This document shows, in pieces, positions 1 through 64,000 of a stretch of 64,000 nt of DNA. The notes beneath the pieces were generated by a model, which was given only the letters and a program-made list of their open reading frames with translations, made no database searches and was not told the DNA's origin. The position numbers were made by a program, and so were the translations under genes. Source of the DNA: Dimorphilus gyrociliatus (Eukaryota; Animalia; Annelida); contig CAJFCJ010000053.1 of assembly GCA_904063045.1 (NCBI GenBank), positions 1 through 64,000 on the forward strand, written 5' to 3'. Numbering within the stretch: the first letter of the stretch is position 1; every line of letters begins with the position of its first letter.

Positions 1-2815
1 AAAAAAAGAAGTTTTTGACAAACTTTTTCTTTTTTTCATCAAGCTTTGTATAATGGACAAACTAACGCAACTTTTTCAATTACTGTTAACAAACTACCTG
101 AAACAATTTACAATTCAAAAAGTACATTTTGTATTAGAAATTATTCCAAGAAAATTCAAGTAGATTTGAAATTCATGATTTAACTTGTGAAATTGTGTAT
201 AAGGAAAATATATAAATATTTTCAAAACTGTTACTTTGGATACTAAAGAAATTCCATTAGAAATAATTGAAATATTTGTATATACTTCACCAAATGAAAG
301 AATGAATGAAATAAGTAAAAATAAAATGGAGAAATTTTTTTTTTTAATTTTTTTTCTCTTTCTTCCTTTATTCATAGCTTTATTTGATAATTTCAAGAGT
401 ATAATTGAAGAGATCAGTGTAAAAAATGAAGTTTTTAATACCACAGTGATAAATTCTTTAAAAGATGATATATATTTTAAAAATGGATTTGATAATGAAA
501 TTACATGGATAAATTCAACTTATCTTCAGATTATATTGAATATGAAAATTTACATAAATGCAGCTTGTCTAACAGGTGTTTAAAACATAATTCAATTCTT
601 ATATTGTATAGAAAATAATTTTCTTGTTAGTTATTGGAAAGACAGATGTTAATAAACTTACTGTAGGAGTTAAAAATTATCTACAAAATGGAAAAACTCC
701 TGGATATTTATTACAATTAAATGTTCAAAATATTCAAAATATTTGCTTTAATTTCCCAATAAGCTTAACTAATTACCTATTCGTATATTCGTACCAACAA
801 ACAGGATTTAAAGAAATTGATATATTTCTATTATCAAAATTAACTTTTACAAGTTTGTATTAAAATTGTTTTGTTTTTTTTTTAAAAACAAAAATTTTTC
901 TTTTTATGTCAGAAAAAATTGATAAATGTGACCAAAAAATTATTCAATTTAATTTCAATACATCAAAATATACTAATCTTCTTAAAGCATATTATATTGT
1001 TTGGATTAAAGGATTGAAATATTCTAATACTATTTTTCTATATACAAGAAAAAATCAAAATGGAGGATACGTTAAATTTTGTCAATTGATAAGTGATGTT
1101 GATCTTGTTTATAAATGTTCAAAATTGAATGATTTGATAGAAATAAGGAATGAATTTAATAGAAATTCTACTGAAATTATTCTACATATTTTGTATTAAT
1201 AAATTGATTTCAATTGAAAGATATTCTTATTTCTTCTTAAAAAAAAGAAGCTGATGTTTGTGTGGAGATGAAAATTCAATCAAAATGTTTGCTTTTTTTT
1301 TACTACTTTGTTATTAAAAATGTAAAATAAAAATAATTCTCTAGTTTAAATCAAGTTATTAGACACTAGATGGCACTACTAAAAAAGACAAAATTTTTTT
1401 TTGTTAGCATTATAGAAATAATAAAATTTGAAAATTATTAATTAATTTGTATCATTCAATTAATTGAAAAAAGATTCCTTTCTCATTTTCTTTTAGTTGA
1501 TTAGCATTTCCTTGTTCAACTATTTTTCCCTTATCCATCACAATAATTTGATCACTGTCCATAACTAACTTTTACCAACATATTTCTAACTACAACACGA
1601 ATCTAGACTGAAAAAGACTCATCATTAATCCAAGCATTAAATTACGTATATGTAAAGTATTGCCAAACAACATTGATCGATAATTGAGAAAAATTCTACT
1701 CTTATTATTCAAGCAAAATGTCTATATAATAACATATCAATTAGACCCAAATCTCTGGAAAATCTGTTCAATATTCAACTTACATTATTTTTCAGAATAA
1801 TTCATTATGAAGATATTTAGATAAAATAGTAATTGTCTTCCAACATCTAACATGAATATAAAGAAGAAGATAACAATGATTTGATAAACTGTACCAGTTG
1901 ACCATGAATTAATTTTTTAAATCATTAATTTTTGAATCCAAGTAAAATTTCATATTAAACATAAAACAAAATGAAAATAGAGAGAGAGAGAGGGGAGAAG
2001 AGAAGGAGGAGACTACCAGATTTGAAATAGTTTAAATATGTTTTCCAGGTTGACATTTCATCTGTTATTTCTTCTAATTGTTCTTTTTCTCCTCCTTTTT
2101 CTTCTCCTTTTTGCCTCCTCCTTTTCTTCCATCTCTTTTTTTACTACTATCATTTTCTTCTTGAAGATTACAATCATCTATATTTTCTCTACTTTCCAAC
2201 ACTTATGTCTAACAATTGTAATTTTTTAATTTCTTTTTATGTCCCATTATCGTCCATTGAAGAAATTTCGTCAATCATGCAAGCTTGTGTAATTATTTTT
2301 GTTAATAATTCTTTCAAGAGAATATATAATAAAAATGGAATTAAGTATCTTGTAAATAGCTGTGAAACAAAAATACAACTATTATTAAGAAAAATATTAA
2401 ATTGAATACAGATGTCATCACTGCATTTTCTACGAAAATATACCCAATATTATGTAAATTTCAACAAACTTTTTGAAGTTTTTTCACCAGGACGACAAAA
2501 TCAACAGTCTAATTCAAATAGTTTCAACTTTGGAAATTCATTTTTATACCATGTTGAAAATATGGAAAAAACTTAAAAACTAATGAAAAAGCTCTATTTT
2601 CGCCCAAAATTCAACAAATACCTACTTCATTCAGTTATTTAGTTAATATTGTTAATAATTTTTCTAGCAACTTTACTAGATTATATCAACAGTTATTGGG
2701 CTAGTCCAACAGTTACATTCCAAAAAAAGCATATTAAAGAAATTGAAAGAATTTTTTCCTTTGGAATAAATATTACCAGTTTACTATTTAATTTAATTTG
2801 TCAAACTTTTTATAA

Positions 2816-3019
2816 TCATCTTTTTTTGGAAATTGCTTCCTCTGCAATGGCATGCAAATTCCTCCAAATCTCATCCTTAAAATGCTTTTTTAGATAAGGA
2901 CATAATATCCATTTAACTGTTCTACTTGAACATTCCCAAAGACCTCCCTGATATGGTGCTCTGGAGCTTATGAAATTCCATTTTCCATTAAATTTCCTTG
3001 ACACTTGGGTGAAAGTCAC
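2816..3019 (-). pseudogene. BEL/Pao integrase core fragment
   Basis: WNFISSRAPYQGGLWECSSRTVK matches the Pao integrase W-x-F...AP...GG-x-WE motif. Confidence 0.75.
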
Positions 3020-3975
3020 TGCATTATCTGATCAAATATTTCTTATTGGTCCTGTAAATATATAATCCTTAATAGTGCAAATTGACTGCTGTTTCTGTTC
3101 AATGACTCGATCAATTATTCATATTGAAATTTCCTAATTCTCCTCCACTCATCATATTCTTAAGGCAACCTCCCATTGGCCTAATTTGTTTTTGTGCAGA
3201 TTCAATTTTTCTCTTATTCCAGAGGGAATAATTTTTTGCCTATAACTGTCAACATTTGGGAACTTCTCTGCAAATGCTCCAATTTGATGCCTGAACACAG
3301 CATGTTCTAGATAATTTCCTTTGAATTCTGCTTCCTTTTGAATTGCTTGAGATTTTATTTCTCCCAGATGATCTCCGAGAACAGACACTTCGTCATTATT
3401 AGAGAGTGTCTTTATTGACGTTATCTCCCTATCAGTATTGTCCTTTATTCAATTCTTGAAAGATCTTAAGATTAGTTTCAGAGAAACTATAATTTAAGGT
3501 GGTTTTGATGCTTTTGATTTTGAGGTCAGTGTTCAACCTACTTGTACTAAGAATCTAAGTAAAGTTTCTGTTTATATTTAAGGCTTTCATCAATCAACAG
3601 AGAGAGAGAAAGAGGAAAAAAGAAAAAGATAAAGAGAGAGCGTGAGAGGAAATGAAAAACAGATAGGGGAAGTGAAAGATAGAAAATCAGAAGTGGATTC
3701 CATCTATACCTTTATGTTAATATGTTGGACATTTCTCCAACAATTTCTCTAAGACAGCAAAGACAAGAGTTGAGATTATCATGCTTCTTTTTGATAGCAT
3801 TGAGAGGTTTGCTGAGGTGTTCAATTTAAGTTCAAAGAGTTGTAAATGATGTGCAGTAATGAAATGGAAATAAATACAATGGATACAGTCATTACTAATA
3901 AAATCTCTGATGTTCAGTAAGAGTCTTTTCAAAGTTGTATTGATCAAATGAAAAATGACCCAGACAAGGAATATC

Positions 3976-4911
3976 TTATAAATTTAGAAAAAAGCAAGTC
4001 ATAGATAATATACATGTCCTACATTTCAGTTTCCAGCATTCAGCTACATTGTGGCTGTTCGTCATGCAATTTTCACATAGTCCCAATTTTTTCACTAGTC
4101 TACCGCGACCCTCCATATCCATTCTCTTGAACTGTGGGCAATTTCTTAAAGGGTGCAGCTTTTTGCATGTGTAACACCACTGCTCTTTTTTCTTTCTGCT
4201 TTCCGTGGTCATCCTCTTATGTAGGCCTATCGCTCTTGCCAATCCTTGACATTGCACCTCAACAAATACTGCCATATCCTTGATGGATAAACTCATTTTT
4301 GCTCTTGCTTGCTCACTATTCCACTCAGCTCTCAACTGGGCATTCATATTGAATTTACTTATGACCACCAGCATTGCCTCTAATTGTCCACTATCCAAAT
4401 CATTCCAATCCTTGTAATCTCCATGCACCTCTGTCAAGATTAGTTCTTCAAGATGACAGATATTGCCATCTCTTATTCTGCCCAACCTTTCCAATCTTGT
4501 AAATGCATCAGTGCACTGATACTTTACCTCACCATATCTCAACCTAACGAATTTCATTGCACTCTTATAGCCTTCCTTAGGTGAGTATCGAAATCTTTTG
4601 ATAGCTTTCTTCACATCATTACTTAGTTGAGTGTACAGCAACTTGAATTTCTCCCATTCTTCCACATTGCCATATCTAGCCATGATGCTTTCATGCCTCA
4701 CTATGAAGCCTTCAAACATTTTGGGCTCTCCTTTGAACATGATTGTAGTGTTCAGGATCATACTTTCTCCTCTTTCTACTTTCATTGGCGTACACATTTT
4801 TTGCTCATTTGTCACCCTTTCTACTTGGGCCTCTAGCCGTTCCATTTTTTCCTGGACCATCTCCAATTGCTCACACAGTTTGTTATTCATCTTTCTTATC
4901 TCTGCTTCCAT
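3976..4911 (-). pseudogene. BEL/Pao gag (DUF1759-like region plus Cys/His zinc knuckles)
   Basis: FEGFI..., EKFKLLYTQLS...YKSAMKFVRLRYG, followed by CYTCKKLHPLRNC...CENCMTNSHNVAECWKLKCRTC, the triple knuckle pattern of BEL/Pao gag. Confidence 0.8.
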
Positions 4912-5787
4912 GCTTCTGCTGCGCCAATATACATATATTTTTTATGTCTGCTTCGACATCTCCCTTGTCTATATCGTCACTCATGTTCATTCCTTGTGGG
5001 TGTTTGACTTTGGATGAGTAATCCTTCTCGACCACCTTGAGATATTTCTTTATCTTTCTTCTGGTTTCTGCTACTTGGTCTTCCATTTCCTCAGTAAATG
5101 AATCTTGCCACTCATCCAGCAGTTTCTCTGCCGTGAAACATCTTATCTTAATCAGACCTTTCGTGTAGCATCCATTTTCCAAACCTCTCTTGGTGTGTCC
5201 CATACACCTGTTTATTGTTTCCAACTTCTTCGTTGCACTCATCTTTTCTGGGTTCTTTGCCATCACTAAATTGTTCCAGAGCCAATGATATAATTTTATA
5301 CTTTACAAGATTTTGTTTTTTGCTTGTATCATGGAATTTCAAACAATTCCATATAAAATTATATTAAAAATTCTGTTAGTCTCTCACACCGTTCTGTCAC
5401 ATTAACTCACGTTTATACTTTGCTAGCATCAATTTAATGGGTCTTTGACTGTGCTCAATTGTGGTGCCATGTATGTACCACGTCATTATTTACCAATGAT
5501 GTGACATTGGCTAACCCACTGTCCCACCTTCTGGCTAAGTAAAACTCCCTTGCTAAGTGACGCTAACAAACTAACATACATTCACTCTCATACTAACACA
5601 TAACATGCAACGTTCTGTTCATCTTCTTTTAAATTTTGATGTGATATCACGTCAACTGAACTGTCCTAAGTTTTGGCTAAGTCAAGCTACCCCTTTAAGT
5701 GACGCCAACTCACCAACATGCACACTGACATACCCTCACTGACTCAAACTAACACTAACTATATAATGATATGAAAGAACTTTTTCA

Positions 5788-5900
5788 GGGTCGGGTGCGA
5801 ACATACCTATTAGCAAATTATTTCAAATGCTGAAAACATTTTAAGAAAGGGTTAGTTTGAAGATTTGGATGGATTTATTGTTAGAGGGGCTCCAATTTAG
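5788..5900 (+). repeat. One-ended fragment of the MULE-derived MITE family
   Basis: Starts GGGTCGGGTGCGAACATACC like the 33182 TIR; the next ~100 bp match 51706-51810. Confidence 0.7.
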
Positions 5901-7665
5901 GTGGGCTTCAACCCTCACAACTTTTTCATTTACTTCAAAGTCATTATTTTTTAGTATGACATTAATTAAAGAGAAATCTAAAGATATTGAAAACCAAAAT
6001 AATCCTATTACATTTTCATTCACAGAATCTACTTTAATTTAATTCAGATGACATTTAATGATCAAACAATACTGAATATTGATGTATTAGATTAATGAAA
6101 ATCTAAAACAGATGTTATTATATTTTTATATTTTTAAAAAAACATCAGTCAATATCATTGCCTTGTTTTACCAGAAACAGAAAATGACATGTGAATAAAT
6201 ATTATCTTTATTTACTATTAATTGATATTTTTGGCATAAAATATAATCACAGAAAGAGATATATGGTTGGAAAAACCAACTATTCGTATTTTTCTTTCCA
6301 ATTGAAGGCCTATCTAGAACAAACAAGTCTACAATTTTACATATTTTGAATATTTGAAATTTACTTTTAACATACCCAGGTAAATTCTGCTAACAAACTG
6401 TGAGATTGAAGAACTTGATGACGTCAGTACATTTGATTATTATTAACAATGTAGTCTGTACATGACAACAATGACAAGAGAAACACGTGTTAAAGATAGT
6501 TGTTTCATTGTTCATTAATCATTATTTAAACATTTCAACTGCAAAAATGGTAAAATTATATATCATGCTCAAAAAGAGCCAGAGATATTCGTGATTGTTC
6601 TATTAATAATTTTATCACAGAGTTGAATTACACAAAGAGTAAATAGAGTCAGGCTTAGAAAATAGATGATTTTTTTTTTTGCATGACAATGCCAAATTTC
6701 ACAACAGCCAAGATCCAAGATCCTCTCTATATGATAGCCATCTTTATCAGCTGATTAAAAAAATACGGATGCGACAGAAAACATCCATTAAAATAACTTT
6801 TATTTAAATATAAATATATGTTGAAAAAGTAAAACTTTGAAAAAAAATATGTTAAGTATATAAATAATAAATGAAATATTCAATGGGCATTTTCAACAAT
6901 ATTCCAAAATCTTATATTAAACTTTCAACAGAATGCCAGTATTTTCCAAATATAGTGTAGTAAATAGTATTAAGATCAAGAGCCACGGCATTGAAATGGG
7001 AAATGGCATTAATGGATTAGCAAATCATATGATGAATCTTAAAAAAAGAAATTATTTTTGACAATTCAATTAAAATCTTTTGTTTTTTAATGAGGAAAAC
7101 AAAACTTACACAATTGCATGAATTACTATGAGAGTTATCAAAAGATATAATTGTCTTTTCATTTGTGGCATATTGAACAGTGTCTTAGTGAATTAAACTT
7201 AAAAAAACATACTTTTCCAACTTAAAATTAAATGTACACCATGCTTTAAAAAATCTTTGTCATTCTACATACATTCATTCTCTGTTATTGTAATCTCACT
7301 AATTCTTATTCTTTTGTCAATGTCAATATTAGGAATGATTTTGTCATCTAAGAGTTTCTTGTTACCTTTTTTAAACAATTGATGAATGTTATTTTATTGA
7401 AAAAGGTAAGCAAAACTAAAACAATTTTCTAACCCTACCTTTCAATCAATATGCAGATTTTGCCAAGTTTTTTTTTCTACATTGCTATGCCAAGAGTTAT
7501 TATTTAGATTAATTTAAAATGAATACTCAGCTTTGAAGATTTGTCCATAAGAGATTTTGTTTTTGTTTACTTTTAAATTTTTAAAAAAAGTACCAAAATT
7601 CTATGAATATGTTAACTAACTTTTATTTAATATATGGATGTTTTGTAATGGTTTTTTGTTAGCTT

Positions 7666-7865
7666 TCACCTGTTAATGAATTCACCTGTTGTCTTTATAT
7701 ATAAGATGTATCCTTCATGGTGAGTCCAATATGATTTGGGCATATTTTTGTATTTCATTACACCTTGACCAATTGAAGTTTTATAAACAAACATCTTACA
7801 TTCATTTAATTCTTGACAATTATTTCCACAAAATTCTAAAGTATTAGTTGCAGTATTGAAATTGG
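7666..7865 (-). CDS. PAN/apple-like exon, interrupted at its 5' side by a MITE
   Basis: TLEFCGNNCQELNECKMFVY shows PAN-type C-x3-C-x5-C spacing. Confidence 0.45.
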
Positions 7866-7869
7866 ATAC

Positions 7870-8064
7870 GACAGAAAACGTCCCCAAATGCATGGTTTAA
7901 CCCTAACCCTAACCTAGCCCTTGTCTCTCTCTAACCTTTTTGATTGATTCTAACCCTTAGATGGAACCCTCCTAACTACAAATCAAAAGCTACTTTACAC
8001 CTCCTAACCATTTTTCAATTGGAAATGTTGCTTTCAAAAATCTCACTTGGGGACGTTTTCTGTC
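7870..8064. mobile_element. MITE with 18-bp perfect terminal inverted repeats
   Basis: GACAGAAAACGTCCCCAA at 7870-7887 and its reverse complement at 8047-8064; internal TAACCC-like repeats; a related end near 6770. Confidence 0.75.
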
Positions 8065-8879
8065 AGCCTCAGATATTTAGAAAAAAATAATTTTCTAATA
8101 AAAAATTTTCCTTTCTTTCATCTCTTTTTCTTTTTTTAGTTTTATATAGTACACATGAACTACTTTGACTAGGACAGTCATATAGATCTTGTTAAGTAAA
8201 TTCTATATTATCAACTATATATACACTAAATGTAGACAGAGCTTTTGTGTCTGTATTGAACTATGACAATGACAATTGCAGTATTGTATTTGATAAAGAT
8301 GAAATGAATAATAATTGATATTTTTTGCATAAAATAAGTAGAATAAATCAAAATAATACAATATGTGTGATTTACAATTGATAACTATCTGGGAGAAATG
8401 TTTATACAGTGTTTTTGTCCTTAGAATATGTAGATTTGCATTGTAATCTTTGTATGAATAAAAATGGATTTTTAATTAGTACTTATCTTCTCTTCAAAAT
8501 CTCAAAAACTTCAGAATCTAAATAGAACTCAAGCTAAACACTCTCTTGAAAAAAAACTAGAATAAAATTTTCATTAAGATAATAGAAATTGGGTTTAAAA
8601 CAATTCGGAAAACGGATTCAAAATATTTTTGGAGTTAATCTCTGTCAACAAGTGTAATTTACATGAAAAAAAATCATCAAGATTACAGTTATTTAACCTT
8701 ATTTTCTGTAAAGTATAACAGAGTTTTCCCACCCGGATCAATGTTGCATTGATCATTCATTTTCATATCTCATAATAGTTTTCTCAACGTTAGAGAGATA
8801 TTCATCAATTTCCTTTGCTCTGGTTTTCTTAAACAAAAATATCATTCGTCAAAGTTGAATTGTGGGCTGTCAACTGCGC

Positions 8880-9150
8880 CATATTTGTGCTTTGTGGTAT
8901 TGTAATTGTAGGAATTTCTGCTTCTTCAGAACAGTATTCATTCTTTCCAATCATTTATCAATTTACCAAAGTACTCACACCACATAAAACCTTTCAAGTT
9001 GTCCACAAATAATCTTAAATGTAATTTCAGTAGAAATTAATCAACAAAATGGCAGTATTTCGTCTAAAGAAAATGTATTGAGTAAATGAGTTTCTAGTTC
9101 TAGACAAGTAAGTTTAAACAATCAGTTAACAGTTAAAGAACTGAACTGAC
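8880..9150. repeat. Dispersed ~270-bp repeat family A (also ~28955-29225, ~32480-32630, ~58648-58915)
   Basis: Shared GTATTGTAATTGTAGGAA...CCAAAGTACT...GAGTAAATGAGTTTCTAGTTCTA blocks; the 32480 copy is partial. Confidence 0.8.
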
Positions 9151-9195
9151 AAGCTTGGGTTCAATTGAAATATATTTTGACATTAACACAATAGT

Positions 9196-9465
9196 TTATA
9201 AGCTCTTTTCTTTTTTGAGCCACCAAAATTGCTTGAATTGAGGTTTACCTACAAGTGCTATGCCATAGGATTGAGAAGTATGACCTCCATTACTGATATA
9301 GTATTGATCATCTGTACCATTTATTATATTAAACCAAACACTAATACTATATCCTCTACTACACAATGTTGGATTATAGATGCAAGTTGATCTATTATTT
9401 TCAACTAACAGATGACAGTGCATGCCATTCATGTAAAGAGCATTTCCTTTCACACCTCTCACCAA
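9196..9465 (-). CDS. LamG/concanavalin-like domain exon
   Basis: GNALYMNG...CIYNPTLCSRGYSISVWF...YYISNGG resembles invertebrate LamG-like modules. Confidence 0.55.
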   Translation of the reverse strand: MVRGVKGNALYMNGMHCHLLVENNRSTCIYNPTLCSRGYSISVWFNIINGTDDQYYISNGGHTSQSYGIALVGKPQFKQFWWLKKEKSL

Positions 9466-9886
9466 ACTATCAAATCCACTATCAAAACTAACATACTGTA
9501 CAGCTGGATATTAAAGTATTAATAACATTTTTGATATTAAAATGCTGTTGTACAAACCATGAAATAGATTATCTAGAAAACTTGATTGAAAAATACTGAA
9601 AATTATCACAATGATCAACATTTTCGTTTTTCAAGATGTTACTGTTCATAAATCTACTGTAATTTATTAATAACACTTTCTATATATTCAGCCTATTGAA
9701 CAGTTCTTCAATATTTATTCTAGTCTTGTCAGCCTTTTTAATTTAAAGCTCTCACTTAAACATCACTCACTATCTGTAAATTTTAATTGCTTTCTATTGA
9801 TATAAGTTTTGAGTATTATTAACTCACATTAGCGCCACGGAAGAAAACTAGTTGGCTGAATAATGAATAGGCCTATCTTTCACAGT

Positions 9887-10145
9887 CTACTCTAAAGAGG
9901 CTTTGAACATTCTACAAAATTCATGCTCATCATTATGAGCCCAAGGACTTGGATGGTAAATCATCAGTGGTACTATGGTTGTATTGTAGCAGCCATGGTC
10001 TTCAATGTACCTTGCCCCCAGCATTTGTAAGTCTTTCTCTCTTTTGGGATTCTCTTCAGGGCTAGAGTTACAAACCCAATAAGTCATTTGATCCAATGAA
10101 TGTTCTCAAAAGTGATCAGAGACTAATTAATTGGATTTGTTCCTA
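9887..10145 (-). mobile_element. Diverged fragment of the GIY-YIG Penelope-like element
   Basis: DQMTYWVCNSSPEENPKREKDLQMLGARYIEDHGCYNTTIVPLMIYHPSPW aligns by eye with the 42465-43748 ORF. Confidence 0.85.
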
Positions 10146-10732
10146 TACATGATTAGCAATTCTATCCCATATAGTTCTAGTAGAGGTACACATGAACCTC
10201 TTATTTACTATCGTCTGCTATGATTGAAATACCACTAGTGTCATCTGTCTTAGGCACAAGTTGTTTACAAAAAAAAATGTGTAAAATTTTACCTACCTAA
10301 TTAAATACAAACTTTTAAACATTAGCATTTATTTCAAAAGTGTTTGTAATAAATTCTCTCCTGCAGAGCACACATTGTTTTTTCGTGATTAAACTATATA
10401 AAATAGATAATATCGCTAGTGCCATCTGGATTTAAAAAAAAAATTTATTTACTTAAAAATCGTATAAAAATTCCACTATCACAAAAGAAGGTCAAATAGC
10501 TTTCTTCCGGTTTTTACATATTTCTAAAAAAAAGACTGTTTTTCAAACATATATTTCCTAATGAAATAGTTAAGAGATTGAAGAAAATTACATTTTGAAA
10601 AAGTGACTATGTTTGAAGAATGAACACAAATTAAGAATAGTTAAATATTCAAGATAAGAAAAATCTGAAATTCTAACAAAGTTTCGCTTCACTGAATTTG
10701 AATGTGATTGGTCTATTCAAAAGAAGTACAAC

Positions 10733-13700
10733 ATGAAGATTTTTGCTATAATATCAATATATTTTATATTATCTGAGTCGTGCTACTTTCGAAATGTTGA
10801 GGTAGAAGGAGATTTCTACTTGGCAACATTTCTTGCTTTTCACACTGACGAGTATTGTACGGGACCAATTTCCGAGGCTATTTTATATCAATATGAAGCC
10901 TTATTATGGGCTGTTGAGAGATTGAACAATCATTCCTTCTTTGGCAAAGAAAGAATTGGTAACATTCAATTGTTCAACACCCTTTTGACCTTGTACTGAT
11001 GTCACCATCTTTTTTTTGATTTTTTTAGGTCTAAAGGTTTTCGATACTTGTTTCAGTAAGTTTCATACATCAAACTATCTAATCGATGATATATTGAAAC
11101 ACGACACTTTGAAAATCAATTATATAAGTTCGCTATATAATTGTTCGGATACTGAGGACAACGTCGTTGGTAATAAATATGAAATATAATTATTCTTTTG
11201 TAATTTTTATGCAAATTTTATAAATAGGAATTCTTGGACCAACTACTAGTGCTATATCCGAAACTATATCCACTTTTCTTAAAAAGACTAACACAGAAAT
11301 GGCAACTTTTGGAATTTCCGCAACATTGACTAGTCTTAGCAATGAGGAAGTATTTCCAAACTTTTTTCGAGTTGTTCCCCCGGATATAATTCAAACTCAG
11401 GTAAATTTTTGTTTTATTATTTTAAATGATTTTTAATAGTTTTATCCTTTTAGTCTCTTGCTTCATTAATGGAAAAATTTGGCTGGAATTTTATTCTAAC
11501 GATGAGTACAGACGATTCCTATGGAACGGAAGGTTTGAAAGAACTTCATGAAATATTGAAAGATAAAAAAATTTGCTACATACAATGTCCTCTTATAAAA
11601 ATTGGTAGAATTTATTGGCCCGAGTGGGGACAAAAGTTTTATGATGAAATATATGAAAAAATTAATTTTGAAACTATTGGAATTGTATTCTATGGTCAAC
11701 CGGAAACGTTTAAGACTGCTGTTGAAACCTTAGGACGAAAACTAAGAAACAAAGCTGCCAACTTAACGTGGATTGTTACTGAGAGTTATACTGAAGAAAT
11801 AAAAGATATGTCCCAAAACCCCGATTTGGCCAATTTTACTGTATTAAAACTTGAATTATCCCATACTTTAGGCCTAAAAGAGGTAAATAGATATTTACAA
11901 GAGAAATCTGGTGATACCATTATGAATCCATGGTGGGCTGAATGTCAACAGAAAAAAACAACAGGAGATTGTTCACTGAAACAATATCACAAATTTCCTC
12001 CAAAATATACCACATCTGCTCTAGATGCGCTTTATTTTTATGCCCAAGCCATAAAAAATGGGCTAAATGAGAATAAATGTAAAACATATAGACATTGTTT
12101 GGAATTGAGGAGTCATGTTATCAAATTTTTGAAAGGTGCTCAACTTGATTATATTGGTCAACAATGGAGTGAAGTTATACCTGAGGAGTTTAAAGGCAGA
12201 AATATATCACTTGACGAAACTGGTGACTTGAACTTGGACTCTAAAAATGAAATTTTGACAATTAAATCTTTTCATTTAAAAGAAACAGATGGAGAAGGTG
12301 ATATTGTTGGTTATATTTCTAAAAAACTCCTGAACTTAGCTAATGAAAAATTAACAAAAACTCTAGTTGGAAAATCACAATGTCCTGTTGGAACAAAATG
12401 TACACAGTATTGCGAAGATAATACAAAGTTAAAACACGCTTATGTTAAATCTAATGTATCTACAAAGAAGAATAAGAAGAATAAGTCCATTATCATTGCA
12501 ATACTTCCGATTAATGAGAATTCTGATAGAACAGATCCTAATGAAATTGTTAATTTGAAATGTTCAAATACTGCACGTAAAAATTCAGCTGGTTATCAAC
12601 TGTTTGAGGCATTTAAATATGCAATTGAAAAATATTCTACCAATTTGGAAGGTATAGCATTCGATGATTGTTACAATCCTCTTCGGCCAGCTAAAATATT
12701 TACTGATTTGCTTTCTGGTGAGGTAGCTGCCATAAACATAAAAGGAGAGCGTGTTACAGTCAATAAAGATGATGTTATAGCTATTATAGGGACGGAGAGT
12801 AGTGATGTAACAAGAAATATTGCCCCGTTTGCTGAACAACTGAAAGTTGTTCAAATTTCATTTGGAGCAACTGCAGTTGTATTTGATAATAAAAAATTGT
12901 TTCCCAACTTTTTAAGAACTGTTCCATCTGATTCTGCCCAAGCTGAAGCTATGGTAAAAGTTGCTGTAAAGCTAAACTGGAAATGTGCATGCATTATTCA
13001 CACTACAAACCTATATGGTAATGGGGGAGCTGAAAAGCTTGAGGAATATGCCAAAAAATATGGAATTTTCATATCTTTTAAACGTAACTTTACAAGTCAA
13101 AATGAAAATGAGCCTTCAGGTTATGAGTATACACAAATAATTACTAAGCTTCAAGATGAAAACTCTCCACACCAGATCTTTTATTTCGGCGATAATCAAC
13201 CAGTTAAAGGCTTACTTGAAGAATTGAAAAAAATAAAGGATTGGAAAAAATTCCTTTTCATAGCAAGTGAGTCATGGGGCGATAGTAAGTCAGTAGTTAA
13301 GGGATCTGAAGGTGCTGCAGAAAATGCTATAACAATAAAAATAAATTCTCCAACAGGGAAAGATGTGAACAAAAATTTGGACAAATATCTAGATAATATA
13401 ACTTTTAAATTTCATAAAAATGTGAATAATCCATGGTACAATAAATTTTATCAAAAGATAAATGAGTGCTATCTACAAGAAAGTTGGCAAAAACCATTGA
13501 ATGCTAAGGAATGTGCTCTTAACATATCACATTCGAAAGTCGACAGAAGTGGTCGTCAATTTTGCTATCATGTTATAACAAGTGTTATTGCAGTTAACGA
13601 AGCTGTAAAGTTAATAAATGCCCGCGGTGATCAAAAAAGTGCCGCTGAATATAAAGAGTATTTGAGACAAGAAAAACCGTTTTTAAAGATTTTTAAACAA

Positions 13701-14183
13701 GCTGAACTCCCGAATACGAAGGCTAAAATATTTAATGAGGATGGTAATGGTAAATCACTGTATTCACTTTACTATTACACCAAAAAGGATAAAAACACAT
13801 ATGAATACACACATATTGAAAGTCTAGATTTCGATATAGGCATCATCAAACAGAATTATAAAGTGGTTAATCAATGTAAAGATCCGCCTCTCCCTTCTCG
13901 AAACGTATTACTCTTAGTTATCATTGTGATGTCTTGCGCAATGGGAGTAATTGTTCTAATTGCTTGTTCTTTCGGAATATATAAAATTGTATCGTTTTTT
14001 TCTCGCACAAGACGCCCAAAAGAAGTAATCAGAAATCAAACAAACTTGGAAATTCACAACTGGATTAGTCAAACGAATGACATGGCTAGACCAAATCATC
14101 AATTGCGTGGAGATGATGATTCTATAGCATTCGAAAGTGTTGTTCATTCGGCTCCAAGTGATACGAAAGTTAGTTTTATCTGA
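10733..14183 (+). CDS. Single-pass membrane receptor with two tandem Venus-flytrap (ANF-receptor / mGluR-like) domains
   Basis: Exons 10733-10958, 11030-11169, 11228-11400, 11454-14183 join in frame across GT-AG introns of 71, 58 and 53 bp. Signal peptide; two VFT motif sets (GILGPTTS...FPNFFRVVPPD and IIGTESS...FPNFLRTVPSD); one hydrophobic helix; tail ending VSFI. Confidence 0.85.
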
Positions 14184-14639
14184 AACTGAAGGAAAACTTT
14201 TCATTTTTTAAGCTTGTAATACTGAAAAGTGTTGATATTTCTATTTTTGCTTACTTAGCCATTTTTTCGGTCAATTATGAAAGCAAGTCAAGATATATAC
14301 ATATATCATAATGTTTATTGAGCTCTGTTCAAAAAGCTCTTTTCCTCTAACTTTTGCTTAACATTGAAACTAATTTATTTACTTTTTGATTTTTGAAACA
14401 AACATTTAAATATACAACAATACATATAGATTTTTTTTCTTGAACAGTAATTTGACAAAGCAATAATACAATATGGCAATTGTCACCTTTGTAATCAATA
14501 AAATCAACTAATTCAATTTTTTTTTTCACTCTTTTAATAACAAAAGATTTTATATCTTGAAAAAATCTGCCAAGAATCAGTTGACAGTAACTTTTGACCA
14601 AGGACAGTCCAGTCTTCAAAATATTTTAATTTTACCATT

Positions 14640-14900
14640 TTATCAGCTCCTCTAACTTCAAAATCTAAAGTTGTTAGGGAAAAACAGTCCGGAATGTAGT
14701 CAGTGCAATGTAGACATTTTGCTTGACTTGGATCCACACAGATTGAGTATTGACAATTTTTCAGTTTAACAGTAAAAAGTAATCCTGGGGGACATTGTTG
14801 AGGGAATGGATTTCCATTTATGCAGGGTTAGTATCAGGGAATTGATGGGTTGTAGATCATTATTGAGTGGACATTGAAATTGATTTCCATAAAGAAGTGG
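14640..14900 (-). pseudogene. Frameshifted chitin-binding (peritrophin-A-like) domain remnant
   Basis: CINGNPFPQQCPPGLLF followed, after a frameshift, by NCQY. Confidence 0.35.
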
Positions 14901-15525
14901 AATTATCATTGCTAATGGAATAATGTAAAGAATGATGAACGAGTTAAAAAAAAGTAAAAATTTTAACTCACCTAATATAAATGCTGTTGACAAAGCCTTC
15001 ATTTTCAACTCTGTGCCAAAATCATAGCTGTTATTGTTATATATATAATGCGAAACTTATCTATTGGACTTTTGATAAAAGTTATCAGTGTAACGTTATG
15101 AATTTCAATATATAACAAATAATCACTAACTTTTCAAAAGTAATCAGATTACTAATTATTTATGATTATTTTGAATAGAATATATTTCTTTAAATCCACA
15201 AAAAATTATCATTTAAAGTATGAGAAGTGATTGTTGTAAGATTATAGAAACTGTTACCATTTTAAATGTCATCAAAGATTTTTGGAAAGGAAATTGATGT
15301 TTATCATTTCAAGATATGCTTGGGTCATTATTTATATTATAATATTAATCAATGATTTCCTTTGATTTATTCAATGAAGAGAATTAATTTATTAAACAAC
15401 TCTATTGGTATGAATAAGAAGAAATGTTAATAGACTTCTGACATTTTAAATTTTCATTGGGAATATATTAATTTTAATTATATTTTATAATAACCTCATT
15501 CTTTACAACTGTGCAAAGGAAAAAT

Positions 15526-16450
15526 GTTTGTCCAGCTCAGTGTATTGGTTGTTTTCTTCTTTCTACTTTTAGCCAAGAACGCAGCTAATGACCTCAATAG
15601 TAATATTTCTGCCCAATTCATCTCCTCTACAATCTATTGTACTATTTTATGATTTCAGCTTGCTCCTATTCCAGTATTGAAGACAAGTCCTTCAGTGGTG
15701 ATACCTTGATTAAGGTATTATATGATCAGCAGAGTGTTAATTTGTGTAAATGGACATGTGACTTTTTGAAGGAATGCAAGTTAGTTTCAATTTAACGAAA
15801 AGAAATACTGATAATTTTAAAAATCTACTGATTAACATAAATTGATTTTTAGATCTTTTATTCATATTCAAAGTTCAAAAACTTGCAATATTAAATTGAA
15901 GTCAAAGCTTGAAATTGGGACTTTACAATCGGCTGCTGGAGAAGTTTACTTTGAAAAAAATACTTCATGCAGTTTGTTATTTATCTTTATCAGAAAAATG
16001 AAAAGAAATAATTCACTCTTTATCAATAATTGCAGCTCCGCAAAATATAGCAGGTACAACAATTATGACTATAACATGTGAAGTAATCAAATTTAGCCTA
16101 TATATATATATATACCACTCATACTCTTTACAGAGAATATGATGGAAGTAAAGCAGGGTTATTTTTTTGGTAATCAACAGGATTTTATCAAGTTGGCATC
16201 TATTCCTGGTCAGCTGAATCTAGAATATTGTAAGATATTGTGTCAAATTCTCCCACAATGCATGTCAGTATTTTCACAATAGCAATTCTGTGTTTTTTTT
16301 TATTTGCAGTTGTAAATCATTTTTCTTTTCAGAGGTGCTGATGTCTTTACAGATACACCAAGATGTTATTTAAAGAGCAAGCATGCTGTTAATGATATAT
16401 CATTTACAAGTGTTGCTAATAATTACTATGCCATTGTAAAAACACCAAGT
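15526..16450 (+). CDS. Multi-exon PAN/apple-domain protein (boundaries approximate)
   Basis: Exonic reads NLCKWTCDFLKECK, YCKILCQILPQC and TPRCYLKSKHA separated by short GT-AG intron-like gaps. Confidence 0.5.
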
Positions 16451-16974
16451 AAGTATTTGTTTTTAATGTCAGCATGAATTGATCAATCCGTACCATTATT
16501 CATTAACTTCTCATTCAAACACTATGTCAATTAAGAATAACACCAGCTTTTATACTAAATATTTCACGAAAGTCATACATCCTTTACTAGCAAATTTTTC
16601 TCCATTTTTTTTACAATTACATTAGATTGTAGGCTTTTTAAAGATAAATTGACATTTTTATGATGTAAGTCAACATGAATAGGATTGGGGAATATATATT
16701 AATTAGTTGCAATTGACTAGAAGACTTCTACATGGAGAGTGCAATGTAGTACAACAAAACTTTAACATGAGAGATTTCTTTACAAAGATCCTCTGAACTA
16801 AGGGATTTATTGAATCTGTATATGAAACTAGAACAGTTGAGTATAAAATTTGACATGTTGAAGTATAAATTGCTGCCTGCCTGATCATACTTAAGGTTCA
16901 TCTTTAAGTGCCACTTAAGGTTTGGCCAAGTTGTGATTGATGAGCTTGTTTAGGGTTCAGCCAAATATGATTAA

Positions 16975-19135
16975 TAGGTTAGGTTAGGTCTTGGGGTTAG
17001 GGATTAGCACAATCAGTACAGACTGGTAATCCCAAAAGTGCACACACACTTGTAACCAAGATTTGGCTAAGGGTTGGTTTGGCTAATGAGGAGTTGCTAT
17101 CTTAAGTAGCAATTCCCCAGCCTAAGCTGTAACTATCTTCAACAAAATCACTTACAAATTCTCCACAAGGGTGAAGAGAACCTTTATTTAGCAACTGTAA
17201 CAATTCACCAATTAAAAAATACTCACAATATTTCAGACGTATTCCTCCTTTATCAAGTGAGAGGGGAAAAGTGGCTGGTTAGATTACCACCAGACTGATC
17301 TCTGAGAGGCTTACTATATCTTAGGATAGGTACTGGTTCAATCCCACACTTTTTTCGCTACAAATCACATACTTGGTAGTCAGTAAAGCAAGTCGACCAC
17401 TGACGAAAGTTGAAATTTCAACTTGCTCCAATTGTTATGAAATTTTACACAGTGCTAGGGTACCTTAGGGTACTATGTAGCATAAGGTCTGTAGACCCAT
17501 GTTAAACTTTCAACCCCTTATATATATCAGACACACTTGTTCCTGTATGTAAGGAATGCACTGAGAGATGATTGAAGGTAGAGGTTATGGTTACATTAGA
17601 CTGCTCATGTATGATTGTCAATGGGTTGTCTTTGTGTTGATTGGGAAACCAGAAGGGACCTTTTGTTGGGGAACTTTTGTTCACTGCCAACTGTCAACCA
17701 TCTGTTCTCTCATAGAGAGGTGTCTCCCCACAAATTACCCCATTTTTTATTTTAACAATTGTTCAGAACAGGTCCCATGTATATCCAGTCTGTACCTTTG
17801 TCTCTGCTAAGGTATGTGTTGGTTCCATTATCTTAGGTTAGGGTTAGTTGTAAAGTTTCACTAATTTGTATCTTTTTAGGGGGCTATAGCTTAGGGTTAG
17901 GATATAAGAACCAGATGTGGTGTTTTTGTTGGGGAACTGTTTGTTCACTGCCAACTACCACAACCTGTTTCCCATTAAAGAGGTGTTCAATCCCTACTCA
18001 GCCAATAACTAGCCCTATTAATTTTCATTCACTGTCAATTTCTCTCTGTATCTCCAATAGGAGATTAATACCTGCAAAACTACTATCCTGATCATCCCCC
18101 ACCCAGCTATTGGCCATGGTGAGAATTGTGTCATTGCTGTTGTCCAGGCTCTCTATGTTATTCACAATAGAGAATTTGTTTTGTGGTTTATTGAAGACTG
18201 TTTTAATATGCCACCATGGGGATGGCCAACATTCTAATAGATTCAGAGTGTTGGTATTATCCTCTTGAGGTGGACCTTCAGTTCTTCCCTTTACTATAAG
18301 GCTACCCAATGATCTCCCCAGTTTCAAGGCAATAATAGGCCTAATCACCTTCAGTGGACTGTCATCATTAAGAGCACTCCAGTGGTGCTTAAGTATTCTA
18401 TTTAGTTTATACCAAGGACTTGGATGGTAGACCACTAGTGGTACTATAGTAGTACTGTAGCAACCATGATCCTCATTTAAGCCATAAGGAGTAACTGTAT
18501 TAGCCTCTTTGATGTACCTTGCTTCTAAAGTCTGTAGGGTCTTCTCTCTGTTAGGATCTTCCTCAGGAATGGAATCACAGACCCAATAAGTCATCTGATC
18601 TATTCCATGTTTTCAAAAATGATCAGAGACCAATTTATTGGATCCATTCCTCACATCCCCTTTGTGGTTGTTGATTCTATCCCTTAGAGTTCTAGTGGTA
18701 AGACCCACATACTGTATTTCACATAGGGTACATTGGATAATGTAAATTATCCAACTAGAGGTACAGTCAAAGTCTCCCTTGACTCTGAACCATTGGTTAC
18801 TGCCAGTTGATTGCCAAGTGTTAGTTTTCCTAACCTTCAGACACACTAGGCATCTCCTACCACTGCATGGTTTCATACCTTCAAACTCTTGCTTCTCAAT
18901 TTCAATCCTCTTAGTAGCTTTTAGCCATGCCTCTTTGAACATTGATTTGGTATAGCCCATATCTTTGTTTAAATTCCTAAGATCATTGAGTTGTCCCTTT
19001 GCTGTATCAATTTTTGAGCAATTTCTGAGATACCTAAGAGCTTGTGCAAATAAAATTCCTTTAATGGTGTTTTTGGGATGTGCAGACTTGGGGTTAAGTA
19101 GTCTTCTACTGTCTGTAGGTTGAAATTGATCTTTA
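16975..19135 (-). mobile_element. 5'-truncated GIY-YIG Penelope-like element, inactive copy
   Basis: Reverse complement of 42650-44312 plus 45238-45718. The ORF is broken by CGA>TGA at 18613-18615. The 3' end is CCCTAACCCCAAGACCTAACC. Confidence 0.9.
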
Positions 19136-19649
19136 AAGCGTAACCATGGATATATTCCAGTTGTTAATTAATGTTGTAATATGAAATGGTGATTACTCAT
19201 TGGAACATTTTCCAACTGTAGCAGTAAAAATTCCACTCTTTTTAACGGCTGCTACACAAAAAATATGAATAGGGGTAATTGTATGTTTATTAAACTTGTG
19301 ATAATGAAATCTATGTTATACTGAATGACACATCACCTAATGAATTATAGGGAAAAACTGGTGTTAGTCTATACTACCTGGAAAAAACCAGTCTAATCCA
19401 ATCCAATAATTGTTTTTTCAAATTACAGAATAATAGAATAATTCTTATGAACTGTTTTATAATTAAAGCTGAGGTCATGTTTAATTATTCAAAAAACAAG
19501 AATAATTAATATAAAAATGACATAATTGTTTAAATATTTGTGTTTTCAATTGTTAGGTAAAAAGTTTTAAAGTTGGAAAATTGAAAAATTGATGAGTTTT
19601 TTTTTCCTTTGGCATTTAGCTACTGCTGAACAGTTTGTAGAGTGTCAAT

Positions 19650-20642
19650 ATGAATTTCTATAGAAATTTTTTTAATTTAATTTTTTGTATTAAAGTTTCC
19701 AGTTTTTCACCAATTCAAGATTATATTTCATGTCAGGAAGCATTGACAAAAACTGAACAAGATGGATCCTACTCAATAAAACCAAGATTAAATGGGCAAA
19801 CAGCCAATGTTGTATGCAATAGAATAAATTCAACACATGGTATTGCAATGTTGAGCAACAGTAGAGAAATTGAAAAGGTATTATCAAAAACATATGAAAC
19901 TAAATTTCACATTGATAGAATTACCTATGGAAATTTTAATGATGATGATATCAAAGAATTTAAGAAGGGAATGCTAAGTTGTTCTCAAAGAATTTCCTAC
20001 AAGAATCGAGGAGCTAGTCTAATATGGCAAAAACTTTTATTTTATGATGGAACATTCTTTTCAAGCTTGAATGATGGTCAAGATGGAATATGCAAATGCT
20101 TCGTTCGAACTGTATGTGATAATAATGGTGATCCTCAATCAATTTGTACAATGACTGGAGTGAATGGGGGTAGTGAACAAACTGAGGAAGGAGAATTTAG
20201 CGTTAAAGAAGATAGCTTGCCACTAATTGAGATTCACACTGCTGATGTAGGAAATACTAATGAGGCAGTACGTTACACTTTAGAAAAATTTAAATGTACT
20301 TTTCAATTTATGACCTTTAACCTCTTTACAACTAAAAATACAACTTGCCTAAAATCTGACCAGTTGACAGCATTAAACGACAAAAATATTGCAACTTGTA
20401 TTTCAATTCCAATTGAGAATACTATTCAATTGGACAGTAATACAGAATTTGAATTTGGAGAAATTCTAACAAAATTAACATTCTCCTGCAAATCTTATAT
20501 TGAAATATTCATACAAAAAGAAACTGATAAAAAACTTATTTGTTCAATATTTGCAAACTGCAAATTTGAATGTCCAGCAACTCAATCTATACATTTTAGA
20601 ATGTTTAAATCAATGGAAATTTGTGATATTCTTTTATATTAA
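19650..20642 (+). CDS. Secreted protein with a CASPR/neurexin-IV-type fibrinogen-like domain
   Basis: SCQEAL...DGSYSIKP...VVCN, SCSQRISY, CKCFVRTVCD...LPLIEIHTADVG...YTLEKFKC. Confidence 0.6.
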   Translation: MNFYRNFFNLIFCIKVSSFSPIQDYISCQEALTKTEQDGSYSIKPRLNGQTANVVCNRINSTHGIAMLSNSREIEKVLSKTYETKFHIDRITYGNFNDDDIKEFKKGMLSCSQRISYKNRGASLIWQKLLFYDGTFFSSLNDGQDGICKCFVRTVCDNNGDPQSICTMTGVNGGSEQTEEGEFSVKEDSLPLIEIHTADVGNTNEAVRYTLEKFKCTFQFMTFNLFTTKNTTCLKSDQLTALNDKNIATCISIPIENTIQLDSNTEFEFGEILTKLTFSCKSYIEIFIQKETDKKLICSIFANCKFECPATQSIHFRMFKSMEICDILLY

Positions 20643-20940
20643 TGAAATATTACTTATCATCTTTATTTAGCTACAAAGCCTTTTTCATTAGCATAATATG
20701 TGTTATTCTTGGCATATACAATGTTTAAAAACACTTTTAAAAATATCCTCTAGAGGGCTATAACAGTTCACTAAAAATTGAACATTTCTGATGATATTTC
20801 TGATTTCAATGTCTGTAAATCATTTTCTCTTAAATAAATCAAAAAATAAATTCATAAAATTCCAATAAACTCAGCCTCTTATGACTCATCTATTGTGATT
20901 AGAAAATAGTGTCTATTTCTAAAATGCCAGCATATGTTTT

Positions 20941-22651
20941 TTACTTCTGATTAGGTTTTTGTAATGTTGAACTAGATACTAAGATCTAAGTTCTGATGAA
21001 AGTTGAATAACTTCCACCAAAGTTTCAAGAGATTCCACAATGGTATGGAATGCAAGAGTAAGAACACTCTGTACAAGCAAGACTATCTACAACTGATTGA
21101 TGAAAAATGTGTGTTGAGTTTATGTTTTAATTGTTTGATGGTTACTAAGCATAGTTGACCTACCATGATTTCGTCTTCCCCTTTGCAAAGACTCGTCAGG
21201 GTCATTTTTAGAAGATAGCTTCACTTACTGCTACCTTTGAAGGGGAGGCTAGGATCATTTCTGCAATTGTGTCCTGCCTTGCATTTTATTTTAGTGGGAT
21301 GATTGTGTTTTAGAGTTTACATGTTTGTAATTTTTATTTTCAAACAGATTTTTTTCATTGTACAATGTTTGAGTTATGTAGACTGTAAAAAGTATATTTA
21401 TATTTGTCTGATAAGTCTCATTGCAACAATGAAGAAATGCCTATGTTTAATGAATTAATTGTGAAAGTATATGGTTTTTACTTGACAGAGAAACAACAAT
21501 TACTTCAAAGAAACACTATTGTACCTTTCTTTGAACAGATAAATTATAGGAATGTATAACTCACTTTGGTTTTCTTACACCTTTTGTTCTGAAAATTTCT
21601 TCCTAATGCAGCCTGTAGAAGGTTTTTGGGTTATTTTTGTCTTTGTTTTGTTGTTTTTTGAGGCTGATTTCTTTTTATGATAGGATTTTTTTTCAACTGA
21701 TGATATGTGGCTTGTTGTTGAGTTTTTATAGGTGGTGGTTATGTAATTGACATATGTCAAGATATTGCATTTTTTCTTGAAGGGCATGTTTTACTATGTA
21801 AGTCCTTCCTGGGATATGTCTGTTGACCATCTGTTGCTTCTATATGGGAAAGTAAATACAAGGGATTTATGATGGACCTACAAATTTAATGAAGTATAAT
21901 AAATGTATATTTTTTGGTCTAAACAAACACAACATCAAAATGGACTAATATAATGTTTGTTTTCTAAAATTGCTTTTTTCTTCTTATGCTTGATAAAAAT
22001 ATTCATTTGAAATATAAACATGCAAAGAATTAATAATTTTGATGGTTGAAAGTAACACTTCTGATTAATTTTACTGTTGATTTGAAGCTTGGAGAATTGG
22101 TCTGTTTATTTTCTTTTTTCTTCCAGTTCTACTTTGTTGTTGTTGAAAGACTTCTTTACACTTGACCATAATTTCATTTGTAATCAAGTGTTGAACAATA
22201 TTTCTCAAAGAAGATATCTTTCCAGGCAGAACAGTACCATGAAAAGGATCTCCTCTTATGATGGTATTAATATCAATAATTTTTGTAAACATGTTGTTCA
22301 AGTTTTCAGATTGTGAGGTTGGTTGTTGATGGAGATCACTTTTTTTGATGTTATATTGCATAAATAATAAGCATTCATTAGTAACTCCAGTGCTTTTATA
22401 CAAAGCTTTAAAATTATCGTCAGCATCATTAATGGTGTTAAAGGGAATGTGAAGTGCTGTTATATCACTTTTTATTTTCCATTTGGATATAATTTCTTTA
22501 CAATTTTGAACAGTTAAGCCAGAAATGTTTATAATGAGAACAGTTCCAAAATAGCTGATGTTTTTTTTAACATCTTCTACCTGAAGTAAATATAAGTCAC
22601 CCAAACTTTCATCACTTAAAAGAAGTAAATTAATTTTGTTGGGAAATCACA
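20941..22651 (-). mobile_element. HHR family-1 element, copy A (SGNH-like ORF, 3' region, HHR, tail); runs into the gap
   Basis: ORF 22071-22604 is homologous to 35936-36570 and 48230-48457. Downstream blocks, the HHR and the tail are shared with 36940-37395 and 48700-49790. Confidence 0.8.
21156..21204 (-). ncRNA. Hammerhead ribozyme, minimal type I, family 1
   Basis: Minus strand reads UGACC-CUGACGA-GUCUU..AAGAC-GAAA-UC-AU-GG-UA-GGUCA. Confidence 0.85.
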
Positions 22652-23307
22652 NNNNNNNNNNNNNNNNNNNNNNNNNNNNNNNNNNNNNNNNNNNNNNNNN
22701 NNNNNNNNNNNNNNNNNNNNNNNNNNNNNNNNNNNNNNNNNNNNNNNNNNNNNNNNNNNNNNNNNNNNNNNNNNNNNNNNNNNNNNNNNNNNNNNNNNNN
22801 NNNNNNNNNNNNNNNNNNNNNNNNNNNNNNNNNNNNNNNNNNNNNNNNNNNNNNNNNNNNNNNNNNNNNNNNNNNNNNNNNNNNNNNNNNNNNNNNNNNN
22901 NNNNNNNNNNNNNNNNNNNNNNNNNNNNNNNNNNNNNNNNNNNNNNNNNNNNNNNNNNNNNNNNNNNNNNNNNNNNNNNNNNNNNNNNNNNNNNNNNNNN
23001 NNNNNNNNNNNNNNNNNNNNNNNNNNNNNNNNNNNNNNNNNNNNNNNNNNNNNNNNNNNNNNNNNNNNNNNNNNNNNNNNNNNNNNNNNNNNNNNNNNNN
23101 NNNNNNNNNNNNNNNNNNNNNNNNNNNNNNNNNNNNNNNNNNNNNNNNNNNNNNNNNNNNNNNNNNNNNNNNNNNNNNNNNNNNNNNNNNNNNNNNNNNN
23201 NNNNNNNNNNNNNNNNNNNNNNNNNNNNNNNNNNNNNNNNNNNNNNNNNNNNNNNNNNNNNNNNNNNNNNNNNNNNNNNNNNNNNNNNNNNNNNNNNNNN
23301 NNNNNNN
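22652..23307. other. Assembly gap (656 N)
   Basis: Run of N. Confidence 1.
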
Positions 23308-23600
23308 TAATGGTATGTAGATATGTCATTGAACAGGAAAGTGTGTTATAATATATTTTGAATGTTTTATTCACATGGTTCATATTAGTTTGAAGAATAA
23401 GGAGTCAAAATCACATTTAAAATACCCAGTTAAATGAACATCCCCTACAATTGCTGATGATTTTAAAATTTTTATGTACAAATTCTGATATACAGTATCA
23501 TAATACATAGCACTTTCAATATGATATATATTAAAAAAAAACCTGAAGAAGTGAATTCCCTATTGGAATCCTTCAACATCTCTGTAGGTGTAGGTTAATA

Positions 23601-23657
23601 GACCCTGATGAGTCCTTGGTCATAAAAATAGAGAGGAGGACGAAACCGTGGTAGGTC
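23601..23657 (+). ncRNA. Hammerhead ribozyme, type I, family 2
   Basis: GACC-CUGAUGA-GUCCU..AGGAC-GAAA-CC-GU-GG-UA-GGUC. Confidence 0.9.
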
Positions 23658-24735
23658 AAGTAGGTAGGAAAAAAATTTAAGAAAAAAATTTTTGAAAATT
23701 TTTTGAAAAAATTTTTTCTGTTGGAAATTGTTTTAAAATGGATTTTGGTGTGTTTTTTCTTTGACTACTTCCCAAAATCAACTGGGACTCTTGAAATGTG
23801 AGAATCTGTTTCTCTTTTTTGATTTAATCAAAAAAAAAACCTTTCCAAACCCCAACAAGTAAAGAGAATGTGGGATGAGAGGAGCAAATACATAAGCCTT
23901 AATCAATGACTAAAAACAAAACTTTTTCCATGAGATTGACTTTTTTCATTCAAAATTAAATTTTTGACTTTAGCTTTCAAAATTTTTTCTTTTTACTTTA
24001 AAAAGGGATAAAGATTCTTAAATATGTGACTGTGGTGTAATTAACATTTTTGGTATATTGTTTGAGTTTGTTGTTTGATAATGTCTTGCTTTAAAACCAA
24101 ATGATGAAATTCTTTAGAGTCAGTATACACTTATGGTGATTTTAAATTTCTGATGGTAGTAGTAATATATCTTTGTACATTTTTGATTACTTTTGTAAAA
24201 GCTTGTATAGTTTTGTACATTTTTGTATTTTTTAAAATATTGCTTAAAATAAGTTGTTGATGTTTTTATCATGGTGATTTTAAATTTTCTCATGTTTTAG
24301 CTTGAGTATGAGTTTTTGCTTGAGTATGAGTTTTAGCCTGAGTTTGAGTTTGTTTTTAGTTTGATTGTGAGTTTAAATTAAAATTTGAGTTTAATTTGTG
24401 TATTAAACTGGTTTTAATTTGATGTAAATATGGTTAGTAGTTTACAAATTTCTTTGTGATCTTTATAAATGTTTCTATATTCTTCCCAAATCTTTTACAA
24501 TTCTAAAATTATAAAAATCCCTATTAGTAGTATATATTTTTATTAGTTGAATATATAGTTTGTAGAGAACATTTTAAATATTCTCAGTAACTAACCTTTG
24601 TCTTAAGCTGAAATTTAAAAAAATACTTTACTTATCAATCTACTTCCAGTATAAACACCACCATATTTTACATTAAAACATCTCACCAATTTTAATATCA
24701 CTCACTTCAAAAACTCACATATATTCTCTTCGTTC

Positions 24736-25139
24736 TTTTCCAATCCATTCATTAGCCAAAACAATGAATCATAACTGGCTCAAATAAATGAATGTTGGAA
24801 AAGACTCTTTCAACTACCAATACCATAAATTGTAATCTTAATTCACTACATGGAATAATCCTTCCATTCCAGTAACAAACATAAATCATAAATCAATAAA
24901 GGAATTAGGAATTAAACCTCTCTATTCAGCATACAAAACACTCTTCCCAATCCATTCATTAGCCAAATCAAACAATCTGGAATTAACTAAATGAATGTTG
25001 GCAAGAAACTTTTACAAACAAAAACAGATTACCTAAGGCTTTCACACATTTACTTACAAATAATTTATTTAACCCACTTTCCAATCCATTCATTAGCCAG
25101 AACAACCTATCACTTGGCAAAGTAAATGAATGTTGGAAA
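24736..25139 (+). ncRNA. Three repeated ~62-68-nt hairpins (24736-24803, 24943-25005, 25078-25139)
   Basis: Each has a CCAATCCATTCATTAGCCA 5' arm and an AAATGAATGTTGG 3' arm around variable loops. Repeated at ~62620-63030. Confidence 0.55.
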
Positions 25140-25804
25140 ATATAATACAAGAAAAACAGTTTAGTCTTCAAACAATATTATTTAATAATTTTCAAATTAA
25201 CAATCCTCTAATCTTTAGCCATAAAATTAAATTAACCATACTTTCTCATAATACAACATATGTATCACACTTCATTCATTTACACTCACTTATTTATATA
25301 CTTTCAATTAATTAACCAATTCCTTACACATACTTAATTCATCAACTAGCCATAAATAATAATACAATTCATATTTATTTTTTTCACTTTTTCAATTTTG
25401 AATTTTTACTTTTATTTAAACTTTTATTGTTATTCCAATCCTGGTTGCTACTATTTACCCAACTTATTTTATTTTATTCTATATCACTTTTCTCATTTTT
25501 AGGTCTGCAATTTTTGTTTTTTCTGTCTTTGCTGTTTTCCAAACTGCCAGTATATATATCCCCTCAATTTACTGTTATTATTCCTTACACTTTGATTCAA
25601 GCCACAGATGCTTTCTTTAATAACTTGTTAATTTAAAAAGTGTTAAACTATTTTGGTTTCTTATTTTAATTTTTAATTATTTTTCAATTTAATTCCAAAA
25701 TTTACCTCACAAGAATCTTTATCAACAAACAAATAAATAAATCAAAAATCTGGAGAGAAACTTCTTATTAAGATTCTCAAACCTCTCTTTCATGCAGCTT
25801 AGTA

Positions 25805-25863
25805 GACCCTGAAGAGTCCCAGGTTTAAAAATTTAGTAGAAGGGGGACGAAACCAGGTAGGTC
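25805..25863 (+). ncRNA. Hammerhead ribozyme, type I, family 2 (CUGAAGA variant)
   Basis: GACC-CUGAAGA-GUCCC..GGGAC-GAAA-CC-A-GG-UA-GGUC. Confidence 0.8.
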
Positions 25864-26053
25864 AAGTAGGTAGGAAAAAAATTTAAGAAAAAATTTTTGA
25901 AAATTTTTTGAAAAAATTTTTTCTGTTGGAAATTGTTTTAAATGTCGATTTTGGTGTATTTTTTCTTTGACTGCTTCCCAAAATCAACTGGGACTCTTGA
26001 AATGTGAGAATCCTGTTTCTCTTTTTTGATTTAGTCAAAAAAAACCCTTTGCA

Positions 26054-26082
26054 AACCCTAACCCTAACCCTAACCCTAACCC
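26054..26082 (+). repeat. Interstitial telomeric repeat (TAACCC)n
   Basis: About 4.5 perfect units starting where other copies of the element read GCAAACCCC. Confidence 0.9.
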
Positions 26083-26440
26083 AGAACTTATACAAGCTCA
26101 AACTACATCTTCACACCAAAAATCAACTTAAAAAAGCTATTAGAAGTTGGAGTTTTTTTCTCTATATAATGATAGTATTTTTTTTTAAACGTTTTTAAAA
26201 AACAACAGCCAAACTAGAAACATTTTTAGGTCATTTTTTACAGATCTATAATCAGCAAACAAAACTGTATATTTCCATAACTTATGAACTCAAAATTTTT
26301 TTGGGGACCCCTGTAACCTAACCCTGTCAAAAAAAAACCTTTTCCAAACCCTAAATTTTTTGACACTTTTTGTAAGTGGAATACATGCAGTTTTAATGTT
26401 GTGGCATGTTGTTATATGTTAAATGATTAAATGAAGATAA

Positions 26441-27205
26441 CTATTTAATTGATTTGGGTTTGAAAATAAACAAACATTTTTTACCTGGATCCAATGAAGG
26501 TTCAATTGTTACACCAATTTTTGAAAATGTAGTATCCCCTACTGATTGACGACGATCTGTAAGTTCATCAAAGGTTGCTTTGAAAATGTGACATATCTGA
26601 TTTGAAGTTACAATACTAATTGTACTGTAAAAAAGAAATGATAAAATTATAAGACATTTATTATATTTTATAACTAACTTGCAATCACTGAGCATGCTAC
26701 AAAGTTTTTTGCAGTCAGCTTCACCTGTATTAAAAACTGTATGATAAGTAAATCCGCCAAGCTGATCAGGATAACTTGTATAGGTAACTTTAAAGAAGGG
26801 GAAGGAGACAGACAAAAACAAAGAAATGTTATTAATATATTTATGTACTTTGCTTTTATTGCATTTAGTTATTTACTTGTGTCTCCAAATGTGGAGTATC
26901 TGAAAAGAAAATTATTTATACTTTTATTTTACAAAAAAATCTAACACTTTTTAATTACCACAAACATCTGGTTTTTCATAATAATCATAACCAATGACTT
27001 GAGGTAACTGACTTCCTCCTAATCCTGCATGGTCGGTTGAAAGATAACATTTGTTGTTATCCTGTTTATCAACATAGAAACTCCTAAAGTGGAAAAAATG
27101 TGTAGATTTTACTCTCCCTCTCTCTCTTTCTATAAACATACTTGCAAAGTTCAAGATAATAGCATAACTTTTTACAATAGTCTACTCCTCTATCATCTAT
27201 ATTAT
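26441..27205 (-). CDS. Multi-exon PAN/apple-domain protein (partial, boundaries approximate)
   Basis: DYCKKLCYYLELCK, NNKCYLSTDH, ADCKKLCSMLSDCK and CHIFK exonic blocks with short introns. Confidence 0.55.
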
Positions 27206-30200
27206 AAATAACAACATATGTGCTTGTTGCTAACTGTTTATCTTCTTGATGAAAGAAATCGCAAACTGTATATTAATAAAGATAAGGAGAAATATGAATA
27301 AATATAAAAATCATAATTTTTCTTGCGCAATCATTATTTCTTATTGTCAAAAGAAATATTGTTATTAATTGAAAAATTAAAATATTCATTATTTTTTTGG
27401 AAAATCTAAAGCGTATTTGAGATGTATAAGAAAACATTATGTGGTTATATAGGAAATATTTCTATGAATTATTAATATAAAAGTTCAAAATTTTGTTTAG
27501 AAAGATTAATAATCAATCTTTCGATTGAATATGTCTTCATTCAATTTATGAAAAATTCAAAGGGCTTCCACAGTTCATTTTTTGTTCCTTATTTCTAAAA
27601 TGTCAGAAATATAAAAAACATTCTTTCAACAGGAATACATATGGAATATTAATCAATGAGTGTTTCTTTTCTTTGTTCTCTTGTATTGATTTAAACACAG
27701 CAAGTAGAATATATGGTATTTTTGGGTTGAGATAAAAAGCATTCACTTAAGATCAGAAAAAACTCTCAAACATACAGCATTCTTAATTATTAATATTTAA
27801 TAATAATGAATTGCTTCAGTTAACAAGTTAAACATCAGAATATAGAGAGAAACCATAAGGAAATGGCAGGAAAAATTGGACACAGTAAATTTTGCAAGAC
27901 CAACTTTCAATAAACAATCAAAATTGGTTGTCCCCTTTAAAGTAGTTTGTTTAAAGTTTTATAGAAAATAGTCATCAATTAATTACAGAATATAATTGAG
28001 ATATCATAGTACATGTCTACAACATTGGTTATATTTAACATGCTTGAACTCTATTATTTTATGCAACTTATACATGTACATCTTAAAAATCTATGCAAGA
28101 AAATGCTATAACATTGGCCAAAGAGAGTTTCATTAGTCAGCTTTAAGGCTCATCTTTAATTACCAATAAAGGTTTGGTCAAGTTATAATTTAATTAACTT
28201 GCCTAGGTGTGGCCTAACCCTAACCCAAGTCCTAACCTAACTCTGCTATTGAACTCTCATATTGTTACTTGCTTAAGTATTATTATTTTGAATAAACCGT
28301 TTTAATTTAAACATTTGTTTAAAGGTTCGAGTAGAACCAGTATTGTTATAACTTTCAAGCGCATAGATTTTGCCAAGCAAGAGCAGTACAATAGTTATAA
28401 AATAGAAGGATATTGGGAAATTAAGGGTGATGGCAAGAGTTTTGGGAATGCATGGAAAAAGAGTTTGGGCACATACAAAGATAAAAAAATTATACTTGAT
28501 TTATCAGTGTCGATTCATTACAACTAACACAACTCAAAAATCCTAACCAAAACACAAGAAGGAAATAAAGATTTTAATACTTGATATATTCCTATCTATA
28601 GACTTAAAGTTTTGCATGCAAGTTCAGTATTTATTCATTAATAAATACAAAGGATAATATCTACTGTTGCCTTATTACCTGACCAGAATGATTTATGAAA
28701 ATCATTATACAATTTCAAGAGCCATAAATTTTTATTTTGGAAATATGATACAAAACATGCTCAACACATTGGAGAAAAATCAACATATCTTATATCTGTC
28801 ATCAATAACTTATTACTTGCCTTTCAATTGTTAACAATCAATGGAAGGAAAAGTAAAATATTTACTCAATTGAAAAACTAATTCTAGTCAAATTCTACCA
28901 TTTTTTACTATACAAAAGATTTTTACCAAAGCTTAGATTTACTTGGTCAAAGGATTTGTACTTTGCTGTATTATAATTGTAGGAATTTCTGCTTCTTCAG
29001 AGCAGTACTCGTCCTTTCCAATCATTTATCAATGCACCAAAGTACTCAAACAAAATAGAACTTTTCAAGTTCATCCACAAATAGTCTTAATAAATGTAAT
29101 TTCGGTAGAAATAATTCAACAAAATACCAGTATTTCATTTAAAGAATATCTATTGAGTAAATGAGTTTCTAGTTCTAAACAAATAAGTTTAAACAATCAG
29201 TTAACAGTTAAGAACTGAACTGCCAAATTGGAGAAATGTATTTTCTTTTATACATTTCCCAAAGCTTGGGTTCAATTTATCAAAAGATTGCATATGTCAC
29301 AAAAACATAATCCCTAAACAAAGGCTATATAGTCAGCACATGTTGCCACATAACACATCTGTCCCATTAACATCTGATAATAGTTAAGAAAAAACAACTT
29401 TGACACATTTCTTTTTAAAGTGCTAAAGTTAACTCTACAAAATAAAAGTCTTTCAAAAGTTCCACCATTATAATTCATACAAAATAGTAGTTATTTCTAT
29501 AGTTGCACCATTCTAATTCCTATAAAATAGAAGTCTTTCTAAGGTACCCTAATATCTAAAGTCTAAGCATTCATATATCATTATATCTTAGTGCACAGGA
29601 TTACAAAGTTGAAATGTAACAGTCTCATAATGCACATATAACAAAAACAAAAAAAACTATTACATCACTTATGGCTAACATGTGGCAGTGCAAAAACAAG
29701 CCTGCCTGTTCCTCATCTGTTTTTGAATAAGATGTAACAAGTTTAATATGCATTTTATCTATATTGTTTGTTAATTCCATAATGGCACCATCTGTTATGG
29801 TCAAAGAATCTATTTCCTGCAAAATAAAGGTGTTTCTAAAGTTCTAGAATCTAATTCTACTAATTAAAAGTCTTTCTAAAGCTCCACAATTATAATTTGT
29901 ATGACATAAAAGTGATTCTATAATTCCCCCATTATAATTGCTACAAAATAAAAGCCTTTCTAAAATTCTATAATATCTAAAGTCTAAATATCACAGAGTG
30001 TACGACTTTTAATCAATAATAGACCCAGAAAGCATCCAGAAAGCAAAAACACACCCTTGGTAATATGATACAAATATCATAACTCATACTGTGAAAGTCT
30101 ACAGAAAGTGAAAAATTAAATATGAATGATTTTGGAACTATAATAAAGAAAGGAGTTAAAAATTTAAATATTAATCCTCGTTTTTCAAAAAAATTTTTGT

Positions 30201-33181
30201 ATAATCAAAGAAGTTATTTTCAATTGTTCATGACTAGTAACAAATACATTTTAAATATTCAAATTCTCACCTATTCCTTCCTGCTCATTATTAACACACC
30301 AAAGTACTGGTCCTAATAGAACCTAAAGTTTGTCCACAAGTATTAGCAAGTAAATGATATTTGTCCAAAGATTTGTATTTTACCAAATAAGATAGGTATT
30401 GACTATTCTGAGCCTTTATCTCTAAAATAAACATTTCATCGCAAATTAAATACAACATGTAAAAATTGACAAGATTGTCTGTCTAGAGAGATTTTCTCTT
30501 ACCAGTTTATATTTTCTTTCAAATAGATTTACAATCTAGATTGAAAGTTTGAAATATGATAAGCTATTTTGAAAGTAAAGGTTATTTGATATGTTACACA
30601 ACAATAAATGGTGTCTGGTATCTAATCTAGATTTTGGAATGCATCATGCTAATGTTTGTTCCTAACATTCAACTGATTTTATTCTTTGTGTTTTCTAATT
30701 GATTTTCTCTCTTTTATAGTTATTTTGTAAGAAATTCGGATTTAAAAATGTTTTACTATAAACTATACCTAGATCCTAATTCTTGTATTATGTCTGTTTA
30801 AAGCTCCTTTGAGCAGTTTTCTCTATCCAACATTTTTGTTAGTATTCCCAGTTACTTTTATGAGTCACATGGTTGCTTTGCAACCAGACTAAATGAATGA
30901 TTGATTTTTAACATTAAATTTTTTTATTAGTCTCTGCAATAACATTTTGCATGGATTGTTCTACCTACTTAAGTTTGGACAGCTGTTTCAACTATATGTT
31001 TCCAAGTATGTCACATACTTCATTTGATGGAATTTTTATTAAAGTATTTTATTAATGATCCACTTATTTTTTCCAACAATCTATAAATTATAGGCTTACT
31101 TAAAAACCAATTCAGACTGACAGACCACTTGGTGTTACACTCTCACTAAAAGCTTATATGGTTAAGATTAGTGTTGCTATTAGAAGCAGTTACACTAAAG
31201 AAAGGTTTGAGTGTTTTATGGCAGGGTTAGGTTAACTAACCCTAAATACCATGGTCTATTTTCAATCCATGTATGGCTACATCTTTTATAATTTTTATAT
31301 ACAGGGTTAAATTCCCCATTAACAGCCAAATGACCTAAACTAGTTGGCCATAAACCAGATATATATTTGTAGGTTGTTTATATACCAAGTTTACATTTGT
31401 GAATCCAGTTGAATACAATCCAACTGAAAAGTAGAAAAAAATCCAAACTATTTTAAGTAAGAAGACTTCAAAATGGCTACTGAGCAATGGAGAAGAATAT
31501 AAAATAAAGGCAAAATGTTTTTGACCACTTTGTAAAATGTGTAACAAATATTCTTTCAAACATGAACAACTATTACATAGCATTATGTAAAACGTACAAT
31601 TTTCTTTGATGAGCATCTTTTGATTCTTTCCCAATTCCATTATGGCTCCATCTGTTATAGTCAAATTATTCTTATTTAATTGTAATTTGCTGCTTTTAAA
31701 TGAATCACTAAGCTCAAAATATCTGACAAACAGAGAAAGTTTTAATTTAAGAATTGAAGTATGGAACATAGAAAGATGAACAGAACCAGAATTCTGTAAT
31801 CCATCAGTGAAGATGATGCCGAATTTTCTGTATTACCACCTGTTTGATTATTTGTTAAATAAATACATAATTTCTAAGTAGAATTCAATTGTTATCTTAC
31901 AGAATTTTCACAGATACTCTTCATTTTCTTGTACAGTTTCATTAGAAGGTCTACAAGATTCTGGAATGTTATACGTGCAAAAGAACAAATCACATATTTT
32001 TTTGATATCAATACAGTTTTGCAGATAACTTTGGCATGCTGGAAAAAAAGAGATATAAACCCTAAATTATTGATTGGCGATATATTCAAGTATATTACTT
32101 AAGTAACAAATCGCCTTAGTAAATAATTCAATGTCTAGGAAATTCCAAATAAGACAACCGTTCATAATAAGATTTCCTCCACACTGCACATGTCCTGTCA
32201 TAATTATGCAGCATTGTGTTGGCATGAAACCATTTTCCATCATGTTATCAAAGTTATTGCTCATTTTTTCATTGCATTCCCTAACCAAACTTGTACAACT
32301 ATTCTGTAAATTTCCTGTACTGTTTTCCATTGTCTTAAACTCCATTAAATTTTCAATATTTATCAGTGATGACGATGACAATGATGATGGCAATGCAGCT
32401 GGGATGAACAGCAAAACAGAAACTATAAATAAAAATTTTTTTTTCGTTTTAGAAATATAAAAAGTTAATTAAGTATTTGTACTTTGTTGTATTGTAATTG
32501 TAGGAATTTGTGGTTTGTCACAACTGTAATTGTCCTTTCCAATTATTTACCAACTTGCCAAAGTACTCACACAAATAGAACCTTTAAAGTTTGTCCACAA
32601 ATAGTCTAACAAAGGCAATTTTGGTAGAAAAGGTAGAATATAAAAACAGTCAAATATACAATCTACATGTTTTCTTGATTGTTGGACTTGTCCTACTAAA
32701 ATTATTACATCTTATGCAACTCTCCAACCTTCGAAATTCAACTATTATTTAGAAGAGGAAAACAATAAAAACATGACCATATTTAGAACTTTTCTTTGTC
32801 TTCAAATGTTACTTTTGTTTTTGTGAACATTGAAATTTGTGAACTATCAACCCTTAAAAGAGTATATAAACCCTACGAAATTAACAGTTGATAGTTCAGT
32901 TTTATAACCATCTTTTAAGATTTAAAAGAGATGACAAAAACCATCCTCCTATATTTGATGGAAATAAATTTGAAAAACTTGCAGTAGACAAAATGATAAA
33001 ATTCAAAGAATTTTGTGATGAAAAAATGTGGCTTGTTCAACAACACCAACCACATAACTTAAACAAACAACAACTTGGAGAAATAATATCAAGACAATTG
33101 AATAGCACTGATCATATTGTAAAGTTTTTCAATACAATCAAAGTTAATAGAATAAATCATCCAAATATTAATGAAATGATG

Positions 33182-35932
33182 GGGGTCGGGTGTGAACGTA
33201 CCTGGGTGCGAACGTACCCGGGTGCGAACGTACCCTGGGCGGGTGCGAACGTACCCTGGGCGGGTGCGAACGTACCCTGGGCGGGTGCGAACGTACCCAG
33301 GTACGTTCGCACCCTATTTTTATATTTATTTTATTTTTGAATTTTTGAATAAACATGTACATTGACACCCTTTTTTCCTTCTGTTCCTTCATTATATATT
33401 TGTTAATATATTGATTTGATAGAATGCAGATATTAAATAGAATACATATCCCATCAATATTAAATTACTACTTTAAAAGAAAATGTTGTTGAAAGTGAAA
33501 TAGCAGCCATTTTAATAGTGATAGTTTTATTAAATAAACTTTCACTTGGAATATTTATCCTTGCAAAAGTAAAGCTATATTTACTGAATAAATTTGGACA
33601 AAGTTCTTCTTGGAAGCTTCAACAGAAGTGAGTATTTATATCTAATCATTGAGATTGTTGATTCATGATATTTTGATGTAATATACTATCTTCAATTGTG
33701 AAAAAGCTGAATATTTTTCATAAATAAAATTTCAGCCATTTTGAATATTTGGAAAGGAAATTTATTGATAACTGGAAATATTTTTAGATAACCATCTACA
33801 TTTGATTGAAGATTAAAAAATGGCTTTCAAATGTCACAATTGTCATTCAACAATTTATGGAAGGCAAAAATATTTGAAATGCAGCCTTTGTAAGAATCTT
33901 ATTCATAGGAAATGCACAGGTATGTAACTCTTTAATCAGCTTTCATGTAATTATATTTTTTAACATATTCTTATAGAAACACATAACATACCAATTTGCA
34001 AACCTTGTAACAAAAGAAAATGTACTGTCATGCTCAAGAAGTTAACTAATCTGGAAATTCATCAATTCAAAGTAAATTCTGAAGAAAGCTTTATTGATGA
34101 AAGAAATAAGATTGCTGCAGTTGAGGAATCAATATTGGAGGATGAAAATCATGTTCTTTCAGAATGCCAATCAATGGACCTAGACTCTTTGGAGGAAGTT
34201 GAAGAGAATGCTGAAGAATATTGTGAATCATCCACAAAAAGTGATTTTGAGATTGTAAAAGGAGGAAGTAGAAAGGGACATGACATTTTACTGAATGATG
34301 GATATTCTTTTGTTGTTAAACATAAAACACCATCAAGTACTATTTGGGTGTGCAGTGTGAGAAGTAAGAAGAAAAGATGTGTGGCCAGAATAAGACAAAA
34401 TGGAAATTTATTTCTCAAAGGCAATTTGGAACATAATCACAACAGAAAAAAGAATTTAGAAGTGGATATTAAAGTGAAAACAGATTTGAAAATTGTTTGC
34501 AGAAGTGATAATCAAACATCTGGAAGAAGCATTGCTGAAAAAGTTCTTCTATCCTATGAACCCAATGCAACTTGTCTTCCTGATATCAACTATTTGAAGA
34601 GAATGGCAAACTCAAATAGACAAAAGTTTAGGCCAGTGGAACCTAAAGTGTACAACTTTAATTTAGATGAAACATTTTTGCCTGATGAATTTTTGCAGAA
34701 AGATATTTGTGAAAATGGAGAAAGAATTTTAATCTTTGCAACAAACCATCAGCTGAATTTATTATCAAAATCCAACTGTTGGTACATTGATGGTACTTTC
34801 AAGATTGTAAAAGAACCATTTTATCAACTTGTCACTATTCACTCATTTGTTAAGAAGAGTGGTGATATGAAGCAAGTTCCTCTTGTTTTTATTTTTCTGA
34901 CTTCAAAGCATACCAAAGCATACTTACAAGCATTTCAAGTAAATATTTCATATTATCTCTTCAAAAGTGATGATAAATAAAGTTGCTTTTTTGTAGCATA
35001 TCAACAATCTTATCAATGATTTTCATCCAAAAAGAATTACAATGGATTTTGAAAAAGGACTATGGAAAGCATTATCAAAAGTATATCCCCTCACTGAATT
35101 TCAAGGTTGTGTATTTCATTTCACACAAGCAGTATACAGGAAAATACAAGTCAGTTACATTCAAATATATATAACATTATCTATTAAATAACTTATATTA
35201 TTGAATAGGCTCTTGGCTATGTAAAGAAATACAAAGAAAAAGGAAATGATTGGAAAGATTTCAGAAAATTGATGGCTCTGCCATTCTTGCCAGCACATAT
35301 TATTCAACCAACATTTGACAGCATAAATGCAGAACTTTGTGAAAAAAATAGATTTTTGGACCTGCTGCAATACTTCCAAACAAACTGGATCAAAAATAAA
35401 TTATGGAAACCAAATAACTGGTCAGTTTTTGGTTTGTCTATTAGGACCAATAATGATTGTGAAGGATGGCATCAAAGAATGAATAGTAAGCTGCCTGCTA
35501 AAGGTTCTTTTTACATGCTGGTTGATGAGCTAAAAAAAGAGTCTGAGTTGATTGCAGTTTATGAGAAATTACTGTCAGAAAAAAGGATTTACAAACATCA
35601 AAAGAAAAAGTATATTGACATCCAAAAGAAAATTTTTGATTTATGGGATGATTTCAAGTTGAACAAATTGACATCAATTGATCTATTAATGCAGACATCC
35701 CATATCTACTCTCCAGCATAAATATCATTTGTCAAGCTTTATTGTTTTTTAGTATAATATTTAGTCTTTTAAATACATACTTTTAGATTTATAGCTAAAT
35801 CTTTTATTCAAAAATTCAAAAATAAAATAAATATAAAAATAGGGTGCGAACGTACCCAGGTACGTTCGCACCCGCCCAGGGTACGTTCGCACCCGGGTAC
35901 GTTCACACCCAGGTACGTTCGCACCCCAACTC
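33182..35932 (+). mobile_element. Mutator-like DNA transposon (MULE), apparently complete
   Basis: Long TIRs (~33182-33353 and ~35803-35932) built of GGGTGCGAACGTACC repeats; 9-bp TSD GAAATGATG at 33173-33181 and 35933-35941. Confidence 0.92.
34030..35721 (+). CDS. FLYWCH + MULE DDE transposase (3 exons, 524 aa)
   Basis: Exons 34030-34938, 34997-35149 and 35209-35721 splice in frame. Motifs LLNDGYSF..WVC..HNH, WYIDGTF, MDFE, GCVFHFTQA, RTNNDCEGWH. Confidence 0.88.
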
Positions 35933-37110
35933 GAAATGATGACATCTTTCACAGAGATTGGAGTGAATCTAAGAGAAGAGGAAGTTGAAAATCTTATGAA
36001 AATTCAACAGCCTGGAGTTGAATTAACAAACAATTATAATTTGCTTCTGCTCACAGATGGCAGTTTGGGTGATTTAGATTTGCTTCAAATAGAAGATGTT
36101 AAGAGAAATATCAATTTTGGTGGAAATATTTTAATTATAAACATTTCTGGTCTATCATTTAAAAATTGCAAAGAAATTTTATCAAAATGGAATATAAAAG
36201 CTACAGTTGTAGCCCTTCATATTCTTTTTGATATCATTAATGATGTTGATGAGAATTTTCCAGATATTTACACAAACAATGGAAATTTTAAAGAATGTCT
36301 CCTATTTATAAAATACAATGAAAAAAATTATATAAATAATCAAGTAGCACCACCAAAAAATTTACAAAAAATGTTCACAAATGTTTTTTATATCAATAGC
36401 ATTATAAGAGGAGATCCTTTTCATAGATGAATGCAGCAGGGAAAGATCTCTTCATTAAGAAATGTTGTTCAACAACTGATTTTTAATGAAATTTTAGTGA
36501 ACACAAAAGAAATAATGGTTCAGCAACAAAGAAGGACTGGAAGAAGGAGATTAAATAGACAAAGATATCAGTGAGAATTGCACAAATCATTCATATTATA
36601 TATTATTGCTTTCCATGTCTTTTTTATGCAAACATATTATATTATATTTCATTGAAAAAACATTCATATAATAACTATGTATTCATATTAGTGCAGGATA
36701 CAAATTTTACAAACAAAAAAATGACAAAGCAGCAATCTAATTATGTCACTTAAAAGTTAAATATATTATTGTGCAACATGTTTGTCATATTTGCAACCTA
36801 GATATTGAAATATCAGTCCATATGAAAGTGAGGGAAGCTCCAGTGTTTTCATTTAAGAATCATTTTTGTTTATCTATAATATTCTGAATTAAATATGTTC
36901 TAATTGATATACTTTGAAGCAATTCTTTCATTAACACTATAAGATCTATCAGACAATTTGGATTTTATATTCTACTCTCAAACATTATACATAACCAAAC
37001 ATTTAAAACAAAAAGAATTACAACAAAAATTCATGCAAGGAAGGATACAATTATAGAATTGGTCCTATCCTCCCCTTCAAGGTAGCAGTAAGTGAAGCTA
37101 TCCTCTGAAA

Positions 37111-37160
37111 TGACCCTGATGAGTCTTTGCAAAAGGGGAAGATGAAACCATGGTAGGTCA
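37111..37160 (+). ncRNA. Hammerhead ribozyme, minimal type I, family 1
   Basis: UGACC-CUGAUGA-GUCUU..AAGAU-GAAA-CC-AU-GG-UA-GGUCA. Confidence 0.85.
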
Positions 37161-37737
37161 ACCAAACTTGGTTCCATTTCACCTAATACTAAATATATAC
37201 TACATTAAGACATTAAATCATTAATCAACTTGAGATGTGAAGACTACTTGATTCATATTGTGCAATAACTTCTTACTCTTGCATCTCACAATAATGGGGG
37301 ATCTCCTGAAACTTTGTTGGAAGTTATTCGACTTTCATCAGAACTTAGATCTTAGTATCTAGTTCAACATTACAAAAACCTAATCAGAAGTAAGGAGAGT
37401 CAAGGGGTTTGACGAACAGTACAAGTTGATTTCTATGTCTGATCATCCAGCTTACAAAAAAATTAAACAAAAAATATTTCAAAATACAACAATACTCATA
37501 TGTTTATTCATACAAACAAGCATACAATTATTACAAAATTCAACTTCCACAGTTGATATTACAATAAAACACATCTATACATCATTAGACATACAGTTAC
37601 AAAAAATTATCTCTTCCATTCAATCTATGCACATTCATCAATCTTATGACAAAAATAAAATGCAAGGCAGGATACAATTGCAGAATTGGTCCTAACCTCC
37701 CCTTCAAGGTAGCAGTAAGTGAAGCTATCCTCTGAAA

Positions 37738-37787
37738 TGACCCTGATGAGTCTTTGCAAAAGGGGAAGACGAAACCATGGTAGGTCA
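37738..37787 (+). ncRNA. Hammerhead ribozyme, minimal type I, family 1
   Basis: UGACC-CUGAUGA-GUCUU..AAGAC-GAAA-CC-AU-GG-UA-GGUCA. Confidence 0.9.
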
Positions 37788-37984
37788 ACTATTCTTAGTA
37801 ACCATCAAAAAATTAGAACATAAACTGAACATTTTTTCATCAATCAGTTGTAGATAGTCTTACTTGTACAGAGTGTTCTTACTCTTGCATTCCATACCAT
37901 TGTGGAATCTCTTGAAACTTTGGTGGAAGTTATTCAACTTTCATCAGAACTTAGATCTTAGTATCTAGTTCAACATTACAAAAA

Positions 37985-38023
37985 CCTAACCCTAACCCTA
38001 ACCCTAACCCTAACCCTAACCCT
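37985..38023 (+). repeat. Interstitial telomeric repeat (TAACCC)6 at the end of the HHR family-1 tail
   Basis: Perfect repeats begin where sister copies read AAAAACCTAATCAGAAG. Confidence 0.92.
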
Positions 38024-38297
38024 GTCAACAAGAACTTCATTCATTGAATTATCCTACAAAAATGTAAGTTATTCAGTTAATATTTGTGTTATGTGTTTTT
38101 AAAAAATATTTGGCAGCAGTCTCTATATAGATTTACAAAATCTATAGATAATTAGTTGGATTTTAAGGCCATTTCCATGTTGGCAGCCATTTTGATTGGC
38201 ATGCAAGGCGAATATTTTAATTATTTCAGTGTTATTTAAATAACATTGACATGCTCTCAGTATATTCTTTAGATATTATTATGTAGATTAATATGCT

Positions 38298-38650
38298 TCA
38301 AACAGAATTAAAATCGGTCAATTATTCACTGACTTAGGTCAAAATAAACATTATAGGCATTTTCCTTCTTTATGTACCTATAATGAAAACAACGGCAAAA
38401 ATTCCAATTTACTGTAATTTTTATCCAATCCTTTTGATTTTTTAAAACGTTATAGATCTATTTATGCCAGTTCCAAATCATCAAACAGAATTAAAATCTG
38501 TCAATTATTGACTGAGTAAGGTCCACTTAAAGATTTCACGCATTTTCATTTTACGCAGTTAAAGAAAACAACGGCAAAAAATTCATTTTACTGTAATTTT
38601 TATCCAATCCTTTTGAATTTTTACAACATTATACATCTATTTATACAAGT
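38298..38650 (+). repeat. Two tandem ~180-bp units
   Basis: TCAAACAGAATTAAAATC...GAAAACAACGGCAAAAATT...TTATCCAATCCTTTTG occurs twice. Confidence 0.75.
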
Positions 38651-39073
38651 TCTGAAATTTCAAACATAATTAACATCTAGCAACTACTTCCTTAGCTATG
38701 TTAATATCCAAATTTTCTACACATACTGTTAACATGGCCAACATACATATATCTCAAAATTATTTAGGGTTAGCCAGCTATTTCTTATCAGATTTTCTTC
38801 TGCTTTATTTTTATTAATGTACAGCATTGTTAATACTGATTTCAATAATTTCTAACAGATTTAACAACATTGGTTTGGGAATTTGCCGAAGCAGAGACAA
38901 TTCACATTGAAAACTTCAAACTACCTATACACTCCCAATCAACAAACAATTTCCATCTGCCATCCAAATTGAAGATTACAATTACTACTCTTCTATGTAA
39001 GTACAATGCTTTGTGTGTCTTGTTGTGGCTGAATATTTTGTGTTTAGGTCACAAACAATAACTCCACATTATT

Positions 39074-40477
39074 GTGTTAGGGTTAGGGTTATTGCTTGGC
39101 AGGGTTACTTTTATGCAGCCAACATATTTTTTTTCCCTTAGGCAAAACCAAAAACCAATAATGGATTTAGACTTTTTTGCTATATGGTCACCAACTGTAA
39201 ATTTGATTGACCTCTTTGGTGAATTTATTCATCTAAGCCCAACTGAGGGTAGGATTAACGATTTACAACAATTTAAATCATTCATATCCCTCACTATCAC
39301 ACCATTTATTCTCAAAATTGAAAATAGTACAATGATTAAGGAGCAAATTTTTGAATATCTAAAGGATAATTATAATATCTTTCTATTACCTCATCAAAAT
39401 CAGTTAATATTATCAAATTCAAATCAACTTGTATCAACTTTAATTGTTATAAAAACTTTATTAGCTAACAAAATATATAAAGTCAGAATAGCAGCTTATG
39501 GTATGAAATCAACTCATATTCCTTCGATTTTATATACAATTACCAATAACCTTCCCAGTCATGACAATATATTTGATTTTGCATTTAATATTAAAATGGA
39601 TTATGGTGGTGGTGGTGGTGGTGATGATGATGATGAAACAACCAAGTTACATTTATTTAAAATACCAAAAAGCCATGGTATAACTTTTCCTATTCTTTAT
39701 GGAATTGGTGGAGGTTTTGGAGGTATATTAATTAAATATTTACCTCCTAATCCTTCGGTCTATAATAATAATATTGCAATTAAATTATACCAAAGTGGCC
39801 TTATACATATCATTAAAGCTGTTAATAAAATGGGTTATGAAGCTGAACCAAGAACAAATAAGGCTATTCATCTAAGATATTGTATGTTCAGAAAATTAAT
39901 TGACATTTTAAAGAGAAATCAAAAATTCTTACACAAATTATGTTTGGAGACAAGAATTAGAAACATCAACATGGAAGAAGGAATTAAAGTTGCCAATAAG
40001 ATATTAGGTGGTGGAAATGTTTATAAATTATTTCAATTAAATAATTTAAACATCCAAGAATGTACAAGACATATTGATTTGGCTGATTATTTCTATAATA
40101 TATATCACATATTAAAATTAGCTGAAGCCTATAAATTTGGTAAGGTTAAAAGCCAAAAGCCACCAAGAGAGGAACACTTACATTTATTAATTAAAATCTA
40201 TAGCTCACTTGGAATATTTTCCAATTATTGGAAGAAATGGAAATGTCCATATATTAACATCAGCTTTACTGGAAATATCACTTGCGATAATAATTTACAC
40301 AATGAAATTGAAAGTTTGTCTATAACTGACAACAATACAACTCAGCCTAATAAACCATTACCAATAATTCAAATTTGCAAAGAAAATCCAAATGATTGCA
40401 AGTCAGACCATTTGATATTTTTCAATAGTCAAGATTTCTCAATAACAGAGAGGGTAATTGAAAAAAAAAACCAGTAA
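39074..40477 (+). CDS. Intronless hypothetical protein (~450 aa; true start uncertain)
   Basis: Long open frame in AT-rich DNA; its first codons are TTAGGG repeats; no recognisable domain. Confidence 0.55.
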   Translation: MLGLGLLLGRVTFMQPTYFFSLRQNQKPIMDLDFFAIWSPTVNLIDLFGEFIHLSPTEGRINDLQQFKSFISLTITPFILKIENSTMIKEQIFEYLKDNYNIFLLPHQNQLILSNSNQLVSTLIVIKTLLANKIYKVRIAAYGMKSTHIPSILYTITNNLPSHDNIFDFAFNIKMDYGGGGGGDDDDETTKLHLFKIPKSHGITFPILYGIGGGFGGILIKYLPPNPSVYNNNIAIKLYQSGLIHIIKAVNKMGYEAEPRTNKAIHLRYCMFRKLIDILKRNQKFLHKLCLETRIRNINMEEGIKVANKILGGGNVYKLFQLNNLNIQECTRHIDLADYFYNIYHILKLAEAYKFGKVKSQKPPREEHLHLLIKIYSSLGIFSNYWKKWKCPYINISFTGNITCDNNLHNEIESLSITDNNTTQPNKPLPIIQICKENPNDCKSDHLIFFNSQDFSITERVIEKKNQ

Positions 40478-40500
40478 ATAAATCCAGGATTCTTCAACAG

Positions 40501-41772
40501 ATGGATAATTGTTTACAAATTGTACAACATACAAAAAACAAAAACAAGTTTACTGTTCAAGTTAGAGGAGGTGGATTTTATAAAACATTTTCATGTAGAA
40601 AAAAATTACTTCAAGATATTTACAAAAAGTTTGGTGAAAAATATCCTAATAAGTTTGTTACCAAAAGGAAACAATTCAACAGAACACTATGTATAAACCT
40701 TACTGAAGCAGATAAACAATTCAACATTCCCAATCAAATCATAACAAGAAGAATGAAAATGAGAAACAAAATTAATATCGATAAAGATATTTTAGGGAAA
40801 AAATCCTTTCTTCAACCTACAATCAAACTTCATTCCATTAATTGTGTTATAGAGTTTACAAAACTTAAATTAAATTATAGATTGAAAATGACTAAAAACC
40901 ATATACAAAAAGATTTTCAATCTATAATACAAAGTACACAGTGTCATGTTCAACTTAAAAAATTAGGGTGTAAATACCAGCAGAAAGTTATATTATTCAA
41001 CTTACAAAAGCTAATACACAATGATAATGATGATGATGATGGTGATGATGTATTTGATGATGACAACAATCAACTAACAAATCACAATAAATCAGGGTTA
41101 GCAGCAGGAGTTACAATTACAAAGCAACAGGCATTCAAAATTATAAATTTCAAATGTCTGTTATCAGCACCAGCTACCAATAACAACAACAACAATAATA
41201 ATAATAATAATAGAGAACAGCTGAAAGAAAGAAAAGGTCACCAAATCAGGGTTTATAATATCACCAACAGTCAACATTTAACATATGTCATTGTACCAGG
41301 GGATGGAAATTGCCTGTTTAGCTCTCTACTTTACTTTCAGACAAGGTTTACATGTCCAAATGTTTTAAGAAAATTTATTGTGGGACATTTGCTATGTGGA
41401 AATCTGGGGAATAAAAGTTTATTTGGAAATGTAACATTGAAAAAAAGGATCAAATGGCAGTATCAGAATATGGATAATTATAAAAAAACCATGTATTATG
41501 GTTTAGGTTGGGGGGGTTCTATTGAGATAGAAGCATTTTCGCAATTATTTAACAAGAAAATTGTTGTATATGGTAAACGGTTTCATAAATACATAATTGT
41601 GGAAATGACAAATATGCATGATGCCAACATTAACCAGATCCACTGCTTAATGTACAAAGATTACCATTATAATCCCATTGTAAATCAAGTTACAATAGGT
41701 AAGTTCAATAAAATAGTTGGTTTTAATCTGTACTATCTTTATTTAATTTCTACAGATTCTGTTCAGGGTTAG
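40501..41772 (+). CDS. OTU-family cysteine protease domain protein
   Basis: C-terminal VPGDGNCLFSSL (catalytic D/C), WGGSIEIEAFSQLF and YKDYHYN (catalytic H). Confidence 0.8.
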   Translation: MDNCLQIVQHTKNKNKFTVQVRGGGFYKTFSCRKKLLQDIYKKFGEKYPNKFVTKRKQFNRTLCINLTEADKQFNIPNQIITRRMKMRNKINIDKDILGKKSFLQPTIKLHSINCVIEFTKLKLNYRLKMTKNHIQKDFQSIIQSTQCHVQLKKLGCKYQQKVILFNLQKLIHNDNDDDDGDDVFDDDNNQLTNHNKSGLAAGVTITKQQAFKIINFKCLLSAPATNNNNNNNNNNNREQLKERKGHQIRVYNITNSQHLTYVIVPGDGNCLFSSLLYFQTRFTCPNVLRKFIVGHLLCGNLGNKSLFGNVTLKKRIKWQYQNMDNYKKTMYYGLGWGGSIEIEAFSQLFNKKIVVYGKRFHKYIIVEMTNMHDANINQIHCLMYKDYHYNPIVNQVTIGKFNKIVGFNLYYLYLISTDSVQG

Positions 41773-41839
41773 ATAACAGCCTTACAACTAACCTAAACTA
41801 TTATAGTCAACAACATCAACTTTACAAATTTCTGTTAAT

Positions 41840-42445
41840 GTTCCTTATGTATGTAAACAAGTTGTGGATTGTTAGGGAAAAACCAGTTTATAGTATTCCT
41901 AACAGTTTGTTAGATGCCATTTTGCTCAGTATTAATAATATATTTGTTTCTATAATCTGAAAAAACATTGATTACAATAAACATTTTCTTTATAAAACAT
42001 GGGTTAGTCAAAAACCATTCTATCAAGCACAAACTTCGATGCTTAATATCTCTAATTCCAAGCCCACAATTTTTTTTAATTTTTGATATGTGTTTTAGTA
42101 ATATGTTATAAGGCTATATTCAAAAAATAAAAAAAATAGTGGGCTTGGGTTTTGAGCTAGGGGTCAAAACGTAGAAAAAAACATCATTTTTTCCTATTTT
42201 ACACCTCAAACATATAGTTTGCTTCAAAATTTCAAAATTTTGAATCCAATTTATTACTGTACACCTTCAAATTGTTCAATTTAAAAAAAAAAAAATTCAA
42301 AAAAACAGAAAAAAATTTTTAATCGTTAATTTTCTTTCTCCAATATCTCAGCCTACAGATGCCAGCAGATGAAAAGACTTTAGTAAATTATTAATTAGGC
42401 ATATATATACAAGTTGGCATACTCAACTAAAAAGGAACCCCCCTG
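41840..42445. repeat. ~600-bp repeat, inverted copy of 52128-52735; possible Tc1/mariner-type end
   Basis: Colinear reverse complement; terminus TA|CAGGGGGGTTCC; a related end near 26310. Confidence 0.7.
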
Positions 42446-42464
42446 TAACCCTAACCCTAACCCT

Positions 42465-43748
42465 ATACTCATTGTGTGGAGAAAGGAGAGTAGTGATACT
42501 GTAGGAGAGGATGACAGGTTGAGAGAGTTCTGGAACTATCTTAACAACAGAAATGAGGGTATTAGTCTAACCAGATCTGAGGCTGGTAACACAACCATCT
42601 TTCTAGATTTGGAGATTCAACTCAATCCTCTAGTGTTCAAAACTCATTTTAAACCTACAGACAGTAGAAGACTACTTAACCCCAAGTCTGCACATCCCAA
42701 ACACACCATTAAAGGAATTTTATTTGCACAAGCTCTTAGGTATCTCAGAAATTGCTCAAAAATTGATACAGCAAAGGGACAACTCAATGATCTTAGGAAT
42801 TTAAACAAAGATCTGGGCTATACCAAATCAATGTTCAAAGAGGCATGGCTAAAAGCCACTAAGAGGATTGAAATTGAGAGGCAAGAATTTGAAGGTATGA
42901 AACCATGCAATGGTAGGAGATGCCTAATGTGTCTGAAGGTTAGGAAAACTAACACATGGCAATCAACTGGCAGCAACCAATGGTTCAGAGTCAGGGGAGA
43001 CTTTGACTGTACCTCTAGTTGGATAATTTACATTATCCAATGTACCCTATGTGAAATACAGTATGTGGGTCTTACCACTAGAACTCTAAGAGATAGGATC
43101 AACAACCATAAAGGGGATGTGAGGAATGGATCCAATAAATTGGTCTCTGATCATTTTCGAAAACATGGAATAGATCAGATGACTTACTGGGTCTGTGATT
43201 CCATTCCTGAGGAAGATCCTAACAGAGAGAAGACCCTACAGACTTTGGAAGCAAGGTACATCAAAGAGGCTAATACAGTTACTCCGTATGGCTTAAATGA
43301 GGATCATGGTTGCTACAGTACTACTATAGTACCACTGGTTGTCTACCATCCAAGTCCTTGGTATAAACTAAATAGAATACTTAAGGACCACTGGAGTGCT
43401 CTTAATGATGACAGTCCATTGAAAGCGATTAGGCCTATTATTGCCTTGAAACTGGGGAGATCATTGGGTAGCCTTATAGTAAAGGGAAGAACTGAAGGTC
43501 CACCTCAAGAGGATAATACCAACACTCTGAATCTATTAGAATGTTGGCCATCCCCATGGTGGCATATTAAAACAGTCTTCAATAAACCACAAAACAAATT
43601 CTCTATTGTGAATAACATAGAGAGCCTGGACAACAGCAATGACACAATTCTCACCATGGCCAATAGCTGGGTGGGGGATGATCAGGATAGTAGTTTTGCA
43701 GGTATTAATCTCCTATTGGAGATACAGAGAGAAATTGACAGTGAATGA
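42465..43748 (+). CDS. Penelope-like RT C-terminal region + Cys-rich linker + GIY-YIG endonuclease (5'-truncated)
   Basis: ILIVW..FLDL..FKTHFKPTD..SAHP..LRYLRNCS, then PCNGRRCLMC and IIYIIQCTLCEIQYVGLTTRTLRDRINNH..HF..LEARYI..GLNED. Confidence 0.9.
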   Translation: MLIVWRKESSDTVGEDDRLREFWNYLNNRNEGISLTRSEAGNTTIFLDLEIQLNPLVFKTHFKPTDSRRLLNPKSAHPKHTIKGILFAQALRYLRNCSKIDTAKGQLNDLRNLNKDLGYTKSMFKEAWLKATKRIEIERQEFEGMKPCNGRRCLMCLKVRKTNTWQSTGSNQWFRVRGDFDCTSSWIIYIIQCTLCEIQYVGLTTRTLRDRINNHKGDVRNGSNKLVSDHFRKHGIDQMTYWVCDSIPEEDPNREKTLQTLEARYIKEANTVTPYGLNEDHGCYSTTIVPLVVYHPSPWYKLNRILKDHWSALNDDSPLKAIRPIIALKLGRSLGSLIVKGRTEGPPQEDNTNTLNLLECWPSPWWHIKTVFNKPQNKFSIVNNIESLDNSNDTILTMANSWVGDDQDSSFAGINLLLEIQREIDSE

Positions 43749-44312
43749 AAATTAATAGGGCTAGTTATTGGCTGAGTAAGGATTGAACACCTCTTTAATG
43801 GGGAACAGGTTGTGGTAGTTGGCAGTGAACAAACAGTTCCCCAACAAAAACACCACATCTGGTTCTTATATCCTAACCCTAAGCTATAGCCCCCTAAAAA
43901 GATACAAATTAGTGAAACTTTACAACTAACCCTAACCTAAGATAATGGAACCAACACTTAACTCAGCAGAGAAGAAGGTACAGACTGGACAGACATGGGA
44001 CCTGTTCTGAACAATTGTTAAATAATAAAGAATGGGGTAATTTGTGGGGAGACACCTCTCTATGAGAGAACAGATGGTTGACAGTTGGCAGTGAACAAAA
44101 GTTCCCCAACAAAAGGTCCCTTCTGGTTTCCCAATCAACACAAAGACAACCCATTGACAATCATACATGAGCAGTCTAATGTAACCATAACCTCTACCTT
44201 CAACCATCTCTCAGTGTATTCCTTACATACAGGAACAAGTGTGTCTGATATATATAAGGGGTTGAAAGTTTAACATGGGTCTACAGACCTTATGCTACAT
44301 AGTACCCTAAGG

Positions 44313-45237
44313 ATATATATATCAAAGAGTTAGTTTTGATCCAAAAAAATCAGTGATGTGACAAAAATGTCCCAAATCTGGGCCGTTTAGGAGTTTCGTT
44401 ATGCGTCATCCTAGACGTTTCAATTTTGTTGGAGGTGATAGAGCTCGAAAAGAGCTTTTCACTGATATGCTACACGACCATGTAGCTCTTACGGTTCAGG
44501 AGTGGCTGAGCTTCGAAAATCGAAAATTTTCCGAGTTCGGGTAGAAAAATAAAAATATTTTTTTCTATCTTTCCGACGTAGGGGCAAGCTTGGATTCAAG
44601 TTTGAAAGCAATCCGACGATTTTGAAAAATTGGCCTTCACTGAGGCTCTGGACTTGTAAAGATTTCGCGAAAATCATTAATTTTCTAAGTTCATTGTCAT
44701 GTTAATTACCTGTATAAACATTACATTCGCCTGGGTACTTAGAAAGATTTTGGAAAAAATATTTTCCGAAAATATTCTAAGTCCAGCCTAACACAGTGTT
44801 AGGTTTTGGACTTGGAAAAATTTCGACTGAAAAAAGTCGATAAATTTTTCAAAAATATTCTAAGTCCAAATTGGAGGTGAAATCACCCCTTATCTTAGAT
44901 TCAGTTATATTTCATGGTGCGGTAATGAATAGGGCTCTGGACCGCCCCATGCAAATAGGATTGGCCATATATGTACAGAGGAAGGAACATAGAATTGAAT
45001 CTAGGTCTTCTTCTGTTACATTTTATGAAAAGTGACTTACCTGATTGTTATACCTGCGATTTTTGAAAGGTTACCCTCTAATTACTATAGAACGTAGGGT
45101 CGAGATACTCGTAATAGAGTCTAAGGCTGCCAGTCAGCCATCCTCACCTACCACCGTTAACTTCAAAGCTCCATAGCTCCGCAACCGCTGGGCCGATTTC
45201 GTTCAAATTTTGCACAGTTGCTCAGTTCAATTAGATC
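44313..45237. repeat. CpG-rich segment absent from the minus-strand PLE copy
   Basis: Present between ...CCCTAAGG and TAGCACTGTG... only in the plus copy; visibly richer in CG dinucleotides. Confidence 0.6.
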
Positions 45238-45739
45238 TAGCACTGTGTAAAATTTCATAACGATCAGAGCAAGTTGAAATTTCAACTTTCGTCAGTGGTC
45301 GACTTGCTTTACTGACCACCAAATAGGTGATTTGTTGCGAGATAAAGTGTGGGATCAAACCAGTACCTATCCTAAGGTATAGTAAGCCTCTCAGAGATCA
45401 GTCTGGTGGCAATCTAACCGGCCACTTTTCCCCTCTCACTTGATAAAGGAGGAATACCTCCGAAATATTGTGAGTTTTAATCTGGTGACATTTTGTTAGT
45501 TGCTAAATACAGGTTCTCTTCACCCTTGTGGAGAATTTGTAAGTGGTTTTGTTGGAGATACAGTTACAGCTTAGGCTGGGGAATTGCTACTCAAGATAGC
45601 AACTCCTCAACAGCTACACCAACCCTTAGCCAAAGCTTGGTTATAAGTGTGTGTGCACTTTTGGGATTACCAGTCTGTACTGATTGTGCTAATCCCTAAC
45701 CCCAAGACCTAACCCTAAGAAGGAATACAGGGATAGAAT

Positions 45740-48179
45740 TAACAAAACCCTGACCAGAAAACCTCCAACCTATAGTATTGATGATTGGGTACATATTAGG
45801 AGAGAAGATATTCACAGAGGTATGGAAAGGATACCAAGCTTTAAATGGAATGGACCATATAAGATAACAGCTGCAGATGCAACCAAATGTTTGTATGAAG
45901 TGGAATTGGAAGATGGCAAAAGAAAATATTATCATGCAACAAGATTAAGATTGGCTAATAACCAAGCAAGAGATGAGACAGTTAATCATGTTGGTACAGA
46001 AAATAGAAGAAAACCATCAAGGTTATTTCCAATTAGAGAGATAATACCTCTAATAATAATCATGATCATATTTATGCTACTACCATTGACAATGGCAAAC
46101 CAATTCACAACTGGTGCTAACATCACTTTAGAATTTGTACCTCCTATTCAATACTGCAATGGACAGCAACTACAGCAAGCATTTGATTTAGCAGATCAAC
46201 CTGAATGTCAAGTATACAACCAACCTGTGACCAAAATATTAGCCAATGTCTATGAAATAAACACAGCTGATTTAGAGGTTGAAGCAGTAAAATGCATGGT
46301 GAGGAAGAGAGAGAACTTCTACACTTATTATTTTTTTGGTTCAAAGAAGCACAGAGTTGAAAAATTCATTGTTACATTGTCAGAAGAAGAATGCAGAAAG
46401 ATGTATCAAAAGAAGAAAGCTTACTCTGGGCAGAAGCTTTATAACAAAGGAAATATTTGGACTTATAATGAAAGGAAAGGAACAGCCTATAAATACCCAT
46501 CAACAACTTTAGTTATAGAATATACTACAATTATACAAGTTGGAAAAGCATACTGGTTACCTTATCAAAACTATGTAACAACAGATCTTGATTTTGTTGA
46601 AGATTGTCCAGTCCAACAAGATTTTGCAGAACTATAAATTCAGTTATTATCCTCCAATTGTTAAAAGATAATAGAATCATGGGACAAGAATCACCATGGA
46701 GAGTGATTTCAAGAAGGATATCATGTATAAAGTTTGCAGGATATTACTCCTGTCCTGAATATACTATTATGGATAAATACTATAAAAATAGTTTCATAGA
46801 AGGATTTGGAGGGCCAGGTACAAGAGTTCTGGTTCCTATTGAAGAAAACCAACTTCTGAGAACAGATTTATCAACATCTGGGTACCAAGATGATGAAATG
46901 CTAAAGAATGCAGTATTCAAGCTGGCATCAGAAGAGGAAGTAGTTTATTTGAAAAAGTACCAGTCAAAGAGTTTATTGCTAAGGAATGCTCTTCAGAAAG
47001 ACCATGAAAGTATACCAACATTTAGAGATTGGTATAGGGAAGGAGATAAAACATAGCATATGATGATTAAAATCCCTGGTCTTGCTGTAGTCAGAACATA
47101 CCAATTAAAGCAACCTATAGCACAAGATGTATGGAGTATACAAAACACATATATTGGAAAAATGTTAAAGAAAGTAACCTTGCCCATTGCAAAGGAGTCA
47201 AGAAAAGACAAGTACAAAGTTACCCACAAATTTGTTGAAGAAAAATTGTTGCCAAAAACAGATGTTTGGTTTCAAGGACCTCAAGGGAAGCAGTTTAAGT
47301 TGACTAAAAGAAAATTAGGATATCTCCTACTAGAAAGAGTTGCAAAATCAGAAGAAGAAAAAGAGATGAAAAAAAAAATCACCATAGTGGAACAAGGGCA
47401 GCATTTCTAAAATCAGTTGATAGAAATTTCATCAACTTACAAGAAACCTTTAACCAGCTCTCAAGAATGTTATGTAGAGCATTTGTGCAGAGGGATAGGA
47501 TGATAACTCCACTAAGTCCTATCTCACCTCAGTTACCTACAGTTTTATCTGAAGAGAAAGGAACACATAGCACTTGGCTGGGAGACCTCACAACAATTAA
47601 TTATTGTACACAACACAAATCTATTCAGATCATATGTGACTTGAACATTATTGTGAAAGATGGTAAATGCTCAAAGCAACTATTGGCCAAGTATAAGGAG
47701 TTAATATTCTCAGTGGAACCCATAACCCATCAGATACGTGAAATCAGCTTAAAAGATATAATATATGGCAAATGTAACACTGAAAAAAATCTATTCAAGG
47801 TAAAAGATAATCCTTTGGAAAGCCAGAGTAATAATGAACAAATAAGCTTGATCAATATTCAGATCAACTAAATTATGCAAAACAAATTGGCATTAACCCT
47901 GCAGTAACTAAATCTAGAAGATATTTTATGGCTTGGACAACGAAACCACTACAAACTATTATCAATTTCCTTATTCCTGAAACAACAACTGGTGCAATTG
48001 GAATGATATTGTATTGGATAAAGATGAAAGGATTACATAAAAATGTAACACAAAGAATACTAAACAGATTCAGAAAAACAAATGACATTAAATCCATTGA
48101 GGAAGGCCAACCCTTAAGAGTTGTCAGCAGCAGGAAAGGTCAAGTTATTATTGCCAATGTTGAACCATCAGTGGAATGA
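45740..48179 (+). mobile_element. LTR-retrotransposon fragment: integrase C-terminus plus frameshifted env-like class III glycoprotein
   Basis: YSIDDWVHIRR..KWNGPYKI..YEVEL..YHATRL, then a hydrophobic signal, Cys-rich ectodomain pieces and a C-terminal hydrophobic segment, split over five ORFs. Confidence 0.7.
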
Positions 48180-48189
48180 TGCTTTAAGG

Positions 48190-49870
48190 AGATAATAATC
48201 AACAATTTCTACCAGAAAGGTTAAAAAAAATGTTTACAAATATTGTTTATATCAATGGCATTATAAGAGGAGATCCTTTTCATAGAAGACTCCAACAGGA
48301 CAAGATATCTCCTTTAAGAAATATTGTTCAACATTTAATTTTTAATGAGATATTAGTCAACACTAAAGATGTGATGGAACAACAACAAAGAAGAACTGGA
48401 AGAAGAAGATTAAACAGACAAGATATTCAGGCTATAGAGGAACAACACAATGAGTGAAATTAACAAACCTATCAAAACTAAATTTCAATCTCTGTACATT
48501 TTATATAAACACTTTGATATTTCTCTAGTTTAAAATAGTAATATTAGCATAATATAACTATGTATTTATATCAATGCAAAATTGATTAGGTGTGTGACAC
48601 ACTGGAATGCCAGAGGCTGACATATCACTTCTTATATAATACCAAATGTGTCTAGGCTTGGGATACTAAAACTTTTATGTAATACCAGATACTTGTCAAG
48701 ATAAACTGACATATCTTAGGATATGTCAATTACATAACACTCCTCTATATAAGCTACAAGGTCTATCAAACATCATCACTTCAAGAAAATTCTCAGAACA
48801 AGAAGGACTGCTTTCTACAAAAACTCTGTTTAGTGATTCAACATCTACATACAACAAAAGATCACTTTTCTACATCAAACAACTCTGAGAGAAAAAACAA
48901 AGTAAGCTATATGTTTGTTTGTTCATTTGTGAAATTAAAGATACTATAATGTTTTACATTTATGTATCTATTTGTTTATATATGTTCAGGTGACTTTAAG
49001 ATGTTATAGTTGATTTTCATCACTTTCATTTCTTTCATTAACACTATAAGACCTGTCAGACAACTTGGATTATATATCTTGCTGTTTAACAGTTCAAAAA
49101 TTGTTCAATGAGGAACAGCACCAAATGAAAATTATAAACTCTGGCATCTTTTGTAAACATTATATACACATTGTACCTCCATTATACCTAAACATACCAA
49201 TAGGACAACAAAAAAAAACATTAGGCAAATAACTATATATCAGACCAAAGAAAATTTCAATAACTGAAAAGTAAGCAACTAGATATTACAAAACAAAAGT
49301 CATCTTATTGACAAGCATTACAAAGAATCAACTTCTATGGTTGATATTCATCCATACATATATACACGTACAAATACACATACAATTTCAACATCCATAC
49401 AACAAGAACATTCTTGCAAGGAAGGATTCAATTATAAAATTGGTCCTTTCCTCCCCTTCAAGATAGTTCTTAGGTTATACTATCCTCTGAATTGACCCTG
49501 ATGAGTCTTTGCATTAAAAGGGGAAGACGAAACCATGGTAGGTCAACCATACTTGGCAACCATCTAGATTAATATATCCTAGGTTAAACATACTATTGCA
49601 ATTTAAAACCAAATCAAAAACAAACAAACAGACATAAATTGATTAGTGATGGGAAGAGTACTTGTTTTAAAATGTACAATAAGTTCTTACTCTTGCATTC
49701 CATTTCATTATGGGATCTTCTGAAAGTTTGGTGGAAGTTATTTGACTTTCATCAGAACTGAGACCTTAGTGTCTAGTTCAAACCTATATATAAACCCTAA
49801 CCTAACCCTAATCTATACTGGATTGGCAAACCCTAACCCCAAGACCTAACCAAGACCTAACCCTAATTTC
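48190..49870 (+). mobile_element. HHR family-1 element, copy C (ORF 3' end, HHR, tail, telomere-like repeats)
   Basis: IIRGDPFHRR..RRTGRRRLNRQ ORF at 48230-48457, shared 3' blocks, HHR at 49492, tail ending AAACCCTAACCTAACCCTAA. Confidence 0.8.
49492..49546 (+). ncRNA. Hammerhead ribozyme, minimal type I, family 1
   Basis: UUGACC-CUGAUGA-GUCUU..AAGAC-GAAA-CC-AU-GG-UA-GGUCAA. Confidence 0.9.
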
Positions 49871-50874
49871 TTTATACATCTTTAAATGTTTTTATCTAAA
49901 TGTGTTTAAGCCAAAGTAAGCAGAGTATTCAACTATATTCAACTTTGCTTTTTAATTTTGTTGATTTTTGTTATGATAATGACATTTTGTTTAGAAACTC
50001 AAAATTTAACCTTCAGCCGCACCCATGTTGTAAGAGCAATAGTAGACTAGCCATATTTGATAAATATTTCACATTAATATGAATTCTATACAATCATAGC
50101 TAGAACCCTGCTTCAATGCACATTGAAATCGCAGTAAATTTAAGTTAATTTTATAATGTTACAATTTCTGAGCTCTATGGGGAAAGTAATTCAATGTCTG
50201 CCAGAGATTAGGTCTAAATTTCTAGTTAACATTTTAAAACTCTAACTCAAACTCTTATATTCTCTCTTTTATCTACAATTCTAAAATATGACAAAAGTTT
50301 GTTTTTTTAAACTTTGCTTTTATTTTTTAAGAAAAGACATTTAGAATCTTTTTCATGCACAGTTATCATTAAAATTTAATGTTAAATCTGCTTCTGCATG
50401 AGCGTGCAATGGAATTACAAAAAGATTTCCTGGATATTGAGCAACTGCGACAGTTGGTGTAGCTTGCTTGTTCTCTCTATATTGAAATACTAAATTAAAA
50501 TATCACTTTAAATGGAATTATACTTTTACCAGTGCAAATTCCATATTCAGATCACTGTCATCCAATCCAAATTCTCTTTCAGCAAGTTCAGCCAATAGAT
50601 CATTTAGCAAAGGATAAGACAATGCCTGATGAATGAAAAGTAGTATGCAGCAAATGGCTATTACAGTCTTCATCCTGGAATATTTACTTTACTTTGTAGA
50701 ATTTAGTTTAGCAATTGAAACTACTGAAAATAAATTTAATATGTCAATGATTTCATGTTAAAAACAGGTTTATATATAAAATTTTTAAATATTTCACCTT
50801 ATTCATAGTTAAAAACCCTTTTCAAATTGAAAGTGCAGGTTCCTACCCATATTGTATGTCTGTCCTATTTTTCC

Positions 50875-51110
50875 CTTTATTCACTGTCAATCTCTCTTTG
50901 AATCTCCAGAAGGAGATTAATCCCTGCAAAGCTGTCATCCTGGGTTAGGGTTAGGGTTAGGTAGGGTTATATGTATGTTTGAACTAGACACTAAGATCTG
51001 AGTTCTGATGAAAGTTGAATAACTTCCACCAAACTTTCAGAAGATCCCATATTGGAATGCAAGAGTAAGAACTTATTGTACAATATAGACCAAGCACACT
51101 TCACATCATA
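50875..51110 (-). mobile_element. Composite: PLE ORF 3' fragment + telomeric repeats + HHR family-1 tail
   Basis: 50878-50941 reverse-translates to QDDSFAGINLLLEIQREIDSE*; GGGTTA repeats at 50942-50969; then the reverse complement of the family-1 tail. Confidence 0.85.
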
Positions 51111-51169
51111 AGTCCATTGATTTTTCTTTTAATTTGTATTATTGTTTTAAGGTAGTTATTTATTGCAGC

Positions 51170-51460
51170 ACAGGTTGTCTTCACCCTTGTTGAGAATTTG
51201 TGATTGTGCTTCTGTTGGAGATACAGTTACAGCTTAGGCTGGGGAACTGCTACTCAAGATAGCAACTCCTCAATAGCTACACCAACCCTTAGCAAAAGCT
51301 TGGTTATAAGTGTGTGTGCACTTTTGGGATTACCAGTCTGTACTGATTGTGCTAATCCCTAACCCCAAGATCTAAACTTTTTGTGGAACTTATTCAACTG
51401 TCATCAGAACTCAGATCTCAATGTCTAGTTCAAACATAATTAACCCTAACCTTACCCTGT
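51170..51460 (+). mobile_element. PLE 3' non-coding end fused to a family-1 tail fragment, ending in TAACCC-like repeats
   Basis: 51170-51372 matches 45510-45712, then ...TCATCAGAACTCAGATCTC..TCTAGTTCAAAC and TAACCCTAACC. Confidence 0.75.
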
Positions 51461-51696
51461 GTAGGATACAATAGAGGCATAGTGAATTTAGTATTAATAG
51501 AGGTATACAAAGAAGCTTTATATCTGGTTCATAATTGTTGTGCAAAGTATTATAGCATGTTCAATACTACTCAATAGTAAAAAAGATTTACAATTTGAAA
51601 ATACAAATATAGAAAAAGGTCAAGGACTTCTGTTTCATATGAATTAGAATGGTGCAACAATAGAAATACTTGTATTTCAAAGGATGCAAAAAAAAT

Positions 51697-51904
51697 GGGG
51701 GCAGGTGCGAACGTACCTGTTAGCAAATATTTCCAACCATGAAAACATTTTAGGAAAGGGTTAGTTTGAATATTTGGATGAATTTATTGTTAGAGGGGCT
51801 CCAATTTAGGGTTAGGGAATATAAAAAACAGAGATATTAACACTCAATTTCAGATATATTAAGGTAGGCTTCAACTGGCCATGGGTACGTTCGCACCCCC
51901 ATGC
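51697..51904. mobile_element. MITE derived from the 33182 MULE family
   Basis: GGTGCGAACGTACC at the left end and GGTACGTTCGCACC at the right; flanking duplication AAAAAAAAT (9 bp, extendable to 14). Confidence 0.8.
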
Positions 51905-52734
51905 AAAAAAAATGTTGGCTTTTTTTAAGAAATATTATTTTAAGTTTACATTAAGATATATTGAAATTTTGAAAGTTTTCTACTGTCAATATTCTTCAGG
52001 TTTATTTTAAGCATAACTAGTTTAAAACTAGTTTTACAGTACTAGCTTAAAAATGTTAGGGTTTGGTAAGGGTTATGGGTTAGGCCACTCACACAACTCT
52101 GGTAATGTTTTTGGTTAGAGTTAGGGGTTAGAGTTACAGGGGGGTTCCTTTTTAGTTGAGTATGCCAACTTGTATATATATGCCTAACAAATAATTTACT
52201 AAAGTCTTTTCATCTGCTGTCATCTGTAGGCTGAGATATTGGAGAAAGAAAATTAACGATTAAAAATTTTTTTCTTTTTTTTTCAATTTTTTTTTTTAGA
52301 AATTGAACAATTTGAAGGTGTACAGTAATAAATTGGATTCAAAATTTAGAAATTTTGAAGCAACCTATATGTTTGAGGTGTAAAATAGGAAAAAATGATG
52401 TTTTTTTCTACGTTTTGACCTCTAGCTCAGAACCCACACCCACAATTTTTGTTATTTTTTGAATATAGCCTTATAACATATTACTAAAACACATATCAAA
52501 AATTAAAAAAAATTGTGGGCTTGGAATTAGAGATATTAAGCATCGAAGTTTGTGCTTGATAGAATGGTTTTTGACTAACCCATGTTTTATAAAGAAAATG
52601 TTTATTGTAATCAATGTTTTTCAGATTATAGAAACAAATATATTATTAATACTGAGCAAAATGGCACCTAACAAACTGTTAGGAATACTATAAACTGGTT
52701 TTTCCCTAACAATCCACAACTTGTTTACATACAT

Positions 52735-52857
52735 GGGTACAGGACAGTTGACCCCCGGACAGTTGACCCCTGGACAGTTGACCCCCATTAGGACAGTTGA
52801 CGCCCAGACAGTTGACCCCAAGTAGGACAGTTGACCCCCAGGACAGTTGACCCCCAT
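52735..52857 (+). repeat. Tandem GGACAGTTGACCCC array, probable transposon subterminal repeat
   Basis: Seven copies; no partner inverted end found in the window. Confidence 0.65.
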
Positions 52858-53129
52858 TTTTTTTGGCTTGAGCCTATAGGTATAGTTTGATTTTTTAACT
52901 GTTGTTAAAAAAAATTAGAAAGAAATAGCAAAAACAGTTGAAAACTGTTTTAAAATGTATTTGTTTTTCCTTTGTATGTTTTTAATTTTAGTTTAAAGAC
53001 ATTTCTTTTTTTCTAATTTTTATATAGCTTCTTCTTAAATAAAACATTTTTTAAACAAAAAATATTAAAACTTTTCTTTCAATTAACTTTTACAATTTTG
53101 ATTCATTTTAATTTGATATAGCCTCATTC

Positions 53130-56100
53130 TGTCATTAATTTTACTTCAAATTTCATCAAAATCAGCCAGGCAGTGCTGAGATATAGATTCTTATAAATGT
53201 TCTATTTTAACACTGTTATTGGCTTACATCAATCAAAAATATTTGTCATAAAAAAATCAAATTTGTTAATATTTAAGTTAGAGCTTTCAAATTTGGTGCA
53301 TATACTAATATCACTACGCCAATCTCAAATCTTTTTACAGAATTCAGTTATCTCTTACAGTTCCAGAGTTATGGCACCATCAAATTATGCTTGTTATTTC
53401 TTACATATAGGCCTATAGGAAATATTCATCATGGCTGGACTAACTCTGTTGTTAATTAAGTTACATGTTTGTAATTCTGCATTTAGAATAGTATGATAAT
53501 GCCAATCATAAAAACACAATTCTTTTAAATATATATATAATAAAAAAATTGATGTATATAGCTTACATTTAAATATTCAGTTATAGTCCTTTTTCTTACC
53601 ATCAAGAAGTTGAAGAATAAAATATTCCTAAACCTATAAATGTACAGAAAATATATATTGTCTTTTATTTTGATTGAAGAGCATTTAGATTAGGTATTCC
53701 AATTTTGAATTTTTTTACAAAATTTAACAATCTATTATGGTTTTTCAGCAAGGGTCAGTTAATGTCATCTACATTTTCCTTATAAAGTTAGAGTTATATA
53801 CAGTATATTCTATTTGAATTCAATTATCTTTTGTAGTTTTTGAGCTACAGTGCTTCAAACTTTAATATATTTCCCTTTTATAATTCACTAAAAAAGTTGA
53901 TATTTTTCAAGTGGGATTTATTTAAATAAGGTTATGATCACATTTTTATTTCTTATTATTTCTTCTAAAAAGTTTTTTCCTTAAAGTTTAATCTTACATT
54001 ACAACTCAGTGAAAATTTTTCATTATAGAGCTGTAAAGTTTTTTTTACCTAAAACAAAAGTTAGCTAATACAATATTAATGTATTGAATAGGTTTTATAT
54101 GTTACTTTCCTCTTTCTCAAATATATATATATAATTGATTTCATTAAACATTGGAGAGATATATAAAGAATACTTTTATCAATTTAACCACAGCAAACCA
54201 AATGCTACAATTCAAGATTCCTTTTAAAAGTATATAAAAATATTCAAAAGAATGATTTCCATCAGAACCAATAGAAAAAGTTTTGGGAAGAAGAGGTGTA
54301 TAAGAAAAGGATTGAGACAATAAGAAAAATAAACATGGTAAACAAGAAAACAAGAAAAAGGAACAGGAGAAACAGAAGGAAAACAAGAAGAGAAACAAAC
54401 TCACCAAAAGGATGAGCAAGCAGAAAAGCAGAGATGAAGAAAGTGTTATTTATTTTAAAGAAATAGATATTAAAAAAAATGATAAAAATATATATTAACC
54501 AAGAAATTTGATTCAAACATTTGGTAAAAAATTATTAAACTGAGAAGAATTGATCACTCTTACAAATAACTTTTGTTTTTGGCTAAAATTCATAAAAAAA
54601 TATTAATTATAGTAAAGAATGAAAAGTAATTATTATAAATTTAATACCAACAGCAAGACAGAATTGTAAAGTTATATTATATTATATATTTACTTTAAAT
54701 TTCAATTTTGCCTTAAACTTTAATATATTTTCTTTATACAATTCATCACATTTCTATTAATATTTTTGGAATAAGAAATATTTATGTATTATGCAGAACA
54801 TCCCTCTAATTGTTATTATTTTTTCCTGACAATAATTTTAGTTCAAATTTGATCAAAATCGGCCCAGTAGTTGCTGAGATATGGATTATAAGAAACATTA
54901 TATATCAACTCTATTAAAAGCTTATATAAACAAAAATATTCGACGTTCAAAAAAACTAAATTTGTTAATATAAAAGTCAGAGCTCTGAAATTTTGTACAT
55001 ATACTAATATTAATACACCGAATCCAAATCTTTTTACAAAATTCAATAATCTCTTTTGGTTTGGGAGCTACATTGACTTGAAGTTTAATGCATTTTCTTT
55101 ATATAATTCATTGTCATAATTAATATTTTTTAATTGACAAATATTAATTGAATGTATGGAATGTCTTTATAAATGTTTGTATTATTTTCTAACAATGATT
55201 TTGGTCCAAATTTCATCAAAATCGGCCCAGTAGTTGCTGAGATATGGATTATAAGGAACATTATATATAAGCTCTGTTAAAAGTCTATATAAACAATAAT
55301 ATTCGACGTTCAAAAAAACTAAATTTCTTATTATTAAAGTTAGAGCTCTGAAATTTTGTACATATACTAATATTGATATACCATTTATAAATCTTTTTAC
55401 AGAATTCAATTATCTTTTATAGTTTGGGAGCTACGTTACGTTAAAGTTTGTATTAGAAGACTTTTTTTTTAAAAAAAAAGAAAAAAAAATTTTTCATCAT
55501 GAGTGATGTCTTAAAAAAAAAGAACGGCGGTGGTGTCTGTTAATTAGTTTCAATATTACGAACTCAATATTATTTGGTCAGTCTGCCTACACCCCTACAC
55601 ATCAAATGTAAGTAAAATTGTTAAATTACCCTGATTAATATCTGTTTTTGTAATTAATTTTTGTTGTATTTTATCTATTAAAATATGTAGAATTTTATCT
55701 GTTGCTTTTTAATTATTTTATTCAATTACTTTACTTTAAATCCCATTAATTTCTGCCAAAAGACATAAGTTACTTTTGAACACTACATTAAATGTAAGCC
55801 TATAATCATATTTTCGTCACAAAATTCAATTATCTCTTTTGGTTCAAAAGTTATCGCAACTTTATTTTTTCGTCGATACTTTGTATTTAGGCCTTAAAAA
55901 ATATTCGTCATCTGAAAACTAACTTTCTTATTAGTTAGCTTAGAGCTTTGAAACTTGGTATATAGACTAATTTTGGTATGCCGATCTCAAATCTGCTTAC
56001 AGAATCCAAATATCAGTTACCGTTTTTGAGCTATTTACAATTAAATTGTTTTACAGTTTGCTGTTATAAATATTTTTATTGTTATGATATTGTTGTGTTC

Positions 56101-59100
56101 AAAAGTTAATTGTTATGAATGTAAGAGTGTTTGAATTGTATATTGGAGTTTTAGTGTGCTTTTTAATAATTTGATTGTAATTATCTGTTTTTAATTGAGA
56201 TAAAGCTTTGTTGTTTGGTAGATAGATTAATACTTTGATTATAAATTTCTGTAGTAACTACATTGATTTATTCAACTCCAACAGTTCTAAAATTTAAGTA
56301 ACACTTGGAACAAAAGTGATTAATTTAGTATTAATCTATTGAATTGTGTTTGAAAGATTTTTTCTTCTTTTCTAGAGATGCATAGTTGGTTGAGCTACCC
56401 AAAGGAAAAGCAAATCAGCCCAACATTTATTAATTTCAGTAGAGCAAACCTGATGCTACAGTTAAAATATATTTTTAGAGTATATAAAAATTATGTAAAC
56501 AACAATTTTGCTAAAACTTTTGTACCTTTTCTGATGAATCACTTTTTAACAATGTCTTTACTTGGTGATGAAAAGCTGGAAGAAGAAAAAGAATTATTAG
56601 ATGGATTCAATTTAATTGTACAGAATTTTCAAGAAGAATTAACAAAGTTATTAAAGAGATATTATGAAAAGAAAATGAACTTGAAACATTATTTTTATTT
56701 GAAACCATTGCTTCAAGCAATGGAAAATTGGCAAGAAATAGAAAAGTTACTACATTTTTTTAAAATTAAAATTTTTGGGCCTGAATCAACTGAAATAATA
56801 GCTGATGAGCTTTGTGGAGAAATAAAAAATATTTTTTATGACAATGAGCAGGAAAATCAGGAAGAACAAAATTCTGTGTTAATTAGCCAAGAGCAAGAAG
56901 AGGAACACCATCCTGAGGAACAAGTGTCAGTAGAACAAGAGTCTTCTCAGCAACAGCATCCTGAGGAACAACTGGCAGTAGAACAAGACTCTTCTCAGCA
57001 ACAGCATCCTGAGGAACAACTGGCAGTAGAACAAGAGTCTTCTCAGGAACCAGAAGAAATACAACAAGATCATGCTGAAGAATATGAGGAAGATGAAGAA
57101 CCTGTTGAGGAAGAAGAGGATGAACAAGAAGATGTAGAAGAATTTTACTATCATGAGCAGATGATGGAAGTAGAAAGAGAGGAAATTGATAAGAGTGAAC
57201 CACAAAATAATATACAACAAAGTGATACAAACAATGAAATGTACAAAGTGATCAAAGAGAGAAATGAAGAATTTTTTTTACTAAAAAACATGTGTTATCT
57301 CACAAAAATGTACAATTATTATATCAATGGGGGAAATGCAGAATCACAAAAACTCATTTTAAAATCTCTAATACCTGACCTTCAACCAACTGCTAAAATT
57401 ATTTTTGTTAGCAATTATTTTATAAATTTAACCAAAAAAGAATTTGATATCATTTTAAAGAATTTGGAGGTAAAGGATATGCAATTTATTCTTTTTAAAA
57501 AGTTATCTTTGAAAAGAATAGAAAATATTTTAATCAACTGGCACCTGGAAAAAAAGTTATTATTTTTGTTGTGAAAAAATATCCTAAAAATCTGGATTCA
57601 ACTGGAATTTTTGAAAAATACCAAGAAATAACCAACAAGGTATTTCTTCAAAAGAATTTTCTTCCTTATAAAATGGAAAGCCTTTTTAAAATTGCTAGAT
57701 TCAATTTTATAGATTTCACCTTTAAAAATTATAAAAAAGAGCAAACTTGTCTCTTAAAATTCATGAAAAAATTTTTAAAACAATTGTATAGACAATAACT
57801 TTATTCATTTCTCTTACTTTTATATGTTTTTAATACTAGATTATAGAGATTTCTTTTTTTTTTCCAATTTATATTACTTTTTTCTTTTTAATACAAATTG
57901 CTTTTAAAACAAAAATTACCCAGCCTTTATTCATTTTTTCATTTTAATTTACAATACTTTAATATATTCTTATTCTGCCAATAATTTTGCTTCAAATTTG
58001 ATCAAAATCAGTGCAGTAGTTGCTGAGCTATGATTTTCTTTCAACATTGTAATTTAACACTTTTTTTGGTATATATATACAACAAAAATATTCGTCATAA
58101 AAAAATCAATTTGTTAATATTTAAGTTAGAGCTTTCAAATTTGGTGCATATACTAATATCACTACGCCAATCTCAAATCTTTTTACAGAATTCAGTTATC
58201 TCTTACTGTTCCAGAGTTATGGCGCCTTCAAAATTTGTTTATTATTTCTTACATATAAGCAGCCAATAGAAAATATTTGTCAGGGATGAATTAAATCTCT
58301 TAGGAATTAACATACATCTTTGTTATTCTGTACATAGAATAATATTACTACACTGTTCATAAATCTTTTTACAGAATTCAAGTATCTCTTATAGTTTGAG
58401 AGCTACATTTTCTTAATATTTAATGCATATTCCTTATATAATTCATTATAATAATTAATGTTTTTTAAATGACAAATACTTAATTAATGTACTGAATGTC
58501 TTTCTAATTGTACATATTTTTTTCTGACAATAATTATGGTTCAAATTTGATCAAAATCGGCCCAGTAGTTGCTGAGATATGCATTCTTTTGAATGTTGTA
58601 CTTTAACACTGTTACAGGCTAATATAGATAAAAAAATATTTGTCATAATGTACTTTGTTGTATTGTAATTGTAGGAAGTCCTAGCTCGTCACTATCAAAT
58701 TCGTCCTCTCCAATCATTTACCAATGTGCCAAAGTACTGGTCCAAATAGAACCTTTCAAGTTCGTCCACAAGTAGTCTTAATAAATGTAATTCCAGTAAA
58801 AAATTAACCAACAAACACCAGTATTTCATTCAAAGAATATGTATTTGAGTAAATGAGTTTCTAGTTCTAAACAAGCAAGTTTGAACAACTAGCTGACGGT
58901 TAGAAAACTGAACTATCAACTGTTAATTTTGTAGGGTTTATATACTCTTTTAAGGGTTGATAGTTCACAAATTTCAATGTTCACAAAAACAAAAGTAACA
59001 TTTGAAGACAAAGAAAAGTTCTAAATATGGTCATGTTTTTATTTGTTTTCCTCTTCTAAATAATAGTTGAATTTCTCAGGTTGGAGAGTTGCATAAGATG

Positions 59101-60850
59101 TAACAATTTTAGTAGGACAAGTCCAACAATCAAGAAAACATGTAGATTGTATATTTGACCGTTTTTATATTCTACCTTAATAATGATATTCAATTGATTG
59201 AGTTAGTAAATTTAGCATCAGCATATAAGGAGGAAGTATATCTGATTAATGCATGTTAAAAAGAACAGTATTGTGTATACAATACTGTTGAATAGTGAAT
59301 ATAATCTAACCTTAGAATTTAAGCATAATTGATAATTAATTGAACTAGTTTTAGTTCGAAATCATAAATTTATGGATTAATAAATTGTAATATTAATGCT
59401 AGGTTGCAAATAGCAAATATTCTTTATATAATTCAATAGGTTTTATTACTGCATAATGTGTATGCACTGCCCTATGCGAAACTAGGTCACTACTGCTTAT
59501 CTTTATCAGTGCTATCTGCATAGTACAATACTGGTTCAATACTACTTCTCTATTGTAGAATATAGCTGACGAATGTATGTGTACACATAAAAAAATTAAA
59601 TTTGTTAATTTTTAAGATAGAGCTTTCAAATTTGGTACATAAGCTAATATTCTTACACCATTCTCAAATCTTTTCACAGAATTCAATTATCTCTTATGGT
59701 TTCCTAGCTAGGTTACCTTGAAGTTTAGTAGCATCTTCCTTATATAATTCATTATATAATTTTTTTTTTTAAAATGGAAAATATTGTGTTTGTGTAACTA
59801 ATATATTTCTAATTATCCATGTCTTCTTCTGCCAATAATTTTACTTCAAATTTCGTCAAAATCTGCCAGGTAGTTGCTGAGATATGGATCTTTTTTAATG
59901 TTATGTTTAAACTCAGTTGTATGACATAAAAATAAAACATTTGCCAAAAAAAACTAGATTTGTTATCAATTATGATAGAGCTTTGAAATTTTGTACATAT
60001 ACTAATATAGGTATTCTAATCTCAAATCTTTTTACAGAATTTTGTTATCTCTTATAGTTTTTGAGCTACGTTGCCTTGAAGTTTAGTGCATCTCTTTTAT
60101 GTAATTCATTAAATAATTTATTTTTTTATATAAGTTACTTTTGAACAGTACATTAAATGTCAGCCTATAATCATATTTTCGTCACAAAATTTTTATTCTG
60201 TTATTGATTAAGTTAAAGCTTTCAAATTCTGTACATAGATTGATATTATTACGCCTATATCAAATCTTTTTACAGAACTCAATTATCTTTTATGGTTCAA
60301 AAGATATGGCGCTGTCAAGTTTTATTCATTATTCTTTATTTGTGAGCTTTATGAAATATTCGTCAGGGTTAAACTAACTCTGTTATTAATAATCATAAAG
60401 CTTTCAAAGTTGGTACATAGATTAATATTAGTGGGCCTATTATAAATCCTTTTACAGAATCCAAATATCTCTTTTAGCTCAAAAGTTATGGCAACTTTAT
60501 ATTTTAATTGATACTTTGTATATAGACCTACAAAAAACATTTGTCATCTGAAATCTAACTTTGTTATTACTTAACTTAGAGCTTTGAAACTTGGTATATT
60601 GACTATTTTTGGTTTGCCAATCTCAAATCTGCTTACAGAATCCAAATATCAGTTACTATTAGAAGTTAAGGTGTTTTACAGTTTGCTATTATAAGGAAAT
60701 TAGAAACAATTCCAACAGAGTGTTTATGTAGAAAAATTTTCTACCTACCAGAATGGAAAGTACATTTAAAATAGCCAAACTGCAGTTTATTGACTAATTG
60801 TTGTTAATTAAGATAGAGATTTGAAATTCAGTACATACACTAATACTATA
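53130..60850 (+). repeat. Region with about 11 copies of a ~180-bp-period repeat family
   Basis: Recurrent AGAGCTTT(C/G)AAA.TT.GT...ATCTCAAATCTTTTTACAGAAT near 53280, 54980, 55340, 55940, 58130, 59620, 59980, 60220, 60400, 60580 and 60815. Confidence 0.75.
56378..57574 (+). CDS. Intronless hypothetical protein with an acidic Glu/Gln-rich repeat region
   Basis: 398-codon open frame with HPEEQ(V/L)(S/A)VEQ(E/D)SSQ repeated three times; no recognisable domain. Confidence 0.55.
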   Translation: MHSWLSYPKEKQISPTFINFSRANLMLQLKYIFRVYKNYVNNNFAKTFVPFLMNHFLTMSLLGDEKLEEEKELLDGFNLIVQNFQEELTKLLKRYYEKKMNLKHYFYLKPLLQAMENWQEIEKLLHFFKIKIFGPESTEIIADELCGEIKNIFYDNEQENQEEQNSVLISQEQEEEHHPEEQVSVEQESSQQQHPEEQLAVEQDSSQQQHPEEQLAVEQESSQEPEEIQQDHAEEYEEDEEPVEEEEDEQEDVEEFYYHEQMMEVEREEIDKSEPQNNIQQSDTNNEMYKVIKERNEEFFLLKNMCYLTKMYNYYINGGNAESQKLILKSLIPDLQPTAKIIFVSNYFINLTKKEFDIILKNLEVKDMQFILFKKLSLKRIENILINWHLEKKLLFLL

Positions 60851-61472
60851 ATGCTGATATCAAGTTACAACAAACTCTTATCTCTCTTTAACATGTTTGT
60901 AGAACTTTCTCACACTCAGATTTAATTTGATTATCAGTGATTTTAAAGTTTACTAACTAACTTCATGTTTCCACATTGGTGTTATATAATTTTATCTAGG
61001 CCAGATTAGCTTATGGCATGTTCCCACAGGATTTTCCATGTGTCTTATATATATTATAAATGTTTTTTTCACAGAAATCATTTATAGTTTGAAGATTAAG
61101 GAGTCAACATCACCTTAAAAATAGCTGGTCTTATGAACAACTTCTACAATTCCTTTCAAAATATACATCCTTCAATGATATAATGGTATGTAGATATGTC
61201 ATTGAACAGGAAAGTGTGTTATATATATTTTGAATGTTTTATTCACATGGTTCATATTTAGTTTGAAGAATAAGGAGTCAAAATCACATTTAAAATACCC
61301 AGTTAAATGAACATCCCCTACAATTGCTGATGATTTTAAAATGGTATGTACAAATTCTGATATACAGTATCATAATACATAGCACTTTCAATATGATATA
61401 TATTAAAAAAAAACCTGAAGAAGTGAATTCCCTATTGGAATCCTTCAACCTCTCTGTAGGTGTAGGTTAATA

Positions 61473-61529
61473 GACCCTGATGAGTCCTTGGTCATAAAAA
61501 TAGAGAGGAGGATGAAACCGTGGTAGGTC
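61473..61529 (+). ncRNA. Hammerhead ribozyme, type I, family 2
   Basis: GACC-CUGAUGA-GUCCU..AGGAU-GAAA-CC-GU-GG-UA-GGUC. Confidence 0.85.
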
Positions 61530-63708
61530 AAGTAGGTAGGAAAAAAATTTAAGAAAAAAATTTTTTGAAAATTTTTTGAAAAAATTTTTTCTGTTGGAAA
61601 TTGTTTTAAATGTCGATTTTGGTGTATTTTTTCTTTGACTGCTTCCCAAAATCAACTGGGACTCTTGAAATGTGAGAATCCTGTTTCTCTTTTTTGATTT
61701 AGTCAAAAAAAAACCCTTTGCAAACCCCAACAAGTAAAGAGAATGTGGAATGAGAGGAACTAATACATAAACCTTAATCAATGACTAAAAACAAAACTTT
61801 TTCCATAAGATTGACTTTTTTCAATTCAAAATTAAATTTTTTGACTTTAGCTTTCAAAATTTTTTCTTTTTACTTTAAAAAAGAGATAAAGATTCTTTAA
61901 TATGTACCTGTGGTGTAATTAACATTTTTGGTAAATTGCTAGAGTTTGTTGTGTTGATAATGTCTTGCTGTTAAAACCAAATGATGAAATTCTTTAAAGT
62001 CAGTATACACTTATGGTGATTTTAAATTTCTGATGGTAGTAGTAATATATCTTTGTACTTTTTTGATTACTTTTGTAAAAGCTTGTATAGTTTTGTACAT
62101 TTTTGTATTTTTTTAAAATATTGCTTAAAATAAGTTGTTGATGTTTTTATCATGGTGATTTTAAATTTTCTCATTGTTTTAGCTTGAGTATGAGTTTTTG
62201 CTTGAGTATGAGTTTTAGTCTGAGTTTGAGTTTGTTTTTGAGTTTGATTGTGAGTTTAAATTAAAATTTGAGTTTAATTTGTGTATTAAACTGGTTTTAA
62301 TTTAATGTAAATATGGTTAGTAGTTTACATATTTCTTTGTGATCTTTATAAATGTTTCTATATTCTTCCCAAATCTTTTACAATTCTAAAATTTATAAAA
62401 ATCCCCTATTGTAGTATATATTTTTATTAGATTGAATATATAGTTTGTAGAGAACATTTTAAATATTCTCAGTAACTAACCTTTGTCCTTAAGCTGAAAT
62501 TTAAAAAAATACTTTACTTATCAATCTACTTCCAGTATAAACACCACCATATTTTACATTAAAACATTTCACCAATTTTAATATCACTCACTTCAAAAAC
62601 TCACATATATTCTCTTAATTTTTTTTCCAATCCATTCATTAGCCAAAACAATGAATCATAACTGGCTCAAACAAATGAATGTTGGAAAAAGACTCTTTCA
62701 ACTACTAATACCATAAATTGTAATCTTAATTCACTACATGGAATAATCCTTCCATTCCAGTAACAAACATAAATCATAAATCAATAAAGGAATTAGGAAT
62801 TAAACCTCTCTATTCAGCATACAAAACACTCTTCCCAATCCATTCATTAGCCAAATCAAACTATCTGGAATTAACTAAATGAATGTTGGCAAGAAACTTT
62901 TACAAACAAAAACAGATTAACTAAGGCTTTCACACATTTACTTACAAATAATTTATTTAACCCACTTTCCAATCCATTCATTAGCCAGAACAACCTATCA
63001 CTTGGCAAAGTAAATGAATGTTGGAAAATATAATACAAGAAAAACAGTTTAGTCTTCAAACAATATTATTTAATAATTTTCAAATTAACAATCCTCTATT
63101 CTTTAGCCATAAAATTAAATTAACCATACTTTCTCCATAATACAACATATGTATCACACTTCATTCATTTACACTCACTTATTTTATATACTTTCAATTA
63201 ATTAACCAATTCCTTTACACATACTTAATTCATCAACTAGCCATAAATAATAATACAATTCATACTTTTATTTTTTTTCACTTTTTCAATTTTGAATTTT
63301 TACTTTTATTTAAACTTTTATTGTTATTCCAATCCTGGTTTCTACTATTTACCCAACTTATTTTATTTTATTCTATATCACTTTTCTCATTTTTTAGGTC
63401 TGCAATTTTTGTTTTTTCTGTCTTTGCTGTTTTCCAAACTGCCAGTATATATATCCCCTCAATTTACTGTTATTTATTCCTTACACTTTGATTCAAGGCC
63501 ACAGATGCTTTCTTTAATAACTTGTTAATTTAAAAAGTGTTAAACTATTTTGGTTTCTTATTCTTATTTTTTATTTTTAATTATTTTTCAATTTAATTCC
63601 AAAATTTACCTCACAAGAATCTTTATCAACAAACAAATAAATAAATCAAAAATCTGGAGAGAAACTTCTTATTAAGATTCTCAAACCTCTCTTTCATGCA
63701 GCTTAGTA

Positions 63709-63769
63709 GACCCTGAAGAGTCCCAGGTTTAATAATTTAGTAGAGAGGGGGACGAAACCACGGTAGGTC
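63709..63769 (+). ncRNA. Hammerhead ribozyme, type I, family 2 (CUGAAGA variant)
   Basis: GACC-CUGAAGA-GUCCC..GGGAC-GAAA-CC-AC-GG-UA-GGUC. Confidence 0.85.
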
Positions 63770-64000
63770 AAGTAGGTAGGAAAAAAATTTAAGAAAAAAA
63801 TTTTTTGAAAATTTTTTGAAAAAATTTTTTCTGTTGGAAATTGTTTTAAATGTCGATTTTGGTGTATTTTTTCTTTGACTGCTTCCCAAAATCAACTGGG
63901 ACTCTTGAAATGTGAGAATCCTGTTTCTCTTTTTTGATTTAGTCAAAAAAAAACCCTTTGCAAAACACAAAAGAAAAAATAGACCTGAGGAACCTAATAG

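Follow-up and report, generated by a model that had tools for sequence, protein, structure and literature searches.

The closest described relatives of the locus analysed here are the Athena/Terminon Penelope-like elements (PLEs) of bdelloid rotifers. Terminons have reverse-complement telomere seeds at their 3' ends, truncated copies that abut telomeric tracts, and co-oriented chains with a gene between them (PMC6431247). Athena/Terminon reverse transcriptases (RTs) lack an endonuclease, and in the literature we searched, telomere attachment of PLEs is described only for endonuclease-lacking lineages; this attachment underpins the proposed kinship of PLE RTs with telomerase. PLEs of the Neptune/Nematis type carry a C-terminal endonuclease (EN+) encoded together with the RT in one ORF, which has a DKG motif, a linker of the form CX2-5CxxC and, inside the GIY-YIG domain, a CCHH motif; they form 5'-truncated and tandem partial copies (PMC8557442). 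We compared both systems to bases 1-64000 of contig CAJFCJ010000053.1 from the annelid Dimorphilus gyrociliatus (a stretch of 64,000 nt, the window), a species whose genome paper makes no mention of Penelope-like elements or telomeres. An earlier note on this DNA had described a Terminon-like chain of hammerhead-bearing Penelope segments at a former chromosome end, an interpretation that our analysis supports in part. The Terminon likeness stands for the 3' seeds, the tract-abutted truncations and the head-to-tail chains with a gene, but not for the RT, which is EN+, nor for a giant multi-ORF unit of the Terminon kind, which is not evident in the window.

The telomeric repeat of D. gyrociliatus is of the TTAGGG type, unlike that of Athena/Terminon. 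We searched the window for TTAGGGTTAGGG with at most one mismatch allowed and found 26 matches, against 0.21 expected by chance, which merge into 21 telomeric tracts of 12-43 nt each. The earlier note had placed such tracts at element junctions, with the C-rich strand on the element sense strand, and both statements are borne out: the strand rule holds for every tract in the window that touches a recognised repeat family, including all eight junction tracts that are not built into an element (those of R1, E_A2, S1, E_B, a P fragment, E_D, an E fragment and S2). The 3'-end tracts it had listed at 26054, 37985, ~49795, ~51442 and, in minus orientation, 50942 were all located, at 26052, 37982, 49799, 51440 and 50941. 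As in Athena/Terminon, reverse-complement telomeric repeats mark the 3' end; of the 16 terminal 3' ends on three contigs, about 12, in tails of E, R, S and P, carry short repeats of this kind, and the seeds of the tails are in register with the adjoining tracts in E, R, P and S. Among the window copies examined, a telomeric tract is absent at the 3' end of E_C, R2 and P3 and at the 5' end of P2, E_A and E_B.

The sole RT found in the window is that of element P, where it is fused to GIY-YIG. A search for a full-length RT, which had been suggested as a check, returned an 831-residue P protein (P0004) that is 99% identical to the window ORF, and a full-length P copy on another contig (L001). RVT_1 and GIY-YIG matches lie within one ORF, with ADKG, YIDD, a CX4CX2C linker and CCHH present. 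All invariant endonuclease residues are kept in the GIY-YIG domain, and from its sequence the P endonuclease looks intact, in contrast to the endonuclease-free RTs of Athena/Terminon. P shares the ORF plan of the Neptune/Nematis type but has its YHP-type module after the endonuclease rather than before it (the same order is found in P0006, P0014 and P0174), and it differs further in the telomeric tracts on both flanks and in the hammerhead, which neither our own model nor a core-motif scan nor Rfam found in P, whether in the window or in the full-length copy on L001. The closest relatives of the P protein, only 31-49% identical, are metagenome or Logan proteins.

Copies of P in the window are truncated. 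P2 (16981-19137, minus strand) is cut at its 5' end and lacks 925 nt of the 3' region but retains the built-in tail (16981-17002); no target duplication was seen around it by eye. P1 (42467-45719, plus strand) is cut just past the YIDD motif of the RT, at residue 404 of 831. Its ORF, which runs to 43748, comprises the RT thumb, the CX4CX2C linker and GIY-YIG with CCHH, and the 3' region of about 2 kb contains internal seeds (43870-43938) and the tail (45694-45719). P3 comprises the last 206 nt of P and runs directly into a 5'-truncated E tail (51385-51440) and a short tract (51440-51457), the whole spanning 51170-51457 on the plus strand. The P tail ends in CCCTAACCCCAAGACCTAACC, in agreement with the telomere-like ending that had been noticed before. 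Tracts also adjoin P 5' ends, at 42467 and 50940 in the window, at 9069 on contig L003 and at 10146 on L001. The last of these belongs to the full-length copy, which has tracts on both flanks; the pair could be a duplication of about 16 nt or two caps. Copies truncated at the 5' end by short telomeric stretches (42446, 50941, L003 9026-9069) are again an Athena/Terminon feature. The two tracts previously assigned to 5' truncations do adjoin P 5' ends, with the correction that the one at 42446 is also the 3' tail of a second element, S.

Hammerheads in the window are confined to families E and R, which are non-coding or contain an ORF of unknown function, so that the hammerhead-bearing segments of the earlier note are E and R but not P. 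Rfam gave no usable hammerhead call in the window, either at the gathering threshold or with E up to 5, and we therefore built our own model. It scores eight hammerheads in the window at 73-91 bits, with the next match at 13 bits, and two further ones lie in L003. In their alignment 98% of cells are paired and there are two compensatory pairs, in stem II. The ribozymes are of type I with an intact core and a short near-palindromic stem III (ACCAUGGU), and judged by core and predicted pairing the eight are real. The cleavage site lies upstream of the seed by 199 nt in R and 207-260 nt in E. A hammerhead in the 3' region is a further likeness to Athena/Terminon, where it stands directly upstream of the repeats; here it is found on elements without an RT.

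The non-coding copy R1 (23308-26083, plus strand) has a hammerhead-plus-tail module at both ends (hammerheads at 23597-23662 and 25801-25868) and closes with a CCCTAA tract of 4.5 repeats (26052-26083). A second copy, R2 (61181-63977, plus strand), is 97% identical, has two hammerheads and lies outside the range first described. E_A (32913-38024, plus strand) is a 5'-truncated E with hammerhead-tail modules at 37108-37164 and 37735-37791 and seven CCCTAA repeats at its 3' end (37982-38024); a MULE/FLYWCH transposon (~33180-35933) splits its ORF. E_C (20951-22651, minus strand) carries an ORF of unknown function, with its hammerhead at 21152-21207. This copy extends 10 nt into a next unit and stops there without a telomeric tract, and its 5' part is lost in an assembly gap. 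E_B and a P-tail fragment together occupy 48193-49867 (plus strand), with a hammerhead at 49490-49549, a degenerate tract at 49799-49813, the 45-nt P-tail fragment and telomere-like units up to 49867. At the E_D junction (50876-51150), the minus strand reads from the E_D tail through a tract of 3.5 repeats (50941-50962) into truncated P, a 65-nt piece of the end of the P ORF. E and R resemble retrozymes and PLE pseudo-LTR units in having a type I hammerhead, units bracketed by two ribozymes and no RT gene, but differ in their genomic 3' ends, which lie about 200 nt beyond the ribozyme, at a telomere-like seed, and are joined to CCCTAA units. That no RT was found for E or R and no hammerhead in P speaks against the reading proposed below, in which their partnership is assumed, as do the 3' and 5' ends that lack a tract.

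The element S has no hammerhead. S1 (41847-42466, plus strand) is a 600-nt element ending in GGAACCCCCCTG and three TAACCC repeats, and this 3' tail forms the 42445-42466 tract that abuts truncated P1. S2 (52055-52734, minus strand) is an inverted, 97% identical copy whose 3' end bears degenerate telomeric units; S together with its tract matches 52116-52734. S1 opens a co-oriented, head-to-tail chain (41847-49867) that continues with P1, a foreign retroelement fragment, E_B and the P fragment and has a captured spliced gene (49868-50875) beside it, as in Terminons.

The junction types of the window recur on two other contigs (067 and 059), and R tail, tract and truncated P again follow one another in this order on L003 (9026-9069). 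L003 also has a 19-nt telomere-like insert inside an R copy, with a 7-bp target duplication (TCTCAAA). In a T element of the window (28018-28396, plus strand), a 25-nt telomeric filler resembling the P tail (28212-28240) stands in place of about 290 nt; intact 640-nt T copies are present on two other contigs. As these telomere-seeded micro-insertions are internal and lie in the same genome, tracts are no proof of a former terminus. Interstitial telomeric sequences can be inserted when double-strand breaks are repaired (PMC2246262). The filler at 28212 is like these in being a short telomeric stretch at an internal repair site, but differs from them in its resemblance to the P tail, and many of our tracts flank retro-copies.

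We propose, with a probability of about 0.6, that retro-copies from a single Penelope-type system make up this locus as a mosaic, joined by telomere-seeded extension by the P RT in an Athena/Terminon-like manner. P is the autonomous RT plus GIY-YIG element, E and R are hammerhead families without their own RT, and S is a short element. Every RNA of these families would end in a short reverse-complement telomere seed, which would pair with a telomeric, G-rich 3' end that the Penelope RT would then extend. We infer that E, R and S are mobilised in trans. The cDNA would frequently stop early, leaving 5'-truncated copies, and its end would then gain new TTAGGG units or be reused by the next RNA, so that repeated rounds would string truncated pieces together in one orientation, with short tracts as the links. 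As P has retained its endonuclease, ends other than chromosome tips could serve as primers. Most likely, the 3' ends at this locus came from internal nicks or breaks, and inversions and a MULE insertion later rearranged the junctions. The sequence left behind is the same whether priming took place at a chromosome end, at an endonuclease nick or at a break, and junctions are not separable one by one.

Alternatively, a chromosome end, natural or healed, could have supplied the G-overhang on which the chains were built unit by unit, and could later have been internalised and rearranged. The truncated, capped units in co-oriented chains would fit this history, as would the gene caught between convergent arrays, the position on a small, TE-rich, unplaced scaffold of 109 kb, and the distal sides of both arrays, which are turned toward an N gap (22652-23307). 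A minus-strand array lies to the left of this gap and a plus-strand array to its right, each with its 5' side toward it; E_C enters the gap on the minus strand from the left and R1 begins on the plus strand at its right edge, so that nothing is readable across it, and ORFs spanning it are artefacts of N. We nevertheless consider a former chromosome end unlikely. Athena/Terminon sit at chromosome termini; this cluster lies 17-52 kb from the start of its scaffold, is flanked by genes and contains genes as well. Orientation switches at five points at least, as the repeated flips reported before had indicated, the longest tract is 43 nt and a long terminal array is absent, the P endonuclease appears intact, and telomere-seeded insertions with target duplication or deletion occur internally in the same genome.

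The tracts might instead be inert 3' tails or chance microsatellites of ordinary endonuclease-driven Penelope insertions, or parts of unrelated MITEs, with no telomeric pairing. One tract, at 51805, is indeed internal to a MULE-derived MITE, some copies integrated without tracts, and the L003 micro-insert shows that an RNA can carry repeats along. We regard this account as improbable, since on three contigs tracts are also found at the 5' end of P copies, both truncated and full-length, and since four unrelated tails have the same telomere-like feature. Moreover, the tract units are canonical CCCTAA although the built-in seeds differ (ACCTAA in E, CAAACCC in R), and the tracts are thus not slippage copies of the seed. 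Chimeric joining of repeat-rich reads during assembly or scaffolding is very improbable, for although an N gap lies within the cluster and families at 25-40 times the word depth of their neighbours break short-read contigs, run X1 contigs bridge 48193-49491 and 49822-51008 and pass through both position 49867 and the 50941 tract, where they differ at 2 sites over 1187 nt (support that is not independent, as X1 may be the assembly's own sample), the junction types are shared with 067 and 059, and a one-repeat length variant at 51440 is present in two runs.

TRAS and SART of Bombyx are telomere-repeat-specific non-LTR elements that bear an endonuclease. P resembles them as an endonuclease-bearing retroelement tied to telomeric repeats in a fixed orientation, but belongs to another RT clade and has another endonuclease type. 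Our mosaic reading tentatively extends to an annelid Penelope lineage with a still functional GIY-YIG endonuclease, a living intermediate between EN+ PLEs and Athena/Terminon, that may use telomeric repeats as primer or target and mobilise hammerhead partner RNAs through seeds common to both, acting at chromosome tips and at internal breaks and seeding interstitial tracts there. If so, telomere use would not require prior loss of the endonuclease, and the species, whose telomeres are of the ordinary TTAGGG kind and whose compact genome measures 74 Mb, would lend itself to work on seed-directed priming as a tractable system and would provide a concrete source of short interstitial telomeric tracts and of gene capture between retroelements.

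Other parts of the locus were also inspected. Pfam (E up to 5) and Atlas found no DEDDy, GDSL/SGNH or Rep ORFs in the window, the sole match being a weak OTU hit in a single-copy ORF. An SGNH/GDSL identity of the E ORF was unsupported by either search; its best lead is a weak ribosomal L10-like match (score <0.9). The M ORFs (39161-41772), considered as Terminon cargo, are single copy and without homologues, with only the weak OTU match, and were left as host-like DNA. Neither the eight window ORFs looked up nor an ANF-receptor ORF had an exact match on record. A G-strand tract (39074-39092, plus strand) has no recognised element alongside. The foreign fragment (45720-48192, plus strand), which separates the tail of P1 from the 5' end of E_B, is a piece of a multi-copy retroelement cut at both ends, with an integrase-like C-terminal end (by eye) followed by env-like ORFs. 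No flanks matching it occur elsewhere in the window, and it is therefore not a split insertion target; an assignment to Dingle found no support in PDB or pairwise comparison, and we left it unnamed. In the non-repeat stretch at 49868-50875, a spliced gene on the minus strand encodes a secreted-type peptide of 83 residues, with exons to 50476 and from 50530 around a 53-nt GT..AG intron. Runs X2-X4 may be transcriptomes, as suggested by a spliced joint.

We compared the 26 telomeric dodecamers found in the window, against 0.21 expected, with its repeat content; joined up, these matches form 21 tracts, each 12-43 nt long. By self-comparison of the window we defined four families. The GIY-YIG Penelope-like element P is present as a plus-strand copy (P1, 42467-45719), a minus-strand copy (P2, 16981-19137) and a 3' piece of 206 nt (P3, 51170-51378). 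E, a hammerhead-bearing family with an ORF, has copies ending at 37988 and 49798 on the plus strand and at 20951 and 50963 on the minus strand, as well as a 56-nt tail piece at 51385-51440. R, a 2.7-kb non-coding hammerhead unit, lies at 23308-26055 (R1) and again at 61181-63977 (R2), and the 600-nt element S lies at 41847-42445 and, inverted, at 52137-52734. When the copy ends were aligned, each family proved to finish in a constant stretch that includes a telomere-like seed, past which canonical CCCTAA units follow in register in most terminal copies. Wherever units continue past the seed, the C-rich strand is the element sense strand, inverted copies included. Not all ends carry such units: in the copy E_C, 10 nt of the next unit are followed by A-rich DNA; R2 and P3 have no tract in the end alignments, and the 5' junctions of P2 and of the E copies E_A and E_B are plain, without a tract.

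The same junctions are found elsewhere. On D. gyrociliatus contig 067 (locus L001), a full-length P at 10146-15344 is directly preceded at its 5' end by a C-strand tract, and its built-in tail is followed by three CCCTAA units and then by a 100-nt fragment with another tract. On contig 059 (L003), an R tail is followed by a telomere-like stretch and a 5'-truncated P 3' region, and contigs from the sequencing runs X2 and X4 carry a P tail cut at 45638 with telomere-like units preceding. The junction pattern is thus not peculiar to the window. Many tracts read CCCTG at their proximal end and then pass into unrelated sequence (window 38024 and 51457; L001 10145, 15355 and 15485), and two other tract ends read CCCAG; these ends could stem from the way repeats are initiated at the end of a cDNA, or from a duplicated target boundary. 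Units that start after tails look alike (TCAGAAGTAAGGAG, CAACAAGTAAAGAG, TCAACAAGAAC and, in full-length P, ...CTGTCAACAAAAC; window 37384-37400, 23853-23866 and 38025-38037, L001 10146-10170), and by this resemblance they may share a common 5' end. In a form present in runs X1 and X2, the tract at 51440 is longer by one TAACCC unit: either its length is variable or the assembly differs. Window 7897-7915 and L001 15455-15485 belong to one short family, with an internal telomeric tract in both and related sequence on either side.

The P1 ORF (42414-43748) encodes an RT thumb, a CX4CX2C linker and a GIY-YIG domain with CCHH, and all invariant endonuclease residues are present. In an exhaustive search it was 99% identical to DgyrCDS14716 (P0004, 831 residues) from residue 404 on, and P1 is therefore truncated just past the YIDD motif. 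A YHP-type module, usually located before the endonuclease, follows the GIY-YIG domain in P and in the Penelope-type proteins P0004, P0006, P0014 and P0174; P0001 and P0002 have it between RT thumb and endonuclease. Relatives at 31-49% identity have the same module order as P, which indicates a clade feature. Two telomere-like seeds also lie within P, 120-190 nt past the stop codon (window 43870-43938; 17835-17903 in P2). The 3' region beyond them differs among copies, by a 925-nt indel and, in L001, by insertion of the 640-nt element T, and the "3' UTR" of P may in its own right be a chain of copied pieces. A P relative from another organism (L005, Logan SRR23372230, 42% G+C; 49% identity) has an ORF1 and an RT-EN ORF, with several CCTAACC motifs in the 360 nt after the stop codon.

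At gathering scores Rfam reported no hammerhead in the window, and under relaxed settings a single match (23 bits, E=2.2). A core-motif scan combined with a covariance model built from the window copies themselves gave eight sites at 73-91 bits, the next best scoring 13 bits. The two R copies account for four of these sites and E copies for the other four. In the helices 98% of cells pair, with two between-family compensatory pairs in stem II; stem III is the near-palindrome ACCAUGGU, the minimal dimer-forming type known from Penelope-like elements. The predicted cleavage site is 199 nt from the downstream seed in R and 207-260 nt in E. No hammerhead occurs in P or S, the full-length P of L001 included.

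The E ORF is conserved across the three copies. It matched no Pfam family, and searches for an SGNH signature were negative. In E_A it is interrupted by a MULE-type DNA transposon (33180-35933) that has a FLYWCH ORF, GGTGCGAACGTACC motif arrays at both ends and the 9-bp duplication GAAATGATG; L003 contains a near-identical (99%) copy. Two further ORFs at 39161-41772 are single-copy, with a weak OTU match only. This system resembles the Terminons of bdelloid rotifers in its telomere-like seeds, caps, chains and gene capture, but differs from them in that the endonuclease is not lost, the hammerhead is not adjacent, and no accessory enzymes and no giant unit were found. In the literature searched, telomeric repeats are tied to endonuclease-free PLEs only, and the D. 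gyrociliatus genome paper is silent on a link between telomeric repeats and PLEs.

The earlier note had taken the locus for a former or rearranged chromosome end. Three cases indicate that short tracts arise internally in this genome: a second R copy in L003 has a 19-nt telomere-like insert flanked by a 7-bp duplication (TCTCAAA), absent from the window R copies; the tract at 28212 is a 25-nt P-tail-like filler in place of ~290 nt of T, which is intact in three other copies; and the tract at 51805 sits inside a MULE-derived MITE. A chromosome end is not required for tract formation. The cluster in the window is a rearranged example of the system that lies inside a scaffold. How the elements came to be joined can be assessed in the co-oriented chain at 41847-49867, which consists of S, P1, a foreign retroelement fragment, E_B and a P fragment. 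Both ends of this foreign piece are truncated, its other copies continue differently on either side, and the window contains no matching flanks. Together with the shared orientation, this argues against purely nested insertion, and copies made one after another at a free DNA end, or template jumps, fit the chain better. The first orientation change coincides with an assembly gap. Left of 22652, minus-strand E_C reads into Ns, with a TGA codon in the E frame at the gap edge, and right of 23307 lies plus-strand sequence upstream of the first R1 ribozyme. The 5' sides of both arrays thus face the gap, with no element or frame continuous across it, and the change may be a scaffolding join. Two long "ORFs" spanning the gap are strings of X, artefacts of the Ns.

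The window covers the initial 64 kb of a small scaffold (CAJFCJ010000053.1, 109,277 bp, assembly GCA_904063045.1) and is AT-rich (G+C ~28%). An ORF at 19650-20642 is an annotated gene with identical coordinates on the scaffold, and a second gene likewise agrees; there is an ANF-receptor ORF at 11.5-14.2 kb, with more ORFs past 56 kb. Ten or eleven interspersed copies of a ~125-300-nt repeat family occupy 53234-60656, around an ORF at 56378-57574. Two junctions are crossed by contigs from X1, a run that may come from the very sample that was assembled; they show 4 differences from the window over 48193-49491 and 2 over 49822-51008. X2-X4 give deep coverage at 50310-50746, with a 53-nt GT..AG joint on the minus strand. 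The spliced ORF encodes a peptide of 83 residues that has several cysteines and a signal-like sequence at its N-terminus, so a gene lies between convergent element ends.

Follow-up and report, generated by a model that had tools for sequence, protein, structure and literature searches.

The stretch of DNA analysed here (the window) comprises 64,000 nt of the annelid Dimorphilus gyrociliatus (contig CAJFCJ010000053.1, positions 1 to 64,000, forward strand). It contains four type-I hammerhead ribozymes (HHRs), all on the + strand, which were found by scanning for the core and helix II (CUGANGA...GAAA core, helix II of at least 5 bp, GUA cut triplet) and by reading the sequence. Their cores start at 23605, 25809, 61477 and 63713, and CUGA(U/A)GA, GAAA and a GUA before the cut are present in 4/4. 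Cleavage is predicted after positions 23653, 25859, 61525 and 63765, which gives cut-to-cut units of 2206 nt in copy 1 and 2240 nt in copy 2. An earlier note on this DNA had proposed the same hammerheads, cut sites and sizes, and all were borne out. The features of the two copies are the following.

23308..23600, + strand: copy 1, unique segment 5' of HHR1, 97% identical to 61181-61472.
23601..23657, + strand: copy 1 HHR1, type 1, covariance model 93.3 bits; parts GACC / CUGAUGA / helix II GUCCUU-GAGGAC / GAAA / helix III ACCGUGGU; predicted cut after A23653, followed by GGUC.
23654..23853, + strand: copy 1 tail 1, 200 nt, ending in the seed CCAAACCCC.
23854..25804, + strand: copy 1 non-coding body, beginning with AACAAGUAAAGAG, without ORF.
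25805..25863, + strand: copy 1 HHR2, type 2a, covariance model 86.2 bits; CUGAAGA, helix II GUCCC-GGGAC, helix III ACCA-GGU; predicted cut after A25859.
25860..26058, + strand: copy 1 tail 2, 199 nt, the 3' end of the element.
26059..26082, + strand: (TAACCC)4, reverse-complement telomeric repeats joined to the seed; attachment junction.
52959..61472, + strand: copy 2 upstream part, with repeat arrays of ~180/360 nt, ORF1 and ~0.7 kb of unique sequence, up to HHR1; 52959 is the start of the part described, not a defined 5' end of the element.
56378..57574, + strand: ORF1, 398 aa, an orphan protein with helical N- and C-terminal domains and an acidic repeat linker.
61473..61529, + strand: copy 2 HHR1, type 1, covariance model 90.0 bits; predicted cut after A61525.
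61526..61728, + strand: copy 2 tail 1, 203 nt.
61729..63708, + strand: copy 2 non-coding body.
63709..63769, + strand: copy 2 HHR2, type 2a, intact, 96.8 bits; helix III ACCACGGU; predicted cut after A63765.
63766..63964, + strand: copy 2 tail 2, ending at GCAAA, followed by non-telomeric sequence.

With a covariance model built from 31 instances, the HHRs of the window scored 86-97 bits (E 1e-18 to 1e-21), and at least 143 HHRs were counted genome-wide. Three base pairs of helix II showed compensatory double changes, both sides having changed. These scores, the genome-wide count and the compensatory changes indicate that the window HHRs are not chance matches. In the alignment, 94.8% of the cells were paired, as compared with 23-54% in slid controls; across the HHR set, pairing amounted to 99% for helix I, where the open end lies, and 91% for helix II. 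No hammerhead was returned by an Rfam scan of the entire window, at the gathering threshold or at E up to 1, and a narrow search of 63711-63767 gave RF00163 at 18 bits, under the gathering score of 34. A stable helix III was not found in the monomer, in which it consists of just an A-U and two C-G pairs with a 2-nt loop. This minimal helix III is the known variant of Penelope-like elements (PLEs), and the kinship with PLE hammerheads that had been claimed for these type I ribozymes stands. One of the two HHRs is defective in each window copy; helix III of copy 1 HHR2 carries a 1-nt deletion, and the closing pair of helix II in copy 2 HHR1 is G.U, not G-C.

Each of the four HHRs is followed on its 3' side by a tail of about 200 nt, which ends in a telomere-like seed (GCAAACCC). 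The direct repeats that had been noticed after the HHRs were confirmed in this way, 23589-23856 matching 25793-26062 at 90% (copy 1) and 61447-61738 matching 63684-63977 at 92% (copy 2). The whole block 23308-26055 matched 61181-63964 at 97%; a run of N at 22652-23307 hides the 5' continuation of copy 1, and 23308 is no true boundary. The lack of coding capacity in the interior was also corroborated, as no ORF of more than 104 aa was found within the 2206/2240-nt units, the longest being 104 aa (antisense, low complexity) and 78 aa. No transcript contigs were on record when sought with two spurious ORFs of the unit. The body of copy 1 contains one 18-nt tandem repeat and three hairpins of ~70 nt (24733-24802, 24940-25009 and 25075-25142, with z-scores of -6.2, -2.2 and -3.0, respectively). 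Between lineages, the ends of the body are conserved and its middle is not, being fast-evolving; the cut-to-cut length is conserved, at 2065-2255 nt across six copies.

The repeats upstream of HHR1 in copy 2 belong to families D1, D2, D4 and D5. The order of repeats, unique segment and type-1 HHR recurs in diverged copies on contigs C51, C221, C44 and C121, and the copy on C35 is collinear with window copy 2 from 56113. ORF1 is the sole ORF of at least 100 aa 5' of HHR1 in window copy 2 and in the two other loci checked. Its homologs, which are 31-95% identical and mostly open frames, were found on six contigs (C134, C114, C44, C80, C121 and C51), where they sit 1-3.5 kb 5' of type-1 HHRs on the same strand. 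ORF1 matched no Pfam family above cut-off (weak CH_2 only), the atlas search and a word-based protein search were both without match, and its AlphaFold model (pLDDT 40) was unusable. The basic, short form of the element thus described comprises repeat arrays, ORF1 (~300-400 aa), repeats, unique segment, HHR1 and a 200-nt tail; the long form, of which the window holds two, has in addition the 2.0-kb body, HHR2 and a second tail. In a short form on C80, telomere repeats lie directly 3' of the HHR1 tail.

ORF1 has no reverse transcriptase (RT) domain and no RT ORF was found in the element copies examined, so that the dependence on an RT in trans assumed in the earlier note was judged right. Pfam analysis of the other ORFs of the window revealed a truncated PLE with GIY-YIG and no RT, and a coordinate-based genome search with PF00078 for an RT partner was swamped by unrelated RTs. 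Elsewhere in the genome, there are intact PLE ORFs of 789-883 aa.

The statement that the unit is present twice holds within the window but not genome-wide, where a survey found at least six long copies and dozens of fragments. Architecture is common to subfamilies that are 65-89% diverged. The genomic copies are 5'-truncated at many positions and have a common 3' end, joined to (CCCTAA)n; TAACCC repeats are joined within a few nt of the common seed in most type-2 tails and in some type-1 tails. Copies stack head-to-tail at chromosome ends, and two of them lie directly beneath terminal telomere repeats. On C27, terminal (CCCTAA)n is followed by a 1-kb 5'-truncated copy, (CCCTAA)4 and the next element, and at the right end of C121 about 780 nt of telomere repeats cap a copy whose truncation point corresponds to window position 60775. 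The 5'-truncations, the common 3' end on (CCCTAA)n and the two copies beneath terminal telomere repeats indicate end attachment in the style of Athena/Terminon elements. The 2.2-kb interval, composed of tail, body and HHR2, forms the non-coding 3' module ('U2') in an RT-less family of telomere-attaching retroelements, new copies of which join chromosome ends through pairing of the tail-end seed with the TTAGGG overhang.

Among the genomic copies, none starts exactly at a cut; the one that comes closest (C35:150531) begins 7 nt before it, after degenerate telomere repeats. No tandem U2-U2 copy from one RNA was found among them either, and an apparent tandem on C27 was rejected as a 1.x-mer of one RNA, the joined units belonging to different subfamilies. 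The junction of HHR2 (...CCACGGUA) with the GGUCAAG tail, followed by the AACAAGUAAAG body, occurs in no alpha-subfamily genomic copy examined.

The interval had been read in the earlier note as an unusually large retrozyme. Part of this reading stood, since the unit is HHR-bracketed, non-coding and related to PLEs, but it is not self-contained. The copies neither start nor stop at the HHRs; they extend upstream into the unique region, the repeat arrays and the 398-aa ORF, and end ~200 nt past the second HHR at the telomere-like seed. Plant retrozymes carry type III HHRs in true LTRs and possess a PBS, a PPT and a target-site duplication, and this class was rejected because the HHRs are type I, the repeats share the part after the cut only, and the 3' flank is telomeric, not a duplicated target. 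Animal retrozymes are short monomers of 170-400 nt in tandem arrays (PMC7229834), whereas the present unit of 2065-2255 nt occurs once per element and was not found in U2 arrays; the non-coding nature and the co-occurrence with PLEs (no ORF above 104 aa; PLE ORFs to 883 aa) agree with metazoan retrozymes. A rolling-circle origin of the present long copies and an ordinary pseudo-LTR (pLTR) were both rejected, the upstream HHR and its flanks being unlike the downstream ones. The repeat preceding the HHR that is expected of a PLE pLTR was not found, since identity is 63-76% before the cut and the flanks further upstream are unrelated.

The two HHRs of an element represent position-specific types, which are kept across subfamilies, and their helix III hexamers are mutually complementary (CCGUGG with CCACGG). 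The minimum free energy folds of the monomers were not hammerheads; the co-fold of HHR1 with HHR2 gave the canonical double hammerhead, in which the two molecules share a helix III of 8 bp, and had an energy of -40.4 kcal/mol versus -28.6 kcal/mol for two monomers. Cleavage as dimers is on record for PLE-type HHRs (PMC7761336, its reference 84; PMC7229834). One covarying pair lies behind the complementarity of helix III, and the variants CCAUGG, CUGUGG, CCACAG and CCAAGG are transitions, which sometimes break it.

Further information on the cut sites came from the tails. In window copy 2, C114 and C51, identity between both tails of an element is 100% over the stretch that runs from no more than 4 nt before the cut (4 nt in window copy 2) down to the seed, while the sequences preceding the cut are just 63-76% identical. 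Between lineages, the tails are 9-22% different. Every combination of HHR type and tail type occurs. Among 10 related copies, tail identity followed the downstream body (Mantel test, rho 0.55, p 0.0016) and not the upstream HHR segment (rho 0.18, p 0.20), and the C27:2216 unit has a different upstream HHR with unchanged linkage of tail and body. The tails of the neighbouring B-type pair 37104/37731 are 82% identical, indicating that tail regeneration is not general. Tail identity could alternatively have arisen by gene conversion that stopped where homology ends, or the tail may be under strong selection. The complementary, co-folding position-specific HHR types, the identical tails bounded at the cut and the tracking of the body by the tail are new in the present analysis.

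This pattern in the sequence suggests that ribozyme cuts are used during copying of the element. Because the HHRs are position-specific and complementary, the tails identical and the tail type linked to the body, the cut-to-cut RNA may be the copied unit. An HHR-to-HHR RNA as the functional unit had been proposed in the earlier note, and the identical tails with their boundary at the predicted cut, together with the complementary helix III, support it. We regard an RT-less telomere-attaching element with the predicted ribozyme-cut RNA as template as the best explanation (probability of about 0.6). RT would be supplied in trans by the intact Penelope-like elements of the same genome. The two minimal-helix-III HHRs would pair via their complementary helix III (CCGUGG/CCACGG) into a double hammerhead, which would cut after both GUA sites and release a 5'-tail-body-HHR2-3' RNA. 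The 5' end of this RNA would stay paired to the helix I strand of HHR2, in the geometry of a nicked circle. The telomeric overhang would then prime reverse transcription at the seed, and the single tail would be copied; RT would cross the joint at the cut site, by ligation to a circle or by a template jump, proceed through HHR2, body and tail again, and finally move onto an HHR1-ended RNA. One tail would thus be copied twice and the HHR-tail joints re-created. This full scheme, in which a heterodimeric double HHR would excise the 2.2-kb tail-body-HHR2 RNA, the nicked or closed circle would be a heritable, telomere-primed template whose tail is copied twice, and RNAs would be joined at the cuts, is put forward tentatively, as possible rather than probable.

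A rival proposal, which we find rather unlikely, is that the region is a plain long 3' UTR and that the whole long form is one uncut linear RNA, reverse-transcribed from the 3' seed. The HHR folds would then serve only to let the RT recognise the 3' end or to expose it, a role proposed for Terminons, the internal HHR1-tail would be left over from two elements stacked at an earlier time, and the identity of the tails would stem from gene conversion or copy-choice between them. It accommodates the uncut HHR2 and tail 2 of 5'-truncated copies, the uncut HHR1 of long copies and the lack of any copy starting at a cut; furthermore, the short forms show that the HHR1 tail is a working 3' end, and the Terminon literature assigns the HHR a structural or pre-processing role (PMC6431247). 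However, separately inherited tails cannot yield 100% identity in three lineages differing by 9-22%, and the boundary of identity lies 4-6 nt or less from the scissile bond in 3/3 lineages. The reshuffling of HHR types and tail types, the fact that the tail type follows the body and not the preceding HHR, and the retention by position of two HHR types with complementary helix III across subfamilies also argue against it.

The unit as a true retrozyme, i.e. a 2.2-kb autonomous-like circular RNA replicon undergoing rolling-circle RT independently of the adjacent ORF1 element, appears improbable. The HHR-bracketed, non-coding structure, the PLE-type HHR and the identical tails fit with it, as do the long tandem arrays of smaller HHR units (periods of 606-839 nt) present in the genome. 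Yet tandem arrays of the 2.2-kb unit were not seen, the upstream HHR differs in type and flanks, which is not expected of a rolling-circle product, and each full unit is preceded by an ORF1 element or by the HHR-tail of another unit. Moreover, known animal retrozymes measure 170-400 nt (PMC7229834), and the unit is larger by a factor of 5-13. A non-mobile origin (subtelomeric segmental duplication, assembly artefact or spliced coding gene) is hardly credible. The copy on C35 does share ~7.6 kb at 98% with window copy 2, with a rearranged flank, and resembles a segmental duplicate or haplotig, but dozens of copies differ in their flanks and 5' truncation points and have telomere-repeat junctions, subfamilies diverged by 65-89% retain one architecture, and the unit is without ORFs, with a fast-evolving body middle.

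As a telomere-attaching element, the family is close in behaviour to the Athena/Terminon elements, which were reportedly described by Gladyshev & Arkhipova in 2007 and by Arkhipova et al. in 2017. They are endonuclease-deficient Penelope-like elements of bdelloid rotifers, and the summaries of them in PMC8557442 and PMC6431247 describe a 3' end on reverse-complement telomeric repeats, a hammerhead near the 3' end, 5'-truncated copies capped by telomeric repeats, head-to-tail chains at chromosome ends, and accessory ORFs and host genes between units. The telomeric 3' junction, the capped 5' truncations and the terminal stacks were all found in D. gyrociliatus, as was the hammerhead close to the 3' end; accessory ORFs and intervening host genes are likewise shared. 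Here, however, only ORF1 was found and not the RT of the Athena clade, the telomere is TTAGGG rather than the TGTGGG given in those summaries, and the seed lies ~200 nt past the HHR cut, whereas that of Terminons directly adjoins the HHR (PMC6431247). Two position-specific HHR types around a 2-kb non-coding module, and the annelid host, are further differences.

Metazoan non-LTR retrozymes (Cervera & de la Pena 2020, PMC7229834; Li et al. 2026 preprint, 10.64898/2026.07.22.740005) are similarly non-coding, with type I HHRs related to PLE hammerheads; they are non-autonomous and thought to depend on PLE RT, their short-helix-III variants act as dimers (PMC7229834), and the cut-to-cut RNA is the proposed unit. 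They consist, however, of 170-400-nt tandem monomers dispersed in intergenic DNA, while the D. gyrociliatus unit measures 2.07-2.26 kb, occurs once per element between two different HHR types, and lies within an ORF-bearing, telomere-attached element. The pLTRs of canonical Penelope-like elements, reportedly treated by Cervera & de la Pena in 2014, offer another parallel. They are direct repeats with a minimal type I HHR around an internal region, and 5' truncation is frequent. A pLTR duplicates, at the upstream end, some of the element's 3' portion (Craig et al. 2021, PMC8557442), so that what precedes the HHR should be repeated as well, whereas only the part after the cut is shared here. HeT-A of Drosophila telomeres belongs to the non-LTR (LINE-type) elements; it has a poly(A) tail, lacks ribozymes, and its host has no telomerase repeats. 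The present family resembles it only in the way it works: both are telomere-specific, have a single ORF that does not code for RT and a 3' region that is long and non-coding, use RT provided in trans (here presumably), and form terminal head-to-tail arrays (PMC5537684).

With this family, telomere-attaching HHR retroelements are known not only from rotifers but also, in an RT-less and HeT-A-like form, from an animal whose telomeres are of the ordinary TTAGGG type. What the minimal hammerhead does in Penelope-like elements and Terminons is called 'still a mystery' in PMC7761336. Should the excised cut-to-cut RNA indeed be the template, the family would provide the first sequence-level evidence for a function of Penelope-type hammerheads and would be akin to retrozymes, though of giant size and targeted to telomeres. 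From the identical tails, their boundary at the cut and the mixing of HHR and tail types follow specific, testable predictions on RNA ends, the junction and helix III. With two distinguishable ribozymes 2.2 kb apart, the element is a natural experiment, in which the inheritance of the tail can be traced on either side of the scissile bond.

Sequence reading and a motif scan found four type I hammerhead ribozymes (HHRs) in the window, all on the + strand, with predicted cuts after 23653, 25859, 61525 and 63765; the cut-to-cut intervals are 2206 nt in copy 1 of the element and 2240 nt in copy 2, as proposed in the earlier note. Its description of the unit was also borne out in that the same ~200-nt segment follows each HHR (23589-23856 vs 25793-26062, 90% identity), that a second copy lies in the window (23308-26055 vs 61181-63964, 97% identity), and that there is no credible ORF inside, the longest open frame in the unit being 104 aa. 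Each HHR contains, in order, GACC, CUGA(U/A)GA, a helix II of 5-6 bp, GAAA, a minimal helix III (an A-U and two C-G pairs with a 2-nt loop), GUA and GGUC. The downstream HHR (HHR2) of copy 1 lacks one helix III base, and the helix II closing pair of the upstream HHR (HHR1) of copy 2 is G.U. None of them matched Rfam at curated thresholds; a 161-nt search gave 18 bits with RF00163, against a gathering score of 34, as expected for HHRs with the minimal helix III known from Penelope-like elements (PLEs). In an alignment of 31 instances, hammerhead pairing was satisfied at 94.8% vs 23-54% in slid controls, and three helix II pairs had changes on both sides. Genome-wide (77.9 Mb, 349 contigs, 70% A+T), a covariance model recovered at least 143 HHRs.

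More than 100 matches were found across the genome. Six are long copies (two each on the window contig and C121, one each on C114 and C51), and an additional copy, on C35, is cut at its 3' side. Many fragments share the 3' end and differ in their starts (query positions ~1083, 1261, 1339, 1770, 1779, 1856, 1914, 2049, 2107, 2284 and others). The following features of the window bear on the organization of the element and its surroundings.

26059-26082: (TAACCC)4, directly abutting the second tail (the segment after the cut) of copy 1
40501-41772: OTU-domain ORF, just upstream of a truncated PLE ORF with a GIY-YIG domain
56378-57574: ORF1, 398 aa, the sole sizeable ORF in window copy 2

For most tails that follow a downstream-type (type 2) HHR, the junction with TAACCC repeats lies no more than a few nucleotides from a single position, GCAAACCC|TAACCC; GCAAACC| and UUGC| occur as variants. 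We read this register as the one expected if a TTAGGG overhang annealed to the seed AAACCCCAA, at the end of the tail, in a single register. Contig C27 starts with ~480 nt of (CCCTAA)n, followed by a 5'-truncated copy of 1 kb, (CCCTAA)4 and the next element; C121 ends on the right with ~780 nt of telomere repeat, which cap a copy with its 5' end at the equivalent of window position 60775, 700 nt upstream of HHR1. Copies of the element are shown to attach to telomeres at the seed, to be truncated at the 5' end and to be stacked. Copy 1 seems to start at 23308, but this position is no true boundary, because a run of 656 N (22652-23307) lies immediately upstream; the ORFs at 22616-23383 (-) and 22636-23310 (+) are artefacts of this run, which they cross. 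A copy at C35:150531 starts 7 nt upstream of the HHR cut (UGUGGUA|GGUC), directly after degenerate telomere repeats, which could reflect an RT stop at helix III or a brief jump onto an HHR-cleaved 3' end. What follows copy 2 (window-equivalent 64081-65286) is inverted with respect to C35:140635-141851, which sits upstream of the block collinear with copy 2, suggesting either a subtelomeric rearrangement or a difference between haplotigs.

Evidence that the cut matters came from the arrangement of the HHRs. Type 1 (CUGAUGA, GUCCUUGG..., helix III CCGUGG) is always upstream and type 2 (CUGAAGA, GUCCCAG..., helix III CCACGG) always downstream, across subfamilies with bodies (the ~2-kb non-coding part between the first tail and HHR2) 65-89% alike. 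The helix III hexamers of the two types complement each other exactly, and the variants CCAUGG, CUGUGG and CCACAG are single transitions of them. The predicted folds of the monomers are not hammerheads; the predicted co-fold of HHR1 and HHR2 is a canonical double hammerhead with an intermolecular helix III of 8 bp and swapped helix I strands (-40.4 vs -28.6 kcal/mol for two monomers). Cleavage as dimers is established for minimal helix III variants (PMC7229834; PMC7761336, citing its reference 84).

The tails lead to the same site. In window copy 2, C114 and C51, the two tails of the element are 100% identical as far as the seed, starting no more than 4 nt ahead of the cut; over the 110 nt preceding the cut, identity between the HHR1 and HHR2 sides is 63-76%, and tails differ by 9-22% between lineages. 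Had the two tails been passed on independently, they could not have remained identical in three lineages. HHR types (1, 2a, 2b) and tail types (alpha, beta, gamma) occur in every combination, and one unit on C27 joins the same tail and body to a quite different upstream HHR (2c). Among 10 related copies, tail similarity tracked the downstream body (rho 0.55, Mantel p 0.0016) but did not track the upstream HHR segment (rho 0.18, p 0.20). Cut-to-cut length is conserved (2065-2255 nt), as are, between lineages, the tail and the first ~200 and last ~800 nt of the body, the middle of the body not being kept. By these comparisons the tail shows itself to be a module inherited separately, its 5' limit coinciding with the predicted scissile bond.

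To account for this, we propose that HHR1 and HHR2 would dimerise and cut both sites, leaving as template a tail-body-HHR2 RNA in which the 5' end base-pairs with the helix I strand of the RNA's own HHR2. A telomeric overhang would prime at the seed, and RT would copy the tail, cross the cut-site joint via a ligated circle or a template jump, copy HHR2, body and the same tail again, and continue on an HHR1-ended RNA. Alternatively, the tails may be kept identical by gene conversion that stops where homology ends. Counting against the proposed mechanism, two neighboring units of a second HHR family (B type) in the window, 627 nt apart, have tails only 82% identical; furthermore, among the copies found none starts exactly at the cut (the nearest begins 7 nt upstream), and no tandem derived from one and the same RNA was found.

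ORF1 has homologs in six contigs (31-95% identity, mostly open), 1-3.5 kb upstream of type 1 HHRs on the same strand. It contains an acidic repeat with a 48-nt period (56904-57050), and no relatives were found by Pfam, atlas or word-based search. Upstream of the type 1 HHR, ~180/360-nt repeat arrays and a unique segment recur in this order in diverged copies on C51, C221, C44 and C121. Seven copies of a short repeat, GGACAGTTGACCCCC, stand in tandem at 52740-52858, with an inverted element end (52116-52734) on one side and the start of the ~180-nt arrays on the other. On C80, the ORF, HHR1, tail and telomere repeats follow each other without the body; therefore a short form exists beside the long form, which adds body, HHR2 and tail. 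The body holds three related hairpins of ~70 nt (24733-24802, 24940-25009 and 25075-25142; equivalents at 62620-63030 in copy 2) with the arm CCAAUCCAUUCAUUAGCC; they are stable whichever strand is folded (z down to -6.2) and are kept in diverged copies. No RT ORF was found in the element copies examined; intact PLE ORFs of 789-883 aa occur elsewhere in the genome, so that RT is available in trans.

Athena/Terminon elements are described as attaching to telomeric repeats in the same mode (PMC8557442; PMC6431247). In them, however, the telomere-complementary stretch immediately follows the HHR, whereas here the seed lies ~200 nt after the cut. The element works like a telomere adder of the Athena/Terminon type and partly like a retrozyme, and by their defining features belongs to neither; the retrozyme reading in the earlier note finds partial support. 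We class it as an element that attaches to telomeres, carries ORF1, has no RT ORF in the copies examined and contains a 2.2-kb non-coding module between two different HHRs.

The B-type HHRs of the window (37104-37169, 37731-37796 and 49486-49554 on +, 21147-21211 on -) have the helix II GUCUUUGC, a palindromic helix III (CCAUGG) and tails of ~235 nt ending in ...ACAAAAACCUAA, one of which passes into (CCCTAA)5 at 37989. B-type units also form long tandem arrays (period 606-839 nt) at C3:5251-48663, C59:123240-129654 and C195:6237-10939, and on C59 a PLE ORF, open over 883 aa, comes after the array; judged from the coordinates of the hits, the organization of these arrays appears retrozyme-like, with larger monomers. 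The truncated GIY-YIG PLE ORF (42414-43748) has a (TAACCC) cap at 42449-42463 and an inverted copy at 17463-19129 (-, 97.7%). Finally, an intron-less 904-aa ORF with an ANF_receptor ligand-binding domain (11469-14183) lies amid the stacked elements; it may be either a gene of the host or one that was captured.
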